Part shown: piece after piece, positions 1 to 64,000 of the stretch
Layout: each line of letters opens with the position of its first letter
Position numbering within the stretch: position 1 is the first letter of the stretch
Source of the DNA: a bacterium
GTDB lineage: Bacteria > Patescibacteriota > Patescibacteriia > Patescibacteriales > GWC2-42-12
NCBI GenBank assembly: GCA_030650415.1
Contig: JAUSEG010000025.1
Location: forward strand, 11,916-75,915
Direction of reading: 5' to 3'
Length of the DNA stretch: 64,000 nucleotides
Notes under the pieces: generated by a model
Seen by the model: the letters and a program-made list of their open reading frames with translations, nothing else
Databases searched by the model: none
What the model was told of the DNA's origin: nothing
Translations under genes and position numbers: made by a program

Positions 1-22
1 ATTTTTATTATAAATTTATTTT

Positions 23-1462
23 TTATTCTTTTTTCTTGCTCTTTTTCTCCTTTTTTGGCTTTTCTACCGCCGGTTCTGGTTTAACTTCGGCCGGCTTGTC
101 CGCCAAATCCGCCAGCCGGCCGGAGTCGGCGGATGCGTCTTTGATTTTCTCGGTTTCAGCTTTTTCAGCTAACGCTTCAGGCGCTACTTCAGTGGCTTTT
201 TCGATTTCAACTTTTAATTCTTTTTCCGCTTCCGCTTTGGCTTGGTTTTTTTCGCCCACAATATCAATTTTCCATTCGGTTAAACGCGCGGCTAATCGGA
301 CGTTCTGCCCTTCGCGGCCGATAGCCAAAGATAATTGATCTTCTAAAACCTTGGCCACGGCTCTTTTCTCTTCATGATTCAATCCAACGCTGATAACTTT
401 AGCCGGCGATAAAGCATAGGCGATAAATTTGGCAATATCTTCATCATATTCAATAATATCAATTTTTTCTCCGCCTAATTCCTTAATGATAGTCTGGATT
501 CTCGCTCCGCGCTGGCCGACGCAAGAACCGATCGGATCAACGTTCTCGCCGCTCGCGAACACCGCCACTTTAGAACGATTGCCGGCTTCGCGCGCCACGG
601 CTTTTATTTCCACTAAGCCGTTGGCGATTTCCGGAATTTCCAGATAGAAAACTTTTTTCAATATTTCATCCGAAGTTCTGGATAAAATAATTTCCGGACC
701 TCTGGTGGTTGTACCGACATATTTTACAAAAACTTTTATTCGATCGCCCGGATTATATCTTTCGCCCATAATCTGCTCCTCGGACGGCAGAACGCCGACC
801 GCCTTGCCTAAATCAACGAGCACGACGTTGCTTTCGCGTCTTTGGATAACTCCGGCCACGACTTCATGCTCTTTACTTTTGAATTCGCTAAAAATCATTT
901 CACGCTCGGCTTCTCTTAATTTCTGGATAATTACCTGCTTAGCGGTTTGCGCGGCCATGCGTCCGTAAGCCGCCGGAACGGTCAATTTTGTTTTAATAAC
1001 ATCGTCAACCTTAGCGCTCTTTTTAATTAATATGGCGTCCTTAATCTGCAATTCGGTTTTAGGATTAAATTTTCTTTCTTCGACGGCTTCGCCAGCAACT
1101 TCCACCGACGCGTCTTTTTTCTCTACTTTAGTTTCGCTTTTTTTAGCCTTCGCCTGCTTTTTCTTGTCGGTTTTTTCTTTGGCTTCATCAGCCGCGGTTT
1201 CGACGGTAGCGATCTTTTCCTCGGTGCCTTCCTCGGCAACGGGCAAAATCTCTTCGGGCATGTCTAAAACCACGGTTTTAACGTCATAAACTTTTGAGGC
1301 GCCGGTTTCCGGGTCAAATTCAACTTTAATATTTTGGTTTTTCTCGCCAAAATCCTTGCGGTAAGCCGCGGCCAAGGCCGACTCGATGGTTTCTAAAACC
1401 GCTTCGTAGCTTAAATTTTTTTCTTCGCAGATTTGCTTAATCGCGTTAGTGATATCAGACAT
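23..1462 (-). CDS. nusA: Transcription termination/antitermination factor NusA
   Basis: 479-aa ORF with a NusA N-terminal domain, an S1 domain (VVAGVIQRRESNVVLVDLG) and two KH motifs (VDPIGSCVGQRGARIQ, LAIGREGQNVRLAARLT). It carries a charged low-complexity insert (aa ~68-135) and a Lys/Glu tail. Confidence 0.92.
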   Translation of the reverse strand: MSDITNAIKQICEEKNLSYEAVLETIESALAAAYRKDFGEKNQNIKVEFDPETGASKVYDVKTVVLDMPEEILPVAEEGTEEKIATVETAADEAKEKTDKKKQAKAKKSETKVEKKDASVEVAGEAVEERKFNPKTELQIKDAILIKKSAKVDDVIKTKLTVPAAYGRMAAQTAKQVIIQKLREAEREMIFSEFKSKEHEVVAGVIQRRESNVVLVDLGKAVGVLPSEEQIMGERYNPGDRIKVFVKYVGTTTRGPEIILSRTSDEILKKVFYLEIPEIANGLVEIKAVAREAGNRSKVAVFASGENVDPIGSCVGQRGARIQTIIKELGGEKIDIIEYDEDIAKFIAYALSPAKVISVGLNHEEKRAVAKVLEDQLSLAIGREGQNVRLAARLTEWKIDIVGEKNQAKAEAEKELKVEIEKATEVAPEALAEKAETEKIKDASADSGRLADLADKPAEVKPEPAVEKPKKEKKSKKKE

Positions 1463-1476
1463 ATGTTCTTATTTAT

Positions 1477-1508
1477 ACCCCCTTTAACAAAGGGGGTTGG
1501 GGGATTTA
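1477..1508. repeat. Family F hairpin: ACCCCCTTTAACAAAGGGGG-N-TTGGGGGATTT
   Basis: ACCCCCTTTAACAAAGGGGGTTGGGGGATTTA. It is nearly identical to 9480-9512. Confidence 0.85.
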
Positions 1509-1602
1509 ATTAAATAAAAAGGCTAGTTTGAATTTAATCAACTAGCCTTAGTATTTGTATATTAACATGTCATTAAATCGCTGTCAATCAGTTCACAGGC
1601 CT

Positions 1603-3765
1603 TTATTTTTTTAATGGATCATATCCATTAGCGACTTCAGCGCCGTCTGAATATCCATCGCCGTCGGTATCTTTCTTTTTTGGATCCGTGCCCAGTTCTT
1701 CTTCCCTGTCATCTGTCAGCAAATCTCCGTCGCTGTCCACTCCTCGGCTGGCGCCGGAATAGGTAATAGCCTGCATAGCATTCCACTCCTCGGTTGTTTT
1801 CGGTGTATGTCCATAAATGGCTTTGAAAATTTTAATACCGGCCTTTTCGGAATTTAAATTGCGGTTTTCAGCTTTTTGTCTTAAACCATAAGACATTATT
1901 TTTACCGCCGCCGAGTCTTTAGCCCCATTCATGTCCGGTTGTCTTTTGTAAATTTTTGCAAATTGATCTTTGGCCGCTTGCTCCGCGGTATTGCTGATTA
2001 CAGACGGAAATCTGCCATTGGCGATTTTAATCACATCGGCCAATTCGGCTTCGGTTTGCGGCAGTTTGTCGAAGGCGGCTTTATACGAATTTATCACCGC
2101 CGCTCTTTCGCCGGCGCTTAATTTCTGGGTGTTAGCGTCCACGCCGTAAGTAATGAAATTGTTAAGCGCGGCCTGGCTGTCCGCCGATATGCCCTGGACA
2201 TTTTTTAGCAATAAGCTTAAATATTTGATTTGAGTTTGCTGTTCTTTAATGATACTCCGAAGCTGATTTAATTCAGCCAATATTTCACTCATCTTGTCGT
2301 TAGTCAGAAGGTTGGCGTTGACGATTATTTTACTAATTTGGGTGTCTGGTGTTACTGTTGATTTAAACGAGCTGCTTGGAACTATATTTGAAGATGGAAT
2401 ATTTATTTTCGCGCTAGTATTATCAGCAAAATAAACGAGTAAATAGCCGCCGCTAAAGGTCTGACTGACCGGATAACCATAAGCGTAAAAACTCTTAGTT
2501 CCGCCACTTCCATTTATGGTCCAAAGGGGCAAGAGCGCGTCCGTTTGATGAATATAAACTTCAGCAGAGGCTGACTGCGAGGCGGTTATCGCTAAAGTAT
2601 ATAGAAACTTGCTTAGAGGATTGTTCGCCGAAGCATCGGTCGCCCAGCCTTCACCGGAAGAATTATGGACCAAGGCCATTCGCTTAATATTTTTAGCCGC
2701 CAGTCCGGAATTAGTTAAATTAATAGACCACTTCCAATCCGGAGCATGAATATAACCGCCATCACCCCATTTCGGCGCTTTATCTTCATCCGCGCTAATT
2801 AAAGCTACCGTCCCAGATACGCCGGTATTAACTTCTGAAGATGCGGTTATGGTAAAATAATTGTCGCTAGAATCTGCTGCAGCGGGCACAACCCCCGAAG
2901 AAAAATATACTTTGATGCGATATTGACCGAGCCTTGCTACAAATTCTGTCACCTCTGAACTGTTTTGAATGATCCAATTGAACGAACCATCGTTTGGTTC
3001 TCCTTGAGATAATCCTCGAATGGCAGTACCGCTTTGATCAATAAGTTCAATTCCTATAGTTGCAGTATTAATACTCGTCCCTAAATCTTTTGAACTCCAA
3101 CGAATATTCATTGTATCTCCAATTTTATATGTCTCTCCCCCGTTCGGGCTTAAAACGGTAATGGTGGGCTGGGCTACGGGTTTCGTGGCGCAGGCGCCAT
3201 CCTTGGAATAGCCGGTAGAACATGGCGTAAGAATATTTGAAACTTGACCGTCGTCAGTACAATAGCCTTCAGCAACCGATGTGCAAGAATCGCCGGAGCA
3301 GACTCCGCCATTTGAACCAACAGACACGTCATTAAAATACGAACCAATTCCATTAACTCGCCCATCGGTCAAACCGGCCACATCCGGATTCTTTCCGCCG
3401 TCGGAATCGGTGCAGGAAGGCTGGGTACAAGTCGAGAACGTAAGAATCCCTCCATTGAGATAGCGTTGAATCAATGCTAAATCGGTCGAAGTTACCGTAC
3501 CGCTGTTATTCACATCGGCACGACGTTTTTCCTCGTCTGTCAATACTCTTTTTAAAAGAATGCCTGCCTGCGTGTAGTCTAAGTCAGTCTGAGACACCCA
3601 TCCATCGTTGTCGACATCTCCGTAATTGCCGCAAGGAGGGGCTTTACGGGAGGGCGCGGTGATGGTTATTGATTTTACAAGAGAATTGTTTTGATAATTT
3701 AACTCTTGAAAATTTTGTGGTATCGGATTAACAAGAACATTTACTACATGTGTTCCTGGCCATGC
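1603..3765 (-). CDS. Distal part of an interrupted or readthrough modular surface protein (dockerin-like repeats, Cys-rich module, VLSPNGGE Ig-like module, coiled coil, shared C-terminal domain, TSP3-like Ca-binding tail)
   Basis: The frame is open from 3765 down to 1603 and is the same frame as 3766..4665. No ATG, GTG or TTG occurs between 3765 and 3598. The track start (GTG at 3597) falls inside a dockerin-type repeat (GDVDNDGWVSQTDLDY, then ADVNNSGTVTSTDLALIQRYLNG). The last ~180 aa are paralogous to the C-terminus of 5952..8297. The tail is DSDGDLLTDD...DTDGDGYSDGAE. Confidence 0.6.
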   Translation of the reverse strand, partial: AWPGTHVVNVLVNPIPQNFQELNYQNNSLVKSITITAPSRKAPPCGNYGDVDNDGWVSQTDLDYTQAGILLKRVLTDEEKRRADVNNSGTVTSTDLALIQRYLNGGILTFSTCTQPSCTDSDGGKNPDVAGLTDGRVNGIGSYFNDVSVGSNGGVCSGDSCTSVAEGYCTDDGQVSNILTPCSTGYSKDGACATKPVAQPTITVLSPNGGETYKIGDTMNIRWSSKDLGTSINTATIGIELIDQSGTAIRGLSQGEPNDGSFNWIIQNSSEVTEFVARLGQYRIKVYFSSGVVPAAADSSDNYFTITASSEVNTGVSGTVALISADEDKAPKWGDGGYIHAPDWKWSINLTNSGLAAKNIKRMALVHNSSGEGWATDASANNPLSKFLYTLAITASQSASAEVYIHQTDALLPLWTINGSGGTKSFYAYGYPVSQTFSGGYLLVYFADNTSAKINIPSSNIVPSSSFKSTVTPDTQISKIIVNANLLTNDKMSEILAELNQLRSIIKEQQTQIKYLSLLLKNVQGISADSQAALNNFITYGVDANTQKLSAGERAAVINSYKAAFDKLPQTEAELADVIKIANGRFPSVISNTAEQAAKDQFAKIYKRQPDMNGAKDSAAVKIMSYGLRQKAENRNLNSEKAGIKIFKAIYGHTPKTTEEWNAMQAITYSGASRGVDSDGDLLTDDREEELGTDPKKKDTDGDGYSDGAEVANGYDPLKK

Positions 3766-4644
3766 TTAATTAGTGGAAGGACCAATTATTTCAATCTCTT
3801 GGCCGCTACTTATTTGATCTCCAATAGTATATGATTTTTTTACATAAACTGGCTCGGAAATTCCACCTAACCAGCCAAGATTACCCTCAAAATTCATCCC
3901 TAAGTCAAGATTGATCGTAAGTATATAATTTCCTCCTATATTTTTTACTGTTGCGTAATAGTAATTCCCGGGATTTCCTCCACTAAAATATTTAACACCT
4001 AAGTCTGTAACTATAAAGTCTGCGATAGATTGCTGGGCGGAAGAAAATACCGCGCCAAGCTGATGGTTTTGATTCATAGTTAATGTACAAATCTGCGGCG
4101 AACCACCTGTACAACCTCCGCTGTCGCCAGTACTAGTGCTCCAACTAGTGAAGACGCCTCCGCTGGCGGGCGTTGCGATTAGAGCCACGGCCGTACCTGC
4201 CGAAAAAGAGGCTCCACAGTAACCAGACTTAGTTCTGTTAATAACGTGGCAGATGATGCCGGCAGGAGAACTCACAATAGTTCCGTCCGTTCCGCTAGGA
4301 TTTAGGGCTATTGAGTAAGCAGGGATTGTACAATCAAATGTGACAGTTTCATCTACTCCATCCGAAACTGTATAAGCAGAGCCGACGCAAGAGCTTCCCC
4401 AGGTTATTTGCGTACCCGGGGCATTTGTATCAACCCAACCACAAGAGCCAGTTCCGCCACAACCGCCACCAGAATAAAGACTATTGCTGTTTTCAGTGTT
4501 CATGGTATGACATTCTTGCGCGGAAACCGAACCTTGAAAAACGCATGTTACTTTTTTCTGAACATTAGCGTAAGAATTTTTAGCAAAGAAAAAAGTGCTT
4601 CCAATTATTAAAGCAAACGATAAAAATAGTATTTTTTTACTCAT
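3766..4644 (-). CDS. Proximal part of the same surface protein (signal peptide, Cys-rich module, InlB-B-repeat-like module, CARDB-like module)
   Basis: Signal peptide MSKKILFLSFALIIGSTFFFAKNSYA, homologous to the start of 5952..8297, so I prefer the ATG at 4644 over 4665. The Cys-rich module KKVTCVFQGS..FDCT is shared with the 781-aa paralogue. The ORF ends at TAA 3766-3768, which is in frame with the downstream ORF. Confidence 0.65.
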   Translation of the reverse strand: MSKKILFLSFALIIGSTFFFAKNSYANVQKKVTCVFQGSVSAQECHTMNTENSNSLYSGGGCGGTGSCGWVDTNAPGTQITWGSSCVGSAYTVSDGVDETVTFDCTIPAYSIALNPSGTDGTIVSSPAGIICHVINRTKSGYCGASFSAGTAVALIATPASGGVFTSWSTSTGDSGGCTGGSPQICTLTMNQNHQLGAVFSSAQQSIADFIVTDLGVKYFSGGNPGNYYYATVKNIGGNYILTINLDLGMNFEGNLGWLGGISEPVYVKKSYTIGDQISSGQEIEIIGPSTN

Positions 4645-4752
4645 TTTTTTAATTATTTTAGGCATTTAAATTTAAGCACCTAAAAAAAGTTAGATTTATA
4701 AAAATATATAAAAAAAACTTATTTTTCTAAAAATTTTCTATGTTCAACTACC

Positions 4753-4781
4753 TTTATAATATCACCCCCCCCTATCGTCAA
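4753..4781 (-). promoter_or_regulatory. Sigma70-type promoter TTGACG-17-TATAAA with a G8 tract inside the spacer
   Basis: Minus strand reads TTGACG ATAGGGGGGGGTGATAT TATAAA. The C8 run on the plus strand is 4765-4772. The site lies ~110 nt upstream of the surface-protein start. Confidence 0.45.
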
Positions 4782-4829
4782 CCGGTCAATATTATTTTAA
4801 CCTATACATTCCCCACTTTTTCCATCCGT

Positions 4830-5699
4830 TTATAATAATTTCCTTTTCTCCAAATTTTTTAAAAAATTACCGCCGGTAATTACTTTCTTCCCCGTTTTTC
4901 TTTCCAAGTCAATTCTCGCCACCTTCGCCACTCCGCCGCCTCTTTTTCCGGCAAGCTTATTTTCGCTCAGACCTTTGGCTTCTATGGTTTCCGCTATCTG
5001 CCTGGTGGACAGCTCGGCCAAGGCGGTAAAAATCAATTCCGCTTCGCTCATATGATCGCGTAAATTTTGCGTTTTCAATCCTTTCAATTTTTTATGCTCT
5101 TTAACGGTTACTTCCGACCATTCCTCGTGAATAATATTAGTCAGAATGGCAAATTCAGCTTTTTCTTTGATGCCGTTGCCGCTCCAATAATCAGTCAGCT
5201 TATTTCTTGTTTCCTGCCCCATCATCCGTTGCTGGATCCACTTTTCACTGCGGCCGTGCTTTTGCCAATTTTCCCGAGCGCGATTAAGAGATTTTTCCGG
5301 ATCAATCAGCTCCTGAATTCTTTCATAGCCTGCTTTAGCCAGCCAGAGCTTTATCGGTTCGGCTTTTGGACTGGGCACGGATTGAATTAATCGAAAAATA
5401 GTTTCGGGATTTGCTGCATCGGTTTCCCTCATTTTTCCATCTTCCGCAATCATTTTCAACTGGTTACATTTTGTAACCACTTCGCTTCCTTCCGCTTTCA
5501 AGCGATTTTTAAGCACTTTCCAGTAATTTCTGGCAACTTGATAATCCGGTTGATCAATTAAAGCCCGAACAATATCAATAACGGAAAAATACCAAACCTC
5601 CGTCTTTTCATCATACTGACGGCGGATTTTAAAATTTTCAAAAATTGCGATTTTATTGTCCATAGAACTCATTTTATCAAGCGGATTAGCTATTTCCAT
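4830..5699 (-). CDS. Bro-N domain / DinD-like (phage antirepressor-type) protein
   Basis: The N-terminus ([29 protein letters not shown]) resembles a Bro-N domain, and the remainder resembles DinD-family proteins. ATG at 5699 is preferred because a TATAAT box sits 6 nt upstream; the track start at 5714 is a TTG inside that box. Confidence 0.6.
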
Positions 5700-5750
5700 A
5701 ATGCTATTATACAAAAATCAGCAGGATAATACAACTTATTCTAAACAACG

Positions 5751-5816
5751 CCCCTTTAACAAAGGGGTGAAGCCTGCCCGCAACGCTTCGCTTGCGAGGC
5801 GGGCGGGGGAATTTTT
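5751..5816. repeat. Family F hairpin carrying a nested GC hairpin
   Basis: CCCCTTTAACAAAGGGG + TGAAGCCTGCCCGCAACGCTTCGCTTGCGAGGCGGGC + GGGGGAATTT. Confidence 0.7.
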
Positions 5817-5877
5817 CACCTAGAAGCTACAAATAAAAAACAACCCAATAAATGAGTTGTTTTTTATGAATTTATTT

Positions 5878-5941
5878 GCCCCCTTGCTTGTCCTCCAAAG
5901 CTTTAGCGTCGGCGGGACAGGGGGGGGCTAAGGGGGATTAT
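5878..5941. repeat. Family F-related hairpin (variant stem, same GGGGGATTAT tail)
   Basis: GCCCCCTTGCTTGTCC...GGGACAGGGGGGGGCTAAGGGGGATTAT. Confidence 0.55.
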
Positions 5942-5951
5942 TCCATTTTTA

Positions 5952-8297
5952 TTATCTGGTCGCGCCCGAATAAGTAATCGCCTGCATAGTATTCCAATCT
6001 TCGGTGGTTTTAGGCACGCTGCCAAAAATATTCTTAAATATTTTTATGCCGGCTTTTTCACTGTTTAAATTCCGGTTTTCCGCTTTCTGCCTTAAACCGT
6101 AAGCCATAACTTTAATGGCCGCGTTATCGTTGGCGTCATTCAAATCAACCGCTCTTTTATATATTTTGACGAACTGCTCTTTAGCGGCTTTTTCCGCCTC
6201 TAAGCTTGTTACCAAAGGGAACCGGCCGTTGGCGATTTTAATGGCATCGGCCAATTCGGCTTCAGTTTCCGGCAGTTTATCAAAAGCGGCTTTATATGAA
6301 TTTATAACCGCCGCTCTTTCACCGGCGCCCAGCTTCTCGGTGTTCGCGTCTACGCCATAAGTTATAAAATTATTAATCGCGTCCTGGCTTTTTTCTGATA
6401 AATTTTTAACATCTTTTACCAGCGAAGTTAAATATTTAATTTCAGTTTGCTGTTCCTTAATAATACTGCGAAGCTGATTTAATTCAGCCAGAATGAAATC
6501 AAAATTATTGTAAGATAACAATTTTGACTTTTCATTTATGTCTAAAATTTGTTCACTTGGAGACTGAGAAATAGTCGATATCGTTGGCGTAGGCGTGGTT
6601 GTAGCTGAAGCCGCGCAATCAAAGATGGCGTAATCGCTTGATCCATCCATAACCGAATAGGCGTAGCCGCCGCAAGAACTTTTCCAAGTTATTTTATCGC
6701 CATTTATGCCTTTCATATCAATAACGCAAGCTTCTATTCCACTGCAGCCATAACCGGCATAAGAGCTGGAGTCATCGGTGGCAGTGTAGCATTTTTGCTC
6801 GGAAGTAGCGCCTTTGAAAACACATTTTACTTGTTCTTCAACAGCAACGGAAGGGGCAGTGATGGTGAAGTAGAAGTCGCTTGAATCACAACGATCAGAA
6901 CCAGAAACACAAACTTGAATAGTGTATAAGCCATCAGAAACTAACGATAATAAATCATCAGCTAAAATTATACTGCCAACCGACCAATCATATGATGAAC
7001 CGTATATGCCTTTAGCAACTATATATGGTGCATTTGATGGATATGCTGGGCATGGGCTTCCTGCCACACAAGGCGGATAGTATGGAGCAAGTTTAATGTC
7101 ATAAAACTTTGCAACTGGAATACTTAATGCACAGTATGCGCCTGTCGGGCATGGCGGAACTACGCTGTTATCCTGCCACCTGATTGTCTGTATTGTTCCC
7201 TTTGCCCAACTTTCTCCCCCGTTCGGACTTAAAACGGTGATGGAGGGTTGAGTGGTATTGCCAATTGTAATCGAAAATAAATATGAGTCACTACCGCCGA
7301 CACAATCAGATACCTTAACTTTCACTTGATATGCTCCCGCTTTCGCCCACGCATGATTCTCACTTAAATTCCAGCCCGTGCCAGTTTGTCTACGAACCGA
7401 GCTACATGAACTAACTTGCCCAATGCCCTCGCCCCAATCCACTGACCATGACAAATCATCGTTATCCGGATCTGTCGCCGATAAGGAGATGTTTACTGTT
7501 TGTCCTGGTTGAATGTTCGTCGGGATTGCAGGAAAACCAACAATTTTTGGTAAACCATTATTTGAACTGTCAGAAACTATTTTAAAGTATGAATCGCTTG
7601 AATCCATAACCAAGGTTTCGCCAACATAGGTTTTAATTTCAAGCGTATAATCACCCATTGGAATGTTTGCGGAAACAATAACTTCTTGCCCATCATTTAG
7701 GACATTTGTAGCCAAGTTGTATTCCCGACCATTCGGATAAGCCCGAAGCCGAATAATATTAATGGCATGAGACGATGGTACATTTTTTGTCTGCCAATTT
7801 ACGATAATTGGACTGCCATCATTCTTGTATGTCTCTCCGCCGTTAGGCGAAAGGATGGTGACGGAAGGTTGATCAACATCAATAATTTTAAAATATGAAT
7901 CGCTTGAATCCATAACCAGAGTTTCGCCAACATATGTTTTGATTTCAAGAGTATAGGCGCCAACTGGCACAGAAAATGGTATTGGTATAACTTCTTGACC
8001 GTCATTCAATACATTCATGGCCAAATTATATTCCTGACCGCTTGGATAAACCCGAAGCCTAATAATATCAATTGCATGAGATGCCGGAACATTGTTCGTC
8101 TGCCACTTTACGGTAATTGGACTACCATCGTTTTTGTATGTCTCGCCGCCGTTCGGCGAAAGAATAGTGACGGAGGGTTGAGTGGCAGAGGTTACGGCCG
8201 CGCCAGAAGCGTCAACTGCCAAACCAAATCTGACTCCGGCGAAAAAGCTAACGCCGATTATCAAAGCTACGAATAAAAACAATATTTTCTTGCTCAT
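5952..8297 (-). CDS. Modular secreted surface protein (2 tandem Ig-like repeats, PKD-like domain, third VLSPNGGE module, Cys-rich module, coiled coil, shared C-terminal domain)
   Basis: 781-aa ORF with a signal peptide. It has a PKD-like stretch (SATDPDNDDLSWSVDWGEG...KVKVSDCVGG). The Cys-rich module and the C-terminal ~180 aa are paralogous to 1603..4665. Confidence 0.8.
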   Translation of the reverse strand: MSKKILFLFVALIIGVSFFAGVRFGLAVDASGAAVTSATQPSVTILSPNGGETYKNDGSPITVKWQTNNVPASHAIDIIRLRVYPSGQEYNLAMNVLNDGQEVIPIPFSVPVGAYTLEIKTYVGETLVMDSSDSYFKIIDVDQPSVTILSPNGGETYKNDGSPIIVNWQTKNVPSSHAINIIRLRAYPNGREYNLATNVLNDGQEVIVSANIPMGDYTLEIKTYVGETLVMDSSDSYFKIVSDSSNNGLPKIVGFPAIPTNIQPGQTVNISLSATDPDNDDLSWSVDWGEGIGQVSSCSSVRRQTGTGWNLSENHAWAKAGAYQVKVKVSDCVGGSDSYLFSITIGNTTQPSITVLSPNGGESWAKGTIQTIRWQDNSVVPPCPTGAYCALSIPVAKFYDIKLAPYYPPCVAGSPCPAYPSNAPYIVAKGIYGSSYDWSVGSIILADDLLSLVSDGLYTIQVCVSGSDRCDSSDFYFTITAPSVAVEEQVKCVFKGATSEQKCYTATDDSSSYAGYGCSGIEACVIDMKGINGDKITWKSSCGGYAYSVMDGSSDYAIFDCAASATTTPTPTISTISQSPSEQILDINEKSKLLSYNNFDFILAELNQLRSIIKEQQTEIKYLTSLVKDVKNLSEKSQDAINNFITYGVDANTEKLGAGERAAVINSYKAAFDKLPETEAELADAIKIANGRFPLVTSLEAEKAAKEQFVKIYKRAVDLNDANDNAAIKVMAYGLRQKAENRNLNSEKAGIKIFKNIFGSVPKTTEDWNTMQAITYSGATR
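7575..8180 (-). repeat. Tandem duplication inside the surface-protein CDS (2 units of ~100 codons)
   Basis: aa 40-142 and 143-241 both start QPSVTILSPNGGETYKNDGSPI and end GETLVMDSSDSYFKI. By eye they are more than 80% identical. Confidence 0.85.
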
Positions 8298-8437
8298 TTT
8301 TTTGATTCTTTTGGCTATTTAAATCTAACCAGCCAAAAACTGTTAAATTTATTAAAAATATATAAAAAACTTATTTTTAAAATTTCTCTACCAATACTAT
8401 TTGACGGCTAGCGTTAACTTCTCTTACCAATTAACTA

Positions 8438-8466
8438 ATATTACCACAATTTTTAACACTCGTCAA
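8438..8466 (-). promoter_or_regulatory. Sigma70-type promoter TTGACG-17-TAATAT of the 781-aa surface protein gene
   Basis: Minus strand reads TTGACG AGTGTTAAAAATTGTGG TAATAT. GGGGGAGGGGGA abuts the -35 on its upstream side. Confidence 0.45.
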
Positions 8467-8566
8467 TCCCCCTCCCCCTAAAATATTAGCTAAAATTAAA
8501 TAAAAAAAACGTCATTTAAAAAACGCTTCTGAAAATTAAAGATGATTATTAGATTTTTTCGGCTTT

Positions 8567-9178
8567 TCAGTCTAAAGAAAATTCTGTCAGCTTGGTTTTA
8601 ATTACTTTATCGGCAACCTCAAAACCGGGAAGAAATTCAACGCTTTCCTGATAATTTATGCCCTCAAAATATGCTAGCTGGCTTCTAAAAAGTTTTTCAT
8701 TAAACTCGCTTTTGAAAATTTCCAGGCCTTTGGCCGAAATTTGTCGGATATTAAAATGATCTTTAATGATAAAATACAAGTCAACATAATCTTTCCATTT
8801 GGCCCGCTGTCCTAAAGCATAGGCCTTCATGGCCGCCAGTGTAATGAGATTAGGCATTTTTATTTGATAACCGAAGCTTTCAGAATATTTAATTTCGTAT
8901 GGATAACGGAAAAAGGTTATTTTCACGCCTTTAATGATAAAGGTCAGCTCATCCAATTTATTGACAATTATTTTATCCGGCGGACTGAAAGCGGAAATTT
9001 TATTGAGCAAGCCCTGGTTACCGAACCTTTTTATGGAAAAAAGGTCAAAATCTATTGATCGGCGATGGCCCAGATGAAGAGCGATGGCCGTGCCGCCGAC
9101 CAAGCCGAAGTTTCGGGAAAACTTCGCGATCAGCGGCAATAATATATCCTGTTCATTAGTAAAAATTTCCTTATGCAT
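8567..9178 (-). CDS. AbiEii/AbiGii-type nucleotidyltransferase toxin (DUF1814-like)
   Basis: The N-terminal motif FGLVGGTAIALHLGHRRSIDFDLF resembles the AbiEii nucleotidyltransferase signature. The ORF is 203 aa. Confidence 0.6.
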   Translation of the reverse strand: MHKEIFTNEQDILLPLIAKFSRNFGLVGGTAIALHLGHRRSIDFDLFSIKRFGNQGLLNKISAFSPPDKIIVNKLDELTFIIKGVKITFFRYPYEIKYSESFGYQIKMPNLITLAAMKAYALGQRAKWKDYVDLYFIIKDHFNIRQISAKGLEIFKSEFNEKLFRSQLAYFEGINYQESVEFLPGFEVADKVIKTKLTEFSLD

Positions 9179-9458
9179 ACTTATTGAAATATAATTGAAA
9201 GTAATTTTTTATTTCCGGACGATAATTCTGCCGGCCGAATTTATCAGGCCTAGATTTTTCCTGAAAAATTTTCGCGGTCTTTTTTAGACCCAAAATTTTA
9301 ATCATTTCCTGCACATCATCCCAGTCGCCATAATTTAAAACATGCTCGACGATTGAGGCTTCGGAAAGCTTATCCAAATTTTTAACATACCAGATTAAAT
9401 ATGGTCTTTCCTTTATAAATTGATGAATAGTCATAGAATAATTATAGCACAAATTCAT
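9171..9458 (-). CDS. Small protein upstream of and overlapping the AbiEii-like gene; candidate cognate antitoxin
   Basis: 95-aa ORF whose stop overlaps the toxin start by 8 nt (9171-9178). I recognise no domain. A TATAAT box lies ~15 nt upstream of the ATG. Confidence 0.45.
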   Translation of the reverse strand: MNLCYNYSMTIHQFIKERPYLIWYVKNLDKLSEASIVEHVLNYGDWDDVQEMIKILGLKKTAKIFQEKSRPDKFGRQNYRPEIKNYFQLYFNKYA

Positions 9459-9479
9459 GATTAAAACAACCGCATTATA

Positions 9480-9512
9480 CCCCCTTTAACAAAGGGGGCT
9501 TGGGGGATTTAG
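9480..9512. repeat. Family F hairpin
   Basis: ACCCCCTTTAACAAAGGGGGCTTGGGGGATTTAG. On the minus strand the stem abuts a TATAAT box. Confidence 0.85.
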
Positions 9513-9538
9513 GGCTAATTACAAATGGAAATTATCCC

Positions 9539-9811
9539 TTACTTCTTCCCGGCCCAATATTTATCCGCTTCATCCTCCATCTTGGTCAGCCGGGTATAAT
9601 AATCGCCGAACTCATTTAGATGAGCCCAGGCGATTTTTCCGGTCATGGCCAAATCGTCGTTGGTTACGTTGGTTCTGGAGTCAACCAAACCATGCTCCAA
9701 TTCCACATGCAAGCCTTGCGCGAACTCTTCAATCTTAGTTTCCTCCCAATTAATGCCGATTTCATCCCCGATTTTTTTCGCTTCTTCAATTGTAAAAAAT
9801 TTTTTTGACAT
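9539..9811 (-). CDS. Small conserved protein with an HVELEHG motif (possibly DUF5661-like)
   Basis: 90-aa ORF. The family assignment is from memory of the motif only. Confidence 0.4.
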   Translation of the reverse strand: MSKKFFTIEEAKKIGDEIGINWEETKIEEFAQGLHVELEHGLVDSRTNVTNDDLAMTGKIAWAHLNEFGDYYTRLTKMEDEADKYWAGKK

Positions 9812-9818
9812 ACTTTTA

Positions 9819-10466
9819 TTAGTTTAATCCTTTAATTAAATTATTATTATATTCATCGATGCCGCTTCGACCACTGAATTTTATGGCCAAGGCATAATCT
9901 TTAACTCTATTTAAACTATTGGCTTGCGTCTCGGTCAAAGGTTTTACAAACTTTTTATACAAGGTTCTTATTAAATAATCCAGTTCAGATTCATTAAGCT
10001 TTAAGTCGGTATAATTATCAAGTGTGTTTTGATTTTCTATACTAATTGTAGTATTTGTTATACCTTCGGCGTTATCCTTTTCCGGATCTCTTTGAATTTC
10101 AACATACCCGCCAACGTCGGTCTGGCCAGGGGTAATCGGCGCGAAATGTCCGACTTTTTCTTCAGTTTGAAAAATCATTATTTTTTTATCATTACCATTA
10201 TTAAATACCGCTTTAAATCTTCCAGCATTAAATATTTTTGGACTATCCGGCAATCTTTTCTTACTCTGTTCTATACCATCGGTTGTATGTTCAACCGATG
10301 TAATTTCACTATTATATAATTCATCAATATAGATTTTTACTTCCGGCCTGATTTTTGATAAATCGACAGTAGCCAGAGAGGCATTATTTTCAGTCTTTAA
10401 ATTGACGCAACCGGCTAATAAAAATATCATTACCAGCGCCGGCGCGAAAAACAGCATTTTTTTCAT
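9819..10466 (-). CDS. Lipoprotein of unknown function
   Basis: Signal peptide with lipobox (FLLAGC). The ORF is 215 aa. Confidence 0.6.
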   Translation of the reverse strand: MKKMLFFAPALVMIFLLAGCVNLKTENNASLATVDLSKIRPEVKIYIDELYNSEITSVEHTTDGIEQSKKRLPDSPKIFNAGRFKAVFNNGNDKKIMIFQTEEKVGHFAPITPGQTDVGGYVEIQRDPEKDNAEGITNTTISIENQNTLDNYTDLKLNESELDYLIRTLYKKFVKPLTETQANSLNRVKDYALAIKFSGRSGIDEYNNNLIKGLN

Positions 10467-10532
10467 AGTTTTTTATTAAAAATTATATTAGGCTTTATTC
10501 ATAATTCATGATTCATAATTCTTAATTCAAAT

Positions 10533-11537
10533 TTACCACTTTCCCGCCAACTGCCCGCAGGCCGCGTTAATATCCTGGCCAAACCGATAGCGCTCGGTCA
10601 CGTCGATTTTCTGGTCTCGCAAAGTTTTTTTAAAATCAAAAATTTTCTTGGTTGACGACGGCTGAAAATCGGCCGTTGGGTTATAGGCAATTAAATTCAC
10701 AAAAAATAACGGCGGATCAATTTTTCTTAATAAGGCGGCGAGCTCTAAAGCCTGCTCTTTATCATCGTTAAAACCGTCAATCATTAAATATTCTATCATC
10801 ACTCGCCGGCCGGTCTGTACTAAATAATTATTTAATTCTTCCATGACCGCGTCCAGCGGATATTTTTTATTGGCCGGTATAAGTTTAGCGCGCAAATCGT
10901 CGGAAGGAGCATGCAAAGATAGGGCCAGATTAATTTGCCTGGGTTCTTTAGCCAGTTTTATCAAGCCGCTGACTACGCCGATGGTGGAGATGGAAATATG
11001 GCGCGCGCCGATATTCAGGCCGTCTTTATCATTTAAAGCCTTAATCGCTCCTAAGACACTCTCATAATTCAAAAACGGCTCGCCCATGCCCATAAATACA
11101 ATATTGGTTACTCGGCCTTCTTGCTTTTTTAAGAGCCGAGCAAAATACAAAACCTGTTCAACAATTTCGTTAACAGTCAGATTTCTCTTAAAACCCATTT
11201 TTCCGGTCGCGCAAAATAAGCAGCCCAAAGGGCAGCCAACCTGCGAAGAAACGCAAATCGTATTTCGACCGTCGGCATGATTTAATAGAACGGTTTCTAT
11301 TTTTAAACCGTCGTCTAACCGAATTAAAGCTTTAACCGAATCGGCTCTCTGGCTTTTTAAAACTTCCGCTTCAATTTCCAGGGGGCAGTCATCGTTTAAT
11401 CTTTGGCGAATTTCTAAAGGAAAATTTGTGGCTTGCTCCCAATCGCTTATTAAATCAATAAAAACCGCCTGCTTGGCCTGTTTCAGCCTAAACTTCGGTT
11501 CATTATGCAAAACATTTTCCAATCTTTCTAAATTCAT
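10533..11537 (-). CDS. rlmN: 23S rRNA/tRNA m2A methyltransferase RlmN (radical SAM)
   Basis: Radical SAM motif CPLGCLFCATG, plus GMGEP and a C-terminal Cys (NAACGQL). Confidence 0.9.
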   Translation of the reverse strand: MNLERLENVLHNEPKFRLKQAKQAVFIDLISDWEQATNFPLEIRQRLNDDCPLEIEAEVLKSQRADSVKALIRLDDGLKIETVLLNHADGRNTICVSSQVGCPLGCLFCATGKMGFKRNLTVNEIVEQVLYFARLLKKQEGRVTNIVFMGMGEPFLNYESVLGAIKALNDKDGLNIGARHISISTIGVVSGLIKLAKEPRQINLALSLHAPSDDLRAKLIPANKKYPLDAVMEELNNYLVQTGRRVMIEYLMIDGFNDDKEQALELAALLRKIDPPLFFVNLIAYNPTADFQPSSTKKIFDFKKTLRDQKIDVTERYRFGQDINAACGQLAGKW

Positions 11538-11560
11538 AAATTTTTTAGAAATAAATTTTG

Positions 11561-11729
11561 TATTTTAATGTTTAATTGTAGCGCGAGCATAGAAAAATTT
11601 AGGATTTGCTGGAGCTTAAAATTTCTTTACAAACATTTCTTTCTCTTTTTACCATAGAAATTTTGTTGGAAATTTTAAGCTCCAGCCCTAAATTTTTCGT
11701 GGCGAGCGATATAATCAAACATTAAAATA
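11561..11729 (+). repeat. Family X long hairpin (divergent member)
   Basis: Arms are TATTTTAATGTTTAATTGTA / TATAATCAAACATTAAAATA. Loop motifs are GCGCGAGCATAG and CGTGGCGAGCGA. The inner stem is ~30 bp (AAAAATTTAGG.TTTGCTGGAGCTTAAAATTTC). Confidence 0.6.
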
Positions 11730-11754
11730 CTGGCCTTAAATTCAGCCCAGCTTT

Positions 11755-12660
11755 TTACGGCTGCAAAATATCTTCGGTTCGGCCATTTATAGATATAATA
11801 ACATTCTTAACCGTGGGAAATTGCTTTAAAGTTTCGGTTATTTGCGCGCGTATGGCTGAAACTCGGCATGAGCCTCCCATGTTTCTTTCTAAAGTTTCAT
11901 CAAAATCAACCTTAGCGGTTCCATCGGTAATAGTCAATTTTTGTATTTTCACGTTTGGATTGATACTGGTATAAAAACCTTGAGCCAAATCTGCCTGACT
12001 CGGGCCTTTTAATAATTCTTCGAGCGCGGCCCTGGCTATCGCCGCAGTTCTAACTACCTGCCGTTTAACCGGGAAGGCCTTTTCACAGGTTATGGCTTTA
12101 TCTAAATTATTGTTGCTGAAAAAGGCTTTAACCAACAGCGTCTGATTGGGGCTGATTAAAACCGAAATCTCTCTTTTTTTGTCATATTGGGGCAAGCCTG
12201 AAGGGTTATCATTTTTTAAAATTAGCTTGCCGGTAGTAGTCGCTTCAATCTGATAACTTATTTCTCCGATAAACGGCACAAAATTTTCAGTCATCCAATC
12301 GCTTTGCGCCTGCGCATAGCTCTGACCTAAGACCCTTCCCTGATCATCAACTAATTCAATCGGAAAACTTGCCTCAAAAAACCAACTGCCCCTGGCTTGA
12401 CCGATTACGGTTAAAGGGCTTTTAACCGTCTGGTTAGGTTGCGGCATTATTACCATCACTTCGTCCGGCTTCCGCTCGCCGCCTGCCTGTCCGGTAGGCA
12501 GGCAAACCGTCGTCGGCTTAGCCGCGCTCGGATTACCATGCTTAACCCATTGGCCATTTTGGCAAAGCCAAGCATCTTCATCGCTGCTAAAGAATCTAAT
12601 GCCAAGCGCTATAACCATTAAAACCAAAGCGACTGAACCAGCAATTTTTAATGTTTTCAT
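11755..12660 (-). CDS. Membrane-anchored Gmad2 Ig-like plus GerMN domain protein
   Basis: N-terminal TM helix. A Gmad2-like segment (SPLTVIGQARGSWFFEASFPIELVD) is followed by a GerMN-like segment (AALEELLKGPSQADLAQGFYTSI). Confidence 0.65.
   Translation of the reverse strand: MKTLKIAGSVALVLMVIALGIRFFSSDEDAWLCQNGQWVKHGNPSAAKPTTVCLPTGQAGGERKPDEVMVIMPQPNQTVKSPLTVIGQARGSWFFEASFPIELVDDQGRVLGQSYAQAQSDWMTENFVPFIGEISYQIEATTTGKLILKNDNPSGLPQYDKKREISVLISPNQTLLVKAFFSNNNLDKAITCEKAFPVKRQVVRTAAIARAALEELLKGPSQADLAQGFYTSINPNVKIQKLTITDGTAKVDFDETLERNMGGSCRVSAIRAQITETLKQFPTVKNVIISINGRTEDILQP
12481..12503. repeat. GC hairpin inside a CDS (GCCTGCCTGTCCGGTAGGCAGGC)
   Basis: 7-bp perfect stem (9 bp with one mismatch). 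It is translated as LPTGQAG in the linker of the Gmad2/GerMN protein. Confidence 0.7.
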
Positions 12661-12677
12661 ATTTTTAAAATTATTAA

Positions 12678-13964
12678 TTAATTTGACTTATCAGGCTGAT
12701 TAGGGACTGGCTGATCCTTCTTAAACATCTGCGTTATAATTCTAAAAATCAAAATCGAAAAAGTCAGCCAGAATAAGCCCAGAGCGAACCCTGCCATGAC
12801 ATCGCTAAACCAGTGAACTTTTAAATAAATTCTGGAAAAACCAACCAACAAAATTAAAAATATATTGCCGGCGATAAATAAATATTTCAACCATCTATTA
12901 TAAATTTTTTCAGTAAAAATAAATAAAACTAAAGAAAAAAAGATTAAGGCCATTAAAGAGTGCTGGCTGGGAAAGCTTAAGCCTGTTTCCATAACTAGGC
13001 CGGCTTCAGGCCGTGGCCGATTAATCAGCCACTTGGCTATAGTCCCAAGAACTAAGCCGCCGGCGCCGCTCATAAATATCAACCCGGCCTGATATTTCTG
13101 CCGCTTGATAAAAAAATAGACGGCAATAACCATTACGGCCGCCAACAAAATTTCCGGGCTGAAGACGGTTGAAATAAGAATCATTGTTTTATCCAACCAG
13201 GGCTGATAAAGCGAGTGGATGTTCTGGCTAAGCCAAAGGTCAAATCTATAGGTTGACTCCTTGTCAAAATAATCCTCAACCATTTTAGAAAAAATATAGA
13301 TTGAAAAAACGTTTAAGGTCAAATAATAAACATGATATTTGGCAAAAATCTGCCGGCGCTTATTAAGCAGGCGGTAGCCCAGCAGCGCCAAAATAATGGC
13401 GATTAGGGCCGCGATGATAAACCGGCCAAAATATTTTGAGGCAGTTTCAAATCCTTGGCCGAAAATATAACCGACTAAGACCGCCGAGACTGCCCAGACT
13501 ATGCCGCCACTCACGGCAAAAAAAATAAACCGGGGAAATTTAACTTTGGAAATACCGGCGATAAAAGCGGCCACCGCCCTGGTAAACGGACTGAAGCGTC
13601 CGATAACCAAAGTTTTGCCCGCGTTCTCCTCTACCAATTTCTTGGTTTTCTCAAACCTTTCATGATTAAGAAAAAAATGCTTTCCGTAATGAGCGATAAA
13701 ATCATGGCCATATTTTCGGCCGATAACATAAGCCAATAAATCGCCGACAATGGCGCCTGAAGCCGCCACGATAATTACCGCGTCCAGCCGCAACACGCCA
13801 AGCCAGGCTAAGAATCCGCCAAAAATAACTATCGTCTGACCGGGTATAAATGTCCCCAGCACCGGCAAGGTCTCAACTACAGCCGAAAGAAACAAAATCA
13901 AATACCCCCAATGATCAATCAGGGGCAAGGGTAAATTTAATAAAAAATCATTTAATGTCGACAT
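12678..13964 (-). CDS. DedA-family membrane protein fused to a PAP2 phosphatase
   Basis: The N-terminal half is DedA/SNARE-associated-like. The C-terminal half has PAP2 motifs (KWLINRPRP, PSQHS, SRIYLKVHWFSDV). Confidence 0.75.
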   Translation of the reverse strand: MSTLNDFLLNLPLPLIDHWGYLILFLSAVVETLPVLGTFIPGQTIVIFGGFLAWLGVLRLDAVIIVAASGAIVGDLLAYVIGRKYGHDFIAHYGKHFFLNHERFEKTKKLVEENAGKTLVIGRFSPFTRAVAAFIAGISKVKFPRFIFFAVSGGIVWAVSAVLVGYIFGQGFETASKYFGRFIIAALIAIILALLGYRLLNKRRQIFAKYHVYYLTLNVFSIYIFSKMVEDYFDKESTYRFDLWLSQNIHSLYQPWLDKTMILISTVFSPEILLAAVMVIAVYFFIKRQKYQAGLIFMSGAGGLVLGTIAKWLINRPRPEAGLVMETGLSFPSQHSLMALIFFSLVLFIFTEKIYNRWLKYLFIAGNIFLILLVGFSRIYLKVHWFSDVMAGFALGLFWLTFSILIFRIITQMFKKDQPVPNQPDKSN

Positions 13965-14070
13965 GAAAAATTAAATTATCGTGACTTAATTATAACATTA
14001 TTAGCTCAAATTTTACAATTACTAAAATATTGACAAAAAACAACAAATCGGACTAATATTTAATATTGCG

Positions 14071-14499
14071 GTGAATGCCGCAATGAAAAACAAATCTACC
14101 TCCGCTGAACAAAGGGGGCGAAACAAAACAAAAAGAATGAAAACGAAAACACAACGGATGCACCAAAATTCGATTGAGCAATTTGCCCAAAGAAGGCAGA
14201 AAACTGAGGATTATGATCGAGAATCAATGCTAGCCGCTCTCAACCACTCATGTTGCCGCAAACTCAATGCTTTGAGCATCGGCTGTTCACCCGATTACAG
14301 CAAGTTTGTTGCCACTCGCAAGGCGCGCAAAAAGGCGACATTTCAAGCCAAACTGGCATCAATGACCGAGTTTGATCCGACAATCGCCTCGGGCACACCG
14401 CAGCGAACCAACCGGTTAAAGCCGAAAAGCAAAACAGCGGCCAAAACCAAACCGGCTTCTCGGCGCAAAACCAGTGTCCGTCTGGGCAGTCTGGACTAG
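14071..14499 (+). CDS. Hypothetical basic protein (GC-rich island)
   Basis: 142-aa ORF, Lys/Arg-rich. It is preceded by TTGACA-17-CTAATA (14031-14059) and followed by the terminator at 14539-14571. I recognise no domain, and the start may be the ATG at 14083. Confidence 0.45.
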   Translation: MNAAMKNKSTSAEQRGRNKTKRMKTKTQRMHQNSIEQFAQRRQKTEDYDRESMLAALNHSCCRKLNALSIGCSPDYSKFVATRKARKKATFQAKLASMTEFDPTIASGTPQRTNRLKPKSKTAAKTKPASRRKTSVRLGSLD

Positions 14500-14538
14500 G
14501 TCTCTCGACCGCCGGCCTCGCTCTTTTTTAAACAACCA

Positions 14539-14571
14539 ACCCGCTTCTCGCAAAGAGGCGGGTCTTTTTTT
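14539..14571 (+). terminator. Rho-independent terminator
   Basis: Hairpin ACCCGC-ttctcgcaaagag-GCGGGT followed by a T8 run. Confidence 0.7.
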
Positions 14572-14610
14572 ATTTATATTATAGACAGTCGGCTAAAATT
14601 ATTAAACCAA

Positions 14611-15297
14611 CTAATCAACCTGGATAAGCTTCACCTCATCGCCAGTAATAGTGATAAAAGCCGACGGTCTTTCCACCCAGGAACCGGTATTAAAATATTT
14701 AATGCCGCCATTTTCCGCCGTGTTGATGATATGAGTATGCCCGCAAAAAACATAATCGGCCTTCATGAACCGGCCTAACCGCAAGGCGCCCCTGGCTACT
14801 TCGAAAGAGTTTCTTTTCCAAATCTGGCTGCGTTTTTTTATTTGTCTAACAATAAAATTTTCCGGATTAAAACGTTTTAACCAATCGTAAAAGAAAAACG
14901 CCAAACGGCTAATAATTATATTGTCATGCAAAAATCGATCAAACTGATGCCCATGAATAGCCAAAAACTTTTTATCGGCCGATGGCCAAACATATCTATT
15001 ACGCACTTTTATGCCAAGTAAGCGCGAGAGAATATTGGGGGTCGCGTCATGGTTGCCATGAATCCAAACCACTTCACAATGTTTTGACAATCTTCTTAAT
15101 CTGGAGAGAATCTCCCAGTGCTCGGCATGCAGACGATTAAAAGGCAAACCGTTTAAAATATCGCCGTTCAAAATTAATCTTTTATAACTGTAATCATTCA
15201 AAACTTTAAGAACTTCATGGCAACGAGTTGTTCTGTCGCCTAAATGAATATCGGAAATAACCAAAGTATCAATGTTTATTTTTTGCGGTTGAATCAT
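14611..15297 (-). CDS. Calcineurin-like metallophosphoesterase (LpxH-like family)
   Basis: Metallophosphoesterase motifs DIHLGD, GDILNG, GNHD, HGH and GHTH. Confidence 0.75.
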   Translation of the reverse strand: MIQPQKINIDTLVISDIHLGDRTTRCHEVLKVLNDYSYKRLILNGDILNGLPFNRLHAEHWEILSRLRRLSKHCEVVWIHGNHDATPNILSRLLGIKVRNRYVWPSADKKFLAIHGHQFDRFLHDNIIISRLAFFFYDWLKRFNPENFIVRQIKKRSQIWKRNSFEVARGALRLGRFMKADYVFCGHTHIINTAENGGIKYFNTGSWVERPSAFITITGDEVKLIQVD

Positions 15298-15372
15298 ACA
15301 TAAAGATTATAACAAAGGATTAAATTTTACAACAGAACCTACACCATCAAAAGGTGCTATAATTATATATAT

Positions 15373-16053
15373 ATGAATAGTTTCTTCTCAAAAAAGAATT
15401 TGTTAATTGCGATTTTTTCCGTTTTAATAATCGGCTTATTCTTATTCGTCTCAATATATTTTCAGCCCAAACGGGATATAATAATTCAGCCGCCAACTGC
15501 GGACAAAACTATTAATGCCGGTTCATCATCGCCCGATATCGCCACCAACTCGCCAAGACTGACCGAGCCATTAATTTCCGCCCCTAACCGAGTTACCAAA
15601 AAACCCTTTGGCATTTATATCACGCCACAGACTTCTCCGGTTAGTCCGGAAAAATTCACCGGCTATCATACGGGCGTGGATTTTGAAATCTTGCCGGGCG
15701 AAGAGAATAAAGAGGTAACCGTCTCGGCCATTTGCGCGGGCAGACTGCTCTTAAAAAAATCCGCCTCCGGCTACGGCGGCGTAATAATCGAGTCCTGCGA
15801 ATTAGACGGCCAAGAGGTTACAATCATCTATGGCCACCTTAAACTTTCCAGCATCGCTCTTAAAGTCGGGCAGACTGTAGCGGCTGGAGAAACCATCGGT
15901 ATTTTAGGCCGGGGCTATTCCAGCGAAACCGGCGGCGAAAGAAAGCATCTGCACCTAGGAATTCATCGGGGCGCGTCTACAAACCTTTTAGGATATGCGC
16001 AAGACAAAAACCTTCTAGGCAACTGGTTTAATATCTTGGATTATTTAAGATAA
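15373..16053 (+). CDS. M23 family metallopeptidase
   Basis: N-terminal TM helix, with HTGVDF and HLHLGIH motifs. Confidence 0.8.
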   Translation: MNSFFSKKNLLIAIFSVLIIGLFLFVSIYFQPKRDIIIQPPTADKTINAGSSSPDIATNSPRLTEPLISAPNRVTKKPFGIYITPQTSPVSPEKFTGYHTGVDFEILPGEENKEVTVSAICAGRLLLKKSASGYGGVIIESCELDGQEVTIIYGHLKLSSIALKVGQTVAAGETIGILGRGYSSETGGERKHLHLGIHRGASTNLLGYAQDKNLLGNWFNILDYLR

Positions 16054-16093
16054 AGTGAAAAACCAAAATCTTTGACCGGCGTCAATCTTCGGT

Positions 16094-17035
16094 TTACTTA
16101 ATTTTACAAATCTTTTTAAGCGCCGCTAGATCATCGGCCGTTATTTTTTCATTCCCGCTCTCATTAAGGCGATACATAATCGCTTGGGGATTATCTAAAT
16201 GATCAATCCCTAAAGCATGCCCTAACTCGTGAGCCAAAACTCTGATTAAAGCCTCGCGATCGTCGAATTGATAGATATCTATTCTCTCGCCGGCTGCGTC
16301 TCGGACATATTGACCCTCCTGAAATTCGCCCGAACTTTTTTCCCCGACGGTATTGTAATTGCCAACATTTAAATTTAAATCGCGAATTAATCTATTTATA
16401 ACGCTGGCCACGGCGTTAACATCTTCAACCGTCTGATTAAGCGCCGCTTGTTTTACTTTAATCGATTCCACTAAACTATTTAAAGCTTTTCTTTCCTGCT
16501 CTAAAATGGCGTACTCTTCCTGATTTACTCCGCCTCGGTTGTTGGCCGCCTTAACTTCCGCTTCGTAGTTGGCTTTTTGCTCTTCGTAATATTCAACCGT
16601 ATCATCAAACTCCTTTTTCTGCGTGTTATAAATTTTTTCAAATCCATCATATTTAATTTTTAAACTTTCATAGCCGGCTTTATCATTATGAATGCTAATG
16701 CCCAGCGATTTTAGTTTATCCGTGGCTTCTTGGCGCGAATCATAAATTAAATTAATTTTTAAAGCTCCGCCGGCCGAATAATTAAATAATTTTTTATCTG
16801 CCGGCTCTTGCCAGATTTGCGCCGCCTGGTCTACCGCCTTTAAAAAATCTTCGCGGCTTAAGCCGAATTTAGGATTAAACTCTCCCAAAGAATATTCAAT
16901 CGGCTTGGCGCAGGGGTTAATTATTTCAATTAAATTATTTTCGGCCAGTTTTATATCATCTTCAAAATAAAAAACCAAGCCGCTAATTAGCGCCAAGGCA
17001 ATTACAATCTGAATAACTTTATAAAACTTTTTCAT
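16094..17035 (-). CDS. Matrixin-like (M10) zinc metalloprotease with a coiled-coil insert
   Basis: HELGHALGIDH zinc-binding motif followed by a Met-turn (AIMY). An N-terminal TM helix is present. Confidence 0.75.
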   Translation of the reverse strand: MKKFYKVIQIVIALALISGLVFYFEDDIKLAENNLIEIINPCAKPIEYSLGEFNPKFGLSREDFLKAVDQAAQIWQEPADKKLFNYSAGGALKINLIYDSRQEATDKLKSLGISIHNDKAGYESLKIKYDGFEKIYNTQKKEFDDTVEYYEEQKANYEAEVKAANNRGGVNQEEYAILEQERKALNSLVESIKVKQAALNQTVEDVNAVASVINRLIRDLNLNVGNYNTVGEKSSGEFQEGQYVRDAAGERIDIYQFDDREALIRVLAHELGHALGIDHLDNPQAIMYRLNESGNEKITADDLAALKKICKIK

Positions 17036-17086
17036 AACCTGCCTCCTCTTTAGCTTAAGTATAATCCACGGGTATAAATATGAGCC

Positions 17087-18538
17087 CTAAACTTTACCTA
17101 AGTCCAAATTATCATCAAACTTTATTTGTTTAACGAAGTCCGGCATATGGCTAACCATAATCATGGCGCCCGCGTATTCATTAATCGCTTTGGCGATTAC
17201 CGGCAAATGGCGAAAATTAATATGATTAGTCGGTTCGTCTAAAATTAAAAGTCCCGGCTGCATAAGCGCGAGCCGAGCAAAAGACAATAAACCTTTTTGT
17301 CCTTCGGAAAGTTCGCTGACTTTTCTGCCCATCAATTCTCCGCTGATTAGAAAACCGGCCGCCACCGAACGCATGGCCTGCGTATTCGTGCCTTCGAGCA
17401 ACACCGAAGCCAGCGAATCAAAAACCGTTTGGCTAAAATCCAAATTGGAAAAATCTTGGCTATAATAACCGACTCGCGTTCCTTCTAAAATTTCCGCGTG
17501 TTCATTCTTACCGGAAACCAGCGACCTTAAAAAGGTGCTCTTGCCCACGCCGTTAGGCCCGGTAACCAAGAGATGCGTTCGCTGGCGAACAATTTTATTT
17601 ACTTCTTTAAGGTTAGGCTCGTGGTTATGAATAACTTTTACGGCCTTAATCTTAACGATGTCACCGACAATCTCCTGCGCCGGCATGCTAAATTCTCTGA
17701 TGGTTCTATCTTCCTGCCTAACGTCAACCATATCTTCTTCCAGCTCGGCCGTTTCATCCTTTAGTTTTTTTGCCAGCTTGCGCATCTTACCGCCTTTATG
17801 AGCAAAAAAATTCACTTTTTCCTTGCGATCGATAATCTGCTTTTTAAGCTGGGCGTTCTTTCTCTGCTCGCGTTCCACTCGCTGAGCGATTTCTAGAACC
17901 ACCGAGTAATAGTCGCCGACATAAGTTTCAATTTTATGGGTAAAAACATCTAAATAAATAACGCCCTCGGTAAAACAATTTAAAAAATCCGCGTCATGGG
18001 AAATGACAATTACAGTCTTATCATACATGACTAAAAATTCAATTAAATGATCAATCCCCGCCTGATCAAGATTGTTGGTCGGTTCGTCCAGTAAGAGTAT
18101 ATCCGGATTTTGAATTAAAGCGAAAGCTAAGAGTAATCTGGCCTGCTGTCCGCCGGAAAGATCGCCGACGCGGCGGTCGGTCGGCACATTTAAATTAACC
18201 GCGATCATCACTTTAGAAATTTTGCTGGCTAAATTAGCCGGTACCATTTCAAAAGCTTTGGCAAAATATTCCGTAACCGATAGAGTAAAATCTTCGCGCG
18301 CCATAACCTGCCTGGCGGTAGCGATGGTGGCGCCGTTAGTCACGCTAACCCGGCCGGATTGGGATTTTAGTTCGCCCATAATCAAAGCGAACATCGAGCT
18401 CTTGCCCGCGCCGTTTTGACCCATTAAAGTAACCTTGGCGCTCTTGCGCACGCTAAAACTGGCGCCATCTAAAATGGGCTTATTATGCTCATACTCAAAA
18501 TTTACTTCGTCAAATCGTAAAATTACTTCTTCGGCCAT
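17087..18538 (-). CDS. ABC-F family ATPase (two ABC domains, no TM domain)
   Basis: Two Walker A motifs (GQNGAGKSS, GPNGVGKST) and two signature motifs (LSGGQ, LSEGQ). Confidence 0.88.
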   Translation of the reverse strand: MAEEVILRFDEVNFEYEHNKPILDGASFSVRKSAKVTLMGQNGAGKSSMFALIMGELKSQSGRVSVTNGATIATARQVMAREDFTLSVTEYFAKAFEMVPANLASKISKVMIAVNLNVPTDRRVGDLSGGQQARLLLAFALIQNPDILLLDEPTNNLDQAGIDHLIEFLVMYDKTVIVISHDADFLNCFTEGVIYLDVFTHKIETYVGDYYSVVLEIAQRVEREQRKNAQLKKQIIDRKEKVNFFAHKGGKMRKLAKKLKDETAELEEDMVDVRQEDRTIREFSMPAQEIVGDIVKIKAVKVIHNHEPNLKEVNKIVRQRTHLLVTGPNGVGKSTFLRSLVSGKNEHAEILEGTRVGYYSQDFSNLDFSQTVFDSLASVLLEGTNTQAMRSVAAGFLISGELMGRKVSELSEGQKGLLSFARLALMQPGLLILDEPTNHINFRHLPVIAKAINEYAGAMIMVSHMPDFVKQIKFDDNLDLGKV

Positions 18539-18635
18539 AAAAAAATAAAAAAAGCGCTTGTCCCTTAAGGAGTTAATCGCGCCAACTTGGTTCAGTATAA
18601 CAGATTTTTAAAATTTTACAATAACAGGATTATAT

Positions 18636-19253
18636 TTACTTGACTCTCTGCTTTCCCTCGATAATTCTCAAAAAATCATTGAAATTATTAACGATCACGT
18701 CTGGCGCCGCTTTTTCCAGACTGACCCGGCTTTGATAGCCCCCTAAAATGCCGATGATAAAATTAACTTTTGCTTCTTTGGCTTCCTTAATGTCACCCAC
18801 GGTATCGGTGATAAAAATCGCCTCGGCCGGTAAAATTTTATACTCTTTGAATAGCGTTTTAAATTTTTTAACCTTGCTGGTTTCCGCGTCGCAGCCAAAA
18901 ACCTCGGTAAAATAATTCAAAATTTCATGCCTCCTAAGGTATTCATTAATAATCGAGTTCGTGGTGCTGGAAATAATAAACAAACGAAAATTTTCGCTTA
19001 TTTTTTTTAAAACCGGCTTAATTTTATTATCAATCCCTAAAGTCTTAAACCGCTCGCCGTATTCGGCAAAAAAATCAACTTCGCTTACTGCCGTATCTTC
19101 GAGAACGGCGTCATAGATATTGCCGTTAAACAACTTCCGATAACCTTCCCGGGTTATGGCAGGCCTGGAAATTTGGTTAATCGCAAAAGCAATTTCAAAC
19201 GAATCGGCGATCACGCCGTCAAAATCAAAAATGATTATTTTTTCTTTTCTCAT
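18636..19253 (-). CDS. HAD-superfamily hydrolase
   Basis: Motif I FDFDGVIADS and a C-terminal DTVGDI motif. Confidence 0.75.
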   Translation of the reverse strand: MRKEKIIIFDFDGVIADSFEIAFAINQISRPAITREGYRKLFNGNIYDAVLEDTAVSEVDFFAEYGERFKTLGIDNKIKPVLKKISENFRLFIISSTTNSIINEYLRRHEILNYFTEVFGCDAETSKVKKFKTLFKEYKILPAEAIFITDTVGDIKEAKEAKVNFIIGILGGYQSRVSLEKAAPDVIVNNFNDFLRIIEGKQRVK

Positions 19254-19265
19254 TTTATTTGATAA

Positions 19266-20531
19266 TTAAAAAGTTACGCTCTCCCCGGCCACAAAACCGG
19301 TGCTCCAACAGATCTGCAAATTATAGCCGCCGGTCGGCCCGTCCAAATCCAAAATTTCCCCGGCTAAAAATAAATTTTCATAAATTTTCGAACGCATGGT
19401 CCGCGAATCAACTTCCTTAATATCGACTCCGCCGGCCGTAACCATGGCCTTATTAAAACCTTTTAATTCTTTCGCTTCCAAAGTGAACTCTTTGAGGGCG
19501 CGAGCCAGCGCCTGGCGCTCGACTTTAGTAATATCGCTAACCTGCTTTTGCTCATTAACTCCTGATAATTCAATAATTGCTGGTAATAATTTCGGCTGCA
19601 CCAGGCCGGCTAAATAATTTTTTAACATTTTATTATGAGATTGATGAAAATCTTTTTGTAATTTTTCTTCAAACTTAGAGATCTCAATCTCCGGCTTAAA
19701 ATCAATCTTTAGAAATGTCGGTTCAAGCAAAAATTCGCCAACGTGTCCGCTTAAATCAATTATGGCCGGACCGCTTAAACCGTCGGCGGTAAAAATAATT
19801 TCTCCCGTTCGGCTCATAATTTTTTTATCATTCTGATAAACGCTTATGCCAATATTTTCTAAACTCAAACCTTCTAACTTTTTAACAATTTTTTCTTTAC
19901 CCCCACACCAAACTTGGTGTGGGGGTTTAACGACTATCGGCGTTAGGGCCGGCCGGGGCGCAATAATTTTGTGGCCTAAACTTTCCAGCCAACCGTAGGC
20001 CGAACCGGTTGAACCGGTCTCCGGATATGATTTTCCGCCGGTGGAAATTATAAAATTCCTGCCGAGAATTTCCTCGCCATTCGTCAAAATTATTTTTTCA
20101 ATTTTTTTGTCTTTAGCAACGATTTCTTTAACTTCCGCGCCAAGCCTGACTTCAACGCTATTTTTCTTTAAATACTTAACTAAGGCCTCTCTTATATCGC
20201 CGGCCTTATCGCTTAGAGGGAAAACTCGGCCGCGGTCTTCTTCTTTAGACTCTACTCCAAATTTACTGAAAAAATTTATAGAGCTCGCGACGCCGAATTT
20301 ACTGAAAGCGGAAAACAAAAATTTAAAATTCTTGCCATAAACGCCAATCGTCTCTTTTTTATCGGCTTGCAAATTGGTAAAATTGCAACGGCCATGACCG
20401 GTCGCAAGCAGTTTAGCTCCGAGCTGCTGATTTTTTTCGACTAAGAGCACGCGCGCACCCAGTTCGCCCGCTCGCCCAGCCGCCATCATACCGGCCGGCC
20501 CGCCACCAACTACTACTATGTCATAGATCAT
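19266..20531 (-). CDS. NAD(P)/FAD-dependent oxidoreductase, HI0933/BaiN-like family
   Basis: The N-terminus IVVVGGGPAGMMAA...GHGRCNFTN is typical of the family. The ORF contains the palindromic insert at 19899-19926. Confidence 0.8.
   Translation of the reverse strand: MIYDIVVVGGGPAGMMAAGRAGELGARVLLVEKNQQLGAKLLATGHGRCNFTNLQADKKETIGVYGKNFKFLFSAFSKFGVASSINFFSKFGVESKEEDRGRVFPLSDKAGDIREALVKYLKKNSVEVRLGAEVKEIVAKDKKIEKIILTNGEEILGRNFIISTGGKSYPETGSTGSAYGWLESLGHKIIAPRPALTPIVVKPPHQVWCGGKEKIVKKLEGLSLENIGISVYQNDKKIMSRTGEIIFTADGLSGPAIIDLSGHVGEFLLEPTFLKIDFKPEIEISKFEEKLQKDFHQSHNKMLKNYLAGLVQPKLLPAIIELSGVNEQKQVSDITKVERQALARALKEFTLEAKELKGFNKAMVTAGGVDIKEVDSRTMRSKIYENLFLAGEILDLDGPTGGYNLQICWSTGFVAGESVTF
19899..19926 (-). 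repeat. Family E palindrome inside the flavoprotein CDS
   Basis: ACCCCCACACCAA-AC-TTGGTGTGGGGGT. It is translated as PPHQVWCGG. Confidence 0.85.
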
Positions 20532-20561
20532 ATAAAGACGCCAAATAAAAAATTATAGTAT

Positions 20562-20712
20562 TTGCCAGCCAAAGATATTTATTTTGAGCGCATACAAAAT
20601 CGTCGCATTTTTTATTAAAATTACTCAGCTACCTAAGTCAATTATAATACAATTTTATTAAAAAATGCCCAGATTTTGTCTTAAGTGAAAAATAAATATC
20701 TTTGGCTGGCAA
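20562..20712 (+). repeat. Family X long hairpin
   Basis: The 24-bp arms are perfectly complementary: TTGCCAGCCAAAGATATTTATTTT / AAAATAAATATCTTTGGCTGGCAA. Conserved GAGCGCATAC lies on the 5' side and GTCTTAAGTGA on the 3' side, with an inner stem AAAATC-GTC-GCATTTTTTA. Confidence 0.8.
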
Positions 20713-20849
20713 GTTTCGCCTTGGGTAAAAAAACTAAAATCTTTGTTCGACAATACTAAACCATTATATTTGTCTAAACCTTACCACTTTTACGGCCAAA
20801 AAACAATTTTTAGCTTGCTTAAACGCCTAAAAATATTTATACTGACCTC

Positions 20850-21380
20850 ATGCAACTACCCTATAGAAAAGCTGGAAAATATACTCATCTAAAGCCCGAC
20901 CAACATCTGACCGAAGCGAAGTACAACGAGCTTAAAAATAAGCTGGATCGGCTTAAATTTAATCGTCCAGGCGCGGCCAACGAGGTTAAGCGGCTGGCTG
21001 AATTCGGCGATTTTTCGGAAAACGCCGAATACCAAATCGCTAAAGGTCGTCTCCGAGGCATAAACCAAAGAATTCTGGAAATTGAAGATCATTTAAGGCG
21101 CGCGGTTATAATTAAGCCCAACAAAAACAGCAAAACGGTTCAATTAGGCTCAAACGTCACCGTTCTAATTGCCGGTACACCCCCACACTTATTTCATAAG
21201 TGTGGGGGTAAAGAAAAAACCTATTTAATCTTGGGTTCGGCGGAAACCAACCCGGGCCGCGGCGTTATCTCCAGACGCTCGCCAATCGGTTCGGCTCTTA
21301 TCGGCAAGAAAATCGGTGACCAGATAAAAATTAAACTGGCTGACAGGGTGGTGGAATATAAAATTATAAAAATTGAATAA
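20850..21380 (+). CDS. greA: Transcription elongation factor GreA
   Basis: Coiled-coil N-terminal domain (DFSENAEYQIAKGRL) and a C-terminal domain (ISRRSPIGSALIGKKIGD). The ORF contains the palindromic insert at 21179-21209. Confidence 0.88.
   Translation: MQLPYRKAGKYTHLKPDQHLTEAKYNELKNKLDRLKFNRPGAANEVKRLAEFGDFSENAEYQIAKGRLRGINQRILEIEDHLRRAVIIKPNKNSKTVQLGSNVTVLIAGTPPHLFHKCGGKEKTYLILGSAETNPGRGVISRRSPIGSALIGKKIGDQIKIKLADRVVEYKIIKIE
21179..21209 (+). repeat. Family E palindrome inside the greA CDS
   Basis: ACCCCCACACTTAT-TTC-ATAAGTGTGGGGGT. It is translated as PPHLFHKCGG. Confidence 0.85.
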
Positions 21381-21483
21381 CTTCAACTATAAAAAAGATC
21401 CTCGCCGCTTTTTCGCAACGAGGATGATCGGTGATTAAATCACCTTCAATACTTGCCGACGTCGGGGCGGCGGATTTGATAAA

Positions 21484-21729
21484 TCACTCGGGCACTCCAG
21501 TCATGGCTGGCGCCGAAGCGGAAGATCTAGTTGCGGCAGGCGTAGCCGCTGTTCCGCCACCTTGTCCATTCCTGACAATGGCTTCGTGAATTTCCTGCCG
21601 ATGCACCGGCAGTTGCGCCGGCGCTTGGATGCCCAATTTAACTGTGTCGCGATCAATTCTTAAGATCTTAACGATGATCTGTCCATCAATCACTATCGAC
21701 TCATTCAGCTTTCGACTCAATATTAACAT
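21484..21729 (-). CDS. csrA: Carbon storage regulator CsrA (GC-rich island)
   Basis: MLILSRKLNESIVIDGQIIVKILRIDRDTVKLGIQAPAQLPVHRQEI is a canonical CsrA fold sequence. I prefer the ATG at 21729, which has AAAGGAAA 5 nt upstream. The C-terminal tail is Ala/Thr/Ser-rich. Confidence 0.85.
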   Translation of the reverse strand: MLILSRKLNESIVIDGQIIVKILRIDRDTVKLGIQAPAQLPVHRQEIHEAIVRNGQGGGTAATPAATRSSASAPAMTGVPE

Positions 21730-21978
21730 GTATTTCCTTTCACTTTTGTTTGTTTTGTTTGTCGCCGATCTTTGTCCAAAAAATGAACAACTGAATAATC
21801 CTAACACAAATTTACCTTATTGTCCAGAGTAGACTAGCCCCATTATTGCGCTATCGATTGATTCAATTAATCAACGGTCTAAACCTGTGATTTCACCCTC
21901 TCTCGACCAATTGATCGAGGGGGTTTAATATTATATTCCCCTCTGGAAAAATAATTAAAAGACGGCTATAATGCTATT

Positions 21979-23193
21979 ATGATAAATTTAGAAAAAATCA
22001 GACAAGACTTTCCCCTACTGCAAAAACCCATAAACGGCCGAAAAACCGTCTATTTTGATAATGCCTGCATGAGTTTAAAGCCCCTGTCCGTAATTAAAGC
22101 CATTAATGAATATTATTCTGACTACCCGGCTTGCGCCGGTCGAAGCTCTCATAGGCTCGGGGCGATTGTCACCCAAAAAGTCGCTGAAGCCAGAAAAAAG
22201 CTGGCTGAATTTATCGGCGCTAAAAAAACCGAAGAAATAATTTTTACCCGCAATACTACCGAAGGCATAAACTTAGTCGCCCACTCGCTTAAACTAAAAT
22301 CCGGCGACATAATTTTAGGCACTGATAAGGAGCATAATTCTAATCTCATCCCCTGGCAGATTCTGACAAAAAAAATTGGCGTGATCTATAAAGCCCTGCC
22401 GTCAAAATCGGATAATACTTTTGATTTGGAAAAATTTGAGTCCATGATGAGCGGTAAAATTAAGCTAGTCGCCATGGGGCAAACTTCCAATCTTGACGGC
22501 ACGAGCCTGCCGGCCAAAGAAATAATTAAAATCGCCCATCAGCATGGCGCCTTGGTTCTCTTGGACGCGGCTCAGACCGCGCCCCACAAAAAAATCAACG
22601 TGGTTGATTTGGCTGTTGATTTTCTGGCTTTCTCCGGGCATAAGATGCTCGGGCCGACCGGTACGGGCGTTCTATACGGCAAAAAATCCCTGCTGGAAAA
22701 TTTAGAACCGTTCTTAACCGGCGGCGAGACGGTTGAATATTCTACTTATGACGATCATAAATTATTGCCCATTCCGGAAAAATTTGAAGCCGGGCTTCAG
22801 GATTATGCCGGTATTATCGGCCTGGGCGTGGCAACCGATTATTTAAGAAGCATCGGCTATGAAAAGATTGCTGAACATGAATATAAATTAAATAAATATA
22901 TTACCGAAGAAATTTTAAAAATCCCCAAACTGAAAATCATCGGCCCGGCCGATCCGCGCTTAAGATCCGGCATAGTTTCTTTCTATATCGAAGGCATAGA
23001 CTCGCACCAAATCGCCATCTTGCTTGATGAAACCGCCAATATTATGATCCGCTCGGGCCAGCATTGCGTTCATTCTTGGTTTAACGCTAAAGGCATAAAA
23101 ACTTCGGCCAGAGCCTCGCTTTACTTTTATAACACCCTGGAAGAAGCGGAAATATTTGTAAAAAGTTTAAATAAAGTAATGAAAATTTTGTAA
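21979..23193 (+). CDS. Cysteine desulfurase (SufS/class V aminotransferase)
   Basis: PLP-Lys motif SGHKMLGPTGTGVLYG and catalytic-Cys loop RSGQHC. A TATAAT box lies 6 nt upstream of the ATG. Confidence 0.88.
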   Translation: MINLEKIRQDFPLLQKPINGRKTVYFDNACMSLKPLSVIKAINEYYSDYPACAGRSSHRLGAIVTQKVAEARKKLAEFIGAKKTEEIIFTRNTTEGINLVAHSLKLKSGDIILGTDKEHNSNLIPWQILTKKIGVIYKALPSKSDNTFDLEKFESMMSGKIKLVAMGQTSNLDGTSLPAKEIIKIAHQHGALVLLDAAQTAPHKKINVVDLAVDFLAFSGHKMLGPTGTGVLYGKKSLLENLEPFLTGGETVEYSTYDDHKLLPIPEKFEAGLQDYAGIIGLGVATDYLRSIGYEKIAEHEYKLNKYITEEILKIPKLKIIGPADPRLRSGIVSFYIEGIDSHQIAILLDETANIMIRSGQHCVHSWFNAKGIKTSARASLYFYNTLEEAEIFVKSLNKVMKIL

Positions 23194-23204
23194 TTACCCT
23201 TATT

Positions 23205-23306
23205 TGTCATTGCGAGCGACCGCAGGGAACGAAGCAATCTCACGTACTTGGATATTAACCAGAGATTGCTTCGTCGCCACGAGTACGTGTCTCCTCGCAA
23301 TGACAG
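23205..23306. repeat. Family A palindromic element (TGTCATTGCGAG...GAAGCAATCTC // GAGATTGCTTC...CTCGCAATGACA)
   Basis: The outer and inner inverted repeats can both be read directly. The element fills the sufS-dsbA-like spacer. Confidence 0.85.
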
Positions 23307-23314
23307 TCTAATAT

Positions 23315-24253
23315 ATGTTCTGCATCATCGCTTTAATCGTTTTCTCAATTTTAGGCATCTTCAGCGCCACCCATCGCGCCCTGGCGCTAGAGGCGCTTGA
23401 TTGTGTTTTCAGAAGAGTGACTCTTAGACCCTGCAACACGGGTTTTAAAGAAAGAGCCAAGAATAAAATCCTGGCTAAACTCTTAGAACGGTCGGAAATG
23501 GCCGCGCGATTATTCAATAAGCATTTTGAATTGCTTTCCTGGATTTTCTTTATTTTAATGATCACCAGCACTTTTTGGGTAGTTAAGGGCGGCTATAATT
23601 TTTATCTCTACGGCAGCTGCAACGGCTTGAATCAATCGGGCTTTTGCGCTTTTGACCCCAATGGTGAAAACAATAAAGTTACCCAGTTAAATAACCTCGG
23701 GATTTGCAGCCCGGAACAACAGAGTGAAAAAAATTTAACTCTTAACGGGGTGGATTTATCGACTTTTCCAAAAATAAACACCGATTCAAAAAATACCATT
23801 GTTTTTATCGGCTGTTATGAATGCGATTATAGCCGCAAAGCCTATCCGGAAATCCGCGAGCTCGCTAAAAAAGAAAAAGCCAATTTAATCTTTGCCCATT
23901 ATCCGGCTATAACCAATACCAGTTATTTATCAACCCTAAATTATTGCGCTTATAATAAAAATCCGGAGCAATTCTGGACCCTAAATGACTACTTATTCGC
24001 CGCCGATAAGGAAAAATTATTCGACCAAATTTTTATTGATCAAGCTTTAGCGCAATTCGATTTTAATGCCGCTGAAATCAATCAATGCGTGAATAGCGCT
24101 GAAACTAAGGCGGCCACCGGAGCTCAATTCCAAGAGCTTAAAAAAACCGGCCTCTACGGCACGCCCACAATTTTCATCAATGGCCAAGTCTTCGTCGGCC
24201 CCAAGCCCTATCGCGTCTACCGTAGCGCCCTCAAAAAATTCATTTTCTTTTAA
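23315..24253 (+). CDS. Membrane-anchored DsbA/thioredoxin-like thiol:disulfide oxidoreductase
   Basis: TM helices at the N-terminus. The thioredoxin-fold C-terminal half has a CYEC motif and GTPTIFINGQ. Confidence 0.6.
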   Translation: MFCIIALIVFSILGIFSATHRALALEALDCVFRRVTLRPCNTGFKERAKNKILAKLLERSEMAARLFNKHFELLSWIFFILMITSTFWVVKGGYNFYLYGSCNGLNQSGFCAFDPNGENNKVTQLNNLGICSPEQQSEKNLTLNGVDLSTFPKINTDSKNTIVFIGCYECDYSRKAYPEIRELAKKEKANLIFAHYPAITNTSYLSTLNYCAYNKNPEQFWTLNDYLFAADKEKLFDQIFIDQALAQFDFNAAEINQCVNSAETKAATGAQFQELKKTGLYGTPTIFINGQVFVGPKPYRVYRSALKKFIFF

Positions 24254-24277
24254 ATCGCCATTAATGTCAGCCGAATC

Positions 24278-24306
24278 AAAAAACACCGTTCGCCGCGGTG
24301 TTTTTT
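24278..24306 (+). terminator. Rho-independent terminator
   Basis: Hairpin AAAAAACACCG-ttcgccg-CGGTGTTTTTT. Confidence 0.7.
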
Positions 24307-24321
24307 AAATTCTAAATTTTT

Positions 24322-24370
24322 TAAAAAAAGAGGACGAGCAAAGGTTGGTTCTTCCAACGATCGCTCGTCC
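24322..24370 (-). terminator. Rho-independent terminator of the GC-rich-island gene
   Basis: Minus strand reads GGACGAGC-(23 nt)-GCTCGTCC followed by TCTTTTTTT. Confidence 0.65.
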
Positions 24371-24400
24371 AAGTTAAAATTGCTATCCGCCGTGGGCGGA

Positions 24401-25045
24401 CTAAACGTTCCATCTCAGCGCCTTACGACGCTCTGACTGTTCGTCGAGATGGAACCGTTCCATCAAATTCGTAACGCCCAACTGCTGGGCAACGTGAAAG
24501 TTAACGCCGTCCCATTCGGCCTGATAGTCGTAATGGGCTCCATGACGCAACCCGTTTTTAACCCATTCGAATTTTGCTCCGGGCTGACAAAGCAATACCG
24601 GATATTCCATCTCTATGGCGAGTCGGGCGCCGCCGCCTCTGAGCCGCACGGAGCGAAAAACAATTCCCTGTCCAAGCCTGGTTACTTCCTGATTCCAACC
24701 GAACAGAGTGGCCGTCTCCTCTGTTTCTGAATACATGTCGAGAAGACAGACGCACCCGCCGTCGTGGGTTAGCGAGTTGGGTCGACGGCAGAGAACGCGA
24801 ACAGGATTGGCCAGAGCATCACTTTTCGGAGGATTAGCCAACCTGAGGATATATTCCATTTGTTGCCAGTCAATCGCGTTTCCAACGGGAAAACTGTCCT
24901 TGCTCATGTCAAAGCGGTACGGGTACGCTTTTTTCACTTTCGAACGACAAGCTGGTCCATGAAAAATAGCGAAACGTTTTTCTCCAGGTGACCGCTCTGG
25001 AATTGCAATCGACGATCCCAACTCTGTAACTCTGAGTACTTTCAT
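24401..25045 (-). CDS. Hypothetical protein (GC-rich island)
   Basis: 214-aa ORF with an Arg/Trp/Gly-rich composition unlike the backbone. Promoter TTGATT-17-TATGAT lies at ~25160-25188. I recognise no domain. Confidence 0.55.
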   Translation of the reverse strand: MKVLRVTELGSSIAIPERSPGEKRFAIFHGPACRSKVKKAYPYRFDMSKDSFPVGNAIDWQQMEYILRLANPPKSDALANPVRVLCRRPNSLTHDGGCVCLLDMYSETEETATLFGWNQEVTRLGQGIVFRSVRLRGGGARLAIEMEYPVLLCQPGAKFEWVKNGLRHGAHYDYQAEWDGVNFHVAQQLGVTNLMERFHLDEQSERRKALRWNV

Positions 25046-25196
25046 TTTTGTTTATGGTGTTTTCCTTGTTTTGAGGATTCGTTGTGTGTTTTATCTTCTC
25101 GCGCCTCCAAAGCGCAAGAAGCGATTCCTCTAACAAAGATTTTTGGCCTATGCCGAAATCCATCATACCATAATCACTGATAAAAATCAACCCCCT

Positions 25197-26499
25197 CGCA
25201 TTGAGACATAAATAATGTTACTTTGCTCCAATCGGTTGGGACATATAAGATGTTACCGTAACTATTAATAAATAATTACGGCAACTATATGACCAATATG
25301 ACTAAGAAGGAGTTAGCTAAGGTAACTAGAGCCAGATATGGACTGGCCGACAGATCGGTTAAAACATTCATGCTCAACGAATTCTGCGGTAACACCGAAT
25401 ATCACAGAAAGTACGCCATCAAGTTATTTAATCATCCGCCTAAAGAGAATAAGCGCAAAGTCGGTCGAAGGAAAAAGTATGACTCAGGGCTATTTGCCGA
25501 TGCGATAATCCCGATTTGGGAACTATTAGACTATCCCTGCGGCTCCAGATTACAGCCGGAATTAATTAATATGGCCGAGGCCATGGCCAGGTCGGATGAA
25601 ATCGAATTAACCGAAGAGACAAAGGATCAATTAAAAACGATATCTGGAAAAACTTTGGACAGAAGATTGAAAAAGGAAATAATTATCAGGAAGCTAAATA
25701 GGAGCCGCGGCACGACCAGACATGGCTCATTGCTCAAATCATCAATACCAATTAGATTAACGGAGTGGAATCGGCAAGAACTGGGATTTGGCGAAATGGA
25801 CACCGTAGCTCATAATGGCGGCGATCCGAGCGGCGAATTCATTTATTCGCTGGATTTAGTGGAGATTTCGAGCGGTTGGAGCGAACAATACGCGGTGATG
25901 GGCAAGGGTGAAAGAGGGGTGGTAATGGCGATTGATAGCATTAAAAATGGTTTGCCGTTTAAATTGACCGGGCTAGACTCAGATTCTGGCGGAGAGTTCA
26001 TCAATTGGCATTTAGTTAGATACTGCGAGAATAATAATTTGTATTTTACCCGTTCCCGCCCCTACATGAAAAACGACAATGCCTATGTGGAGCAGAAAAA
26101 TAATACTCACATTCGAAAACTACTAGGCTATGAACGATTTGATAATTTCGCGCAATTAGAATTAATGAATGATCTATACCGGAATGAATGGCGGTTATTC
26201 AGCAACTTTTTCAGGCCGGTGATGAAAATTGAGCGGAAAGAGAAAGTAAATAATTCGCTTTGCCGTAAAATATATGATACTGCCAAAACGCCCTATCGGA
26301 GATTAATGGAATCGGGTCAGATCAGTGAAGAGCAAAAAACCAAATTGAGAGAATTGTATTTATCTTTGAATCCGGTACAATTGAAAAATAGCATTAATGA
26401 AAAAGTAAAAATTATCCGTAAATCGGGAGAACGGCAGAGTAAGATAATTAATGTCCCAACCGTAAACGCCAAAGTAACATTATTAAATGTCTAAATGCG
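25197..26499 (+). mobile_element. Intact IS element (1303 bp) with ~48-bp imperfect terminal inverted repeats and a 6-bp target-site duplication
   Basis: The left end is CGCATTGAGACATAAATAATGTTACTTTG...CGGTTGGGACAT (25197-25244). The reverse complement of the right end (26451-26499) is CGCATTTAGACATTTAATAATGTTACTTTG...CGGTTGGGACAT. CCCCCT flanks both sides (25191-25196 and 26500-26505). Confidence 0.85.
25289..26494 (+). CDS. DDE transposase/integrase (rve core domain; IS481/ISNCY-like)
   Basis: Candidate catalytic triad: D in GEMDTVAH, D in LDSDSGGEF, E in YVEQKNNTHIRK. The stop lies inside the right TIR. Confidence 0.8.
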   Translation: MTNMTKKELAKVTRARYGLADRSVKTFMLNEFCGNTEYHRKYAIKLFNHPPKENKRKVGRRKKYDSGLFADAIIPIWELLDYPCGSRLQPELINMAEAMARSDEIELTEETKDQLKTISGKTLDRRLKKEIIIRKLNRSRGTTRHGSLLKSSIPIRLTEWNRQELGFGEMDTVAHNGGDPSGEFIYSLDLVEISSGWSEQYAVMGKGERGVVMAIDSIKNGLPFKLTGLDSDSGGEFINWHLVRYCENNNLYFTRSRPYMKNDNAYVEQKNNTHIRKLLGYERFDNFAQLELMNDLYRNEWRLFSNFFRPVMKIERKEKVNNSLCRKIYDTAKTPYRRLMESGQISEEQKTKLRELYLSLNPVQLKNSINEKVKIIRKSGERQSKIINVPTVNAKVTLLNV

Positions 26500-26599
26500 C
26501 CCCCTGAAATCCAAAAAAGTTGACTAAAGCAATTTTTTACACTATAATTTTTTTAGTCCGTCTAAGGACTTTTTTAATTAAAAACTGGCCATTTAATCT

Positions 26600-26674
26600 G
26601 GCCCCATCGTCTAATGGTTAGGACACCAGCTTTTCAAGCTGAGAATCGGGGTTCGATTCCCCGTGGGGCTACCA
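26600..26674 (+). tRNA. tRNA-Glu (anticodon UUC), CCA encoded
   Basis: Cloverleaf by hand: acceptor GGCCCCA/TGGGGCT, D-arm GTCT..GGAC, anticodon loop TTTTCAA, T-arm CGGGG-TTCGATT-CCCCG. Promoter TTGACT-17-TATAAT lies at 26520-26548. Confidence 0.85.
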
Positions 26675-26848
26675 AACTTTACTCATCTGCTTTAATATAT
26701 AATTATTATGCTAATAAGAAAAAACACTAAAACTTGGTCGAGTTTTAAAAAAAGTCTTAGGTAATTTTAATTGCCTAGGGTCGTTTTTACATTAAAACTC
26801 GCCCTTAGGGGCATTTTTTATTTAATTAACTATTAAAGCCATATATTT

Positions 26849-27571
26849 ATGTATTCAGAAAAAATAAACCCCGTTAGAAAAATGTCATTTACACCATTAG
26901 AAAAAATTTCTAATAAATTTTCTAACGGGGTAAATTTTAAAATAATTATCGCCCTGACTCTCTATCTGGTTTCGCTCTTCGCCTCTAACACTCTCGGCCT
27001 TAAACTCATGCCCTTTTTCTTCGGCACTCATCTATCGGTCGCGGTTTTTTTCTTTCCCTTTGTTTTTTTGACCACCGACGTCATCGGGCAGGTCTATGGC
27101 AAACCAATGGCTAAAAATTTTGTTTGGGCCGGTTTTTTGTCCATTCTGATATTTTTAATCTACTCGGTTATTTCCATAATGGCGCCTTGGTCTGGAGATA
27201 ATTTTATGCCTAAAGAATGGTTTGACACGATTTTCGGCGTTTCTTTCCGCATGTCTATAGCTTCGCTCCTCGCCTACATTATCGGCGAATACCAGGATAT
27301 TCTATCGTTTTTCTTTTTCAAAAACAAAATGAACGTAAAAGCTTTCTGGTTAAGATCTAATTTATCAAATCTCTGGTCGCAATTAATCGATACCCTGATT
27401 TTCATGTTTGTAGCTTTCCTGGGAATTTATTCGGTCAAAACCATTCTCTTAATCAGCCTGCCCTGGTGGCTTTATAAAGTCGGCATGGGCCTAATCTATA
27501 CCCCGCTTTCTTATTTAGGAATATATTTACTGCAACATGAAAATTCAAGCGATAAAAACCAGAATATTTAA
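26849..27571 (+). CDS. yhhQ: Queuosine-precursor transporter (YhhQ/DUF165 family)
   Basis: Multi-TM protein. FFFPFVFLTTDVIGQVYGK and the overall pattern resemble E. coli YhhQ. The start is uncertain (26849 or 26882), and the first ~30 codons overlap a palindromic element. Confidence 0.7.
   Translation: MYSEKINPVRKMSFTPLEKISNKFSNGVNFKIIIALTLYLVSLFASNTLGLKLMPFFFGTHLSVAVFFFPFVFLTTDVIGQVYGKPMAKNFVWAGFLSILIFLIYSVISIMAPWSGDNFMPKEWFDTIFGVSFRMSIASLLAYIIGEYQDILSFFFFKNKMNVKAFWLRSNLSNLWSQLIDTLIFMFVAFLGIYSVKTILLISLPWWLYKVGMGLIYTPLSYLGIYLLQHENSSDKNQNI
26866..26934 (+). repeat. Family D palindromic element (variant) over the yhhQ 5' end
   Basis: AAACCCCGTTAGAAAAA ... TTTTCTAACGGGGTAAA. The ATG at 26882 lies in the loop. 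Confidence 0.75.
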
Positions 27572-28244
27572 ACCCGCTGAAAAACTTTTGCCGTTTATAG
27601 AAAGCTATGTTTCGGCCATCCAAGAAAAAACTATTTTAGTCGTCACTTCGAAAATCGTGGCGCTGTCCGAGGGCCGGATAGTAAAAAAGTTTAATGAAAA
27701 AACCAAGCTTGCAATCATTAAGCGCGAAAGCGACTTTATTCTGCCAACTAAATTCGTTTACTTAACGATTAAGGACGGCGTAATCATGGCTAACGCCGGA
27801 ATCGATGAATCGAACGCCAACGGCCAAATTATCTTACTGCCGAAAGACAGCTTTAAAGCGGCGAACGAAATCAGAAATTACTTCAGAAAAAAATACCAGC
27901 TGAAAAATTTCGGCGTTTTATTAACCGATAGCCGCTGTTTGCCTCTGCGCGCCGGCATAGTCGGCGTGGCTTTAGGCTATGCCGGCTTCAAAGGCTTAAA
28001 AGACTATCGCCGACGCCGGGATATTTTTAATCGGCCATTTAAATATTCTCGAGTTGATGTGGCTGATTCGCTGGCCACGGCCGCGGTGCTTTGCATGGGC
28101 GAGGGCGATGAAAAACAGCCTCTTGCGGTTATCACCGACGCGCCGGTTCAATATACTAACAGAACAAATAAGCACGAACTGAAAATAGATATTAGGGAAG
28201 ATCTGTATGGACCGATGTTTAAAGCTATAGGAAAGAAAAAATAG
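27537..28244 (+). CDS. CofE-like (F420-0:gamma-glutamyl ligase family) protein
   Basis: ANAGIDESNA, LLTDSR and AAVLCMGEGDE motifs are typical of PF01996-type proteins. The ORF overlaps the yhhQ 3' end by 35 nt. Confidence 0.6.
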   Translation: MKIQAIKTRIFKPAEKLLPFIESYVSAIQEKTILVVTSKIVALSEGRIVKKFNEKTKLAIIKRESDFILPTKFVYLTIKDGVIMANAGIDESNANGQIILLPKDSFKAANEIRNYFRKKYQLKNFGVLLTDSRCLPLRAGIVGVALGYAGFKGLKDYRRRRDIFNRPFKYSRVDVADSLATAAVLCMGEGDEKQPLAVITDAPVQYTNRTNKHELKIDIREDLYGPMFKAIGKKK

Positions 28245-28503
28245 GCAGGAATTTTGGTTTAGCCATATTAAATATTTTATCCAAGAAAAAACGCGCATGG
28301 CCTGAGAGCTGTGCGCGTTATTTGTAGGTTTTATTTGGGACCAACGAACCCTTGGATTGAAAAAACAAAGATGAGAGAGCGGCACGAGGCTTGTTAGCAA
28401 CTAACTCGCGCCGCCCCACGATTTCCTTCAAACGAAGGTTCGTAATCTCCATTGCCTTTCGGCGTGCCGAATTTCCGAAACCCGGCGAAAGTGATTTTCC
28501 GCT

Positions 28504-29049
28504 TTATGGAAGCGGTAGAATGGTGGTCCCCTCCAGCCCGTTCTCCAATTGCTCCTCGGTCGGATACCAGTAGGCTGCATCTACTGGGACACCGACCAGC
28601 GACCGACGGACCATGATGCCTCTTGCACCGGCGATTGACCTCGCCCTCTCATACTCCTTGGTCATGAGGTTGCCGGTGACCATCACCAGTAACCTATTCC
28701 TTAGTGCTTCTGACAGCACTCTTTTTTCCAGAAGCTCCCAATTATCGATGACCACGACCGATATTCCGGCTCCGAGTATGACCTCGTGGCCAACACCCTC
28801 AAACTGTTTAGTTATCCACGAACCTGTAAACACAGGCTGGCTTACACCAATTTTTTGCCCCCAGGATCCCTCAGTACGGAAGTTCTCTAGGAGAACACTC
28901 CATCCCCCAGAAAAACCTCCGAAGTTGGAATAATAGGAACGCATATCTTCTGTTGTGTTGAATTTCATAGCAATGGAGTTTTTTGTTCTGTTTTCGGTTT
29001 TATTTAAAGACCAAACGGTAGTAACATACCGCGTTGCCAGTTCTGCCAT
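28504..29049 (-). CDS. Hypothetical protein (GC-rich island)
   Basis: 181-aa ORF. Promoter TTGACA-17-TATCAT lies on the minus strand at ~29185-29213, giving a ~135-nt leader. I recognise no domain. Confidence 0.55.
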   Translation of the reverse strand: MAELATRYVTTVWSLNKTENRTKNSIAMKFNTTEDMRSYYSNFGGFSGGWSVLLENFRTEGSWGQKIGVSQPVFTGSWITKQFEGVGHEVILGAGISVVVIDNWELLEKRVLSEALRNRLLVMVTGNLMTKEYERARSIAGARGIMVRRSLVGVPVDAAYWYPTEEQLENGLEGTTILPLP

Positions 29050-29302
29050 GCGCAGTTACTGACAGCTTACTTTTCCCACCAAGTAAAGGCGGACATTTAG
29101 GCGCATAAATTATCCGCCCGAATATCTGCCTTCACTTAATGGCTAATTTTTTAAAGTCCAATCTTCAAAAGTATTATTAAATGATAGCATACTTTCTTAA
29201 TATTGTCAAGTAAAAAACACTAAAATTTACTAATATTAGCTAATTTATATAAAAGTCGATACAACAAAAAAACAGGACCTTTAAATTCCTGTTTTTCTGC
29301 TC

Positions 29303-29497
29303 TTATTTTTTCTCTTCTCCGCTCTTCTCAGAATGCCAGCCGCAGCAGCTATCCCCGCTTTTCTTTTTCATCATGTAAAGACCAGCCAAAATTAAAATTA
29401 CCGGCCAGATAATCGACCAATTTAATACCGGGATCAAATTCAAATTTTCCAAAAGGAAAATCGTTCCTAAGATAATCAATAGCCATGGCATCATCAT
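29303..29497 (-). CDS. Small two-TM membrane protein (LiaF-TM/DUF5668-like)
   Basis: 64 aa with two hydrophobic helices and a Cys-containing charged tail. Confidence 0.5.
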   Translation of the reverse strand: MMMPWLLIILGTIFLLENLNLIPVLNWSIIWPVILILAGLYMMKKKSGDSCCGWHSEKSGEEKK

Positions 29498-29555
29498 AAA
29501 TTTTATGTTTAATAATTAATATTACTTTTTTCAATTGCCAGGACTATCAATTTTT

Positions 29556-29679
29556 TGTCATGCTGGAGCGAAACGAAGTGAAGCGATAGCATCTCACTGT
29601 TCACGAGTCTTTCACGAGATTCTATCGGTCGCTCCGCTCCCTCCAGAATGACAGCAAAAACGGCCGCTCGCAATGACAT
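29556..29679. repeat. Family C palindromic element followed by an orphan family-A right arm
   Basis: TGTCATGCTGGAGCG..GCGATAGCATCTC // GAGATTCTATCGGTCGC..CTCCAGAATGACA, followed by CGCTCGCAATGACA at 29666-29679. Confidence 0.8.
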
Positions 29680-29686
29680 ATAGAAA

Positions 29687-30760
29687 TTATTCTCCCAATT
29701 CCTTCTTAAACCAATCCACCCAGGGAATTTTTACCGGATTAACATTATTCAGCATGGCCAAATAATAGGTTACCCAAGAGCCGAACTGCAGCATCTCAAA
29801 AGCCTGCTCCAGCTTAGTGGCGCCGGATAGCTTATGCTCAATATACTTTATGCCATTTTTCTTAACTATCTTCTTGGTTAAGTGCGCCCTCTTTATTACC
29901 CGAGGATGATAGAACGGCGAATCAATAAAGAAAAAAGCTAAATTGTCATTGTTGCTCTTCGGATTAGCCAGACTTTCCAGGGCAAAATGATTCATATCAG
30001 GCAATTCCAAAAAACAGGCGAAATTCTTACTGGTTTCGTTAAATTGATTTCTTATTATTTTTAAATTACCAACTAAAAACTCCGCACCCACGATTACCGG
30101 TATTTTGTTGGATAATTCAATAGCCGCCTGCTTAGCCAAATTAGTTTTAATCGGCTCGCTTATTTTTAATTTAACATTAGAAGATTCTAAACTATCAATA
30201 ATTTTTTCTATCTCTTTAATTTCAATTTCCAGTAATCCGGCTCGAGAGAGTAGCCTGGCTACGCCAAGAACCGAATAACCTAAACCCATCCTGGGCTGGC
30301 CGCTAGGATTTTTGTCCGTCTTAAAAGTTAGCCCCGGAATCTTGTCTTTTTTCATGAGTCGCGACAGCCGGCTATCGCCCTGTTCGCAGATGGCAATAAT
30401 TTTAGCGCCGCGTTTTTTCATCTCCGGATAAACGCTCAAAACTTCTTCGGTGTTACCCGAATAAGAAGAAAACAAATACAAGGTATTCTTATCGACAGAA
30501 GCCGGAACTTCGTAGCCAGGAGTAATAGTAATCGGCGCTTTTATTCTGTCATTCAAGGCCGCACTGATCATACTGACGCCAATATTCGATCCGCCCATAC
30601 CGTTTACCACTACCTGCGTTACCCGGTCATATGCTGGCGGCAGCTTAATTAAATCGGCCTGTTCTAAAAGCTCTTTCATCTGTAAAGTTAAAGATTCAAT
30701 CGACTCGGCGACCCGGCCTAAATCTAATTTTTTATATAACTTTTGATCGTCTAAATTCAT
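29687..30760 (-). CDS. SIS-domain bifunctional phosphoglucose/phosphomannose isomerase
   Basis: 357 aa. A SIS pattern (VVNGMGGSNIG ... LFSSYSGNTEE) with a C-terminal PGI/PMI-type domain. Confidence 0.65.
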   Translation of the reverse strand: MNLDDQKLYKKLDLGRVAESIESLTLQMKELLEQADLIKLPPAYDRVTQVVVNGMGGSNIGVSMISAALNDRIKAPITITPGYEVPASVDKNTLYLFSSYSGNTEEVLSVYPEMKKRGAKIIAICEQGDSRLSRLMKKDKIPGLTFKTDKNPSGQPRMGLGYSVLGVARLLSRAGLLEIEIKEIEKIIDSLESSNVKLKISEPIKTNLAKQAAIELSNKIPVIVGAEFLVGNLKIIRNQFNETSKNFACFLELPDMNHFALESLANPKSNNDNLAFFFIDSPFYHPRVIKRAHLTKKIVKKNGIKYIEHKLSGATKLEQAFEMLQFGSWVTYYLAMLNNVNPVKIPWVDWFKKELGE

Positions 30761-30952
30761 AAAATAATTTAAAATTTATGTTAATTTTATTATATCATAT
30801 TTTCAATTAAAACTGTAATTATAAAGCAACGCTAGCGGCTTGATTTTTGCCTGCGCCTATGTTAAATTTAGGCCATCAGCCTAAAGCTGATTTTAATTAA
30901 TAGTATGGTTTTTTATTCATAGTTGTTAATTGTTAATTTTTAACTTAACCAT

Positions 30953-31678
30953 ATGTCAGGACATTCCAAGTGGGCAACAACTAAGAGGTCAAAAGCCATC
31001 GTTGACGCTAAAAAAGGCGCGATTTTTACCAAATACGGAAGATTAATCACCATTGCAGCTAAAAAAGGCAGCGACCCAACCACTAATTTTAGTTTGCGCA
31101 TGGCTATGGAAAAAGCCCGAGAGGCCAACATGCCTAAAGAAAATATCGAGCGCGCCATCAAGCGCGGCACAGGCGAACTGGCCGGCGCGCAGATTGAAGA
31201 ATTAACCTACGAAGGCATCGGCCCGGCCAAATCGCAATTTATAATTAAATGCTTAACCGACAATAAAAACCGCACGGCCGCGGAAATCAGGCATCTCTTA
31301 GCCGATGCCGGGGGCTCGCTGGGCGCGGTATTATGGAACTTTGAATTAAAAGGCGTAATTTTAATAACCGCCGAAGAGTTAAACGGCAAAAATTTAATGA
31401 ATAATGACGATTTTGAACTGAAATTGATTGACGCTGGCACGGAAAATTTCATTAAAGAAAGCGAAGGCGCCACGATTTATACCAAGACCGAAGATCTGCA
31501 AAAAGTTAAGCAATTTTTAGACGGAGAAAACATCAAAACCGAATCGGCGGAAATCGAATATGTGGCGAAAGACCATGGCCAGCTGTCGGACGAAGAAAAA
31601 GAAAAAGTTCAAAAATTCATCGAAACCCTGGAGAATAACGAGGATATTACAAACTATTATACCAACGTGATTGTATAA
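30953..31678 (+). CDS. yebC: YebC/PmpR family DNA-binding regulator
   Basis: MSGHSKWATTKRSKA start and family-typical length. Confidence 0.9.
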   Translation: MSGHSKWATTKRSKAIVDAKKGAIFTKYGRLITIAAKKGSDPTTNFSLRMAMEKAREANMPKENIERAIKRGTGELAGAQIEELTYEGIGPAKSQFIIKCLTDNKNRTAAEIRHLLADAGGSLGAVLWNFELKGVILITAEELNGKNLMNNDDFELKLIDAGTENFIKESEGATIYTKTEDLQKVKQFLDGENIKTESAEIEYVAKDHGQLSDEEKEKVQKFIETLENNEDITNYYTNVIV

Positions 31679-31704
31679 AAAAACGCGAAATAGAATAACT
31701 ACCG

Positions 31705-32205
31705 ATGAAACAAAAAATCTCCAATCTCATACTTGGCATCGACCCCGGAATCGCCGACACCGGTTTCGGTGTAATTAAAAATGAAAACAACAAATTAACC
31801 TGCCTCGACTACGGCTCGATAAAAACTTCGGCCAAACTTAATCTATCGGACAGATTGGAAATAATAAACTTAGAGCTCAATAAATTAATTAAAAAATATC
31901 AGCCGAATCTTATCTCGATTGAAGAATTATTTTTTTGCAAGAATGTAAAAACCGCTCTAATCGTCGGCCAGGCCAGGGGCGTAATTATTTTAACCGCTAA
32001 ACAAAACAAAGTCCCAATCGTCGAATTTACTCCATTGCAAGTAAAGCAGGCGGTTTCAACCTACGGCCAAGCCGATAAACAACAAGTGCAAAGAATGGTA
32101 AAAATCATTTTAAACCTTAAGAAATTGCCGAAACCCGATGACGCGGCCGATGCTTTAGCCATCGCGATTTGCGCTGTCAATAGTCTAACAATTCGTAACT
32201 TATAA
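31705..32205 (+). CDS. ruvC: Holliday junction resolvase RuvC
   Basis: ILGIDPGIADTGFGVI, and DDAADALAIAIC near the C-terminus. Confidence 0.9.
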   Translation: MKQKISNLILGIDPGIADTGFGVIKNENNKLTCLDYGSIKTSAKLNLSDRLEIINLELNKLIKKYQPNLISIEELFFCKNVKTALIVGQARGVIILTAKQNKVPIVEFTPLQVKQAVSTYGQADKQQVQRMVKIILNLKKLPKPDDAADALAIAICAVNSLTIRNL

Positions 32206-32272
32206 CTCGCAACTCACAGCTTGCTACTCAAAAAATTCAGTATTTTGAGCTACGAGCTACGAAATTTATCCT

Positions 32273-33745
32273 ATGATTAAAAAATTAAAAATTGTTTCCA
32301 TCGCCGCCGAAGTCGCGCCCTTTTCTAAAACCGGCGGACTGGCTGACGTGGCCAGAAATCTACCCCGAGCCCTAAAAAGACTGGGCCACGAAGTAATGGT
32401 TATTACTCCGTTCTACGGGCAAATCATTGACGCAAAAAAATATGATTTAAAATTAGTTTACGAAAATATTGAAATTTATTTGAATTCCGTTGATAAGGTG
32501 CAAGTTAATTTCTGGCGAGGCTATTTAATGAAAAACTTGCCGATTTATTTTATTGAACATAAAAAATATTTTTCCTCTAAAAAAAATCTCTACGGCTCAA
32601 CCCAGGAGAACGCGCGCTTTTTAGTTTTTAATATAGCCGCTTTAAAACTAATATCTCTTCTAAAATATGAAGCCGACATCGTTCATTGCCATGACTGGCA
32701 CGCCGGCTTGATCCCTTACTTTCTAAAAACCGACTTTAAATACTCGGAAACATTGCGCAAGGCAAAAACCGTATTTACCATCCATAATTTGGCTTTTCAG
32801 CTCGGTCATAACTGGTGGGAAGTACCGGCCGAAAAAAAAGATTATGGCAAAAATAAAATTCCCCACCTAACCGATCCGGACATCGAAAATATCAATTTTG
32901 CCAAACGAGCCATTCTATCGGCTGATATTATCAATACGGTCAGCGAGCAATACCGCGAAGAAATTATGACCACAAAATTCGGGCAAGATCTGCAGCAGAT
33001 CCTGCGCAACCGCGAAAACCGACTATACGGCATAGTTAACGGCATTGATGAAAAAGAATTTAATCCGGTAAACGACCCGGGGCTTATAAAAAATTACGAT
33101 TATAAAAAGATCCACCATAAAAAACTGAACAAAAGCTACTTGCAGAAAAAATTCGGTTTGGCGGTAAATACGGAAACGCCCTTAATTTGCACCACCTCGC
33201 GGGTAACCTTTCAAAAAGGCTTTGAGCTAATACTTAAAATAATTGACCGGCTGATGCGGCTGGATATGCAATTAATTATTATCGGAGCCGGAGATAAAAC
33301 CTATCTTAACGAACTGGCTAAGCGCGCCAAAAAAAACCCACAGAAATTAGCGGTTATCGCTTCGCATGAAGAAAATCAAAAATATGAAACCTTAATTTAC
33401 GCCGGCTCGGACTTTATTCTTCTGCCGTCGCATCATGAGCCCTGCGGCATTAATCAGCTGATCGCCATGCGCTATGGCTGTATTCCAATCGTACGCCATG
33501 TCGGCGGCCTGGTGGATACGGTGGTAAATTACAATCCAAAAACCAGCCGAGGCAATGGCTTTAGTTTTTCTTCTTTTGATCCCGACTCTTTATATGGCGT
33601 CATAGTAAGAGCTTTAGAAAGTTTCGGGCAAGAAACTAATTGGCACAAGTTAACGGCCAGGGTGATGAGAGAGTCAAATAGCTGGAAAATACCGGCGAAA
33701 AAATATGTTTCTTTGTACAAAAAAGCCTTAAAAAACCATAAATAG
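32273..33745 (+). CDS. glgA: Glycogen/starch synthase (GT5) copy 1
   Basis: AAEVAPFSKTGGLADV, HDWH, and the C-terminal EPCGINQLIAMRYG motif. Confidence 0.88.
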   Translation: MIKKLKIVSIAAEVAPFSKTGGLADVARNLPRALKRLGHEVMVITPFYGQIIDAKKYDLKLVYENIEIYLNSVDKVQVNFWRGYLMKNLPIYFIEHKKYFSSKKNLYGSTQENARFLVFNIAALKLISLLKYEADIVHCHDWHAGLIPYFLKTDFKYSETLRKAKTVFTIHNLAFQLGHNWWEVPAEKKDYGKNKIPHLTDPDIENINFAKRAILSADIINTVSEQYREEIMTTKFGQDLQQILRNRENRLYGIVNGIDEKEFNPVNDPGLIKNYDYKKIHHKKLNKSYLQKKFGLAVNTETPLICTTSRVTFQKGFELILKIIDRLMRLDMQLIIIGAGDKTYLNELAKRAKKNPQKLAVIASHEENQKYETLIYAGSDFILLPSHHEPCGINQLIAMRYGCIPIVRHVGGLVDTVVNYNPKTSRGNGFSFSSFDPDSLYGVIVRALESFGQETNWHKLTARVMRESNSWKIPAKKYVSLYKKALKNHK

Positions 33746-33756
33746 TTTATTATAAT

Positions 33757-34926
33757 ATGTCAAAAATAACCTGGGTCAATTTGCTTCATTTTTATCAGCC
33801 ACCTTCGGCCGAAAACGAAACGGTGATTGAAGCAACGGAAAAAAGCTACAAAAAAATTGTTAATACTCTAAAAGCCAACCCCAATATTAAATTCACCCTG
33901 AATTTAGCCGGTTGTCTTTTAGAAAAATTGGACAAGCTGGGATTTAACGATTTAATCGCCGACTTCAAAATACTTAGAGACAGGGGGCAAATTGAGGTTA
34001 CCGGCACGGCGGCTTTTCATCCTATACTGCCGCTCTTGCCCGAAGCGGAAATCAGAGAAAATATTAAAGCCAATGAAATCATCTTAAAAAAATATTTTGG
34101 CGATAATTTAGAGACCCAAGGATTCTTTCTACCCGAGCTCGCCTATAGCTCCGAAACTGCCAAAGTTATCGCTTCTTTGGGATACAAATGGATAATCCTC
34201 GACGAAATTTCAGCTTTTGGAAATTTAAACAAACTGAATTTTAATAAACTATACATAGAAAAACCTACCGGACTTAAAATATTCTTTCGTTCCAGAGAGC
34301 TCTCAAAAAGTTACGTTCCCGAAACTATTATTAATTTAATAAACCGAGGCTTCGGCGGTCTGGCCCTAACCGCTACCGACGCCGAACTTTACGGCTTAAG
34401 ACATATTGATTTTACGGCCACTTTCGAAAAATTGCTTAAACGCCCGGAAATAAGAACTTTAACCGTCAGTGAATTTTTATCGAGCTTAAAAGAAAAAATC
34501 GAGATTGAACCGCTGGCCTCTTCCTGGGAATCCACGGCTGCAGAACTAAAGCGCGGCACACCTTTTATCCTTTGGCATAACGATAAAAATAAAATTCAAA
34601 AACTGCTTTGGCAATTAGCTAATTTAGCCATAACGACAATCAGTCAAAACAAAACTGATGAAAATTATTACTGGTCAAGAAACCATCTAAACCGAGGTTT
34701 GGCCAGTTGCACCTTCTGGTGGGCCTCGGCGCGTGATTTTAAATTATTCAGTTCTATTTCCTGGAATCCTGACGAGATTGAACGAGGCGCCAATGAATTA
34801 ATCAAGAGCATCCGCTCCTTGGCTGAACCAGGCACTAAGGAGGCAAAAATCGCCGGTGAAAAAATTTACCTGAAAATAAAACAACTGGTCTGGCATAAAC
34901 ATTGGAATCATTATTGGAAAAAATAA
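33757..34926 (+). CDS. Glycoside hydrolase family 57-like protein
   Basis: N-terminal LLHFYQPP, plus TGTAAFHPILPLL. This assignment rests on motif memory only. Confidence 0.6.
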   Translation: MSKITWVNLLHFYQPPSAENETVIEATEKSYKKIVNTLKANPNIKFTLNLAGCLLEKLDKLGFNDLIADFKILRDRGQIEVTGTAAFHPILPLLPEAEIRENIKANEIILKKYFGDNLETQGFFLPELAYSSETAKVIASLGYKWIILDEISAFGNLNKLNFNKLYIEKPTGLKIFFRSRELSKSYVPETIINLINRGFGGLALTATDAELYGLRHIDFTATFEKLLKRPEIRTLTVSEFLSSLKEKIEIEPLASSWESTAAELKRGTPFILWHNDKNKIQKLLWQLANLAITTISQNKTDENYYWSRNHLNRGLASCTFWWASARDFKLFSSISWNPDEIERGANELIKSIRSLAEPGTKEAKIAGEKIYLKIKQLVWHKHWNHYWKK

Positions 34927-34946
34927 AACGATACAGAACAACCACT

Positions 34947-36008
34947 ATGAATAAAATACTAAATCTGTTTGACAGTACTTACGTCAGGGATTTATTCAAC
35001 CGGCAAATCCTGCCGCTATATCCTGACTTTAAAGCAATAAAAGAAATTAAAATCCTACCGGTGAAAAAAAATGTCTGGGAGACTACCTACCATGTGGTTA
35101 TTGAATTTGCAACAACTTTTCTAAATCACGGCGGCGAAGCGGTCGAACTGCCAATTTATTGCACGGCCCATTCGAGCGAACCCAGAAAAAATTCTTTCGA
35201 GGCTTTGCAATTCTTATGGCAAATTGGTTTTGATCAAGGCGATTTAGTCATCCCGCATCCCTTGTTTTTCTCCGATTATTTCAACGGCTATTTTTACCGA
35301 GGCGTTAAAGGGCAGACTCTTTATTATTACTTAGGCAAAAAAAACTATGAGGTGATTGAAGACGTGGTGGCGAAAACCGGCGCTTGGTTTGCCAAACTTC
35401 ATAGCACGCCGACTTCGGGAGTTAAAAATTTTAACCCGGAAAACAGCCGAATCGAAACCGTTATCCCGGGGTTAAAGAATGTCTTGGAAAAAATTAATCG
35501 GGTATATCCAAGCTATTATGAACCATGCAAAAAAATTTATGAAATAATCGACCAAAAAGAAAAAACTTATTTTGCCAATAACGAAAAAAGGTACTTAATC
35601 CACGGCGACGCCCATGCAAAAAATATTATAAAAATGAGCGAGGATAAAATCGCGGTTATAGATTTTACCGATATGTGCTTGGCCGACTATACTCGAGATC
35701 TTGGTTCATTTCTCCAACAGCTTAATTTTATGGGCTCAGAAAAAATCAATAGTCCTTCTTTCGTAGAAAAAATTAAAACCATATTTTTTGATAGCTATTT
35801 GCTTCACTCAAAGATTAAAATTGATGACTACGCAAAAGCCAGAATCGATAATTACTATAACTGGACGGCCTTGCGCACCGCCACCTTTTTTATGCTGAGA
35901 GATCAGCCGGAGCCGGAAAGAGCCCGTGAGCCGCTCATCGAAGTTTGTAAAAATCTCAAAATACTTGTCCCCCGAGACTTCGGCGAAGGGGGAAAAACCA
36001 ATTTTTAA
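34947..36008 (+). CDS. Aminoglycoside-phosphotransferase-fold kinase (possibly a sugar/maltose kinase)
   Basis: Catalytic loop IHGDAHAKNII followed by DFTD. I prefer the ATG at 34947 because the track start overlaps the GH57 gene. Confidence 0.6.
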   Translation: MNKILNLFDSTYVRDLFNRQILPLYPDFKAIKEIKILPVKKNVWETTYHVVIEFATTFLNHGGEAVELPIYCTAHSSEPRKNSFEALQFLWQIGFDQGDLVIPHPLFFSDYFNGYFYRGVKGQTLYYYLGKKNYEVIEDVVAKTGAWFAKLHSTPTSGVKNFNPENSRIETVIPGLKNVLEKINRVYPSYYEPCKKIYEIIDQKEKTYFANNEKRYLIHGDAHAKNIIKMSEDKIAVIDFTDMCLADYTRDLGSFLQQLNFMGSEKINSPSFVEKIKTIFFDSYLLHSKIKIDDYAKARIDNYYNWTALRTATFFMLRDQPEPERAREPLIEVCKNLKILVPRDFGEGGKTNF

Positions 36009-36030
36009 CTTACTTAGTTTGATTAACTCT

Positions 36031-36894
36031 ATGCGGATTGATTTGCAACTTCACTCAACTTATTCAGACGGCTACTTAAGCCCGACCGAACTGGCTGATT
36101 TTTTATTAAAAAATCAGGTAAAAATCGCCTCTTTAACCGATCATAACACCGTCGGCGGCTTGGAAGAATTTCAACTAGCCTGCCAAAAAAAGCATATCAA
36201 GGCGATCATCGGCATTGAAATTTATGTAAAGTTAAACCATAAAAAATTTAATTTACTTTGGTATAATTTCGACGATAAAAATCCCGATCTCCATAAATTT
36301 CTACGCCTAAGCCAAGCCAGGCGGCGCAATCAAATAAGACGGGCGCTTCTAAAACTAAAGAGTTTGGGTTTAATAATCAATGAAAACAAAATTTTAGATA
36401 AGTATAATCACTATATTTCATTAAACCGTATTATGAGTGATGTCCGACAGATCGCCAATAATCGAAAGACTATTGCCGAACGGCTCGGCGTTAAGAGTCC
36501 ATCGGAAGATGAAATAATTAAACATTTTTTTAAAAATCGAGAGATTAATAAATTGGAAGAATGTTATATTAATTTCAGTCATATTATAGCTCTAAAGAAA
36601 AAAATTGGCGGCCAAATTATTTTAAATCATCCGGGAAAATCCAGCAGAATTAACGAAAGCTTTATCGTCCAACTCAAAAAATTGGGACTTGACGGCATTG
36701 AAGTAGTTTCGCCTCATCATAGCATCCATAACGTTATGCTCCTGCAGCGCCTGGCCAAAAAATATAAACTAATTATGACCGGCGGCTCGGATTATCACCT
36801 TAACGAAGGCGGAAACGCAACCATCCAAAACGTTTATGCATATTTTAAAATTGAACCAAAATACTTAACCGGCATAAATAAGATAATTGGCTAA
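36031..36894 (+). CDS. PHP-domain metal-dependent phosphoesterase
   Basis: MRIDLQLHSTYSDG start, TDHNT, and C-terminal GGSDYH. The track ORF extends 35 codons upstream into the kinase gene. Confidence 0.75.
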   Translation: MRIDLQLHSTYSDGYLSPTELADFLLKNQVKIASLTDHNTVGGLEEFQLACQKKHIKAIIGIEIYVKLNHKKFNLLWYNFDDKNPDLHKFLRLSQARRRNQIRRALLKLKSLGLIINENKILDKYNHYISLNRIMSDVRQIANNRKTIAERLGVKSPSEDEIIKHFFKNREINKLEECYINFSHIIALKKKIGGQIILNHPGKSSRINESFIVQLKKLGLDGIEVVSPHHSIHNVMLLQRLAKKYKLIMTGGSDYHLNEGGNATIQNVYAYFKIEPKYLTGINKIIG

Positions 36895-36899
36895 TCCCC

Positions 36900-37490
36900 A
36901 TGGCTGTTAATACTAAAATTTACGACAAACAATTTTTTAATAACACTATTGAGCTTGAAAGCCAATCTGCTCAAGCGATGGTGAAAACATTAATTAAGCA
37001 TTTCAAGCCGAAATCAGTGGTTGATATTGGTTGCGGTGCTGGTATTTATTTAGCCGAATTTAAAAAGTTTAATATTAAAATACTGGGCTTTGACGGCTCG
37101 CCGGCGGCCATCATCGCCTCCCCGGTTGGTAATATGATCAAATTACATGATTTATGCCAACCACTTAAGTTAAATTGTCAATTTGATTTATGTCTATGCC
37201 TCGAAGTGGCCGAACATTTAGAAAAAACTTGCGCTGACATCCTGGTCGACACTTTAATAGGCCTTTCCAAAACCATGGTCTTTACTGCCGCCACGCCCGG
37301 CCAAGGACCGATAAGTATCGGGCATGTTAATGAACAACCGCCTGAATATTGGCTAAAATTATTCAAACGAAGAAATTTTTTAATTAATAAAATCTTAACG
37401 GAGAAAATTAAGCGAGAAATGATTGATCAAAACGTGATTTGGTGGCTGACTAAAAATTTAATGATATTTAAAAAACATTCACCCCGTTAG
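36900..37490 (+). CDS. Class I SAM-dependent methyltransferase
   Basis: Motif I VVDIGCGAGIY. The last codons overlap the 5' arm of a palindromic element. Confidence 0.7.
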   Translation: MAVNTKIYDKQFFNNTIELESQSAQAMVKTLIKHFKPKSVVDIGCGAGIYLAEFKKFNIKILGFDGSPAAIIASPVGNMIKLHDLCQPLKLNCQFDLCLCLEVAEHLEKTCADILVDTLIGLSKTMVFTAATPGQGPISIGHVNEQPPEYWLKLFKRRNFLINKILTEKIKREMIDQNVIWWLTKNLMIFKKHSPR

Positions 37491-37592
37491 ATATTTATTA
37501 TAATTATATTGGTTGTTCTATTAAAGCCCTATTAATTATAAAGACCGACGGGACATAAAAATATGAAAATAAATAAATCTAACGGGGTAAAA
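37478..37592 (+). repeat. Family D palindromic element spanning the methyltransferase stop and the glgA-2 start
   Basis: TTCACCCCGTTAGATATTTATT ... AATAAATAAATCTAACGGGGTAAA. The ATG at 37563 lies inside the element. Confidence 0.85.
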
Positions 37593-38987
37593 AATAATCT
37601 ACTAAAAATCTTAATCGCCGCCGCCGAAGTTACGCCAATCGCTAAAGTCGGCGGCTTGGGCGATGTTATCGGCGCGCTGCCCAAGGCTTTAAGTAAGCTT
37701 AATTTAGACGCGCGAGTGATTATTCCTTTTTACGGGGCCATCGATAGAAATAAATATAAAATAAAATTAATTAAACAAAAAATAGGAGTCGGCGAAGCAT
37801 TAATTAACCTTTGGCAAACCAATTTGCCGAATTCAACCGTACCGGTCTATTTAATTGAGCATAATTTTTTTAAAGGCCGGGAAATTTACTCTAACGCTCT
37901 GGCCGATGACCCTAAGGATACGAAAAAATATCTATTCCTCGCCCACGCGATTTTAGAAAGCCTTAAAGCCCTTAATTTTAAGCCAAACGTAATTCATTTA
38001 AACGACTGGCATACAGCGGCCGTTCCCCTGCTTCTTAAAACCGACCGTCAAAATAACGAATTTTTTAAACAAACAAAGACTCTATATACTATCCATAATC
38101 TAGCTAATCAGGGACCGGCTGGCCAGAAAACCCCAGTCAAATCCGGTGAAACCGGAGCAAAGCTATTTGACGGGGTAAATTACATGGCCGAGGGTATTAT
38201 AAATTCCGGCATAGTTAGCACAGTCAGCCCAACCTACGCTAAAGAAATTTTGACTAAAAAATACGGTGCCAGGCTAGAAAATATTTTATTGAAAAGAAAA
38301 AACCAACTTTATGGCATACTAAACGGCATTGATACGGATTTTTTTAATCCGGCCGCGGATAAACTTATTAAAAAAAACTATTCGCTTGAAACCATTGAAA
38401 ATAAATTGAATAATAAGCTATCTTTACAGAAGAAAATGGGCTGGCCGGAAGATAAAGACATCGCGCTCGTCGGCTTAGTTACTCGCTTTGTCTGGCAAAA
38501 AGGCATTGAATTAATTACAGAAAAATTTTCAGAATTAAATTGCCAGTTTGTATTCTTAGGCACGGGAGAAAAACGCTATGAAGAGGCCTTGCTTAATTTA
38601 GCTAAAAAATACCCGGGTAAATTTAAAGTTTTAATAAAATTTGACGAAAAGTTGGCGCACGAAATTTATGCCGGCTCGGATATTTTTCTGGTTCCATCTC
38701 GTTTTGAACCTTGCGGACTGACGCAGATGATTGCCATGCGCTACGGCTCGGTGCCAATCGCGCGCGCCACCGGCGGACTTAAAGACACGGTCAACGCTAA
38801 AGTTGGTTTTATTTTTAAACAATTTGCTGCAACTAAATTTTATGATACTCTGCAAAAAGCTTTAAATATTTATTATAACCGGCCGAAAGCTTGGAACCAA
38901 CTTAAAAAAAATGGCATGAGGCAAGATTTCTCCTGGAATAAATCAGCCAAAGAATATTTAAAACTCTATAAAAAATTAATAAAATAA
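37563..38987 (+). CDS. glgA: Glycogen/starch synthase (GT5) copy 2
   Basis: AAEVTPIAKVGGLGDV and EPCGLTQMIAMRYG. The first 12 codons (MKINKSNGVKNN) are encoded by a palindromic element. Confidence 0.88.
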   Translation: MKINKSNGVKNNLLKILIAAAEVTPIAKVGGLGDVIGALPKALSKLNLDARVIIPFYGAIDRNKYKIKLIKQKIGVGEALINLWQTNLPNSTVPVYLIEHNFFKGREIYSNALADDPKDTKKYLFLAHAILESLKALNFKPNVIHLNDWHTAAVPLLLKTDRQNNEFFKQTKTLYTIHNLANQGPAGQKTPVKSGETGAKLFDGVNYMAEGIINSGIVSTVSPTYAKEILTKKYGARLENILLKRKNQLYGILNGIDTDFFNPAADKLIKKNYSLETIENKLNNKLSLQKKMGWPEDKDIALVGLVTRFVWQKGIELITEKFSELNCQFVFLGTGEKRYEEALLNLAKKYPGKFKVLIKFDEKLAHEIYAGSDIFLVPSRFEPCGLTQMIAMRYGSVPIARATGGLKDTVNAKVGFIFKQFAATKFYDTLQKALNIYYNRPKAWNQLKKNGMRQDFSWNKSAKEYLKLYKKLIK

Positions 38988-39213
38988 AAAGATAATTTTT
39001 TTATCCACATTGACAAAATGCAAAATTTTTGCTAGAATTATATTAGATAATAAAAAACTATATTATCTAAAAAATCCCGCCTTCTCCGCCAGCCGGCGGA
39101 TTTGGCGGACAAGTAAAAACAAAAATAAAATGCTATCAACAAAAAATCAGGCCAATTGCTTTAATTTAGAGCAAACTGGCTGGAAATATTACAATTCGAT
39201 AAAAAAGAAAGCA

Positions 39214-39369
39214 ATGGAACAGGAGTTCAGCTGGTCTGGACTCTTAATTAGCCTGTCCATTGCTTTTTTTATTGTCATAATCAGCGCCTCGGCTTTAAGT
39301 TTTATCAATCATTCAGTCATCGCAGGCCAAAATAATCAAGCCTTCTCCAAAACCGTCGCTTATCAATAA
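39214..39369 (+). CDS. Small single-TM protein (start uncertain)
   Basis: MEQEFSWSGLLISLSIAFFIVIISASAL has one clear TM helix. The longer track ORF (from 39010) runs through a GC hairpin repeat and is doubtful. Confidence 0.35.
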   Translation: MEQEFSWSGLLISLSIAFFIVIISASALSFINHSVIAGQNNQAFSKTVAYQ

Positions 39370-39820
39370 TAAAATATAAATTTATATATATGCGGCTATA
39401 AATGCTGCTAAAACGCACCTTAACAATCAAACAAAAAAAATAAAAAACATATGTCATAAAAACACATGAAGAAGCTGTGTTGATCAGAAACAGATAAAAT
39501 CAATAACAAAAAGACACAATTGAAAAAATTGCCTAATTAACACAGCTCCCCTTCCTGCTTTATCATCAAAGACTGTCTCAGGCAGCCAAAATCTTGGTAA
39601 GGCAAGCATGGGGAACGCAAAAACATCGCTGGACTCAAACAAGCGGTGTTTTTGTTTTAGCAAAAAATGTTGTATAATATATAAAGTTAATTTCCAATTT
39701 CTAATTTTCAATTTTCAATGAATTTTCAATGTATTAATGAAATTATTATTTGAAAATTTAAACATTAAATCATTGGAAATTGTTTAAAAATTAAAAATTG
39801 GAAATTAAAAATTTTATTTT

Positions 39821-42484
39821 ATGTATCTAGAAAAACTGGAAATCCAAGGCTTTAAATCTTTTGCCAATAAAAATACCTTAATTTTCCCGGGTATGCTGGG
39901 CCGCGATCAAAGAGGTATTACTTCAATCGTCGGCCCAAACGGCTCCGGTAAATCCAATATCGCGGACGCGGTGCGCTGGGCTTTGGGCGAGCAAAGTATG
40001 AAGACCTTAAGGGGCAAAAAAAGCGAAGATATTATTTTTTCCGGCTCGGATAAAAAAGGCGGTTCAAGCATGGCCGAAGTTTCGCTTTATTTAAACAACG
40101 AAGACCACCAAGTAAAAATTGATTATTCGCAAGTGGTTTTAACCCGCCGGCTCTATCGCGACGGCGAAAGCGAGTATCTAATAAACCAGGCTCGGGTGCG
40201 CTTAAGCGACGTGCAAATCATGCTGGCCAAATCAAATTTCGGCCAAAAAACCTATAGCGTTATCGGCCAGGGCATGGTCGAGGGTTTTTTAAATACCACC
40301 CTATCCGAAAGGAAAGAATTTTTTGATGAAGCCACCGGCGTTAAGCAATTTCAAATTAAGCGAGACGATTCACTCAATAAGTTAATTCATAGCTATGAGA
40401 ACCTTAATCAGGTTTCGATGCTCTTATCGGAAATCGAACCAAGATTAAAAAGTTTAACCAGGCAGGTAAGCAAGCTTAAAAAACGCGACGAAATAGAAAC
40501 TGAGCTAAAAAATCTGCAAGTAAAATACTATAGCCGGCTTTGGCATGAAATTAATGGAAAATTTAAAGAGTTCAACAAAAAATTTCTGGAGATGGAAAAA
40601 ATTAAACAGGAAAAGGAGAAAAAAAGCGCTCAACTTAATCGAGAGTTAAGCCAGCTTGAGAAACAAAATTTAAATAACAACGAGTTTAACGCTTGGCAGA
40701 AAGAACTAAACGAGCTACAGGGCCAAAAAGAAATTTTTACTAAGCAGCTGGCTAAATTAGAGGCCGAGTTGGAAATAAAATTAGAGGCCAGCGGCAAGTT
40801 TGACCTATCCTGGCTAAGCAACAAAAACAGTGAAATTAAAATTGAACTTAAAAATACCATTGAAGAGGCTCTGGGGCTAGAAAAAAATATTGAGCAGGAA
40901 AAGAAAATTTTAGTTGATTTGGAAAAAGAAAAAAACCAAATAAACTCAAAAATAAATGAGCTTAATAATGAAATGCTTAAAAGTAATGCCGATTCGAGCG
41001 ATCAGGGCTCAAGTAGAATAAATCAAGAGCTGAAAGATCTAAACAATTTTTTAATTGAATCGAAAAATACGGATGATTTAGCTAATATTAAATTAATAAT
41101 GGCAAGGGTTAGCCAAAAAATAAAACATCTCTTAGAGCTTTCTACCGTTGCTATAGAACGAGAAAACCTAAAACAGGCGCAAAAAAATTTAATGGCATTA
41201 ATGCATGAAAAAGAAGTTATCATGGTAAGAATAAATGAGAGCAACTTTCGCGTTTCCGCGCGCACGGAAAGAGTTAAAATTATTAAAGAAAGAAACATTC
41301 GGCTGGAAAAAGAGTCAAAAGACATAGAAAATAAATTAAAACCTGGCCTAAAAACAGTCAACCTGGAAGATAATAAAACCAATCAAGCGAACATAAAAAA
41401 TAGTTTAACTGAACTTGATTTAAAAATAGATAATCTAAAAGAGAAACTAAATTCATTTAATGCCAAAGAAAACGAGCAGAGAACCAAGCTTTTTTCTCTG
41501 CAAAAAAATCTGCAAGACCTGCAAATTAAAATTAATGAATTGAATAACCAGCTTAACGAACTAAAAGTCAATTCTGCCAGATACGAAACCAGGCTGGAAG
41601 ATTTGGAAGTTGAAATCAGAAATAATTACGGTAATTTAAAAGACATCATGGACAAAACAACCGAAGGGGAGCTTAATGTTGAAATGGCTCTAGAAAAAAT
41701 AAATTCACTAAAACGGCAGATCGATCAAATCGGCGGCATCGACCCGGAAATAGAAAAAGAATATGTCCAGACCAAAGAACGCTTCGATTATTTAGACTCC
41801 CAAACTAACGATCTAAATAGCGCCATCTCTTCACTCGAAGAAATTATTAAAGAGCTGGACGCTATTATAAAAGTACGGTTTGATAAAGAATTTAAAAATA
41901 TTTCCGCTAAATTCGAAGAATATTTTAAAATATTATTTAACGGCGGCCAAGCTAAAATAGTTAAAGTAACCGCCGAAGACTTGCTTGATAATAAAGAAGA
42001 CAACGGCAAAAATGAAGAAAAAAAGAAAGTCGTTGAGCCAACTGCCGAAAATCAAACGATTGAAGATAAATGCGCGAATAATTTAAAAAGAATTAAGCAT
42101 CTGCAAAAATATAACGCCACCGGCTTAGCCGGCATTGAAATATTGGCCACGCCTCCAGGCAAAAAAATTAAATCCATCGCCATGCTCTCTGGCGGCGAGA
42201 GAGCTTTAACCGCCATCGGCTTAATTTGCGCGATTATTAGCTGCAATCCATCGCCATTCGTGGTTTTAGACGAAGTGGACGCTTCTTTAGATGAAGCCAA
42301 TTCTGAACGTCTGGCAAAAATTTTAGATGATCTATCCCACAAAACTCAATTCATCGTGGTTACCCATAATCGCGCTTCGATGCGCCGCGCCAACATAATC
42401 TACGGTGTTACCATGGAAGAAAGCGGGGTCTCGAAATTATTAAGTATAAAGCTGGACGAAGCCAAGGCGGTGGTAAAAAATTGA
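39821..42484 (+). CDS. smc: Chromosome segregation protein SMC
   Basis: Walker A GPNGSGKSNI, a long coiled coil, signature LSGGE, and Walker B FVVLDEVDASLD. Confidence 0.92.
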   Translation: MYLEKLEIQGFKSFANKNTLIFPGMLGRDQRGITSIVGPNGSGKSNIADAVRWALGEQSMKTLRGKKSEDIIFSGSDKKGGSSMAEVSLYLNNEDHQVKIDYSQVVLTRRLYRDGESEYLINQARVRLSDVQIMLAKSNFGQKTYSVIGQGMVEGFLNTTLSERKEFFDEATGVKQFQIKRDDSLNKLIHSYENLNQVSMLLSEIEPRLKSLTRQVSKLKKRDEIETELKNLQVKYYSRLWHEINGKFKEFNKKFLEMEKIKQEKEKKSAQLNRELSQLEKQNLNNNEFNAWQKELNELQGQKEIFTKQLAKLEAELEIKLEASGKFDLSWLSNKNSEIKIELKNTIEEALGLEKNIEQEKKILVDLEKEKNQINSKINELNNEMLKSNADSSDQGSSRINQELKDLNNFLIESKNTDDLANIKLIMARVSQKIKHLLELSTVAIERENLKQAQKNLMALMHEKEVIMVRINESNFRVSARTERVKIIKERNIRLEKESKDIENKLKPGLKTVNLEDNKTNQANIKNSLTELDLKIDNLKEKLNSFNAKENEQRTKLFSLQKNLQDLQIKINELNNQLNELKVNSARYETRLEDLEVEIRNNYGNLKDIMDKTTEGELNVEMALEKINSLKRQIDQIGGIDPEIEKEYVQTKERFDYLDSQTNDLNSAISSLEEIIKELDAIIKVRFDKEFKNISAKFEEYFKILFNGGQAKIVKVTAEDLLDNKEDNGKNEEKKKVVEPTAENQTIEDKCANNLKRIKHLQKYNATGLAGIEILATPPGKKIKSIAMLSGGERALTAIGLICAIISCNPSPFVVLDEVDASLDEANSERLAKILDDLSHKTQFIVVTHNRASMRRANIIYGVTMEESGVSKLLSIKLDEAKAVVKN

Positions 42485-42596
42485 TTTGTGCTCGCCATTC
42501 CCACGTAAACGTAAATTCAAATTCCATTACTAAATAAATATTCTTAATATAAAAGAACGCACACAGTTTAAAAGCTATGTGCGTTTGTTGTTTGTT

Positions 42597-43343
42597 TTAG
42601 AAACGGTAAGTTAATCCGCTCATTACCATCGCGCCGGTTGCCCGACGCGTAAGAGGTACATAATAGTTAACTGAAACCGCATTAAACGTAAAGTGTTTGT
42701 TGATGTTCCAATTTATTCCGGCATTACCTCGGAGCATAAAACCAGCGAGCGTTCCCAACGTACCGGTATCATAAACTCCGGCGAATGACGCGTTAAGAGA
42801 CACTTTATCTCCGTAAAAAGATTGAGTTCTGCTAACTCCGAGACTAACGAGATGACCGCCTTGAAACCCGCTGCCGGGCATAGTGGTATAACTCTGATAC
42901 CCCGCCGTAACCGAGAGCCACTTAAACTCTTTGCCCAGTCGTAACTCCGTGTAGAAAATGTCACCGGCACCAAGGGTAAACGCCTTTGGCTCGTTGTAGT
43001 ACGCGAATCCGATATGCGCCGTCAGACCTTTTACGGTGCCATCCCAGCCCAAGCCATAATCAACCTCATTCCCGAGACTCCCGTCGTCCCATTTGCCTTG
43101 AAGACTTCGGGAATTCCATAGATCAAGGTACAGGCCATTCTTAAAAGTTACCAATAGGTCGGTTTGTATGACCGGCCGATTGTGGAGTGTGTCGCCGGTG
43201 CCAGGCTGAAGATACTTATTGGCCACGAGTGAACTTAAAGTGATGCTAGGCCACTTGTTAGTTTTATCCTCCGCATGGACTCGGATAACCACAACCAGAA
43301 AAAAGACTGCGATGACGACCGATGTTTTTAGTGTTCGTTTCAT
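42597..43343 (-). CDS. Putative outer-membrane beta-barrel protein (TorF/Gcw_chp-like) (GC-rich island)
   Basis: Signal peptide ending VHA. The protein has an alternating amphipathic pattern rich in G/Y/W/N and a C-terminal ...GLTYRF (terminal Phe). Promoter TTGACA-17-TATAAT lies at ~43421-43449 on the minus strand. Confidence 0.55.
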   Translation of the reverse strand: MKRTLKTSVVIAVFFLVVVIRVHAEDKTNKWPSITLSSLVANKYLQPGTGDTLHNRPVIQTDLLVTFKNGLYLDLWNSRSLQGKWDDGSLGNEVDYGLGWDGTVKGLTAHIGFAYYNEPKAFTLGAGDIFYTELRLGKEFKWLSVTAGYQSYTTMPGSGFQGGHLVSLGVSRTQSFYGDKVSLNASFAGVYDTGTLGTLAGFMLRGNAGINWNINKHFTFNAVSVNYYVPLTRRATGAMVMSGLTYRF

Positions 43344-43592
43344 AATTTGTAATGTGCGTTTAGCTTCCCTTTATGAGAAACCAGCTAAAATGATGGTTAT
43401 TCATTTTAACCCCTTATTATAGTACTAATTTACAATATTGTCAATAATAATATCTAATTATTAGACTAATTTTATTTTAACATAAGCAAAAATTAATTTT
43501 TGTTGTCAGAATTATTGACAATATACTTTAAAAATAATATAATAAAAATAACTTTCACTCCCTACTGTCTTTGCTAAAAAATCACAAAAAAT

Positions 43593-44315
43593 ATGGAACT
43601 GAAAAAAGTATTAGAAAATTTCGGACTAACCGAAAAACAGGCTAAGGTTTATTTGGCTCTACTTCAACTCGGCATGTCTAGTGTCACAAATATAGCGGAA
43701 AAGGCTGACACTAAACGACCCACTACTTATTTAATTTTGGAAGAGTTAAAAACCATGGGACTAGCATCAAAACTGTCACGTAAAGATAATCTCGTCTATA
43801 TCCCTGAATCGCCGGAAAAAATTTTGGAAGAGCAAACTCAAAAACAGGCCATGATAAAAAATAAACTGACAGAGCTGTTAGCTTTATACAACACTAAACT
43901 GGAAAAACCCAAGGTTAAATTTTTTCAAGGCGAAAAAGCGGTGAGAGAATTATACGATGTGATTTTAAAAGAGAAAAAAATTGATTTGTACGGTTCAATC
44001 AGTTCCATCGAAAAAAAATTACCCGGTCTAGCCGTGGCCTTCGCCGATTTAATCAAAAAAAAGGAAATTACGGCGCGAGAAATTTTACAAACCGATGAAA
44101 AATCAATCGCTTACGCCAAACGCAACTTGTCGCCTAATCATCAAATAAAAATTATCAATAAACAGAATCTTTTTCCTACTGATAATATTATCTATGGCAA
44201 CAAAATCGCAATTTTTTCCTATAAAGCCGAACCTTCGGCCGTGGTGATTGAAGACGATGACGTTGCCACCACCTATAAATCAATGTTTGAGATTGTTTGG
44301 AACAGCATAAAATAA
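43593..44315 (+). CDS. TrmB-family transcriptional regulator
   Basis: N-terminal wHTH LTEKQAKVYLALLQLGMSSVTNIAEKADTKRPTTYLILEELKTMGL. Confidence 0.75.
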   Translation: MELKKVLENFGLTEKQAKVYLALLQLGMSSVTNIAEKADTKRPTTYLILEELKTMGLASKLSRKDNLVYIPESPEKILEEQTQKQAMIKNKLTELLALYNTKLEKPKVKFFQGEKAVRELYDVILKEKKIDLYGSISSIEKKLPGLAVAFADLIKKKEITAREILQTDEKSIAYAKRNLSPNHQIKIINKQNLFPTDNIIYGNKIAIFSYKAEPSAVVIEDDDVATTYKSMFEIVWNSIK

Positions 44316-44391
44316 TTCAATAATTTTTTAATCCCCGCATGCCTGGGGACAATAAAAAGAGAGGGGTCGCTCGCGAGCGACATTATAATTT

Positions 44392-45909
44392 ATGTCTTCA
44401 AAAATTCTCTCCGCCGCCGTGGTCGGCTTGGACGCCGAGCTGGTTGAAGTTGAAGCGGATATTTTAAACGCTCCTTTAGGCGCTTTTATTATCGTCGGCC
44501 TACCGGATACGGCCGTTTCGGAGTCGCGCGAACGAGTCAGAAGCGCCATAAAAAATTCCGACTTTAATTTTCCTAAAAGGAAAGTCACGGTAAATTTAGC
44601 GCCGGCCGATTTAAGAAAGCAGGGGCCGAGCTACGACCTGCCGATCGCCATCAGTATTCTAGCTACCACCAAAAAAATCAATCGCGCCGATTTTAATAAT
44701 CTATTATTCGTCGGCGAATTGGCTTTAAACGGGGAGCTTCGGCCGGTTAACGGACTCTTGTCGATCGCCATTAAAGCTAAAAATAGCGGCATAACGACAA
44801 TCTTTGTGCCGGCCGCTAACGCGGCCGAAGCCAAATTAGTCAAAGATATTGAGGTTATCCCCGTAAATGATTTGCGAGAGTTGGTTAATCATCTAGAGGG
44901 TAAAAAAATAATCCCGGGCGCGCCCGAGGTTAATTTTAATTTTTCCAATATTAAAATCGATTTTGACATGGCGCATATTAAAGGCCAGGAGCATGTTAAG
45001 CGCGCTATGGAGATTTCCGCCGCCGGCGCGCATAATATGCTGATGAGCGGCCCGCCCGGATCGGGAAAAACTTTGATCGCGCGCACCCTGCCATCAATTT
45101 TACCTAATTTATCTTTAAAAGAAGCTTTAGAAATAACTAAAATTTACAGCGTAGCCGGAGAACTGCCTGATCAAACCCCGCTAATGACTTCTCGGCCCTT
45201 TAGATCGCCCCATCACACCGCTTCCGGGGCGGCCTTAGTCGGCGGCGGAGCTTGGCCGCGGCCCGGAGAAATTTCTTTAGCTCATCGCGGCGTGCTATTT
45301 TTGGACGAATTCGCGGAATTCACCCGCACGGTACTCGAAAATTTAAGACAACCCTTAGAAGACGGAGTAATCCATGTCAGCCGCGCCGCCTCAAACTTAA
45401 GTTTTCCGGCTAAATTCGTTCTTATCGCGGCTACCAACCCCTGCCCCTGCGGTTATTTCGGCGATCGGGAAAAACCTTGCGTTTGCTCAAGCTCGCAAAT
45501 CATTAATTATAAAAAGAGAATTTCCGGACCGATTTTAGACCGAATTGATTTGCATATCGAAGTACCGAGATTAAAATTTGATAAATTAACGTCGGCTATC
45601 GGCGGCGAAAGTTCGGCAAATATAAAAATCCGGGTGCAAAACGCCAGAGTCAAGCAAACCAAACGTTTTGAAAATACCAATTTTATAACTAATTCGGAAA
45701 TGTCGTCCGAAGCGGTTAAACGTTTCTGCCAGGTCGATAATCTTTCGACCAATTTACTCCATCGCGCCGTTGACCAAATGCATTTGTCGGCTCGAGCTTA
45801 CTTTCGCGTGCTTAAACTCGCTCGCACTATAGCCGATCTGGCGGATGAAGAAAAAATTCTTACCGCGCACATAGCCGAAGCCCTGCAATACCGGCCAAGA
45901 ACCGAATAG
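44392..45909 (+). CDS. YifB/ComM family Mg-chelatase-like AAA+ ATPase
   Basis: Lon-like N-terminal domain, Walker A GPPGSGKT, Walker B VLFLDEF, and a zinc-ribbon-like CPCGYFGDREKPCVC. Confidence 0.88.
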   Translation: MSSKILSAAVVGLDAELVEVEADILNAPLGAFIIVGLPDTAVSESRERVRSAIKNSDFNFPKRKVTVNLAPADLRKQGPSYDLPIAISILATTKKINRADFNNLLFVGELALNGELRPVNGLLSIAIKAKNSGITTIFVPAANAAEAKLVKDIEVIPVNDLRELVNHLEGKKIIPGAPEVNFNFSNIKIDFDMAHIKGQEHVKRAMEISAAGAHNMLMSGPPGSGKTLIARTLPSILPNLSLKEALEITKIYSVAGELPDQTPLMTSRPFRSPHHTASGAALVGGGAWPRPGEISLAHRGVLFLDEFAEFTRTVLENLRQPLEDGVIHVSRAASNLSFPAKFVLIAATNPCPCGYFGDREKPCVCSSSQIINYKKRISGPILDRIDLHIEVPRLKFDKLTSAIGGESSANIKIRVQNARVKQTKRFENTNFITNSEMSSEAVKRFCQVDNLSTNLLHRAVDQMHLSARAYFRVLKLARTIADLADEEKILTAHIAEALQYRPRTE

Positions 45910-45962
45910 TTGACAACTATTTTTTAAAACTATTGTTTGTGTTATAATATTATTAGCTAAAT

Positions 45963-46159
45963 TGTCATTGCGAGGAGCGCCTTTAGCCCCGGGCTTGACA
46001 CGGGGGACGAAGCAATCTTTTACCTGTCATTCCCGAAGCCGCAGGCTGTCGGGAATCCAGGAGGAAGCAATAAGAATGCGTTTCTAGATTCCCGCCTGCG
46101 CGGGAATGACAAAAAGAGTGAGATTGCTTCGCTTCACTTCGTTCCGCTCGCAATGACAG
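45963..46159. repeat. Nested element: family A arms enclosing two family B hairpins
   Basis: The A-left arm is 45963-46017. The B hairpins are GTCATTCCCGAAGCCGCAGGCTGTCGGGAATCCAGG (46024-46063) and GATTCCCGCCTGCGCGGGAATGACA (46085-46111). The A-right arm is 46116-46159. Confidence 0.85.
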
Positions 46160-46170
46160 TTATGTAATTT

Positions 46171-47583
46171 ATGAAAAAAAAACTAGTTATATTATTGCTT
46201 ATTTTTAGTTTTCTCCTCACCTCCGGCTTCGGCTGTAAATTAGTCGACCAAAAAACTCAAGCTGCCATGAAGCCGATAACCTTGAACTATTGGCGGGTTT
46301 GGGATGGACCGGATGCTTTTGACGAAATTTTTACCGCTTATAAGCAGCTTCACCCTTTTATTACTATAAATTATCGAAAACTCCGCTACGACGAATATGA
46401 AAGTGAACTTTTAAACGCCTTAGCCGAAGACCGCGGACCGGATATTTTTTCTATTCATAACACCTGGATAACAAAGTATAAAAGCAAAATCTCGCCCATG
46501 CCGCCGACTACCACTCTAGCCTACCCAATCGTTAAAGGCACGGTTAAAAAAGAAGTTATACCCGAGCTAAGAACCACTAAGAGCTTAAGCTTAAAGGAAA
46601 TAAAAAATGATTTTGTTGACATAATCTATCGCGATACTGTCCGTTCAACTCTCAATGAAAAATCCGGGGCATATGAAGAAAAAGTTTACGGTTTACCGCT
46701 ATTCGTTGACACCCTAGCCATGTATTACAATAAAGACTTATTTAACAACGCCGGCTTAATCGAACCGCCGGCTTATTGGAATAACGAGTTCCAGCAAGCT
46801 GTCAAAAAAACCACCAAGCAAGACACGGGGGGAAATATTATTCAGTCGGGCGCAAGTTTAGGCGGTTCAGATAATATTGAGCGCTATAGCGACATTCTGT
46901 CGGTTTTAATGATGCAGAACGGCGCGGTTATGGCTGATGACAGCGGTAATATTTTGTTAAACCAAATCCCGGCAAATTTTAAAAATCAAAACTATAACCC
47001 CGGGCTCGAAGCGCTGCGCTTTTACGCTGATTTTTCCAATCCGGCCAAAGAGGTTTACTCTTGGAACAAAAATCTTGATGATTCTCTGACTATGTTTGCC
47101 CAAGGGAAATTAGCGATTATGTTCGGTTATTCCTACCATCTCGCTACCATCCAAGCGCAAGCGCCAAAATTAAATTTTGCCATAACCAAATTACCGCAGA
47201 TTGAGGGCAATACGCCGGTTAATTTTGCCAACTATTGGGTTGAAACTGTTTCCAGCAAGAGTAAAAATTTAAACGAGGCCTGGGATTTTATTCAATTCGC
47301 GACTAAGGCCGAACAAGCTAAAACCTATCTGGCTAAAACTAAGAGGCCGACTGCCTTACGCGCTTTAATAAACGATCAGCTTGATGATAGCGAGGTTGAT
47401 GTTTTTGCCGAGCAAATTCTAACCGCTAAGAGCTGGTATAAGGGCTATGATTCGGCGGCCGCGGAAAAGTTTTTTGCGGAAATGATCGACGGGACGGTTT
47501 CAGGGCAAGATAAAATAGAAAATCTCATAAATTTAACGGTTAGCAAAATTCAGCAAACGGTTAACGCTCCGCCGAATAATTAA
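46171..47583 (+). CDS. ABC transporter extracellular solute-binding lipoprotein (sugar type)
   Basis: Lipobox LTSGFGC. The 470-aa length and pattern fit family-1 solute-binding proteins. Confidence 0.7.
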   Translation: MKKKLVILLLIFSFLLTSGFGCKLVDQKTQAAMKPITLNYWRVWDGPDAFDEIFTAYKQLHPFITINYRKLRYDEYESELLNALAEDRGPDIFSIHNTWITKYKSKISPMPPTTTLAYPIVKGTVKKEVIPELRTTKSLSLKEIKNDFVDIIYRDTVRSTLNEKSGAYEEKVYGLPLFVDTLAMYYNKDLFNNAGLIEPPAYWNNEFQQAVKKTTKQDTGGNIIQSGASLGGSDNIERYSDILSVLMMQNGAVMADDSGNILLNQIPANFKNQNYNPGLEALRFYADFSNPAKEVYSWNKNLDDSLTMFAQGKLAIMFGYSYHLATIQAQAPKLNFAITKLPQIEGNTPVNFANYWVETVSSKSKNLNEAWDFIQFATKAEQAKTYLAKTKRPTALRALINDQLDDSEVDVFAEQILTAKSWYKGYDSAAAEKFFAEMIDGTVSGQDKIENLINLTVSKIQQTVNAPPNN

Positions 47584-47590
47584 TTTCACC

Positions 47591-47801
47591 TGTCATTGCG
47601 AGGAGGCCGTACTCGGCCGACGCGGCAATCTATTTGCTTGTCATTCCCGCGCAAGCGGGAATCCAGGAGAAAACAGTAAAAACGCATTATCTTCTTTAAA
47701 CCCTTTGTGAAATAAATGTTTTAAACAAGCGGGCGAGTAGTAAAAATATCTCTACTACTCCCTCCTGGATTCCCGATAGCCTTTGGCTTCGGGAATGACA
47801 G
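47591..47801. repeat. Family A left arm plus a family B inverted pair
   Basis: TGTCATTGCGAGGAGG..GCGGCAATCT is followed by TGTCATTCCCGCGCAAGCGGGAATCCAGGAG ... CTCCTGGATTCCCGATAGCCTTTGGCTTCGGGAATGACA. Confidence 0.8.
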
Positions 47802-47810
47802 AAAAAAAAT

Positions 47811-48305
47811 ATGCCCAAACTAATAAAATTATCATTTACCATTTTATCTATTCTTTTAGCGTTTTTTGTTATTGATCCAGCGCTGGCTGGTTCTCCTCTT
47901 GATGGCTATACTTTTGAAAATTTTGATGGAGAAAACCCACAATCAGATGGTCTTCTACCAACCGCGCACGGTCCAAAATGCCCTGACGGCTCGCCAAATT
48001 GCGGCAACTATACTTTAAATGATATGGTGGGTTTGGTTTTAAAAATATCCGAATTTATCTTAGGTCTGGTCGGTTCGCTGGCTCTATTGGCCTTTGTGTA
48101 TGGCGGTATTATGTGGATAATTTCAGCCGGCAACGCCGAGAGAGTAGATATAGGAAAGAAAGCCATCATCGGCGCGGTGGTCGGCTTAGCTATAGTCTTT
48201 ACGAGTTTTATGATTATCCAATTGGTCTATAGCGCTTTAGGAATTCCACGCGCCGATAAAGGAGAATGGTCTGTTTCCAGTTGGACCTCTGGTTGGTCTA
48301 AATAA
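47811..48305 (+). CDS. TrbC/VirB2-like (type IV secretion pilin-like) membrane protein
   Basis: Signal peptide followed by two C-terminal hydrophobic helices (LVGSLALLAFVYGGIMWIISAGN..AIIGAVVGLAIVFTSFMII). The architecture matches pilin-like proteins common in CPR genomes. Confidence 0.45.
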   Translation: MPKLIKLSFTILSILLAFFVIDPALAGSPLDGYTFENFDGENPQSDGLLPTAHGPKCPDGSPNCGNYTLNDMVGLVLKISEFILGLVGSLALLAFVYGGIMWIISAGNAERVDIGKKAIIGAVVGLAIVFTSFMIIQLVYSALGIPRADKGEWSVSSWTSGWSK

Positions 48306-48347
48306 ACAGCAAAATTTTATAAATATTAATCTAAGCTAAATATTGTA

Positions 48348-48521
48348 TGTCATTGCGAGGAGCGTAAGCGACGAAGCAATCTCTGGTTAGAAACACTTAA
48401 CCAATCTAAAATTAAATCTCTTAAATCAAAATTAAACTTGTTAATCAATGCTTTTTCTTTATTTTTTATTATTCTTTCTTGCCAGAGATTGCTTCGCTTC
48501 TTGCGGAAGCTCGCAATGACA
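48348..48521. repeat. Family A palindromic element with a long AT-rich centre
   Basis: TGTCATTGCGAGGAGCGTAAGCGACGAAGCAATCTCTGG ... CCAGAGATTGCTTCGCTTCTTGCGGAAGCTCGCAATGACA. Confidence 0.85.
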
Positions 48522-48528
48522 ATATTAA

Positions 48529-49206
48529 ATGAACCTATTCAAATCAAATAAAATCGAAACCGACTGCGAGCCGGTAGCTAAGCAGCTTCGATCCAGAAGG
48601 CGGGCTAAAAATCTAAAAATCAAAGAGGTCGCGAAAAAATTAAACATCAATGAAAAATATCTAATTGCTCTGGAAGAAGGAAAATATAATCAACTGCCTC
48701 GCGGCGTCTACGAAAAAAACTTCTTGCGCGAATACGCGCTTTTTTTAGGGTTGAGTTGTGATCAAATTGCCAAGGACTACGAAACCGAAACGAGTATCTC
48801 CGAACCAAAAAAACCGAAAGAACTATTTTCCAAACAAGTAATAAAGGGACGGCATCTTTTAATCATGCCGAAGATTCTTAAAAATATTATAATTTTTTTT
48901 ATTATCGCCGCTTGTTTTATTTATCTGGTCTATCGAGTTAATAAAATAATCTCGCCGCCGCTTTTAATTATCGATCAGCCAAGCATAAATTTAATTACCC
49001 AGGAAACTTCTCTGGTAGTTTCCGGTCAGACCGAAGCCGAAGCCAATCTAACGATAAACGGCGAAAACGTTTTGAGCGATAAAGACGGCAATTTTTCCAA
49101 GTCTATTAACTTAAAAAACGGCATTAACAAAATAATCATAACTGCCAGTAAAAAATACGGCCGAAATAACACTATTTATAGAGAAATTTTGGTAAAAAGC
49201 AATTAG
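48529..49206 (+). CDS. RodZ-like HTH (XRE-type) membrane protein
   Basis: N-terminal HTH (KIKEVAKKLNINEKYLIALEEG), a central TM helix, and an extracytoplasmic beta-rich C-terminus. Confidence 0.6.
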   Translation: MNLFKSNKIETDCEPVAKQLRSRRRAKNLKIKEVAKKLNINEKYLIALEEGKYNQLPRGVYEKNFLREYALFLGLSCDQIAKDYETETSISEPKKPKELFSKQVIKGRHLLIMPKILKNIIIFFIIAACFIYLVYRVNKIISPPLLIIDQPSINLITQETSLVVSGQTEAEANLTINGENVLSDKDGNFSKSINLKNGINKIIITASKKYGRNNTIYREILVKSN

Positions 49207-49299
49207 CCGACCGTTATTGCCAATAAACATAAAAAGGTTTATTATTAATTAAGGGAGGTTAAATATGGCCTTCTTTTAATTTACTAACTTTTCCTAAAT

Positions 49300-50340
49300 A
49301 TGGATAATAAAGCTAAAACCGATAAAGAAAACGATGTAGCCGAAGAAAAAACTCAAGCCGTCATGTCCGCGGTAGAGCAAATAAAAAGCAAATTCGGCGA
49401 CGGTGCGATTATGAAATTCGGCGATACCATAAAATCAGATGTTGACGCCGTGCCGACCGGCTGTTTGTCGCTTGATATGGCGCTCGGCATCAACGGCGTG
49501 CCGCGCGGCCGGATTATTGAAATTTTTGGACCCGAAGCTTCGGGTAAGACTACTTTAGCCCAACACATCATCTCGGAAGTGCAAAAACTCGGCGGCGTGG
49601 CGGCTTTTATCGACGCCGAGCACGCGCTTGATCCGGAATACGCTTCTAAAATCGGTATTAACATCAAAGAACTCTTAATCAGCCAGCCGGACACGGGTGA
49701 ACAGGCCTTGGAAATTTTGGAAACTTTAGTCCGTTCCAACGCGGTTGATGTGGTAGTGGTTGATTCCGTCGCCGCTTTAGTCCCGCAAAAAGAAATTGAG
49801 GGCGATATGGGCGACTCGCATATGGGGCTCCAGGCCAGATTAATGAGCCAGGCTTTAAGAAAATTAGCCGGCATAATTTCCAAAACCAAGACCGTAGTGA
49901 TTTTTATTAACCAAATCCGCATGAAAATCGGCGTCTTTTTCGGCAATCCGGAAACTACCACCGGCGGTATGGCTTTAAAATTTTATTCTTCGGTCAGAAT
50001 TGAAGTCAGGCGAGCGGCGCAGATTAAGCAAGGCGACAAAATTATCGGCAACCGGGTAAAATGCAAAATCGTAAAAAATAAAGTAGCCGCGCCTTTCCGC
50101 GCCTGCGAATTTGATATTATGTATAACGAGGGCATTTCCATCTCCGGTGATTTACTCGATACCGGCGTGGTTTTTAACATAGTAAATAAATCAGGCAACT
50201 CGTACAGCTACGGCGAGATAAAATTGGGCGTCGGCCGAGAAAACGCCAAGAGCTTTTTACGAGCCGACAAAAAACTGATGAAAGAAATCAGAAAACGCGT
50301 CCTAAGCGAAGCCAGCGCTAAGGAAGTGGAAGAAAAATAA
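49300..50340 (+). CDS. recA: Recombinase RecA
   Basis: Walker [12 protein letters not shown], with L1/L2 regions and overall pattern canonical for RecA. Confidence 0.95.
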
Positions 50341-50625
50341 AAATTCTAAAAATCATTACCTACTAATAAAAATTATGAAAAAACAATTTGAAGATCTCGT
50401 CCAACAACCAGAGAATAAAGAAAGTGAAAAGTAGTTTATATTAACCATGACTCCAATACAAAAAACTGACCTAATTAGAATGATAAATTATGATTTAAGC
50501 CAACCGTTAGGACCAGAACATGGCAACAGATTAAATAATTTATTTAAAAAATTAACTGGGAAAAATCATGATAATTGGAATAAAGAATAACTTTTCAAAA
50601 ATATAAATATCTATTACACATAATA

Positions 50626-50656
50626 AAAACGCCTCGTAGCTTTACGGGGCGTTTTT
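50626..50656. terminator. Bidirectional rho-independent terminator between convergent genes
   Basis: AAAAACGCCTCG-tagcttta-CGGGGCGTTTTT. Confidence 0.65.
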
Positions 50657-50677
50657 ATAAATCTAAATCTCTAAATA

Positions 50678-51244
50678 TTAATTCTGCTCCCTGCCGACAT
50701 ATTCTCCGGTATCCGTGTTAACTATAACTACTTCGCCTTCGCTGATGAACATCGGAACGCTGATTTGCATGCCGGTTTCTAATTCAACGACCTTGGTTAC
50801 GTTACCGGCTGAATTTCCTTTAACTCCGGGAGGAGCGCTGGTGACTTTTAGGGCAATTTTGATGGGTAGCTTTAGGGCGACTGTCTTACCTTGGAAATAC
50901 AAAACATCCACATCCATGCCTTCTTTTAAATAGCCAATTTTATCGCCAACTTGTTCTAAGGGCAGACCGGTTTGTTCAAAGGTTTCATTATCCATGAATG
51001 AGGCTTCGGTTTCGGTTTTATATTGATAATTTGCCGCCCGGGTTTCGGTTTCAGCTTCTTCGATCTTTTCGCCCTGCTGGAAAGATTTTTCTAAAATATT
51101 GCCATTAACCAAATTCTTTAACTTAGTTTTTAAAACCGCCCGGCGTTGCGCCGTCTTATTATGATCGGTTTTGATAACTACGTAAGGCTCATTACTAATT
51201 TGAACCAAAACACCGACTTTTATATCACCCTGGTTTAACATCAT
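50678..51244 (-). CDS. efp: Elongation factor P
   Basis: 188 aa with the KTAQRRAVLKTKLKNL region and a three-domain length. Confidence 0.88.
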   Translation of the reverse strand: MMLNQGDIKVGVLVQISNEPYVVIKTDHNKTAQRRAVLKTKLKNLVNGNILEKSFQQGEKIEEAETETRAANYQYKTETEASFMDNETFEQTGLPLEQVGDKIGYLKEGMDVDVLYFQGKTVALKLPIKIALKVTSAPPGVKGNSAGNVTKVVELETGMQISVPMFISEGEVVIVNTDTGEYVGREQN

Positions 51245-51314
51245 AACTTTAAACTTTTCGTAGCCCGGCCGTCAAAGCCACGCGCTTTATTATTTTCTAA
51301 TTAATAAATATTAA

Positions 51315-51536
51315 TTATTTATTCACGAACGGTATAATGGCCATAACGCGAGCGCGCTTGATGGCGATGGCTAATTTACGCTGATGCTTAGAGCAAGTGC
51401 CGGTTCTTTTCTTCGGTAAAATCTTACCGTAAGAATTAATAAAACGGCGCAAAAAATTAGCGTCTTTATAATCAACCTCTTTTAAATTATTTACGCAGAA
51501 ATAACATTGCTTGGCTTTTTTTATTGTCTCTTCCAT
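51315..51536 (-). CDS. rpsR: 30S ribosomal protein S18
   Basis: CYFC..VDYKD...ILPKKRTGTCSKHQRKLAIAIKRAR. Confidence 0.92.
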   Translation of the reverse strand: MEETIKKAKQCYFCVNNLKEVDYKDANFLRRFINSYGKILPKKRTGTCSKHQRKLAIAIKRARVMAIIPFVNK

Positions 51537-51547
51537 AAGACTTTCTT

Positions 51548-51634
51548 TGTCATTCTGGAGCGTAACGAAGTGGAGCGATAGAATCTCATTACCGCAGAGA
51601 TGCTATCGGTCGCCGCGCTCCCTCCAGCATGACA
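51548..51634. repeat. Family C palindromic element between ssb and rpsR
   Basis: TGTCATTCTGGAGCGTAACGAAGTGGAGCGATAGAATCTC // GAGATGCTATCGGTCGCCGCGCTCCCTCCAGCATGACA. Confidence 0.85.
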
Positions 51635-51636
51635 TA

Positions 51637-52110
51637 TTAAAATGGTATATTTTCAACTCTGATTTCTTCTTCGCCTTGGCTCTCCCCGCCAGAAGTACCG
51701 GCGGCCTCATCAACATTAATTACCGGCTCGCTTGGCATAGGCGGCTGATCATTTCGTTCAATCGATCCTCTCGATCCCGCTCCGGCGCGATCAAGCATAA
51801 TCATATTTTCGGCGACAATCTCCGTGCGGTAGCGTTTAACGCTATCCTGCCCGACCCAGTCGCGAGTTTGCAATCTGCCTTCAAGATAAATTTTCGCGCC
51901 TTTCTTTAAATACTGTCCGCAAATTTCGGCCAGTCTGGCCCAAGCGACAATATTATGAAATTCCGCTTTTTCGTGTTTCTGTCCCGATTGATCGGTCCAA
52001 ACAAAATTAGTGGCCACGGAAAATGAAGCGACGGTTTTGCCGTTTGGCGTGGTTCTAACTTCCGGGTCGCGAGTTAAAAAACCGATGATCATGGCTTTGT
52101 TTAAATTCAT
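51637..52110 (-). CDS. ssb: Single-stranded DNA-binding protein
   Basis: OB fold (MNLNKAMIIGFLTRDPEVRTTPNGK...), a Gly/Ser-rich linker, and an acidic tip ending IPF. Confidence 0.92.
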   Translation of the reverse strand: MNLNKAMIIGFLTRDPEVRTTPNGKTVASFSVATNFVWTDQSGQKHEKAEFHNIVAWARLAEICGQYLKKGAKIYLEGRLQTRDWVGQDSVKRYRTEIVAENMIMLDRAGAGSRGSIERNDQPPMPSEPVINVDEAAGTSGGESQGEEEIRVENIPF

Positions 52111-52190
52111 AAAGGTTGTTTTTGGCGCCGCTTGGCTGGGGGCGAAGCGACGGAAAATTTATTATTAAAAAATTTTAAACGTAAAAATAA

Positions 52191-52718
52191 TTATAGCAAA
52201 TTATCGGTTTCCAAAATTTTATCAAGCTTTTCATCCAAATCTTTTAGATCAACCTTGCCTTTATCCGCGGCTTTTACGCTAGGAGCGGTTTCAGCCGGCG
52301 TAACGCGTCGCGCGGAAATTTTCTCTTCGACTAATTTTTCTTCCTTAATATTTCTGGCCGCGATTTTTTCCGCGATTTTTTTATCATGCAAAATTTGCTC
52401 CTCGGTTTTTACTTCCTTCGAAACAACTTGCTGTCTTAAAATTTCACTCATCATGCGCAAGGCGTGATCAACATTAATAAGGTTTACGCCCGGCATATCA
52501 AACTCAACTAAAATATAATAGCCAAAACGAAAACCCTTAATCGGATAAGCCAATCTTTTTTTCCCCAAGCTAATACTCTGGGTAATTTTACCCTGATTGT
52601 TGGTAATTAATAAATTTACTTTCTCCATGATCGGCTTTATTTCATCCTCGCTGAACTGGTTGGAAATTAAATAAAGCAATTCATAATGGGGGGTCTCGCC
52701 TGATTTTACTTTTGACAT
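52191..52718 (-). CDS. rpsF: 30S ribosomal protein S6 with a long charged C-terminal extension
   Basis: The PHYELLYLIS...RLAYPIKG pattern is typical of S6. I prefer the ATG at 52718 to the track start at 52742. Confidence 0.85.
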   Translation of the reverse strand: MSKVKSGETPHYELLYLISNQFSEDEIKPIMEKVNLLITNNQGKITQSISLGKKRLAYPIKGFRFGYYILVEFDMPGVNLINVDHALRMMSEILRQQVVSKEVKTEEQILHDKKIAEKIAARNIKEEKLVEEKISARRVTPAETAPSVKAADKGKVDLKDLDEKLDKILETDNLL

Positions 52719-53051
52719 AGTTGCAATTAAATAATTAAACAAAATTTTATGGCCGTAGAGCTTTGCTCGCTATAAAATTTTATTTAATACATTATAATTT
52801 TTGAAAGTATTGAAAACTTTTTTAAAAAAGTTTTCAAAGGGTTAAAAAAATCCCAGATATTCTCTAAGTTCCCCAAAAAAATCGGGGCTATATCGGGATT
52901 GAGAATACCTTTAATCCGGTCGAAACCGGACTCGCGCCTCTTTGACAAAGCGCCTGGAAAAGGTTAAGTATTAAATTGTGTTTTTACTTTATCATAGGCT
53001 CTTAAAAATTGCAAGAGCCGGATTCTTGTGCTAAAGTTTAATCAAAAGCGC

Positions 53052-53159
53052 AGGTTGTGCAATAATGTTGGTTTTGAGCGCATATGAAATTGTAGCAATT
53101 TTTTTTAAAAATTGCCCAAATTTCATCTTAAGCGAAAAACCAACATTATTGCACAACCT
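53052..53159 (+). repeat. Family X long hairpin
   Basis: The 24-bp arms are perfectly complementary: AGGTTGTGCAATAATGTTGGTTTT / AAAACCAACATTATTGCACAACCT. Conserved GAGCGCATAT and ATCTTAAGCGA are present, with an inner stem GAAATT-GTA-GCAATTTTT. Confidence 0.8.
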
Positions 53160-53171
53160 TATTAAAACAGT

Positions 53172-54458
53172 ATGAAATATTTTTTCATTTTAGGCACCAA
53201 TCCAACCCTATCATTAGCCGAATTAACCACGGTAATTAATCATGGAAAATTTTCTCTGATACAAAAAGATATCGCCATTTTAGAATGCGCTGAAAAAATC
53301 GAAACCAGTGTCATAAATAAAATCGGCGGGACCATTAAGATCGGTTCTGTCCGCGAAGAAATTGATTCTTACGCCGTTAAAGATATCTTAAATTCAATCG
53401 CCAATTTCGCCAAACCGGAAAAAATCGAAACAAAATTTAACTTCGGCATTTCTTTTTATGGCAAAATAAAAATTCACCCCGTGAAATCCGCTCCCCAGTT
53501 GAATCCGACAAAGTCGGTGCGAAGCAATTCAACGGGGCAAGAAGCGGGAATTCCGCTAAGAGCGGAATTATTTCACGGGGTAAATCTGAAAGTTCTAGGT
53601 ATGAAACTTAAAAAATTGCTTAAAGAGTCGGAAATTAGTAGCCGCTGGGTTATAAGCAAAGAACCAACTTTGTCCAGTGTAGTGGTTGAACAAAATAAAT
53701 TAATTACGGACAGGGGAGTGGAAATTGTGATTATTCAATTCAATAAAAAACTTTACATAGGAAAAACTTTAGCCGTTCAACCGTTTAAAGATCTATCTTT
53801 CCGCGATTATGGCCGGCCGGCTCGCGACTCTCACTCTGGCATGCTACCGCTAAAACTAGCTCAAATAATGATAAATATGTCGGGCGCACGCCTTAATGAA
53901 ACTATCTTAGACCCGTTTTGCGGTTCAGGCACAATTGTAACCGAAGCTATGCTTATGGGATATAGTAATATTATCGGCGCCGACCTTTCCGATCGAGCGA
54001 TTACCGACACCAGGACAAATATTGAGTGGATTAAAAAAAATTACGAGCTACCGATTACAAATTTAAATTTAAACAACATTGATGCGACACAAATTTCAAA
54101 ACAAATTAAGCCAGACTCGGTTGACGCCATCATCACCGAACCATACTTAGGTCCGCAGCGAGGACGGTTTGATGTAAGTAAAACAATCAACGAGCTGGAA
54201 CGGCTTTATTCCCGAAGCTTATCTGAATTTAATAAAATCTTAAAACCGGGCGGAAAAATAGTTATGGTCTGGCCGGTATTCTGCGGCCAATTTAAAAATA
54301 TTTTTCTTAATCCGGATTTAAACGACCTGAAAATTATCAACCCCATACCGGAAAATCTACAAACTAATATCTTCATAAAAACAACTGTCCGCCAAACTAT
54401 TATCTACGGCCGCGAACTGCAAAAAGTCTGGCGGGAGATAGTGGTGTTAGAGAAATAA
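53172..54458 (+). CDS. SAM-dependent RNA (m2G-type) methyltransferase with an N-terminal THUMP-like region
   Basis: Motif I DPFCGSGTIVTEA and motif IV ITEPYLGP. The ORF contains the 112-bp palindromic insert at 53473-53584. Confidence 0.65.
   Translation: MKYFFILGTNPTLSLAELTTVINHGKFSLIQKDIAILECAEKIETSVINKIGGTIKIGSVREEIDSYAVKDILNSIANFAKPEKIETKFNFGISFYGKIKIHPVKSAPQLNPTKSVRSNSTGQEAGIPLRAELFHGVNLKVLGMKLKKLLKESEISSRWVISKEPTLSSVVVEQNKLITDRGVEIVIIQFNKKLYIGKTLAVQPFKDLSFRDYGRPARDSHSGMLPLKLAQIMINMSGARLNETILDPFCGSGTIVTEAMLMGYSNIIGADLSDRAITDTRTNIEWIKKNYELPITNLNLNNIDATQISKQIKPDSVDAIITEPYLGPQRGRFDVSKTINELERLYSRSLSEFNKILKPGGKIVMVWPVFCGQFKNIFLNPDLNDLKIINPIPENLQTNIFIKTTVRQTIIYGRELQKVWREIVVLEK
53473..53584 (+). 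repeat. Family D-type outer palindrome with nested hairpins, inside the methyltransferase CDS
   Basis: TTCACCCCGTGAAAT ... ATTTCACGGGGTAAA encloses CCCCAGTTGAAT/ATTCAACGGGG, CCGACAAAGTCGG, and GCGGGAATTCCGC/CCGCTAAGAGCGG. Confidence 0.8.
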
Positions 54459-54459
54459 T

Positions 54460-55506
54460 ATGCCAAAAACTAAGAAACCGAATCGCCGGCCGGACAACCC
54501 GGCCCATTCCGTGGCTTCTCTATTTAAACAGCTCGGACGGGAAGAAAAAATTAAAGTGCGGCTTGAGCCGGCCTGGCAACAGGTGGGAAAAATTACGCGC
54601 CCGGACGGCACCGCGACCTATTTTCGAGGCACTAATTTTGATTTAAACGGCCTGGGCGCCACGGAAATCGCGCGGGACAAGGGTTACGCCGCTTACTTTT
54701 TAAAACTGGCCGGCTTCAGGGTTATCCCGGGCAAAACCTTTTATTCGCCTAAATTTGCCAGACAGCTAAACAGCCGGAACGACCCGACCGCGGCTTATGA
54801 ATACGCGAAAAATAAAATCGGCTGGCCAGTAGTAGTTAAACCGAATAGCCTTTCACAAGGGCGGCTGGTTTGCGTGGCTGATGACAAACCAACTTTCGCG
54901 CAAGCGGCGCAGAAAATTTGCCGATTAGACCGAGTCTTTTTGGTTCAGCCTTTGCTTCTCGACCATGATTATCGGGTGGTAATTCTAGACGGCGAAGTTA
55001 TTTCCGCTTATGAAAGACTGCCGCTTTTCGTTATCGGCGACGGCATTGCCACCATCGACGAGCTGCTAAATAAAAAACAAAAAAAATACGAAGCGAGCGG
55101 CCGCGATACGACCATAGACAAGCGAGACTTTCGCATTGATCTAAGGCTTAAAAGGCATTATCTTAATCGCGCCTCCGTTTTAGCCAAAGGGCAAATTTTT
55201 AATTTACTGGACAATCGCAATTTATCAACCGGCGGCGAAGCCATTGATGCAACCGACGAAATTCACTCTTCGTATAAAAACCTGGCCGTTAAGATCGTCC
55301 GCGGCATGGGCCTTCGGTACTGCGGCGTTGATTTAATGGTGCAAAGCGACATCAAAAAACCCCTTGATCCTCGGACAAATAATTATTACGTTATAGAAAT
55401 AAATTCGGCTCCGGGCATTGATAATTACGCCAAATCGGGCGCCAAGCAGAAAAAAATTGTTAAAGAAATTTACCGGAAAATTTTAAAAAAATTAAACAAC
55501 CAATAA
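54460..55506 (+). CDS. ATP-grasp ligase (RimK/cyanophycin-synthetase-like)
   Basis: PVVVKPNSLSQGRLV, and the C-terminal YVIEINSAPGI pattern of ATP-grasp enzymes. The start is 1 nt after the methyltransferase stop. Confidence 0.6.
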   Translation: MPKTKKPNRRPDNPAHSVASLFKQLGREEKIKVRLEPAWQQVGKITRPDGTATYFRGTNFDLNGLGATEIARDKGYAAYFLKLAGFRVIPGKTFYSPKFARQLNSRNDPTAAYEYAKNKIGWPVVVKPNSLSQGRLVCVADDKPTFAQAAQKICRLDRVFLVQPLLLDHDYRVVILDGEVISAYERLPLFVIGDGIATIDELLNKKQKKYEASGRDTTIDKRDFRIDLRLKRHYLNRASVLAKGQIFNLLDNRNLSTGGEAIDATDEIHSSYKNLAVKIVRGMGLRYCGVDLMVQSDIKKPLDPRTNNYYVIEINSAPGIDNYAKSGAKQKKIVKEIYRKILKKLNNQ

Positions 55507-55637
55507 GGCGAGGAGGTTTATTTATCGCTTAGATAAAATTTGAGTATTTTTTCTTAAAATTATAATAAACTGGGTCTGGATAATTTTAAGAAAAAATAAT
55601 ACAATTTTATATGCGCTCTAAATAAACTTCCTCGCCT
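55506..55637 (-). repeat. Family X long hairpin (opposite orientation)
   Basis: The reverse complement reads AGGCGAGGAAGTTTATTTA GAGCGCATAT AAAATT GTA ... AAATTTT ATCTAAGCGA TAAATAAACCTCCTCGCCT. Confidence 0.75.
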
Positions 55638-55655
55638 TATTAATTTATCTGAAAA

Positions 55656-56726
55656 CTAATTATTAATCAAAAAATTGCAAACATCCCCGTCCTGGATAAC
55701 ATATTCTTTGCCTTCGGTTCTAATGAGGCCAAGCTCGCGCGCCCGCGCTTCGTTTCCGGCCTCAATAAATTTTTGCCAATTGATCACTTCGGCGCGGATA
55801 AAACCTTTGGTAAAATCCGTGTGAATTACGCCGGCGGCCTCGGGCGCTTTAGTCCCGCGCTTAATCGTCCATGCCCGGGTTTCATCCGCGCCGGTGGTCA
55901 AAAAAGTGATTAAACCTAAAATTTCATAAGAGGCTTTAATTAATTTAGCCAGTCCGCTCTCGCTTAAACCCAGCTCTTTAACATACTCGGCCTGCTCCGC
56001 CTCGGGCAAATTCGCGATTTCTTCTTCAATCCTGGCGTTAATTTCAATAACTTTTCCTTCCCAATTTTTCACTTCCGCCTTGGCGCTGGCCGAATCATCT
56101 TTTACGTTCAGCGCATAAATTATCGGCTTAATGGTTAAGAGTCCTAAAATTTTTACCTCTTTCATTTCCTCTTCGGTAAAAATTAAATCGCGCGCCGCTT
56201 TGCCGGCTTCCAACTGGGTTTTCAATTTTTCTAACACGCCTTTTAAAAATATCATCTCTTTACTGCCGCTCTTGGCTTCTCGAACCACTTTTTCCAAGCG
56301 TTTTTCTACCGTAGCTAAATCGGCGAAAATCAATTCCAAATTGATGGTCTCCCGGTCGCCTTCGGGATCGATCTTACCATTAACATGGATAATATTATCG
56401 TCTTTAAAATCGCGAACCACTTCTAGAATCGCGTCACACTCGCGGATATGGGATAAAAATTTATTGCCCAACCCCTCGCCCTCGGACGCGCCCTTAACCA
56501 AACCGGCGATATCCACGAATTCAATAACGGTCGGAATAATTTTTTTCGGTTTAGAAATAACCGCCAATTTTTCCAACCGTTCATCCGGAACTTTAACCAC
56601 GCCGACATTCGGGTCAATGGTGCAAAAAGGATAATTAGAGGCGTCGACTTTATTTCTGGTTAAAGCATTAAATAGGGTTGATTTGCCAACATTAGGCAAG
56701 CCGACTATGCCGATTGATAAAGACAT
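55656..56726 (-). CDS. ychF: Ribosome-binding ATPase YchF
   Basis: GIVGLPNVGKSTLFNAL, a DIAGLVKGAS motif, and a C-terminal TGS-like domain. Confidence 0.93.
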   Translation of the reverse strand: MSLSIGIVGLPNVGKSTLFNALTRNKVDASNYPFCTIDPNVGVVKVPDERLEKLAVISKPKKIIPTVIEFVDIAGLVKGASEGEGLGNKFLSHIRECDAILEVVRDFKDDNIIHVNGKIDPEGDRETINLELIFADLATVEKRLEKVVREAKSGSKEMIFLKGVLEKLKTQLEAGKAARDLIFTEEEMKEVKILGLLTIKPIIYALNVKDDSASAKAEVKNWEGKVIEINARIEEEIANLPEAEQAEYVKELGLSESGLAKLIKASYEILGLITFLTTGADETRAWTIKRGTKAPEAAGVIHTDFTKGFIRAEVINWQKFIEAGNEARARELGLIRTEGKEYVIQDGDVCNFLINN

Positions 56727-56731
56727 TTTTT

Positions 56732-56780
56732 TGTCATTCCCGCAACCTGTCCCGAGCTTGTCGAGGGAAGGCGGGAATCC
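56732..56780. repeat. Solo family B hairpin
   Basis: TGTCATTCCCGC-(23 nt)-GCGGGAATCC, starting 6 nt upstream of the ychF start codon. Confidence 0.75.
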
Positions 56781-56890
56781 ATTACATTATTATTAATCTA
56801 TCTTGAACTTACCAGAGATTCAATAATTTTACAAACTTTTATAAAAAATACTCTCGCACAAGCTGTCTCGTGCGAGAGTTGACAAAAAAG

Positions 56891-57523
56891 TCAATCTGCC
56901 AGCGCGCTAAAGCCGTGGCGGACGACGCTGGTCTTCAAAGAACCAAGCGGCCGCTCGGATCGGCCGCGCGGTAAAACGCAAAGGCTATCGAAGCTGACGT
57001 CGCCAAGCCAGGTCCAAACAAGAATCAAACGTCCTGCATTAAAGCGAAGGCATGGGACAAAGAAGCTTGAAGCCAAATTGCTTAAAAGCGTGCCGGCAAA
57101 AATGATTACCTTATCGTGAACCGCTTCCGGAACTTCCTCCTGATGAACCAAGACGAATTTTGCGTCGCAAAGGCCATGATTGGTATTATCGTCAACGGCC
57201 TTCTGCCTCATCTCTTTGCCGGTCAGGCTGGGCTGGTCCTCCCTAAGAAGAGGGATGAAATCCAGATCAGCGACCGATCTGATGGCCGGAAAATTATCCT
57301 CGATCACCTCCCATTGTTTATCTTTTCCATGTCGAGGTATAAGCTCCGGGCAAATAATCTCGCAAGGAAATTGAGTAAGCCTAATCTCGCCACTGCGCAA
57401 ACCGCGAACGATCCGCCAGTTATTTCTAAACCAGTCGAGGTCTTCGCCGATTCCCTCAGGTCCATACTCTCCCAATCGCTCGTGGAGCAAGAGCTCCCCA
57501 ATTTGTTTCGGATTAATATTCAT
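56891..57523 (-). CDS. Hypothetical protein (GC-rich island)
   Basis: 210-aa ORF. The leader ends ...GAAAGGAAUCAGGAAUG, with two GGA motifs at the start codon. I recognise no domain. Confidence 0.55.
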   Translation of the reverse strand: MNINPKQIGELLLHERLGEYGPEGIGEDLDWFRNNWRIVRGLRSGEIRLTQFPCEIICPELIPRHGKDKQWEVIEDNFPAIRSVADLDFIPLLREDQPSLTGKEMRQKAVDDNTNHGLCDAKFVLVHQEEVPEAVHDKVIIFAGTLLSNLASSFFVPCLRFNAGRLILVWTWLGDVSFDSLCVLPRGRSERPLGSLKTSVVRHGFSALAD

Positions 57524-57886
57524 TCCTGATTCCTTTCAACCTGCCGGCAATTCGTTTTAGCATAAGAGCCATTAGGCATCAAATTCCAAAACGCTCTACC
57601 AAGCAGAAATAGCGGCCGAAAGACATTCCCGGCCAGCTTTCTATCTAGAGTAACTATAGGCAAAAAGCTAGCCGGGAAATTTATATCTAAAAGAACGATA
57701 GTAACAACTAAATATAGCACTTTAAAATAATTTGTCCATAGCCAATAACCTTATATTTTGTTTTAAAAGCTTGACTTTATGGCTAGTTTTTCCTAATCTT
57801 ACCGCACGGAGGAAAATAATAACGAACATTAAAATCTAACTCGAACCTCTCACCCAAAACTCAAATCCTCAACCACGGAAAACATC

Positions 57887-58480
57887 ATGAAAATACAACG
57901 AGCACTCTTATCAGTATCTGACAAAACCGGTTTAGTCGCCTTCGCCAATGTCCTGGTGGAAGCAGGCGTGGAACTGCTTTCTACCGGCGGTACGGCCAAG
58001 ACCCTGCGTGAGGCTGGCCTGCCGGTCAAAGAAGTCAGCGAGTATACGGGCTTTCCTGAAATGATGGACGGCCGCGTCAAGACGCTACACCCAAAGATCC
58101 ATGGCGGTTTGCTGTACCTCCGCGGCAACGAACAACACGAAGCCGCGGCGCGCGCGCATGGCATAATGCCGATTGACCTGGTAGTCGTCAACCTCTACCC
58201 GTTTGAGCAAGTCGTGGCCAGGCCCAACTCAACCATTCATGAAGCCGTTGAAAACATCGACATCGGCGGGCCGAGCATGCTCCGCAGCGCGGGGAAAAAC
58301 TATGAAAGCGTCACTGCCGTGGTTGACCCGGCCGATTACGCCAAGGTCGCCGAGCAAATCAAGGCAGCCGGCAATACTACGCTGGAATTACGCCGCAAAC
58401 TAGCCGCAAAGGCTTTCAATCGTACTTCAGAGTACGACGAAGCCATCAGCCAACGTCTGGTTGGAATAACAGTGAGCTGA
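57887..58480 (+). CDS. purH: Stand-alone IMP cyclohydrolase (MGS-like) domain, equivalent to the N-terminal ~40% of PurH; AICAR transformylase domain absent (GC-rich island)
   Basis: [12 protein letters not shown]..., [23 protein letters not shown] and [11 protein letters not shown] are canonical PurH N-terminal motifs. The ORF stops at aa 197 and is followed by a terminator at 58543-58572. No continuation is open in any frame. Confidence 0.8.
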
Positions 58481-58542
58481 CTTCTGACGAAAACCGCGGG
58501 TTTTAAAGACACTGATCAGAAAAGGAGGTCTAATCAGTCAAG

Positions 58543-58572
58543 CCGTCTTGCTTTAAGCGAGACGGTTTTTTT
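58543..58572 (+). terminator. Rho-independent terminator
   Basis: CCGTCT-tgctttaagc-GAGACGG followed by T7. Confidence 0.7.
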
Positions 58573-58641
58573 ATTGGCTTTCAAAAACAATCAAAATAGG
58601 CTAAAATAAAAATATACGGTGTCGGACACCGCTAAACGATT

Positions 58642-59556
58642 ATGAAAACCAATTTAATAAAAGACCAAGAGCTAATGAAAATTTTGGACATAGATTTAAA
58701 GACTCTAAACAGATTTAAGCAAATCAGAAGTGAAACCATGGCCGAAGCGAAAAAATTAAGCCAAAGAAAAAATAGAAAGCTAAAAGTTTTGGGCATTTCC
58801 GGCTCGGCCAGGGATCTCATGGATATGTCGCAGGAAGATTCCAACTCCGGCGAATTGTTAAAAAATTGCTTGGGTTATTGCGAGAAACTTGGCGCCGAAA
58901 CCGAATTTATTCAATTAAAAAAATATAATATAAAATATTGCAAAGCCTGCTACTCCACGGTTAATACGCAATGTCATTTCTATTGCTCATGTTATCCAAA
59001 AGGCACTCCGCAAGGCGATGATATGACCAACATTTTATACGACAAAATCCTCTCGGCCGATATCATAATTTTCGCTACGCCGGTTAACAATTTTAAAATT
59101 TCCACTTTGCTGGCGACCTTTATTGACCGCTGCATAAGTCTGGACGGCAGTCTTTCTCCGGCTAATCCGCAAGCGCCTAAAGACAAAGAACTGAATATTA
59201 AACACATGAAATTCATAGAACTAACGGCCGACAATAATTTACCGGGTAGTGGCCTTCTAAGAAGATTTACGGGAAAAGTCGCCGGCATTATTGTTACCGG
59301 CCACGAAGCCGGCGCCGCCATGGCTATAAGCTCTTTATCGATGATTTTAAATAATTTTGGCATGATGCTCCCGCCCTTTAACAGCCTCTACGCCATGTCT
59401 TCTGTCTGCCGCTCTACTTACGAAGATAAGCCGATCGTCCTAAGCGATTGTTACGATGAGGAACTAAAAGCTTTAGCCAATAATCTTGTTTTAGCGGCCA
59501 AGCTGGCAAAAAATTGCAAAATTACCGACTGGAAAAATGATTATACCGCAAATTAA
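58642..59556 (+). CDS. Flavodoxin-fold NAD(P)H-dependent FMN reductase / iron-sulfur flavoprotein-like
   Basis: KVLGISGSAR, a Cys cluster (CKACYSTVNTQCHFYCSC), and IIFATPVNNF. The start may be the internal ATG at 58738. Confidence 0.6.
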   Translation: MKTNLIKDQELMKILDIDLKTLNRFKQIRSETMAEAKKLSQRKNRKLKVLGISGSARDLMDMSQEDSNSGELLKNCLGYCEKLGAETEFIQLKKYNIKYCKACYSTVNTQCHFYCSCYPKGTPQGDDMTNILYDKILSADIIIFATPVNNFKISTLLATFIDRCISLDGSLSPANPQAPKDKELNIKHMKFIELTADNNLPGSGLLRRFTGKVAGIIVTGHEAGAAMAISSLSMILNNFGMMLPPFNSLYAMSSVCRSTYEDKPIVLSDCYDEELKALANNLVLAAKLAKNCKITDWKNDYTAN

Positions 59557-59571
59557 ATTAAATAATTTTAT

Positions 59572-59802
59572 ATGTCAAAAATTTCCAACACCAAAGAAAA
59601 TTTCGCCAAGTGTACCTGCGGTAGCTGTCCGACTTACCAGGCCAGCAGTTGCGCCAAAAAAAAACCGGAAAAACTTTACTGCGCGACGGGCAAATCGAGT
59701 TGCGATCTCGCTCGCAAAGGCTGTATCTGCGGCGCCTGCCCGATCTGGTCGGAATATAATCTGTCCAACGGTTATTTTTGTTTTAGCGGCGAAGTTAATT
59801 AA
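59572..59802 (+). CDS. Small Cys-rich protein (DUF2769-like)
   Basis: 76 aa with CTCGSCPTY ... CICGACPIW motifs. The family call is from memory. Confidence 0.5.
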   Translation: MSKISNTKENFAKCTCGSCPTYQASSCAKKKPEKLYCATGKSSCDLARKGCICGACPIWSEYNLSNGYFCFSGEVN

Positions 59803-59827
59803 TTATTTATTTAAAATACCAATTTTA

Positions 59828-59936
59828 TTCACCCCGTTAGATATTTTATTTAATTTTTGCAAATTTATAAAAAATTTGCGATTATTTTTAAATATTTTTC
59901 GGGCATAAAAATTATGTTAAAATCTAACGGGGTAAA
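59828..59936 (+). repeat. Family D palindromic element spanning the cupredoxin start
   Basis: TTCACCCCGTTAGATATTTTA ... TAAAATCTAACGGGGTAAA. The ATG at 59914 lies inside the element. Confidence 0.85.
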
Positions 59937-60309
59937 AAAAATTATTTGGTTGGGAATATTTTTTATCGCCATCCTGGCTTTAAGCGGCTGCAGCCTATAT
60001 GAAAACAACCAGACCGTCGCTCCGCGCCCCGCTCAAACCGCCAGACAACCGGAGGTCTCCACTAATAATGCCATCACGGTTAATATTGAAAATTTTTCTT
60101 TTAATTCTAACTCGGTTACTATTAAAAAAGGCACGACCGTAACCTGGATTAATAATGATTCAGCGCCTCATGAAATTAAATCCACTGGTTTTAATTCCGA
60201 GATTTTAAGCAAGGACCAAAGTTTTTCCTTTACCTTTAATGAAGCCGGAACCTTCGGCTATTCTTGCTCCATCCATCCTTCGATGACCGGTGAAATAATC
60301 GTCGAGTAA
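59914..60309 (+). CDS. Cupredoxin (amicyanin/plastocyanin-like type-1 copper) lipoprotein
   Basis: Lipobox LALSGC. Copper ligands are H (APHEI) and C-x2-H-x2-M (CSIHPSM). I prefer the ATG at 59914, which lies inside a palindromic element. Confidence 0.75.
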   Translation: MLKSNGVKKIIWLGIFFIAILALSGCSLYENNQTVAPRPAQTARQPEVSTNNAITVNIENFSFNSNSVTIKKGTTVTWINNDSAPHEIKSTGFNSEILSKDQSFSFTFNEAGTFGYSCSIHPSMTGEIIVE

Positions 60310-60310
60310 T

Positions 60311-60535
60311 ATGATACATAATCTTGCTTATACCTTAATTTTGGGCAAACCGCTAATCATGTACGGTGGCATTTTGACCTTCTTGCTCTTGCTCTCAACG
60401 GCCACCGTCGGTGCCTTAAATTTTAAAGGCATTTCGGTCATCCCCTTTAAATGGCACCCGAGGCTGGCTATAACAACAATTATTGCCGCGGCTATCCACG
60501 CCATTCTCGGTCTTTCTATTTTTTTAAAATTTTAA
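60311..60535 (+). CDS. Small two-TM membrane protein
   Basis: 74 aa with two hydrophobic helices. The start is 2 nt after the cupredoxin stop. Confidence 0.5.
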   Translation: MIHNLAYTLILGKPLIMYGGILTFLLLLSTATVGALNFKGISVIPFKWHPRLAITTIIAAAIHAILGLSIFLKF

Positions 60536-60642
60536 TCAAGGTATTTTCATTGAAACACAAAAAAATACTCAGCCAAGAGCTGAATATTTTTATATAAAAA
60601 AGACGCTCGCCTGCCATAAAGCAATCGAACGTCCGTGAATTA

Positions 60643-61704
60643 TCAAGCGGCTGTTCTTGAGGCGGCTTGTCGCGCCTCTAGAATCTTGCATTTCAATGAG
60701 CCAAAGCCGGCGATTGCCAGATCAAGCTGATCAAGCATTGCTTTCAGAGCCGCCGGATCGGTGTTAGCTATCAGGCTGCTGAACACAAAGACGGAAAAAC
60801 CTTCCGCGATTTTCAAGTCGGCTTTGGCACGCTCGACAATCAAACGCAATTTCCGAGCGTGGTCTGCCGGCTTGCGCGGACGGCCGCGCGGCCTATCCGG
60901 AGCTATTTCCTTCACCAGTCTGTTCACTTCAGCCAACCGAAATTTCGGATCGGCAATCGCCATGGCCTTTTGATAAACTTCCATCTGCCGCTCCTGGGGC
61001 AAGCGAGCCAGCGGATAGGCGATAGTGAGAAGCAGATGTTCAGCTGAAGGCAAACTCGTGTCCAAAAGTCTCTGAAGTTCGGGTGCCAGATCATTCAAGG
61101 ACAAACACTTATATACCCAGCCGCCTGATTGATCATATTTATTCGCCAGCTTCCTAACCGACACTTCTGCCCTTCTCTCCTTCATAAGCATCCGGGCAAT
61201 TTCAAGCGGAGAAGCGCCGGCAGAAACCTGATGATTATTGGTTGGCGGAACCGGAGCTGGATCAGCCGGTTTAGGCAGGAGCGCGGGCGGCGGTGTTTCA
61301 GTAATCGCTGCTACCGCCAGAATCGGCGCTCTTGGGACTAGCGGTTTTGAACCGTTAGCTTCGACAGTCTTGGGTTGAGGCCGAAAAATAACGCCTTCAC
61401 GCCTCATAACATCCAACCTGTCTCTCAAAAAGACTCCCATCTCTTTGGCAACGGTAGAGTTTACTCCGTTGCCTTTACCGACGACATTCCATTTCCCTTC
61501 TCTCTCATAAGTGGCTTGCCAAGGATATTCCCAATCCTTTCCTTCGTCTGCTGTGTCATGCAGAGCTAATCTGCCAGAAAGGCTTTGCCCCGACTCATTT
61601 CTCACCTCCATCGAAAGGGCAAAGAGTGTAAGACAACTTACAAACTGATAATTACCCTTCCAGGCCTTGGCAGGACCGCTATCTTCGTCATGATGATTGT
61701 TCAT
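60643..61704 (-). CDS. ParB-HTH-like DNA-binding protein with an unknown N-terminal domain and an AT-hook (GC-rich island)
   Basis: The C-terminal half has SVRKLANKYDQSGGWVYKCLSLNDLAPELQRLLD (ParB/KorB-type HTH plus following helix) and RPRGRPRKP. A Pro-rich linker is present. Promoter TTGACT-17-TTAAAT and an AGGAG RBS precede the ORF. Confidence 0.55.
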   Translation of the reverse strand: MNNHHDEDSGPAKAWKGNYQFVSCLTLFALSMEVRNESGQSLSGRLALHDTADEGKDWEYPWQATYEREGKWNVVGKGNGVNSTVAKEMGVFLRDRLDVMRREGVIFRPQPKTVEANGSKPLVPRAPILAVAAITETPPPALLPKPADPAPVPPTNNHQVSAGASPLEIARMLMKERRAEVSVRKLANKYDQSGGWVYKCLSLNDLAPELQRLLDTSLPSAEHLLLTIAYPLARLPQERQMEVYQKAMAIADPKFRLAEVNRLVKEIAPDRPRGRPRKPADHARKLRLIVERAKADLKIAEGFSVFVFSSLIANTDPAALKAMLDQLDLAIAGFGSLKCKILEARQAASRTAA

Positions 61705-61962
61705 AGATGCTCCTGTTGTTTTGGTGTTGGGGTTTTTGCAAAGAGCGAAAGACTCTTTTACTTAACTAAATTTAAACACATAAGTTTTGCGAAGTCAATC
61801 AATCGGGTTTATCTGCGCCCCCCCCATTTTTCCCACAAAAAAATCCCTTTCGGGACTTTTTTATTTTGCGGGAGCAAGTAGACGAGATTATAATCTTTTT
61901 CAAGGAGTTAAAAATGTATTATTATATTCCAAATTTAACCAATAGTGGCAATCCTTGCTGAA

Positions 61963-62421
61963 TTAAGCAATAGGCAATTTAGATTCTCTTTCCCCGATAA
62001 GCGTATTTACTCGTTCCAATAAAGTCTGAGCGTCGCTCATACCTTGCTTTAAATCTGTTTCTGAAATAGGCAAAGTTTTGCCATACTCAAGTATATTCCT
62101 TTTCTTTCTCATTTTTTCAATTCTTTCAAATTCGTGAGGCAGTTCGTTCATGACGAAGCTAGCCGCCTGTACAGTCAGCCAATGATGGCCGGGACCGCTG
62201 GTTTTAACCCTGTAGCCATTCAAATATAAAATTGCCGTGCAAGCCAATCTTAAAGAGTCGTAGATATGATTATAAACCATATCTTCATCGCCGGTTTCGG
62301 ACAAATTTTTTTTGGCAAAACGATATTGTTTGTAAGCTTTATCCAATTGCACCCTGGCATCAACTGCGCTGGTGTTGATCTGCTCAATTTGGTTGTTTTG
62401 TAATAAATTTTGTAAATTCAT
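61963..62421 (-). CDS. HEPN domain protein (toxin of a HEPN/MNT pair)
   Basis: 152-aa all-helical protein with KKRNILEYG at the position of the HEPN R-x4-6-H motif (Y instead of H). The start overlaps the upstream gene by 38 nt. Confidence 0.6.
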   Translation of the reverse strand: MNLQNLLQNNQIEQINTSAVDARVQLDKAYKQYRFAKKNLSETGDEDMVYNHIYDSLRLACTAILYLNGYRVKTSGPGHHWLTVQAASFVMNELPHEFERIEKMRKKRNILEYGKTLPISETDLKQGMSDAQTLLERVNTLIGERESKLPIA

Positions 62422-62974
62422 TAGAGTTTCCTTTTAGCGATATAATAGGGTCGCTAATTATATTAATAATAAAACTATTGTTTTCTTTAATATTTTTAAT
62501 GAACTCTTGTTTTCTATAAATATGGTAATTTATTTCCCTGTTCAATTCATTTTCTAGCACTCTCACCTTGTCAATCAAAATGTCCTGATCAACTTCGCCG
62601 ATTAGCATTAAATCAATATCACTGTTTGTGTTTTCTTTGTTTTTAGCGATTGAACCAAAAATAAAAGCGATTTCAATTTCATTTAACGCGTCAACCAACT
62701 CTTTTAATTTAGATTCTATGCCCAGAGTTTTTGAAATAATCTTTTTTATATCTTCATAGAGCGGGTAGTTTTTGTTCAATTTAAAAAAACGCAAGTTGCC
62801 TTTGCGTTCATCAAGTAAAATTTCATCTTTAACGAAACCGTCAAGGTGCCTTTGAAAATAGGAAGCTTCTTTATTCAAATTTCTGGCGATTTCAGTTAAG
62901 TAGTATTCCTTGTCCGGATCCTTAAAGAAAAAACTCAATAACTCGCCTTTTCCATTTTTTACAAAATCAAACAT
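62384..62974 (-). CDS. wHTH plus minimal nucleotidyltransferase (MNT) protein (antitoxin of a HEPN/MNT pair)
   Basis: GSIAKNKENTNSDIDLML matches the G-S-x(n)-D-x-D nucleotidyltransferase motif. The N-terminal ~80 aa look like a wHTH. Confidence 0.65.
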   Translation of the reverse strand: MFDFVKNGKGELLSFFFKDPDKEYYLTEIARNLNKEASYFQRHLDGFVKDEILLDERKGNLRFFKLNKNYPLYEDIKKIISKTLGIESKLKELVDALNEIEIAFIFGSIAKNKENTNSDIDLMLIGEVDQDILIDKVRVLENELNREINYHIYRKQEFIKNIKENNSFIINIISDPIISLKGNSNEFTKFITKQPN

Positions 62975-63103
62975 AATAAATTGCTTTGATTAGCTATAAA
63001 ACCATATACAAAGAGTATATGACCATATACAACCTGTATATATCATATCAAATATTAATAAATAAGTAAATAGCTAATTATAAAGAAATTGCTACATACC
63101 AGA

Positions 63104-63532
63104 TTAAGACTTTCTTTTTTTATAATACAAAAATGAAACAATTACCCCGATAATAATAACAACAAAACCAACAACAATCAGGTTATAACCATTTAAAGGT
63201 TTTGTTACAATATTTTTAAATATAGCATAGTAATCCCTGCCCCAGCCAATATTTAAAGATACAAAAGTTAACCTTAACTCATCGCAACACTTTTCTTCTC
63301 CCAAAAAAAGATTGCACGTTCCAAATTCTGTGGTTACCACATAATCTCCAGAATAGCTCTTCCAGCCAGAAGGAAAATCATAATGTGTGTTTTCGTCCCC
63401 GACCCAGTAACCAGCGCATTCTTTTGTCTGAGGGTTTATGGCAATCCCTCCTCGGACGGCGGGAGCAGCGTAGGTATTATTAGTTAATAAAAATAAAACG
63501 AAAATAAAAAAAATAAATATCAATTTTTTCAT
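63104..63532 (-). CDS. Small secreted protein with a C-terminal TM anchor
   Basis: Signal peptide (..TNNTYA), a Cys-containing ectodomain, and a C-terminal helix followed by KKRKS. Confidence 0.5.
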   Translation of the reverse strand: MKKLIFIFFIFVLFLLTNNTYAAPAVRGGIAINPQTKECAGYWVGDENTHYDFPSGWKSYSGDYVVTTEFGTCNLFLGEEKCCDELRLTFVSLNIGWGRDYYAIFKNIVTKPLNGYNLIVVGFVVIIIGVIVSFLYYKKRKS

Positions 63533-63656
63533 AAACAGTTATTTAATAACTTACACCTCTATTTTACCACTTCCTATCTTAAGCTATAACGTGCTCTAAC
63601 CTAATTTATTACTAACTAAAAACAAAAACGAAGCCTCTAATAGACTTTGTTCCGTT

Positions 63657-63677
63657 TGCGGGATGGACGGGACTCGG
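63657..63677 (-). repeat. 21-bp direct repeat of the tRNA-Asp 3' end (second copy at 63831-63851)
   Basis: TGCGGGATGGACGGGACTCGG occurs at both positions. 19 nt are the tRNA 3' end and 2 nt are flanking sequence. Confidence 0.9.
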
Positions 63678-63832
63678 CTTCGGCTCTCGTCGGCTTCCGC
63701 CTCCTCGACCTAGCCACCGCCTCGCGGCGCTCCTCGCCTAATAGCTCGTCGCGCATCGCTCCGGCGTCCTCGTCCCATCTCTTCCAATCAAAAAAAGAAA
63801 AAGCTCCGCAGGGAGCTTTTTCTTTTTTTATG

Positions 63833-63906
63833 CGGGATGGACGGGACTCGGACCCGCGACCTCTGCCGTGACAGGGCAGCGCTCTAACCAGCTGAGCTAC
63901 CATCCC
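63833..63906 (-). tRNA. tRNA-Asp (anticodon GUC), CCA not encoded
   Basis: The reverse complement is GGGATGG TA GCTC AGCTGGTTA GAGC G CTGCC CTGTCAC GGCAG AGGTC GCGGG TCCGAGT CCCGT CCATCCC G. It closely resembles E. coli tRNA-Asp, except that the T-loop reads TCCGAGT (C at position 55). Confidence 0.85.
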
Positions 63907-64000
63907 AAAAAAATTTTAAACTATATAATAAAAGCCTCTTAACGAGACTAAAATTATCCTAACAAAAAACCACTTGTTAGTCAATTCTGTTGTAGTTCTA

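Follow-up and report, generated by a model that had tools for sequence, protein, structure and literature searches.

Three hairpins in a 64,000-nt window of bacterial DNA (the whole stretch that was analyzed; JAUSEG010000025.1:11916-75915, GCA_030650415.1) belong to a real, multi-copy and previously undescribed family of intergenic hairpins in candidate-phyla-radiation bacteria, termed family X here, and a fourth hairpin represents a separate, though related, family. Family X hairpins are about 108-170 nt in length, and their behavior is best read as that of a mobile repeat folding as single-stranded DNA rather than that of a regulatory RNA. The host bacteria have tiny genomes, whose repeats and non-coding elements are, to our knowledge, almost undescribed.

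Hairpins of the window

The original prediction, made from the window sequence, held that hairpins c1 to c4 were four copies of one family. All four hairpins were present (Table 1) in the gene contexts that had been described, namely two divergent promoter regions, one pair of convergent gene ends, and one co-directional spacer. The proposed common design, GAGCGCATAY ... (R)TCT(T)AAGYGA within outer arms, was seen in c2, c3, and c4. In each of them an inner stem of 8 bp leads to a 3x3 loop (GTA or GTC facing CCA or CTC), beyond which lie a second stem and an apex that varies. Between these copies the inner stems differed yet were paired, and the 24-bp outer arms of c2 and c3 were perfect, as claimed. 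The arm of c4 comprises 23 bp with one A.C mismatch, and the subfamily to which this copy belongs was also found at L057:10308-10474, L069:12383-12549, L014:1010-1176, and L084:3496-3638.

Table 1. Positions and components of the hairpins in the window
Feature	Position	Strand	Description	Setting
Hairpin c1	11560-11730	+	Family X2: GCGAGCATAG AAAAATTTAGG ... CCTAAATTTTTC nnn GCGAGCGA	
Copy c2	20562-20712	+	151 nt, long-apex variant; 101.1 bits on +, 46.2 on -	Start of HI0933-like flavoprotein gene (- strand) on one side, greA (+ strand) on the other
c2 5' outer arm	20562-20585	+	TTGCCAGCCAAAGATATTTATTTT; pairs with 20689-20712, complementarity 100%	
c2 loop 1, 5' side	20586-20593	+	GAGCGCAT; faces CTTAAGTGA at 20680-20688	
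c2 inner hairpin	20594-20679	+	Stem 1 ACAAAATC/GATTTTGT; 3x3 loop GTC/CCA; stem 2 GCATTTTTT/AAAAAATGC; variable apex of 46 nt	
Copy c3	53052-53159	+	108 nt, canonical short form; 118.8 bits	Methyltransferase ATG 13 nt downstream; inside divergent region shared with rpsF
c3 5' outer arm	53052-53075	+	AGGTTGTGCAATAATGTTGGTTTT; pairs with 53136-53159, complementarity 100%	
c3 core	53076-53135	+	GAGCGCAT, ATGAAATT, GTA, GCAATTTTT, apex, AAAAATTGC, CCA, AATTTCAT, CTTAAGCGA	
Copy c4	55502-55641	-	140 nt, long-apex subfamily with TCTAAGCGA; 84.0 bits on -, 44.3 on +	Convergent ends of ATP-grasp gene and ychF; ATP-grasp stop codon within arm

A covariance model built from copies outside the window gave scores of 84.0 to 118.8 bits for c2, c3, and c4, and motif-only scans of public contigs yielded dozens of matches in which the flanks, left unspecified in the search, proved to be complementary. 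The likeness of the three copies is therefore far above chance. The 9-mer GAGCGCATA by itself was not enriched within the window; the family signal is the combined architecture.

The inclusion of c1 in the proposed four-copy family did not stand. This hairpin scored only 28.8 bits, carries the motifs GCGAGCATAG ... GCGAGCGA, unlike those of family X, and has true homologues of its own at L086:2740-2960(-) and L088:750-918(-), and is therefore a member of a sister family, X2, outside family X. Several further nested hairpin repeat families occur in genomes that carry family X. Families X, X2, W, and perhaps Y have in common long, perfect, variable arms and lopsided loops of the GAGC/GCGA type.

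Distribution of family X

About 40 non-redundant copies were recovered from Parcubacteria/Patescibacteria MAGs by motif scans and the covariance model. The covariance-model search, a type of search that the original prediction had recommended, added more diverged copies to those found by motif. Ten of the 42 matches in a genome scan were real copies, seven of them in one Parcubacteria MAG, and the exact pattern was matched in only 4 of 185,579 species representatives. All 35 loci obtained from a metagenome scan were hairpins. The family is lineage-restricted, its hosts being Parcubacteria/Falkowbacteria-like genomes, and its copy number varies widely among related genomes. Contig L001 breaks off at the inner edge of an arm, and L051 is a chimeric contig; hairpins of this kind break short-read assemblies and should be masked or modeled when genomes are curated.

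Viral contigs, phages, plasmids, and Rfam yielded no copies, and no description of the family was found in Rfam or the searchable literature. When the window was searched against Rfam 15, two tRNAs alone reached threshold and the family X hairpins matched no family; at permissive thresholds only generic plant microRNA-precursor models appeared, far under threshold (MIR807, 45.5 bits versus 113). Membership of an Rfam family is ruled out by the lack of any score at the gathering threshold. Pfam searches of the 64-kb window and of the surroundings of copies revealed no gene for a transposase, recombinase, or HUH protein, and no RAYT gene was found in the window plus fragments. No integrase was seen in the searched window and copy neighborhoods, no transposase was found between paired copies, and no longer autonomous version was apparent, there being no split motif pairs in about 450 kb of loci.

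Conserved core and variable arms

In an alignment of 36 copies, 96.2% of cells were paired, compared with 76.9% after shuffling and 38-52% when partners were slid. Double changes were present in 33 of 43 pairs, covariation was very strong across all three helices, and RNAalifold independently gave the identical fold. The core is nearly invariant over the 36 copies, with ~50 nt of sequence conserved, and consists of two lopsided internal loops under a variable apex. Loop 1 is pseudo-symmetric (AGCG/AGCG), with GAGCGCAT facing CTTAAGYGA, and loop 2 is GTA facing CCA. Within loop 1, the G-C/C-G mini-helix is G.U in c2; 32 copies have GC at pair 27/142, 4 have GU, and L014:1010-1176 carries an A-U double change there. 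As read from the sequence, the loops include appositions of the G.A type.

The covariation and RNAalifold results bear out the covarying structure that the original prediction had proposed for an RNA; its RNA nature fared less well, several facts standing against a cis-acting RNA. A structured RNA could be a multi-copy small RNA or a processing or stability element of operon transcripts, with the 22-24 bp helix as a presumed RNase III substrate and the conserved loops as a presumed protein-binding site. Compensatory change in three helices of three favors such an RNA, as do the G.A-type appositions, which are typical of RNA motifs. With the evidence from strand, orientation, and orthologous sites presented below, this explanation is possible but unlikely.

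The arms are the most variable part of the hairpin, with three to five pair types at most arm positions among the 36 copies, and the predicted combination of variable termini and conserved center, the reverse of a normal MITE, was thus confirmed. Arm length is constant at 22-26 bp, and the helix of about two turns (22-24 bp) carries almost no sequence requirement. The claim that arms share no sequence between copies was incorrect. Arm identity was 19/24 between c2 and L007, 15/24 between c3 and L007, and 12/24 between c2 and c3, and the arms have diverged from a common consensus, GCCGGACAAAGATTTTGGTTTT, which has position-specific majority pairs across copies and the ends GYYGGAY ... RTCCRRC. 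No two copies with identical arms were found within one genome, and there is therefore no sign of recent bursts.

If only the window is considered, c2, c3, and c4 seem to have unrelated arms, and the core might have been supposed to insert into, or generate, an inverted duplication of its local flanks, or to have drifted into pre-existing terminator hairpins. However, the arms of the ~40 copies trace to one consensus, and the recommended comparison with empty sites revealed no pre-existing single-copy arm, nor any arm-like sequence, at the c2 and c3 sites of relatives. The arms are also without a flanking U-tract, contrary to a terminator origin. A MAFFT alignment of L056 with its empty counterpart L068 placed 12 of 14 inner-arm bases against local sequence, but this likeness is within chance for AT-rich spacers. 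On the strength of the shared consensus and the empty sites, duplication of flanking DNA is rejected as the source of the arms, and the explanation in either form is extremely improbable.

Strand preference and orientation

The arm pairs are about 96% Watson-Crick and only about 3% G.T, and thus suit DNA pairing better than RNA pairing. Mismatches on the family strand comprised 40 G.T versus 11 A.C (p = 6e-5), so that the family strand is favored over its complement, and the G.T excess runs opposite to the expectation from skew-generating mutation bias. A wobble-compatible excess of this kind, about 4-fold on one strand, would also be expected of an RNA, and under RNA parameters the family strand was the more stable in 28 of 36 copies, with no difference under DNA parameters. 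The low overall share of G.U pairs in the arms argues the other way.

Copies are strictly intergenic and dispersed among housekeeping genes (greA, rpsF, ychF, infB-rbfA-nrnA-clpP, and valS), and within operons they lie 4-30 nt from gene ends, as in L069 (infB-rbfA-X-nrnA-X-clpP). Such placement in operons would suit an RNA element, but no orientation bias relative to neighboring genes was found: where a gene's 3' end faced the element, gene and element shared a strand in 17 cases and lay on opposite strands in 21. Neither conserved flanks, a convincing promoter, nor a U-tract terminator was found among the copies, the sole promoter-like match being weak and on the opposite strand. Both observations weigh against an RNA.

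Orientation instead tracked replication. In 33 of 40 copies the family strand was the C-rich one (p = 4e-5); counting L045 brings this to 34 of 41. Since the skew has the same sign for the genes of either strand at a locus, it is a replication skew; assuming the usual G>C rule, the C-rich strand is the leading-strand template. Within the single MAG LCCP01, the skew rule stood at 4 to 4. A replication-linked orientation is a further point against a structured RNA.

Gain, loss, and retention of whole hairpins

Relatives L086 and L083 lack a hairpin at the c3 site, and L087 lacks one at the c2 site. Subtraction of exactly 108 nt at c3 leaves a spacer of 33 nt, compared with 36 nt in L086. The unit of insertion or deletion is the entire hairpin. 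No target duplication was evident in the filled/empty comparison at c3, and the 12-nt flanks examined for 34 copies contained no direct repeat. Presence or absence differs between relatives with 80-86% identical proteins, which, like the restriction to one lineage and the lack of an Rfam match, speaks against a structured RNA.

Other sites have been retained. L018 and L064 are orthologous and differ by four compensated arm changes, with identical loops in flanks that are about 80% identical. In the orthologous pair L007 and L059, the core is inverted with the arms in place, and the element has been kept. Loops at orthologous sites are more conserved than the adjoining genes, a pattern more in keeping with a role for the host than with a purely selfish repeat. 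Retained loops would be consistent with an RNA, but a core flip without loss of the element would not.

Purifying selection on the core at orthologous sites would also be expected of a host chromosomal DNA site, in which the core would be bound on duplex or cruciform DNA by a nucleoid, replication, or segregation protein, with a polarity relative to replication like that of KOPS-type or Ter-type sequences. An orientation linked to replication and independent of transcription, the strictly intergenic positions among housekeeping genes, and a pseudo-symmetric loop motif (AGCG on both strands) that would suit a dimeric protein are in keeping with such a site. Duplex binding, however, needs neither self-complementary arms of 22-24 bp nor strand-specific tolerance of G.T. 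Close relatives lack copies at the same sites, and the wide differences in copy number among related genomes and the rarity of the exact pattern among species representatives are likewise unfavorable. A host site of this type is considered improbable.

A model for family X

Tolerance of wobble on one strand, replication-polarized orientation, and clean gain or loss of hairpins jointly suggest a replication-linked life cycle based on a single strand. The tentatively preferred explanation is that family X is a non-autonomous, REPIN/attC-like DNA hairpin, functional when folded as single-stranded DNA and read in that form by a putative enzyme. The working form would be a single folded DNA strand, the family strand, and a trans-acting enzyme, possibly of the HUH/Y1 or tyrosine-recombinase type, would read its conserved loops. 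The helix would set the ends of the unit, from which clean gain and loss of whole hairpins without target duplication would follow. Arm complementarity would be kept up in two ways: copies that cannot fold would fail to persist or propagate, and inverted repeats lying close together may correct one another through template switching or gene conversion, processes that could likewise flip the core. Copies would survive mainly with the folding strand on the leading-strand template. Counting against this model are the lack of a candidate enzyme gene or autonomous version in the searched sequence, the lack of identical arms within any one genome, loop conservation exceeding that of flanking genes, a folding strand opposite to that of IS200/IS605-type elements, the even split in LCCP01, and a G.U excess with G.A-type loops that an RNA would show as well.

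A broader and rather doubtful proposal is that X, X2, W, and perhaps Y constitute a new class of single-stranded DNA element in candidate-phyla-radiation bacteria. In such elements the geometry of a ~24 bp helix, and not a sequence, would fix the ends, and a putative enzyme would recognize the common GAGCG...AGCGA loop on the folded strand; the "site" would be a structure with a conserved lopsided core that is processed at the replication fork. If a partner enzyme exists, it would represent structure-reading processing of DNA (or RNA) with sequence-independent definition of ends, which would be of interest to the study of mobile elements and might itself serve as a tool.

Comparison with known systems

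Family X resembles REPINs and integron attC sites in its working and belongs to neither. It inverts the usual rule of miniature repeats, having a conserved center and variable but perfectly paired ends. Classical bacterial MITEs (Correia, ERIC, and RUP) are palindromic intergenic repeats of 100-170 bp that are present or absent between related strains, occur within operons, and are co-transcribed as long hairpins that are possible RNase III targets. Their termini are conserved, bind transposase, and are bordered by target duplications. Family X is likewise palindromic, intergenic, of similar length, variably present among relatives, and found inside operons, from which it would be co-transcribed as a long hairpin open to RNase III, but same-genome copies are all diverged in their arms, and membership of this group is ruled out by the variable termini and the lack of target duplication.

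The ends of IS200/IS605 elements and their miniature derivatives (PMC5027513, PMC3333891) are, like family X, single-strand hairpins, in their case read by protein, without target duplication and with an orientation tied to the replication fork. They have two unlike subterminal hairpins and no inverted termini, whereas family X forms one hairpin whose termini are paired throughout, and their active strand is the lagging-strand template, whereas the folding strand of family X is the other strand. A miniature element of this type is ruled out by the single hairpin and the opposite strand.

REPINs (REP-BIMEs), with RAYT (TnpA-REP, a Y1 HUH protein; PMC3116915, PMC3333891), share with family X a short, non-coding, multi-copy, and strictly extragenic nature, long single-strand hairpins kept intact by compensatory changes, and the lack of classical target duplication. 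REP recognition needs GTAG immediately 5' of an imperfect palindrome with an essential mismatch (PMC3116915, PMC3333891). In family X, GTA and the first G of stem 2 are nearly invariant, but this motif is internal and overlaps the stem, and is a resemblance only. REPINs occur in another host phylum, and no counterpart of RAYT was found for family X in the 64 kb plus fragments. The REPIN end design, two conserved inverted REPs around a variable middle, is the reverse of family X and is ruled out by the conserved center and variable ends.

Integron attC sites (PMC5371416) differ from family X in several respects. Family X is without RYYYAAC/GTTRRRY boxes (AAC/GTT occurs in few copies only), conserves a core of ~50 nt, far more than attC, and has an additional outer helix of 22-24 bp; attC sites stand in cassette arrays of uniform orientation beside intI, whereas family X copies are dispersed with no integrase found. 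In both, however, one strand is the working one and folds into an imperfect hairpin with conserved unpaired features and a length set by a variable terminal structure, which in attC is recognized by structure more than by sequence. Sedentary integrons place the attC folding strand on the leading-strand template (PMC5371416), the same arrangement as in family X, consistent with a shared principle rather than membership.

Architecture of the Family X Hairpins

Inspection of the window confirmed all four hairpins of the original prediction; the genes alongside have ordinary housekeeping roles (greA, rpsF, ychF, and genes for a methyltransferase and an ATP-grasp enzyme). Three of them (c2, c3 and c4) share one order of parts within their outer arms and define family X: a 5' GAGCGCATAY motif, an 8-bp inner stem, a 3x3 loop in which GTA or GTC faces CCA or CTC, a second stem with a variable apex, and a 3' (R)TCT(T)AAGYGA motif. 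The strand on which these motifs read is termed the family strand. Pairing joins the final two bases of the 5' motif to the opening two of the 3' motif, so the true loop 1 is GAGCGCAT facing CT(T)AAGYGA, within which AGCG lies opposite AGCG and yields two Watson-Crick pairs with G.A appositions on either side. Kink-turn, loop E, hairpin-ribozyme and twister-type readings of the loops were rejected because no 3-nt bulge was seen by eye beside the G.A pairs and Rfam gave no match; the Rfam search returned no family matching the element. The remaining hairpin, c1, had been grouped with the others but carries different motifs (GCGAGCATAG ... GCGAGCGA) and has a low model score (see table), and it was reassigned to a sister family, X2.

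A covariance model was built from 36 nonredundant copies (alignment A4, R1). Standard pairs occupied 96.2% of cells in A4, compared with 76.9% after shuffling and 38-52% when partners were slid by one to three columns, and two-sided changes were found in 33 of the 43 pairs. RNAalifold, run unguided, returned the same fold with 41 pairs, 33 of which were compensated. The G-C/C-G mini-helix in loop 1 draws support from four G.U variants, and a diverged copy shows one A-U double change.

The length of the outer helix is constant across copies (22-26 bp). The arms had been described as unrelated between copies, but they follow a common consensus, GCCGGACAAAGATTTTGGTTTT, in which nearly all positions have a majority pair. 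Relative to the arm of an outside copy, L007, c2 differs at 5 and c3 at 9 of 24 positions, and for each difference the partner arm carries a compensating change. The arms are thus part of the element, evolving fast yet staying paired, and the shared consensus rules out guides or spacers acquired elsewhere.

Hairpins and associated features in the window and at outside loci (L-numbers), with covariance-model scores in bits
Feature	Location	Strand	Description	Family strand	Opposite strand
Family X, c2	20562-20712	+	perfect 24-bp outer arms	101.1	46.2
Family X, c3	53052-53159	+	perfect 24-bp outer arms	118.8	66.1
Family X, c4	55502-55641	-	23-bp arm, one A.C mismatch	84.0	44.3
X2, c1	11560-11730		sister-family hairpin; opposite-strand match partial, 11605-11692	28.8	20.1
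X2	L086:2740-2960	-	true c1 homologue; downstream of ychF, at the site held by c4 in the window; no paired outer arms
X2	L088:750-918	-	true c1 homologue
Family X, stem 1 variant	L056:7289-7395; L069:11312-11423; L072:11979-12097		inner stem 1 3' half is CCAGAAATTAG, not CCCAAATTTCR
Family X, insertion	L054:1754-1900	-	45-nt insertion in 5' side of loop 1; arms and rest of core intact
Family W	L089:4620-4735; L087:1436-1624	+; +	perfect but differing 24-26 bp arms
Family Y	23205-23305; 45963-46158; 47591-47815; 48348-48521		MITE-like hairpins
Family Y	29667		solo end
Y-nested element	46026-46110; 47640-47799		enclosed by two Y copies
Y-nested element	56733		further end
Family Z	26861-26938; 37480-37589; 59821-59943; L081:6400-6520		hairpins
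rpsF leader	52760-53000; L086:4230-4470; L083:7740-8020	-;;	leader of the S6-SSB-S18 operon, strongly conserved between genomes
greA ORF	20850-21380		176 aa as listed

Copies outside the Window and Related Families

Scanning species-representative genomes with the two motifs only gave 42 matches, among which were ten true copies: seven in Parcubacteria bacterium GW2011_GWC2_42_12 and one each in Patescibacteria STB_78, a Falkowbacteria MAG and a contig labeled "uncultured Gammaproteobacteria" (L045; CAZLKB010000001.1, 299,049 bp). The L045 copy is full-scoring at 120.7 bits; the label is probably wrong, and the contig evidently comes from the same group as the other carriers. The corresponding metagenome scan yielded 35 loci, in all of which the flanks, unspecified in the search, were complementary over 20-26 bp, a result that independently bears out the architecture. 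Three scans of viral contigs gave nothing or chance matches within coding sequence, a BLAST search with c3 found no match in phages or plasmids, and a viral, phage or plasmid origin was therefore dropped. Searches of the accessible literature on the motifs and on repeats of these phyla found nothing relevant. The family is real and undescribed, and its structure had been read correctly in the original prediction.

In the three-locus stem 1 variant, the replacement by CCAGAAATTAG leaves stem 1 unable to form fully. Short-read assemblies break or turn chimeric at family X hairpins: a Logan contig from the same organism (L001) opens at the inner boundary of the c2 arm (L001:1 = window 20582), and in L051 the 5' half of one copy is fused with the L007 copy's 3' half and flank.

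X2 shares the plan of X, with outer arms, GCGAGCATAG, a stem AAAAATTTAGG ... CCTAAATTTTTC, and GCGAGCGA. In family W, the arms surround GTG(C)GAGGACTGTTTGAGC ... GCGAGTTCCGCA, indicating that variable perfect arms around a conserved lopsided core recur in several families of these genomes. Family Y has conserved termini, TGTCATTGCGAG...CTCGCAATGACA, and a 5' loop, GAGCG(T/C)nAGCGA, equivalent to both family X loop motifs joined; the element nested in two of its copies reads GTCATTCCCG...CGGGAATGAC. Family Z ends in ACCCCGTTAGA...TCTAACGGGGT. In L081, Y and Z take up the intergenic site where L071 has a family X copy.

Pfam scans covering the full set of 60 filtered window ORFs with 90 aa or more revealed housekeeping functions only (including RecA, RuvC and SSB) and no transposase or recombinase; genes between paired copies were likewise housekeeping only. 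No autonomous partner was found among these genes, and no longer version in about 450 kb of loci; orphan half-motifs were chance coding matches.

Gain, Loss and Core Inversion

The methyltransferase/rpsF spacer lacks a family X element in relatives with YchF 85-86% identical; minus exactly the 108 nt of c3, the window spacer is 33 nt, against 36 nt in L086. Arm-like sequence is absent from this empty site, the c2 site upstream of greA is also empty in L087, and no target duplication is visible around copies. The suggestion in the original prediction that insertion goes with an inverted duplication of flanking DNA, or any origin of the arms from duplicated or pre-existing flank sequence, is contradicted both by the arm consensus and by these empty sites.

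Two features near these sites were also recorded. The leader upstream of rpsF contains a hairpin, GGTATTCTCAATCCC...GGGATTTTTTT, enclosing CCCCG...CGGGG, and looks like a ribosomal-protein leader or attenuator; comparison with Rfam at E<=1 gave nothing beyond noise. Most close homologues of GreA are 165 aa, and the listed ORF is probably 11 codons overlong at its 5' end, with the true start near 20883.

Elsewhere, copies are kept at orthologous sites with flanks only 70-82% identical. The L018 and L064 orthologues have identical loops; four changes separate their arms, each fully compensated, and one compensated change separates their inner stems. Loops are thus better conserved than the genes around them. 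Between the L007 and L059 orthologues, the arms are in place and the core is inverted. Recombination or template switching between arms evidently occurs.

Strand Preference and Orientation

With the two outermost arm pairs left out, family-strand mismatches over all helices comprised 40 G.T and 11 A.C (p = 6e-5). The mutation bias that enriches the family strand in C would predict the reverse, so the excess reflects selection for folding of the family strand. G.T is scarce in the arms (about 3% of pairs), where it behaves as a tolerated intermediate and not a neutral pair. The family strand was more stable in 28 of 36 copies under RNA energy parameters; DNA parameters gave no difference.

All copies fall between genes, often inside operons and at a distance of just 4-30 nt from the nearest stop or start codon. 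Their orientation relative to neighboring genes is random: they lie between co-directional genes in antisense (13 copies) or sense (9 copies), between convergent gene ends (7) and between divergent gene starts (3). The opposite strand carries a promoter-like match, TGGGCA-18-TACAAT, but an outward promoter was rejected: the match is weak, and on that side genes show no preference for co-orientation (19 versus 17).

In 33 of 40 copies (p = 4e-5), or 34 of 41 including L045, the family strand is the C-rich strand of its locus, although the single MAG LCCP01 splits 4 to 4 and c4 is the exception in the window. The sign of the skew is the same for genes on both strands of a locus, which identifies it as replication skew and not a coding effect. 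The leading strand is generally G-rich, and by this rule the folding strand sits on the leading-strand template.

The original prediction of a structured RNA with covarying helices and a conserved loop holds as far as the structure goes. RNA would account for the covariation, for the excess of G.U and for the conservation of G.A-rich loops, and a 22-24 bp helix would be an RNase III substrate between cistrons. It is nevertheless not the best fit, and we consider it possible but less likely than the DNA reading below; it leaves unexplained the random gene orientation, the lack of a promoter and terminator, the polarity with replication and the flipping of the core. A DNA-binding site of the host, polarized with respect to replication, would explain conservation in place but neither the need for long paired arms nor the absence from close relatives, and is quite improbable.

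Proposed Function and Relation to Known Elements

We tentatively favor, at somewhat less than even chance, a hairpin that works as folded single-stranded DNA, is gained and lost as a whole unit and is read by a structure-specific enzyme. We infer the single-stranded form, the mobility and the enzyme from the near-perfect Watson-Crick arms with strand-specific wobble tolerance, from a polarity that follows replication and not transcription, from clean presence or absence of whole hairpins without duplication together with core flipping, and from restriction to one lineage and the abundance of other nested hairpin repeats in the genome. The enzyme would read the element through its conserved lopsided loops, and the arms, as a two-turn helix, would have no role beyond marking its ends.

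Family X is a variant of structured intergenic hairpin repeats with an unusual, inverted conservation pattern and replication-linked polarity, features that make it worth pursuing. It lacks the defining sequence features of both REPINs and integron attC sites and is thus a member of neither, but the working proposed here follows the logic of attC sites and of REPINs (PMC3116915, PMC3333891).

Follow-up and report, generated by a model that had tools for sequence, protein, structure and literature searches.

Each of two perfect GC-rich palindromes in a CPR/Patescibacteria genome, one inside a flavoprotein gene and one inside greA, is best explained as a copy of an ultra-small, non-autonomous, foldback, MITE-like transposon that is mobilized in trans and tolerated in protein loops, a reading to which we give a probability of about 0.8. 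CPR/Patescibacteria genomes are small and gene dense, and to our knowledge few mobile elements have been described in them. The element is of a known kind, MITE-like and with a behavior like that of Rickettsia palindromic elements (RPEs), and the family itself is new relative to the literature found: searches by sequence and by topic returned no published description of the element for CPR genomes.

Palindromes in two coding sequences

The window, i.e., the whole 64-kb stretch of DNA analyzed, contains both palindromes within the coding sequences named in the initial annotation (Table 1). With one flank base per side, they read ACCCCCACACCAAACTTGGTGTGGGGGT (19899-19926, in the minus-strand flavoprotein open reading frame [ORF]) and ACCCCCACACTTATTTCATAAGTGTGGGGGT (21179-21209, in plus-strand greA), and translation of the two loci gives the peptides predicted for them, KPPHQVWCGGKEK and TPPHLFHKCGGKEK. 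The earlier description of one palindrome occurring twice holds for the outer 9 bp of each arm, which both copies share, but not for the remainder, as the cores differ in length (26 versus 29 bp) and in their inner stems. No other perfect hairpin in these 64 kb is longer or richer in GC. The window has two matches to CCCCCACAC-N(2-20)-GTGTGGGGG, a pattern absent from all of 100 shuffles, and GTGTGGGGGTAAAGAAAAAA occurs twice against a mean expectation of 0.01. Folded as RNA, the two are predicted to form hairpins with free energies of -24.8 and -23.8 kcal/mol (z-scores, -5.2 and -4.7). No decayed further copies emerged from a fuzzy search across the window, and a look-alike hairpin at 1477-1497, which folds weakly and lacks a 4-bp repeat, is not a family member. 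Only two tRNAs reach the Rfam gathering score in the window, where the palindromes give only chance-level matches to miRNA hairpins.

Table 1. Host genes, palindromic cores, and flanking repeats in the window
Feature	Position	Strand	Description
HI0933-like NAD(P)/FAD-dependent oxidoreductase (host gene 1)	19266..20531	-	421 aa; homologues 411 aa
Left copy of 4-bp target-site duplication	19896..19899	.	TTTA on + strand, TAAA on gene strand
26-bp palindromic element core	19900..19925	.	CCCCCACACCAA-AC-TTGGTGTGGGGG on + strand; main CCAA/TTGG subfamily; inside flavoprotein CDS
Right copy of 4-bp target-site duplication	19926..19929	.	TTTA on + strand, TAAA on gene strand; family-wide direct-repeat signal
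greA (host gene 2)	20850..21380	+	176 aa; homologues typically 165 aa
Left flank TACA	21176..21179	.	Imperfect copy of target duplication, one mismatch to TAAA
29-bp palindromic element core	21180..21208	.	CCCCCACAC-TTAT-TTC-ATAA-GTGTGGGGG; TTAT/ATAA subfamily; inside greA
Right flank TAAA	21209..21212	.	Target duplication; supplies last Gly-codon base and Lys codon of ancestral G-K-E-K
Insert stretches in the two host proteins			VVKPPHQVWCGGKEK; AGTPPHLFHKCGGKEK

In the flavoprotein gene, element and duplication together add 30 bp, equivalent to a 10-residue insert at approximately residues 201 to 211 that can be written KPPHQVWCGG or, equivalently, PPHQVWCGGK. The 10 codons are missing from all 119 other homologues. 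The empty site of the closest relatives (L213 and L214), in which the synteny of greA and the flavoprotein gene is kept, reads GTC GT-TAAA-GAA AAA, with a single TAAA, and the uninterrupted sequence ATA GTC GTT AAA GAA AAA ATT is identical to the flanks in the window. The corresponding addition to greA is 33 bp, giving an 11-residue insert (TPPHLFHKCGG, approximately residues 109 to 119) whose codons are missing from 116 of 120 GreA homologues; the length difference from Escherichia coli GreA noted in the initial annotation is seen as a 9-residue gap in the alignment to 1GRJ.

Both palindromes appear to be translated, as loop extensions of 10 or 11 residues. In the AlphaFold model of GreA, residues 110 to 119 make up the loop connecting strands 102-108 and 121-128, with pLDDT values of <50; in that of the flavoprotein, the insert follows strand 199-202 and precedes helix 212-218 as a coil of low confidence. 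Structure prediction, as proposed in the initial annotation, thus places both inserts (two copies modeled) in low-pLDDT coil, in predicted surface loops.

The tail TAAAGAAAAAA had been reported 3' of both palindromes on the coding strands and is indeed identical there in both genes, but its interpretation as a 3' extension of the element does not hold. Its TAAA is the target-site duplication, and the following GAAAAAA (the K-E-K codons) is ancestral host sequence, because empty sites in relatives read GTT AAA GAA AAA ATT. A role for GAAAAAA as part of the element or of the target is ruled out by the target logo, in which 61 copies show no conserved base beyond the duplication.

A dispersed family with a 4-bp target duplication

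A two-copy coincidence, named in the initial annotation as an outcome that would refute its reading, is decisively contradicted by pattern searches of genomes and metagenomes, in which the number of further loci is at least 170. In genomes, the exact pattern CCCCCACRCCAA-N(0-4)-TTGGYGTGGGGG, which required near-perfect arms and therefore gives a biased sample, matches at least 119 genome loci, of which 92 among those listed carry a CPR label. At least 15 loci are listed from a single Falkowbacteria metagenome-assembled genome (MAG; MFFV01), and many genomes are represented. Metagenomes contribute 51 more loci with other inner stems, again a biased sample, since AAA/TAAA flanks were preset in the pattern. 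The family is thus found, in many copies, in CPR/Patescibacteria genomes and also in some Omnitrophota and Planctomycetota MAGs; because nearly all of the data are MAGs, some non-CPR labels may be binning errors. The specific pattern has no match on viral contigs, so there is no evidence of a phage vector. A looser pattern, ACCCCCACRC..GYGTGGGGGT, was rejected as too unspecific: its 38 matches on viral contigs are ordinary GC-rich terminators, mostly of GC-rich phages.

About 170 loci share the conserved terminal 9 bp, CCCCCACAC (/GTGTGGGGG), and the inner stem differs between subfamilies, with arms that are complementary throughout. The element consists of a 25- to 35-bp core with 0 to 4 unpaired central bases and no internal sequence, a size at which no coding capacity is possible. 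Copies are nested within one another and within a second MITE whose flanks are also TAAA and whose terminal repeat is related.

Direct repeats in the flanks peak at exactly 4 bp. Exact 4-bp pairs flank 36 of 111 unique copies, versus 3 copies with repeats of 3 bp and 2 with repeats of 5 bp, and permutation of the flanks (10,000 trials) yielded 5.7 exact 4-bp pairs on average and never more than 15. The consensus of the duplication is TAAA (target logo, T42 A44 A45 A52 of 61), with a strong target preference for (A)(G/A)-TAAA. Sixteen exact pairs fall outside T(A/T)(A/T)A; these include the looser TNNA (TTGA three times, TTCA twice, and TCAA), other AT-rich tetranucleotides (TATT twice, AATA twice, and TTTG), and five that contain GC (CCAG twice, CCTG, CATG, and CAAG). 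TAAA/TTTA flanks form direct pairs far more often than inverted ones (18 versus 2). The 4-bp repeat is perfect in only approximately one-third of copies, and mismatched pairs recur, with TAAA/TGAA found six times and TACA/TAAA found three times in addition to the greA copy of the window.

The idea that the element colonizes ORFs without destroying them fits both window genes, in which it is so inserted, but not the family as a whole, since an in-ORF location is the exception: of 148 copies, only 10 are located within long ORFs, and approximately 93% lie outside them, the majority being intergenic. In-gene copies survive only if core and 4-bp duplication together have a length divisible by 3 (26- or 29-bp cores) and the frame is free of stops. 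The added length is a multiple of 3 in 9 of 10 in-ORF copies, compared with 21 of 138 elsewhere (Fisher P = 1.7e-6), and the single exception precedes the Pfam domain encoded by its ORF. No in-ORF copy has a stop codon in the frame used. Further host genes encode a class-I release factor, QueA, PCMT, a PIF1-like helicase, and a DHH/RecJ-like protein. The shared orientation and reading frame of the two window copies had been presented as inherent to the element; other genes, however, carry in-frame copies that read PHTKFGVG rather than PPHQxWCGG, and the element has no orientation because it is a palindrome. The encoded peptides would be neutral passengers rather than functional modules, and such inserts should not be taken for functional motifs during annotation. 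If the family is as proposed, it would explain some short lineage-specific insertions in CPR proteins (six host genes of named function here).

Alternative explanations and related elements

The hairpin form of the element could also suggest that an HUH/Y1 enzyme moves it as single-stranded DNA, in the style of REP/RAYT systems or IS200/IS605 PATEs, with TAAA as a recognized tetranucleotide rather than a duplication. The near-perfect hairpin with an inner stem that covaries between subfamilies, the preferred flanking TAAA, and the REP-like size are all consistent with such an enzyme, but HUH elements are not known to duplicate their targets. Here, varied flanks still match in pairs (TTGA/TTGA three times, TTCA twice, CCAG twice, CATG, CAAG, CCTG, and TCAA), direct TAAA/TAAA or TTTA/TTTA pairs predominate over inverted ones, and the single TAAA at the empty site indicates that the target was duplicated; the window also has no match to a Y1 transposase. 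An HUH mechanism is therefore unlikely and, given the duplication of variable flanks, is rejected as the principal model. We consider it still less probable that the palindrome is a functional sequence (an operator, a DNA uptake signal pair, or a terminator or stabilizer RNA hairpin) spread by recombination and host selection. In favor of such a role, the hairpins are predicted to be highly stable, T-rich DNA follows many intergenic copies that lie in the TTTA orientation and could terminate transcription, and the matches to loosened forms of the stem in phage contigs are ordinary terminators. Target duplications and clean filled and empty sites, however, are signatures of insertion, and copies are nested in one another. 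Both window copies sit mid-CDS and lack the layout of an intrinsic terminator, with an A-run after the hairpin on the sense strand and an antisense T-run that precedes the hairpin, such that neither strand reads hairpin and then U-tract. Intergenic copies could nevertheless serve secondarily as terminators.

The presence of His and Cys in the inserted peptides (PPHQxWCGG etc.) and the maintenance of frame in decayed greA copies might indicate a functional protein module, e.g., a Cys/His metal site, to which the palindromic DNA is incidental. This is very improbable given that the peptide is missing from almost all orthologues, that other proteins read the same DNA in a different frame, that approximately 93% of copies are noncoding, that Cys is lost in decayed copies (PPHQAWRGD), and that the inserts are low-confidence loops in the models. 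Equally hard to credit is that in-gene copies remain untranslated, being excised from the RNA or skipped during translation in the manner of the GC-rich "byp" inserts of Magnusiomyces mitochondria: strong hairpins within coding sequence are as expected, but skipped copies need neither a length that is a multiple of 3, as is found in 9 of 10 in-ORF copies versus 15% elsewhere, nor a stop-free frame, as is found in every one. With only two copies in the window, chance or an assembly or sequencing artifact might have been suspected; this reading is refuted by the at least 170 independent genome and metagenome loci, which come from many studies and assemblers, and it also conflicts with the lack of copies in any shuffle and with the decayed in-frame copies from three different sequencing runs.

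MITEs are usually roughly 50 to 500 bp long, with internal sequence. The present element shares with prokaryotic MITEs (Correia, RUP, and Nezha) its terminal inverted repeats, fixed 4-bp duplication, lack of coding sequence, dispersal in multiple copies, filled and empty sites, and nesting; it differs in consisting of the inverted-repeat pair alone, in having arms that are complementary beyond the conserved 9 bp, and in that neither the window nor 1.25 Mb of loci yielded a parent insertion sequence (IS). REP/BIME sequences are likewise GC-rich palindromes of about 20 to 40 nt that are mostly extragenic and present in many copies, but REPs, which start with a conserved GTAG at the 5' end and have an associated RAYT (Y1 transposase) gene, are not known to duplicate their target, whereas the element described here has a 4-bp duplication and TAAA rather than GTAG flanks, in a window where no RAYT/Y1 gene was found. 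Mobile GC clusters and byps of yeast mitochondria are GC-rich palindromes of about 30 to 50 nt with AT-rich targets and short duplications, and they occur occasionally in coding sequence. The resemblance extends to a short GC-rich palindrome in an AT-rich genome, AT-rich targets, a short duplication, and sometimes a location in a CDS; those elements are, however, organellar and unrelated in sequence, and byps are bypassed in translation, whereas the copies described here appear to be translated, on the basis of the multiple-of-3 rule.

Transposons of the piggyBac superfamily and of the IS1380 family generate 4-bp AT-rich target duplications and have termini that start with a run of C. Both features are found here, a pure resemblance that provides a lead only; the target is TAAA rather than TTAA, and no transposase of either family was found. 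IS1380 transposases are distant prokaryotic relatives of piggyBac (PMC10140906). The RPE-like behavior proposed in the initial annotation is borne out, in that a palindromic element lies in frame within ORFs and leaves the host genes intact, but the element is not an RPE. RPEs are palindromic, are inserted in frame in unrelated housekeeping genes, and yield additional translated surface segments that the protein tolerates; they are about 100 to 150 bp long, are confined to Rickettsia, and lie mostly inside ORFs (PMC10969869). In-frame insertion in unrelated housekeeping genes with retention of the protein is therefore common to both, while the present element differs in its size of 25 to 35 bp (26 and 29 bp in the window), its CPR host, its unrelated sequence, its occurrence mainly outside long ORFs, and its sharp 4-bp TAAA duplication.

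Proposed mobilization and recurrent insertion in greA

The body of such a transposon is essentially two abutted terminal inverted repeats, and its insertion duplicates 4 bp of target. A transposase, probably of the DDE type, would act in trans, reading the 9-bp termini and making cuts with a 4-bp stagger. Complementarity of the arms may be kept by a hairpin or cruciform form or by correction of one arm against the other; complementary inner stems across subfamilies are unexpected if termini are recognized purely by sequence and hint at a hairpin-dependent step. None of the 59 ORFs in the window has a Pfam match to a transposase. No protein family recurs beside copies in all-against-all clustering of 893 ORFs around them or among within-genome paralogues, and searches of the window and of 1.25 Mb of loci turned up neither a kilobase-spaced pair of solo arms nor an autonomous IS with matching termini. 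These negative results count against the transposon reading, as do the size of 25 to 35 bp, which is far below that usual for MITEs, and the imperfect repeats of most copies.

It may be, although we consider this less likely than not, that the element is the smallest target-duplicating transposable element described in prokaryotes: 25 to 35 bp made of two abutted 9- to 13-bp terminal repeats, spread through many CPR lineages, Omnitrophota, and Planctomycetota, with hairpin-dependent matching of its arms and a recurrent role as a source of loops in essential proteins, including three insertions at one greA codon. Its enzyme would cut TAAA with a 4-nt stagger, maybe through piggyBac/IS1380-like chemistry, with pairing between the target and overhangs derived from the donor; such pairing would explain the recurrent single-mismatch duplications. 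If correct, this lowers the size limit of target-duplicating transposable elements, and it raises an enzymological question, namely, which transposase makes the 4-nt staggered cut at TAAA and recognizes hairpin ends of CCCCCACAC. A pan-CPR family of 25- to 35-bp palindromic transposons, if real, would also give studies of strains and of horizontal transfer a simple marker whose insertion and loss can be dated.

The same greA codon has been struck in three separate lineages, and these independent insertions provide a natural experiment on target choice versus selection. The greA copies form an age series, in which L001 is a perfect palindrome and L002 to L004 are decayed yet still in frame; the decayed in-frame copies come from three different sequencing runs and have lost the Cys (PPHQAWRGD). 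Kin of the greA copy in the TTAT/ATAA subfamily, L196 (TTATGGAATAA) and L164 (TTATATAA), were recovered in the metagenome scan.

Palindromic insertions in greA and a flavoprotein gene

Two palindromes lie within genes identified by homology and Pfam as encoding an HI0933-like NAD(P)/FAD oxidoreductase (a flavoprotein) and GreA (see the table), and the nearest named relatives of both proteins in homology searches are Patescibacteria, several of them Falkowbacteria. Their positions, sequences and host ORFs, first described in the initial annotation, were borne out by the window sequence. The pattern CCCCCACAC-N(2-20)-GTGTGGGGG had two matches in the window and no match in 100 shuffles, the 20-mer GTGTGGGGGTAAAGAAAAAA occurs twice, and the two palindromes are the strongest perfect hairpins across the 64 kb (predicted folding energies, -24.8 and -23.8 kcal/mol). 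A fuzzy search of the window detected no further copy, whole or decayed, and no Rfam family matched the palindromes. A terminator reading was rejected for the window copies, as the sense strand carries an A-run after the hairpin.

Features of the window
Feature	Position	Location	Sequence or structure
Palindrome 1	19899-19926	Inside minus-strand 421-aa ORF 19266..20531 (flavoprotein)	ACCCCCACACCAAACTTGGTGTGGGGGT (plus strand)
Palindrome 2	21179-21209	Inside plus-strand 176-aa ORF 20850..21380 (GreA)	ACCCCCACACTTATTTCATAAGTGTGGGGGT
151-bp element	20562-20712	greA-flavoprotein spacer	Perfect 24-bp terminal inverted repeats (TTGCCAGCCAAAGATATTTATTTT)
Hairpin	1477-1497	Just upstream of nusA	ACCCCCTTTAACAAAGGGGGT
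BRO-N-domain protein and AbiEii-like toxin fragment	4830-5714 and 8567-9178		
Inverted repeat	55502-55641	Between convergent RimK-like and YchF genes	62-nt arms, 85% complementary, 16-nt spacer
Hairpin	63790-63829	Adjoins tRNA-Asp	Perfect 18-bp stem, AAAAAAAGAAAAAGCTCC-GCAG-GGAGCTTTTTCTTTTTTT

Comparison with homologues indicates that both palindromes are insertions. Among the best 120 flavoprotein homologues (typical length, 411 aa), all 119 others read insert-free ...VV|KEKIVK... with no gap-filling residues. GreA homologues are typically 165 aa, 116 of the best 120 lack the insert, and alignment with E. coli GreA (1GRJ) leaves a 9-residue gap at the site. The divergent greA-flavoprotein arrangement is kept in the two closest relatives, L213 and L214, whose flavoprotein DNA reads ATA GTC GTT AAA GAA AAA ATT GTT, versus ATA GTC GTT AAA (26-bp palindrome) T AAA GAA AAA ATT GTT in the window; the flavoprotein insertion is thus 30 bp, i.e., a 26-bp core plus a second TAAA. 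The greA insertion is 33 bp (29-bp core plus 4 bp), with TACA as left and TAAA as right repeat. The “3' extension” initially assigned to the element is instead duplicated TAAA followed by host GAAAAAA, since the K-E-K codons that follow the palindrome belong to ancestral host sequence in both genes.

The greA-flavoprotein spacer is 318 nt in the window versus 116 nt in L213 and L214 and contains the 151-bp element, which is thus a third insertion at this locus. No second copy of that element was found in the window or the collected loci.

Family distribution and target-site duplication

The palindromic element proposed in the initial annotation has further copies at at least 119 genome loci (one genome per species; pattern CCCCCACRCCAA-N(0-4)-TTGGYGTGGGGG) and 51 additional metagenome loci. 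Among the matches listed, 92 of the at least 119 genome loci are CPR labelled (Falkow-, Sacchari-, Nealson-, Giovannoni-, Moran-, Kerfeld-, Wolfe-, Lipton-, Berkel-, Doudna-, Harrison- and Paceibacteria, with others under generic Patescibacteria/Parcubacteria), and the non-CPR loci include 6 Omnitrophota, 4 Planctomycetota and scattered MAGs. The single Bacillus match among those listed lacks a flanking repeat and is probably a chance terminator. The metagenome loci, from a scan that left out the CCAA subfamily, are all on low-GC contigs and share the outer 9 bp of the family, with different inner stems (TTAT/ATAA, TAAT/ATTA, TCAT/ATGA, TTAA, TCAC/GTGA and AAAA/TTTT); these copies are 26-35 bp long, and their arms are nearly always perfectly matched. 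The window greA copy (TTAT-TTC-ATAA) groups with the metagenome loci L196 and L164. In a MAG labelled Syntrophobacter (CAZNJP01; L056, L066, L075 and L135), the palindrome lies within a larger repeated unit, gggcattgttaaaggt-core-tataccccttcatccc, on contigs of 36-40% GC, unexpected for the label, which may reflect mislabelling or another composite element.

Flanks were analyzed for 111 unique copies, among the matches listed, from a flank-agnostic genome scan. Direct repeats adjacent to the core peak at exactly 4 bp, with 36 of 111 pairs exact versus 3 at 3 bp and 2 at 5 bp; permuting the right flanks in 10,000 trials gave a mean of 5.7 exact 4-bp pairs and a maximum of 15. The duplicated tetranucleotide is usually TAAA or TTTA, and a fixed tetranucleotide borne by the element itself might give such flanks. 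This was ruled out by the likewise duplicated variable tetranucleotides (TTGA three times, TTCA and CCAG twice each, and CATG, CAAG, CCTG and TCAA) and by 18 direct versus 2 inverted TAAA/TTTA pairs, which point to staggered cutting at the insertion site. Reconstruction gives (A)(G/A)|TAAA as the target, with unconserved bases downstream. Imperfect duplications are nonrandom, single mismatches recurring as TAAA/TGAA (six) and TACA/TAAA (three, plus the window greA copy) in the flanks of loci L043-L161.

Palindrome copies are also nested in one another and in a second MITE of Falkowbacteria, of ~55 bp (TCCAAACACCTTC...GAAGGTGTATGGA), which has its own TAAA/TAAA flanks and a terminal repeat related to the palindrome. 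In Falkowbacteria MFFV01/PFAT01, this MITE holds the palindrome at a duplicated TATT (L051, L055, L058, L069, L079, L094-L099 and others), the composite is itself multicopy, and a longer form contains an additional decayed, TAAA-flanked palindrome.

Copies within genes

Empty sites were reconstructed for 148 unique near-perfect copies, just 10 of which lay in long ORFs. Nine of these add a multiple of 3 (26- or 29-bp cores) and keep the ORF open, versus 21 of the 138 other copies with such lengths (Fisher P = 1.7e-6); the lone exception is upstream of its ORF's recognizable domain. In the unbiased sample of 111, cores of 26, 27 and 28 bp numbered 8, 51 and 50. As multiple-of-3 lengths are rare among other copies, those in genes are the ones let through by purifying selection, and the same rule implies translation of these copies, not their removal. 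Further host genes encode a class-I release factor, QueA, PCMT, a PIF1-like helicase and a DHH/RecJ-like protein and read the palindrome in another frame (PHTKFGVG), so the frame shared by the two window copies is not inherent to the element.

Inserts are also present at the identical position in three other GreA proteins, reading GKPPRQIWRGGKQK and GKPPHQAWR(G/E)(D/G)KQK. At the L001 locus the insert is perfectly palindromic in its DNA (CCCCCACGCCAAATTTGGCGTGGGGG, preceded by GGC AAA and followed by T AAA); those of L002-L004 have decayed, losing Cys and palindromy and keeping the frame. Once the insert columns are taken out, the four carriers form three lineages, the nearest relatives of each lacking the insert, and their common ancestor covers 80 of 120 sequences in a neighbor-joining tree. 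Three separate insertions at a single GG|TAAA codon are more parsimonious than many precise losses, and the subfamily also differs (29 bp in the window versus 26 bp in the other carriers). Target preference and loop tolerance probably both contribute to the repeated hits.

AlphaFold models place GreA residues 110-119 in low-confidence coil between strands 102-108 and 121-128 of the C-terminal domain, a variable turn in insert-free homologues, and flavoprotein residues ~201-211 in low-confidence coil between a strand and a helix. Predicted structure and sequence decay fit a tolerated passenger rather than a functional motif.

Mobilization and relationship to known elements

Insertion duplicates 4 bp at TAAA, the 9-bp termini are conserved, the arms are kept complementary, and the element is nonautonomous in the window, where Pfam detected no transposase domain in 59 ORFs. 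Mobilization would occur in trans, by a transposase making 4-nt staggered cuts, and a hairpin or cruciform step, or arm-to-arm correction, could preserve the palindrome. No protein family was found to recur near palindrome copies, nor were kb-spaced arm pairs present in 1.25 Mb of collected locus sequence. In its C-rich ends and its AT-rich 4-bp duplication, the palindrome family resembles IS1380 and piggyBac. This resemblance is a lead only, by analogy. The IS1380 and piggyBac families are distantly related (PMC10140906).

Like Rickettsia palindromic elements (PMC10969869), the family inserts in frame into housekeeping genes, but it differs in size, sequence, host and proportion of copies in genes. 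It shares inverted repeats, target duplication, multiple copies and filled/empty sites with MITEs but lacks internal sequence and a known parent IS, and it makes a true target duplication, which REP/RAYT and IS200/IS605-type elements are not known to produce. A full-text search of incomplete coverage found no published description by sequence or topic, and an earlier one is possible.

Among other structures in the window, the hairpin upstream of nusA has ends resembling the palindrome family, lacks a 4-bp flanking repeat, folds unremarkably and may be a terminator or leader structure. The inverted repeat between the RimK-like and YchF genes may represent a further MITE, or else a long terminator acting in both directions. 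The BRO-N and AbiEii-like sequences suggest phage- or defense-related remnants in an otherwise housekeeping window, and the hairpin beside tRNA-Asp looks like a bidirectional terminator.

Follow-up and report, generated by a model that had tools for sequence, protein, structure and literature searches.

Family D palindromes in the window

We analysed a window of 64,000 nucleotides of Patescibacteria DNA, in which a general palindrome search recovered four CCCC…GGGG palindromes, all of them of family D (Table 1). Together with a check of the sequence, this search bore out the four positions given in an earlier note on this DNA. The copies lie in yhhQ, whose product was assigned to Vut_1 (Pfam), at the start of glgA-2, in a Trm11-like methyltransferase gene and at the start of a cupredoxin lipoprotein gene. 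Their cores measure 62-106 nt, and each is flanked by T-N-N-A. The motif CACCCCGT was observed four times against an expectation of 0.64, and none of 100 shuffles reached four. A long hairpin was predicted for every copy, with fold energies of -24 to -55 kcal/mol and z-scores of -4.7 to -8.3 (-29.9 kcal/mol and z = -4.7 for copy 2). Copies 2 and 4 have CGGG(A)CATAAAAAT(T)ATG in common, as had been remarked earlier, and copy 4 is ~74% identical, over 122 nt, to the element that a relative carries at the copy-2 site. We found no Rfam family matching the elements, and no promoter-like sites above chance on the plus strand.

Table 1. Positions of the family D copies and associated features in the window
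Feature	Position	Strand	Remark
Copy 1	26865..26934	+	TAAA + 62-nt palindromic core + TAAA; in yhhQ/Vut_1 gene 26849-27571
Core of copy 1	26869-26930		
Copy 2	37478..37591	+	TTCA + 106-nt core + TAAA; empty loci L128, L129; filled ortholog L127
Core of copy 2	37482-37587		
Upstream methyltransferase stop TAG	37488..37490	+	inside copy-2 5' arm (TCA CCC CGT TAG)
Element-borne ATG of glgA-2	37563..37565	+	first start codon past in-frame stop at 37539
Copy 3	53473..53584	+	TTCA + 104-nt core + TAAA; arms CCCCGTGAAAT/ATTTCACGGGG
Core of copy 3	53477-53580		
Nested CCCC…GGGG palindrome in copy 3	53493..53537	+	CCCCAGTTGAAT…ATTCAACGGGG; nested stems in fold
Copy 4	59828..59936	+	TTCA + 101-nt core + TAAA; empty site L130
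Core of copy 4	59832-59932		
Element-borne cupredoxin ATG	59914..59916	+	NCBI 131-aa product starts here

Empty and filled sites in four genes

When orthologous loci lacking the element were compared, as the earlier note had advised, each of the four copies proved to have an empty counterpart. In yhhQ, copy 1 adds 66 nt in frame after codon 6 and before codon 7, and encodes NPVRKMSFTPLEKISNKFSNGV. The empty yhhQ site (L252) reads GAAAAAATAAATTTTAAAATAATT and the filled site in the window GAAAAAA-TAAA-[core]-TAAA-TTTTAAAATAATT, with a perfect TAAA target duplication relative to a relative at at least 90% identity. The start annotated by NCBI is the in-frame ATG at 26849, which precedes the 5' arm. 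The N-terminus that it gives, MYSEKI[22 aa]NFKIII, matches that of the element-free relative at at least 90% identity (MFNEKI/NFKIII), and a bracketing of the yhhQ start by copy 1 was rejected on these grounds. Copy 3 is likewise internal, a 108-nt in-frame insertion between conserved residues I and N of the methyltransferase (gene 53172-54458). The extra residues noted earlier within this coding region number 36 and are absent from the closest orthologs (81% and 76% identity; alignment A2; empty sites AAA ATC AAT and CTA AAC). Shorter homologous inserts occupy the same codon in three other loci (L124-L126), and in a codon alignment of the window with L125 the nested palindrome corresponds to 16 residues more than the L125-type insert.

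Copy 2 occupies a former 11-nt overlap of a methyltransferase gene (36900-37490) and glgA-2 (37563-38987). In the two empty loci (…AAAAAATATGAAAAATAA…) these genes overlap, and the upstream gene terminates inside glgA-2. The native glgA-2 start position is now GTA (Val, 37587-37589), and the sole in-frame ATG lies inside the element. Orthologs begin MKNN(L/K)LKIL and the window protein MKINKSNG-V-KNNLLKIL, so that the N-terminal extension claimed earlier amounts to 8-9 extra residues, both against glgA-1 and against orthologs starting MKNNLLKIL; the Pfam domain starts at residue 15 in glgA-2 and at residue 6 in glgA-1. Copy 4 occupies the original ATG-AAA start of the cupredoxin gene (now 59914-60309), where the empty site reads …CCAGTTTTATGAAAAAAATTATTTGG. 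In a second species (L131) the same ATG is filled, with the flanks TTCA…TGAA. The native start position is again GTA (59932-59934), with the lone in-frame ATG within the element, and the orthologous MKKIIWLG has become MLKSNGV-KKIIWLG…LSGC, including the lipobox.

Because GTA has taken the place of the original Met codon in both genes, translation of glgA-2 and the cupredoxin gene is predicted to start at the ATG of the element, and comparison of empty with filled sites confirms, at the level of sequence, that both took a new start codon and N-terminus from it. The proposal that the arms bracket three start codons and enclose the only usable ATG, thus donating a start and N-terminus, therefore stands for these two genes but fails for yhhQ, with its ATG upstream of the 5' arm and its insertion after codon 6. 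The 3' arm was said to become codons 5-10, which is approximate: S-N-G-V makes up codons 6-9 of glgA-2 and codons 4-7 of the cupredoxin gene.

The reading of ACGGGGTAAA as x-G-V-K/N holds in all four copies. This single frame is real but uninformative, since it is explained by TAA stops in the two other frames of TCTAACGGGGTAAA (the 3' arm of copies 1, 2 and 4) together with the target site, the TGAA of ATGAAx; in copy 3 the 3' arm has two open frames out of three. Among the matches listed, the left side of the directly duplicated TGAA class was ATGAA or GTGAA in 14 of 15 copies, and a long ORF ran from the junction GTG in 9 of 15, compared with ~10% in other classes. Of 110 metagenomic copies among the matches listed, 13 coincided with a gene start, each in the S-N-G-V frame, and AAA came next in 10 of these.

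A small hairpin-forming element in many phyla

The core opens with CCCC and closes with GGGG, typically as CCCCGTTAGA…TCTAACGGGG, around an interior that is free in sequence and in length (35 to ~400 nt), and the bare minimal forms are simple 37-nt hairpins such as TTCACCCCGTTAGATATTTATTATCTAACGGGGTGAA. The pair ACCCCGTTAGA…TCTAACGGGGT was present in at least 120 stretches of the species-genome collection, with ~4 chance matches expected by our own estimate, and a 19-mer of the 5' arm gave at least 120 metagenome matches. Among the matches listed, the hosts span more than 10 phyla, including Patescibacteria, Omnitrophota, Planctomycetota, Desulfobacterota, Nitrospirota, Cloacimonadota and Bacteroidales. 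The interiors are unrelated from phylum to phylum and have the base composition of the host. Arms hardly ever stood alone, with six solo arms in ~0.8 Mb. Different phyla have the same arm sequence over 11-19 nt, an observation counted against a mobile element.

The flanks were regular among the matches listed, with T at -3 in 120/127 copies, A at +3 in 121/127, a purine before and a pyrimidine after TNNA. In 82 of 129 of these copies (64%) the left and right NN were the same, whereas 17.7 were expected and 10,000 permutations gave 33 at most. Copies 2, 3 and 4 have TTCA on the left without a direct copy on the right, where TAAA or TGAA is found. The pair TTCA…TRAA recurs across phyla (19/127 copies among the matches listed); it goes beyond simple target duplication and counts against a mobile element.

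Taken together, family D is very probably a MITE/REP-like mobile element, small, non-coding and able to form hairpins. Its four copies are insertions, as the empty sites of close relatives show in each case, and it is these empty sites and the duplications that suggest mobility. We found no transposase or autonomous partner among the window ORFs tested, nor between distant arm pairs. The methyltransferase codon and the cupredoxin ATG are filled in distant relatives and empty in closer ones, which implies either repeated precise loss or a very strong site preference, and was also counted against a mobile element.

The element inserts at R-TNNA-Y sites with a gain of core plus 4 nt, mostly seen as a direct 4-bp target duplication. 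In a compact Patescibacteria genome with very short intergenic space, the surviving copies would be those that spare genes. Copies 1 and 3, whose added length is divisible by three and whose frame is open, would survive as in-frame peptide insertions in the manner of Rickettsia palindromic elements (RPEs). Copies 2 and 4 went into the TGAA of ATG-AAA, which is how genes most often begin here, and cut the gene off from its own ATG. The final G of the element and the TG of the target lie in frame at the old start, giving a GTG codon in some relatives and a GTA codon in the window; sequence and empty sites place initiation at the ATG of the element, with an M…S-N-G-V extension gained through the sole open frame of the 3' arm. 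The methyltransferase gene that once overlapped glgA-2 now stops at a TAG within the 5' arm of copy 2. The hairpin may also influence translation.

Such an influence is central to a reading that we consider unlikely, in which the hairpins are, or became, cis-acting translational control, the stem sequestering codons 2-9 and adjoining the downstream AUG. A ribosome that stops at the 5'-arm TAG of copy 2 would melt the stem and permit glgA-2 initiation, replacing an ancestral coupling through the 11-nt overlap. The stability of the predicted hairpins, the stop codon in the 5' arm and the overlap of the genes before insertion are consistent with this. In three orthologous glgA-2 elements the stem strands are 95-97% invariant, whereas the adjoining coding DNA reaches 74-78% and the loop 67%, and two genomes with 77% identity overall share an identical 46-nt stretch that takes in the ATG and 3' arm. 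This arm conservation is unpredicted by neutral decay of a dead element and counts against the mobile-element reading. However, the orthologous copy occurs in just two independent lineages without compensatory changes, and the conservation could therefore be gene conversion between arms or copies. The interiors are unconserved, element-free close relatives function, the gene upstream of copy 4 ends 25 nt ahead of the arm, and only about 9-13% of copies among the matches listed overlap a start codon. Regulation cannot define the element, because in many phyla it adjoins unrelated neighbours, in either orientation, whether between genes, at their 3' ends or, as with copies 1 and 3, inside coding regions. 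A secondary role as a translational hairpin is possible.

It is quite improbable that the palindromes are REP/REPIN-type repeats kept by a single-copy host RAYT (Y1/HUH), or PATE-like IS200/IS605 derivatives moving as single-stranded hairpins, and not cut-and-paste MITEs of a DDE insertion sequence. The plain 37-nt hairpins of the smallest forms, and a dense occurrence in many genomes without any transposase seen nearby, would suit such repeats, and the recurring TTCA…TRAA resembles fixed cleavage tetranucleotides more than target duplication. However, IS200/IS605-type insertion makes no duplication, whereas copy 1 has a perfect 4-bp duplication and 64% of copies have direct NN repeats. The element ends also lack the GTAG or CGTC tag that defines REP superfamilies (PMC3733652, abstract). 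No Y1 transposase was seen among the window ORFs tested. Integron attC-like recombination sites can virtually be dismissed: integrons are common in many of the host phyla, and lengths of ~56-116 nt, a conserved stem base, a free interior and heptamers (GTTAGAT / ATCTAAC) fitting the core GTTRRRY / RYYYAAC recall attC, but the reversed order (GTTRRRY 5' and RYYYAAC 3' on both strands) makes the duplex face the loop the wrong way round and contradicts this reading, the outer CCCC/GGGG and TNNA have no attC counterpart, copies lie in housekeeping genes and between ribosomal-protein genes and not in cassette arrays, and no integrase was seen among the window ORFs tested.

Comparison with known systems

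Bacterial MITEs such as Correia/NEMIS, ERIC, Nezha and QMITE (PMC10969869) share with family D a small size, terminal inverted repeats, target-site duplication, high copy number, variable interiors and gene-boundary insertion affecting the coding or expression of neighbours. Family D differs by identical termini across phyla, a continuous size series down to the 37-nt hairpin and, in about one fifth of copies among the matches listed, inverted and not direct flanking tetranucleotides. We know of no parent insertion sequence. With the piggyBac/IS1380 superfamily, family D shares a 4-bp T-N-N-A duplication and termini CCC…/…GGG, and occupied and empty states at one site are compatible with precise excision; bacterial IS1380 has 'CC' ends and 4-5 bp duplications. 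The piggyBac rule is TTAA, with variants such as TAAA and TCAA (PMC10813416). The likeness is one of resemblance only, as piggyBac is eukaryotic and no DDD transposase was found for family D in the window ORFs tested.

Short, extragenic, high-copy hairpins, paired arms making longer hairpins and persistence in genomes without an adjoining classical transposase are common to family D and the REP/REPIN and RAYT systems. Family D differs by target duplication, copies inside genes and ends without the GTAG or CGTC tag (PMC3733652), and no RAYT gene was seen among the window ORFs tested. RPEs (Ogata et al. 2000), as presented in the MITE review PMC10969869, are short palindromic repeats in frame in unrelated housekeeping genes, and also in non-coding DNA. 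Like RPEs so described, family D adds a tolerated peptide (copies 1 and 3, and the same-codon inserts in other species). It is unrelated to them in sequence, has different host phyla (more than 10, against one genus), is smaller (35-116 nt, against about 150 bp) and has clear TNNA flanks. Family D elements also replace start codons repeatedly, for which we found no parallel among RPEs in the review.

Family D palindromes of the window and their empty sites

The four family D palindromes described in the earlier note were all present where it had placed them. A general search for CCCC…GGGG pairs with complementary adjacent 8 nt returned exactly four in the window, and the sequence CACCCCGT occurred four times against 0.64 expected, a count reached in 0 of 100 shuffles. 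The cores, by which we mean the CCCC…GGGG hairpins between T-N-N-A flanks, were 62-106 nt in length, ended in complementary arms of 11-25 nt, contained no ORF of their own, and folded as long hairpins (-24 to -55 kcal/mol, z-scores -4.7 to -8.3). The gene neighbours named earlier were also borne out, namely a Vut_1/YhhQ transporter (copy 1), a small methyltransferase upstream of a second glycogen synthase, glgA-2 (copy 2), a Trm11-like methyltransferase (copy 3) and a cupredoxin with a lipoprotein signal peptide (copy 4). By its protein matches, the window belongs to a Patescibacteria MAG near Candidatus Falkowbacteria. Two further matches had no partner arm, one to ACGGGGTAAA inside glgA-2 (38170-38179) and one to CACCCCGT on the minus strand (23745-23752), and are probably chance or coding sequence. 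Comparison with loci lacking the element, proposed earlier as a check, yielded empty-site relatives for all four copies, and the alignments show that all four are insertions.

Positions of family D elements, associated genes and other inverted repeats (window coordinates unless a locus from another genome is named)
Feature	Position	Flanks or remarks
Copy 1 core	26869-26930	TAAA/TAAA
Copy 2 core	37482-37587	TTCA/TAAA
Copy 3 core	53477-53580	TTCA/TAAA
Nested second CCCC…GGGG palindrome	53493-53537	inside copy 3
Copy 4 core	59832-59932	TTCA/TAAA
Methyltransferase gene / glgA-2, window	36900-37490 / 37563-38987	no longer overlapping
Methyltransferase gene / glgA-2, empty locus	L128:2424-3011 / 3001-4359	overlapping
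Minimal 37-nt perfect hairpin	L141:119-155 (- strand)	TTCACCCCGTTAGATATTTATTATCTAACGGGGTGAA
Minimal 37-nt perfect hairpin	L173:2372-2408	TTCACCCCGTTAGATATTTATTATCTAACGGGGTGAA
Subfamily of about 290 nt	L144, L159, L168, L208, L240	shared interior …TATGTTTTATGTTTATGTACTGCAAAGC…
Other inverted repeat	11560-11730	
Other inverted repeat	20562-20712	
Other inverted repeat	39687-39808	
Other inverted repeat	47624-47815	
Other inverted repeat	48363-48505	
Other inverted repeat	53052-53159	
Other inverted repeat	55502-55641	

In the NCBI annotation, yhhQ encodes 240 aa from an ATG at 26849 that precedes the 5' arm. The protein of a relative, from the same cluster at 90% identity, is 218 residues long and begins MFNEKI|NFKIIIALTLYL, and the window protein begins MYSEKI[NPVRKMSFTPLEKISNKFSNGV]NFKIIIALTLYL. 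The DNA of the empty yhhQ site (locus L252) reads GAAAAAATAAATTTTAAAATAATT, with TAAA present once; the window reads GAAAAAA-TAAA-[62-nt core]-TAAA-TTTTAAAATAATT, with TAAA on both sides of the core. Copy 1 is a 66-nt in-frame insertion that adds 22 codons to YhhQ and carries a perfect 4-bp target duplication and, since it lies in frame downstream of the annotated ATG, it does not bracket the yhhQ start. A likeness of its interior TPLEK to TLSEK in distant YhhQ N-termini was dropped as homology after the close empty ortholog turned up.

Orthologs of glgA-2 begin MKNN(L/K)LKILIAAAEV and the window protein MKINKSNGV-KNNLLKILIAAAEV. The syntenic empty loci L128 and L129 have an 11-nt overlap between the methyltransferase gene and glgA-2 (…AAAAAATATGAAAAATAA…); both the window and another species (L127, 77% identical in nucleotides) have the element in this old overlap. 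The TAG of the 5' arm has become the stop codon of the upstream methyltransferase gene, whose product has a new C-terminal end, …HSPR*. The position of the native glgA-2 ATG reads GTA in the window, and an ATG at 37563, within the element, is the sole in-frame start downstream of the preceding stop. Judged from these loci, insertion of copy 2 uncoupled the methyltransferase gene from glgA-2. Orthologs of three other species (P0129, P0143 and P0149) carry a different 11-residue insertion, LLVLRSFSEGG, after about residue 5 of the glgA-2 product; because this insertion differs, at least two repeat families have struck the 5' end of the gene.

Cupredoxin orthologs, one of them at 87% identity, begin MKKIIWLG, and the window protein begins MLKSNGV-KKIIWLG. 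The empty site is …CCAGTTTTATGAAAAAAATTATTTGG and the window site …TTTTA-TTCA-[core]-TAAA-AAAAATTATTTGG. The same ATG is filled in a further genome (L131, protein 57% identical) by an element of unrelated interior with flanks TTCA…TGAA, which leaves an in-frame GTG where the cupredoxin start was.

The closest orthologs of the Trm11-like methyltransferase (81% and 76% identity) are without the 36 residues encoded by copy 3, and their DNA across the empty site reads …AAA ATC AAT TTA… and …GAG CTA AAC TTA…. Orthologs without the yhhQ or methyltransferase inserts are otherwise collinear. In three more distant species (L124-L126), the codon struck by copy 3 carries a shorter insert homologous to it, such as I-NPVKSSYAGAKQFHGV-N (flanks TTAA…TAAA), and window copy 3 consists of an insert of the L125 type plus a nested inner palindrome. 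The AlphaFold model (mean pLDDT 57, the whole N-terminal half below 50) was uninformative on whether the insert forms a surface loop. In the alignment of methyltransferase homologs (columns about 280-330 and 480-540), peptide insertions occur at at least three other sites in other species, with motifs that include SLRGSASDRSNL, IPAQAGIQ and TKGAGGI and that resemble translated copies of further palindromic repeat families.

The source genome holds several palindrome families. Besides family D, the window has at least seven long inverted repeats unrelated to it in sequence; their arms are 24-62 nt long and 71-100% complementary, and the types GTCATTCCCG…CGGGAATGAC and AGCAATCTCTGG…CCAGAGATTGCT are among them. 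The minus-strand tRNA-Asp gene (63832-63906) is overlapped by an inverted repeat at 63753-63866 whose 55-nt arms are 71% complementary.

Distribution of the family and its target site

A scan of one genome per species with the pattern ACCCCGTTAGA…(35-95 nt)…TCTAACGGGGT gave at least 120 stretches, against about four chance matches by our estimate, and a 19-mer of the 5' arm had at least 120 matches in metagenome contigs. The hosts included Patescibacteria, Saccharibacteria, Omnitrophota, Pirellulales/Phycisphaerae/Brocadia, Desulfobacterota, Nitrospirota, Nitrospinota, Cloacimonadota, Bacteroidales and others. Element interiors were unrelated between phyla, and their base composition followed that of the host. 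Sizes ranged from bare 37-nt hairpins up to about 290-400 nt, and single arms were almost never found. The window has four copies in 64 kb, and several loci elsewhere have two to four within 8 kb. Locus L012 has inverted repeats of about 330 nt (2046-2369 and 4832-5155; 89-95% identity) around the gene for a 686-aa secreted protein, each with one complete palindromic element inside; this arrangement was rejected as a transposon and may be a segment capable of inversion or an artefact of assembly.

Counting only flank positions beyond those fixed by the search pattern, 120 of 127 copies among the matches listed had T at -3 and 121 had A at +3, with a purine before and a pyrimidine after the flanks, giving R-TNNA-Y. 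The two middle flank bases were identical on both sides in 82 of 129 of these listed copies, against 17.7 expected and a maximum of 33 in 10,000 permutations. Direct flank repeats, taken with the copy 1 insertion, are the mark of transposition that duplicates 4 bp of target. Another class of flanks, with TTYA to the left and TRAA to the right, made up 28 of 127 copies among the matches listed, including copies 2-4, and is not accounted for by simple duplication; the mirror order TRAA…TTYA was absent among the same matches. In copies 2-4 the site has grown by the core and 4 nt, and the left flank, TTCA, is not a direct copy. In piggyBac, the 4-nt overhang on the excised ends derives from the donor site, and the TTYA…TRAA flanks may possibly be overhangs that travel with the element in the same way, which we regard as a lead and not as a result.

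Reading frame, start codons and conservation of the hairpin

The earlier note had proposed that the 3' arm is always read in one frame, that the palindromes bracket the start codons of three genes, and, as one of two alternatives, that they donate a start codon and N-terminus, the other being translational or stability control by the hairpin. The constant frame is real and says nothing about function, since it is forced by stops and by the target site. The sequence TCTAACGGGGTAAA has TAA in two of its three frames, with S-N-G-V-K/N alone open; the 5' arm has TAG in one frame and reads N/H-P-V-R in frame; copy 3 has two open frames. Surviving copies that overlap a gene must use the S-N-G-V frame because the other frames carry stops. 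In copies at start codons the frame is fixed additionally by the target, as TGAA lies in ATG-AAx and the last G of the element with TG takes the place of the old start codon. The palindromes bracket two start codons, not three, copy 1 being excluded, and donation holds for glgA-2 and the cupredoxin by comparison of empty and filled sites, and does not extend to yhhQ.

Across phyla, most copies among the matches listed lay between genes or at gene ends. On 23 of 258 element sides in this set, the outward gene had its earliest possible start within the element or at the junction, and on a further 22 the stop codon of an inward gene fell in a flank or arm. Copies with a direct TGAA duplication had ATGAA or GTGAA on the left in 14 of 15 of the matches listed, and a long ORF ran from the junction GTG in 9 of these 15, compared with about 10% in other flank classes. 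In metagenomes, 13 of the 110 listed copies belonging to the subfamily of the window lay on a gene start in the S-N-G-V frame, and AAA then followed in 10 of the 13, pointing to a former ATG-AAA. Start-codon hits are a recurrent and specific outcome of insertion. Their apparent excess would be most simply explained by target preference and survivorship in genomes with near-zero intergenic space.

In Jorgensenbacteria and another genome (L015:3025-3130 and 6120-6225; L084:6333-6450 and 6917-7045), the 3' arm and TTTA flank are read as …SLTG|FTLIE…, a prepilin cleavage/methylation motif in which the element GGG encodes Gly at -1 and the duplicated TTTA plus C encodes Phe-Thr. The leader peptides of these type IV pilin-like genes seem to be element-derived.

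We compared stem conservation in three orthologous glgA-2 elements (window, L127 and L191) representing two independent lineages. The 5' stem strand was 97% and the 3' stem strand 95% invariant; the flanking coding regions were 74-78% and the loop 67% invariant. A run of 46 nt that includes the glgA-2 ATG was identical between genomes that are 77% identical overall. Such conservation of the stem is not expected for a decaying selfish element. It could possibly reflect structural selection, for example if glgA-2 initiation were coupled to upstream termination in the 5' arm, a combination of arm-to-arm correction and constraint on the codons of the new N-terminus, or conversion from other copies. 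These three readings are inseparable because the comparison spans two lineages only, with no compensatory changes in the stems between them.

A regulatory role for the hairpin, for which arm conservation is the one suggestive observation in these alignments, appears unlikely. The gathering-score Rfam scan of the whole window reported two tRNAs alone, with no family matching the palindromes, and copies 2 and 4, when scanned permissively, had only generic long-hairpin matches of 20 bits against cut-offs of 80-85 bits. A broader reading, which we consider quite improbable, would combine undescribed pan-bacterial tiny hairpin transposons, ends that rebuild what insertion destroys, and host constraint on co-opted hairpin arms. 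The CCCC…GGGG ends and R-TNNA-Y target would then be a piggyBac/IS1380-like signature, the terminal G-run would restore GTG at ATGAA starts and supply Gly-Phe-Thr at the prepilin G|FTLIE cleavage site, and the co-opted hairpin would, for example, couple glgA-2 translation to termination of the upstream gene within the 5' arm. Donation of a promoter is unsupported, as scans for promoters and terminators near copies 1, 2 and 4 gave counts at chance level and no plus-strand promoter-like site above chance in the elements.

These results reveal no new kind of regulatory system. They indicate that many gene starts and odd peptide segments, internal or at N-termini (…SNGVK…, …NPVR…, SLTG|FTLIE), in Patescibacteria and other uncultivated phyla originate from a mobile palindrome and not from the ancestral gene, which affects start-site annotation, signal-peptide prediction and protein alignments. 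The element can itself rescue a gene whose start codon it struck, a simple path to new N-termini. Identical termini in more than ten phyla point to either a very widespread mobilising activity or intense horizontal spread.

Comparison with known mobile and palindromic elements

Family D behaves like MITEs in general, being small, ending in inverted repeats, duplicating its target and occurring in several dispersed copies; no parent insertion sequence was found among arm pairs, unpaired arms or window ORFs. Arm pairs 300-5000 nt apart enclosed housekeeping genes only, 24 unpaired 5' arms in metagenome loci belonged to minimal hairpins, forms of about 290 nt or contig ends with no autonomous element, and a Pfam scan of 20 window ORFs found no transposase or integrase.

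Rickettsia palindromic elements (RPEs) insert in frame into many housekeeping genes (PMC10969869). Copies 1 and 3, which add 22 and 36 in-frame codons tolerated by the protein, are like them in behaviour only, their host being a Patescibacteria MAG, and no place in an RPE family is claimed for them. REP superfamilies have a conserved GTAG or CGTC tetranucleotide at one palindrome end (PMC3733652). This tag is absent from family D, whose ends are TNNA-CCCCGT…ACGGGG-TNNA, and no RAYT (Y1 transposase) was present among the 20 ORFs scanned in the 64-kb window. Integron attC sites were rejected, as the folded site has R'' (RYYYAAC) 5' and R' (GTTRRRY) 3', and the core-like heptamers of family D lie in reverse order on both strands (CCCC-GTTAGAT…ATCTAAC-GGGG). 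A cassette array was likewise rejected, the neighbours being housekeeping genes (glgA, yhhQ, ribosomal proteins, TrpRS, PGI) with no integrase in the ORFs scanned.

IS1380 is a bacterial relative of piggyBac. The piggyBac transposon duplicates TTAA, or variants that include TAAA and TCAA, and has terminal inverted repeats starting with CCC (PMC10813416). Family D shares the 4-bp TNNA duplication and CCC…GGG termini; the likeness is only a resemblance, as no DDD/DDE transposase was found at element ends in the arm pairs, unpaired arms and window ORFs. Full-text literature searches with the arm sequences gave unrelated primer or sequence matches only, and searches of one paper library on MITEs and palindromic elements of CPR/Patescibacteria gave no description of family D. 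Family D is an undescribed palindromic mobile element, unusual mainly in its spread over many phyla and in G-rich ends that repair start codons.
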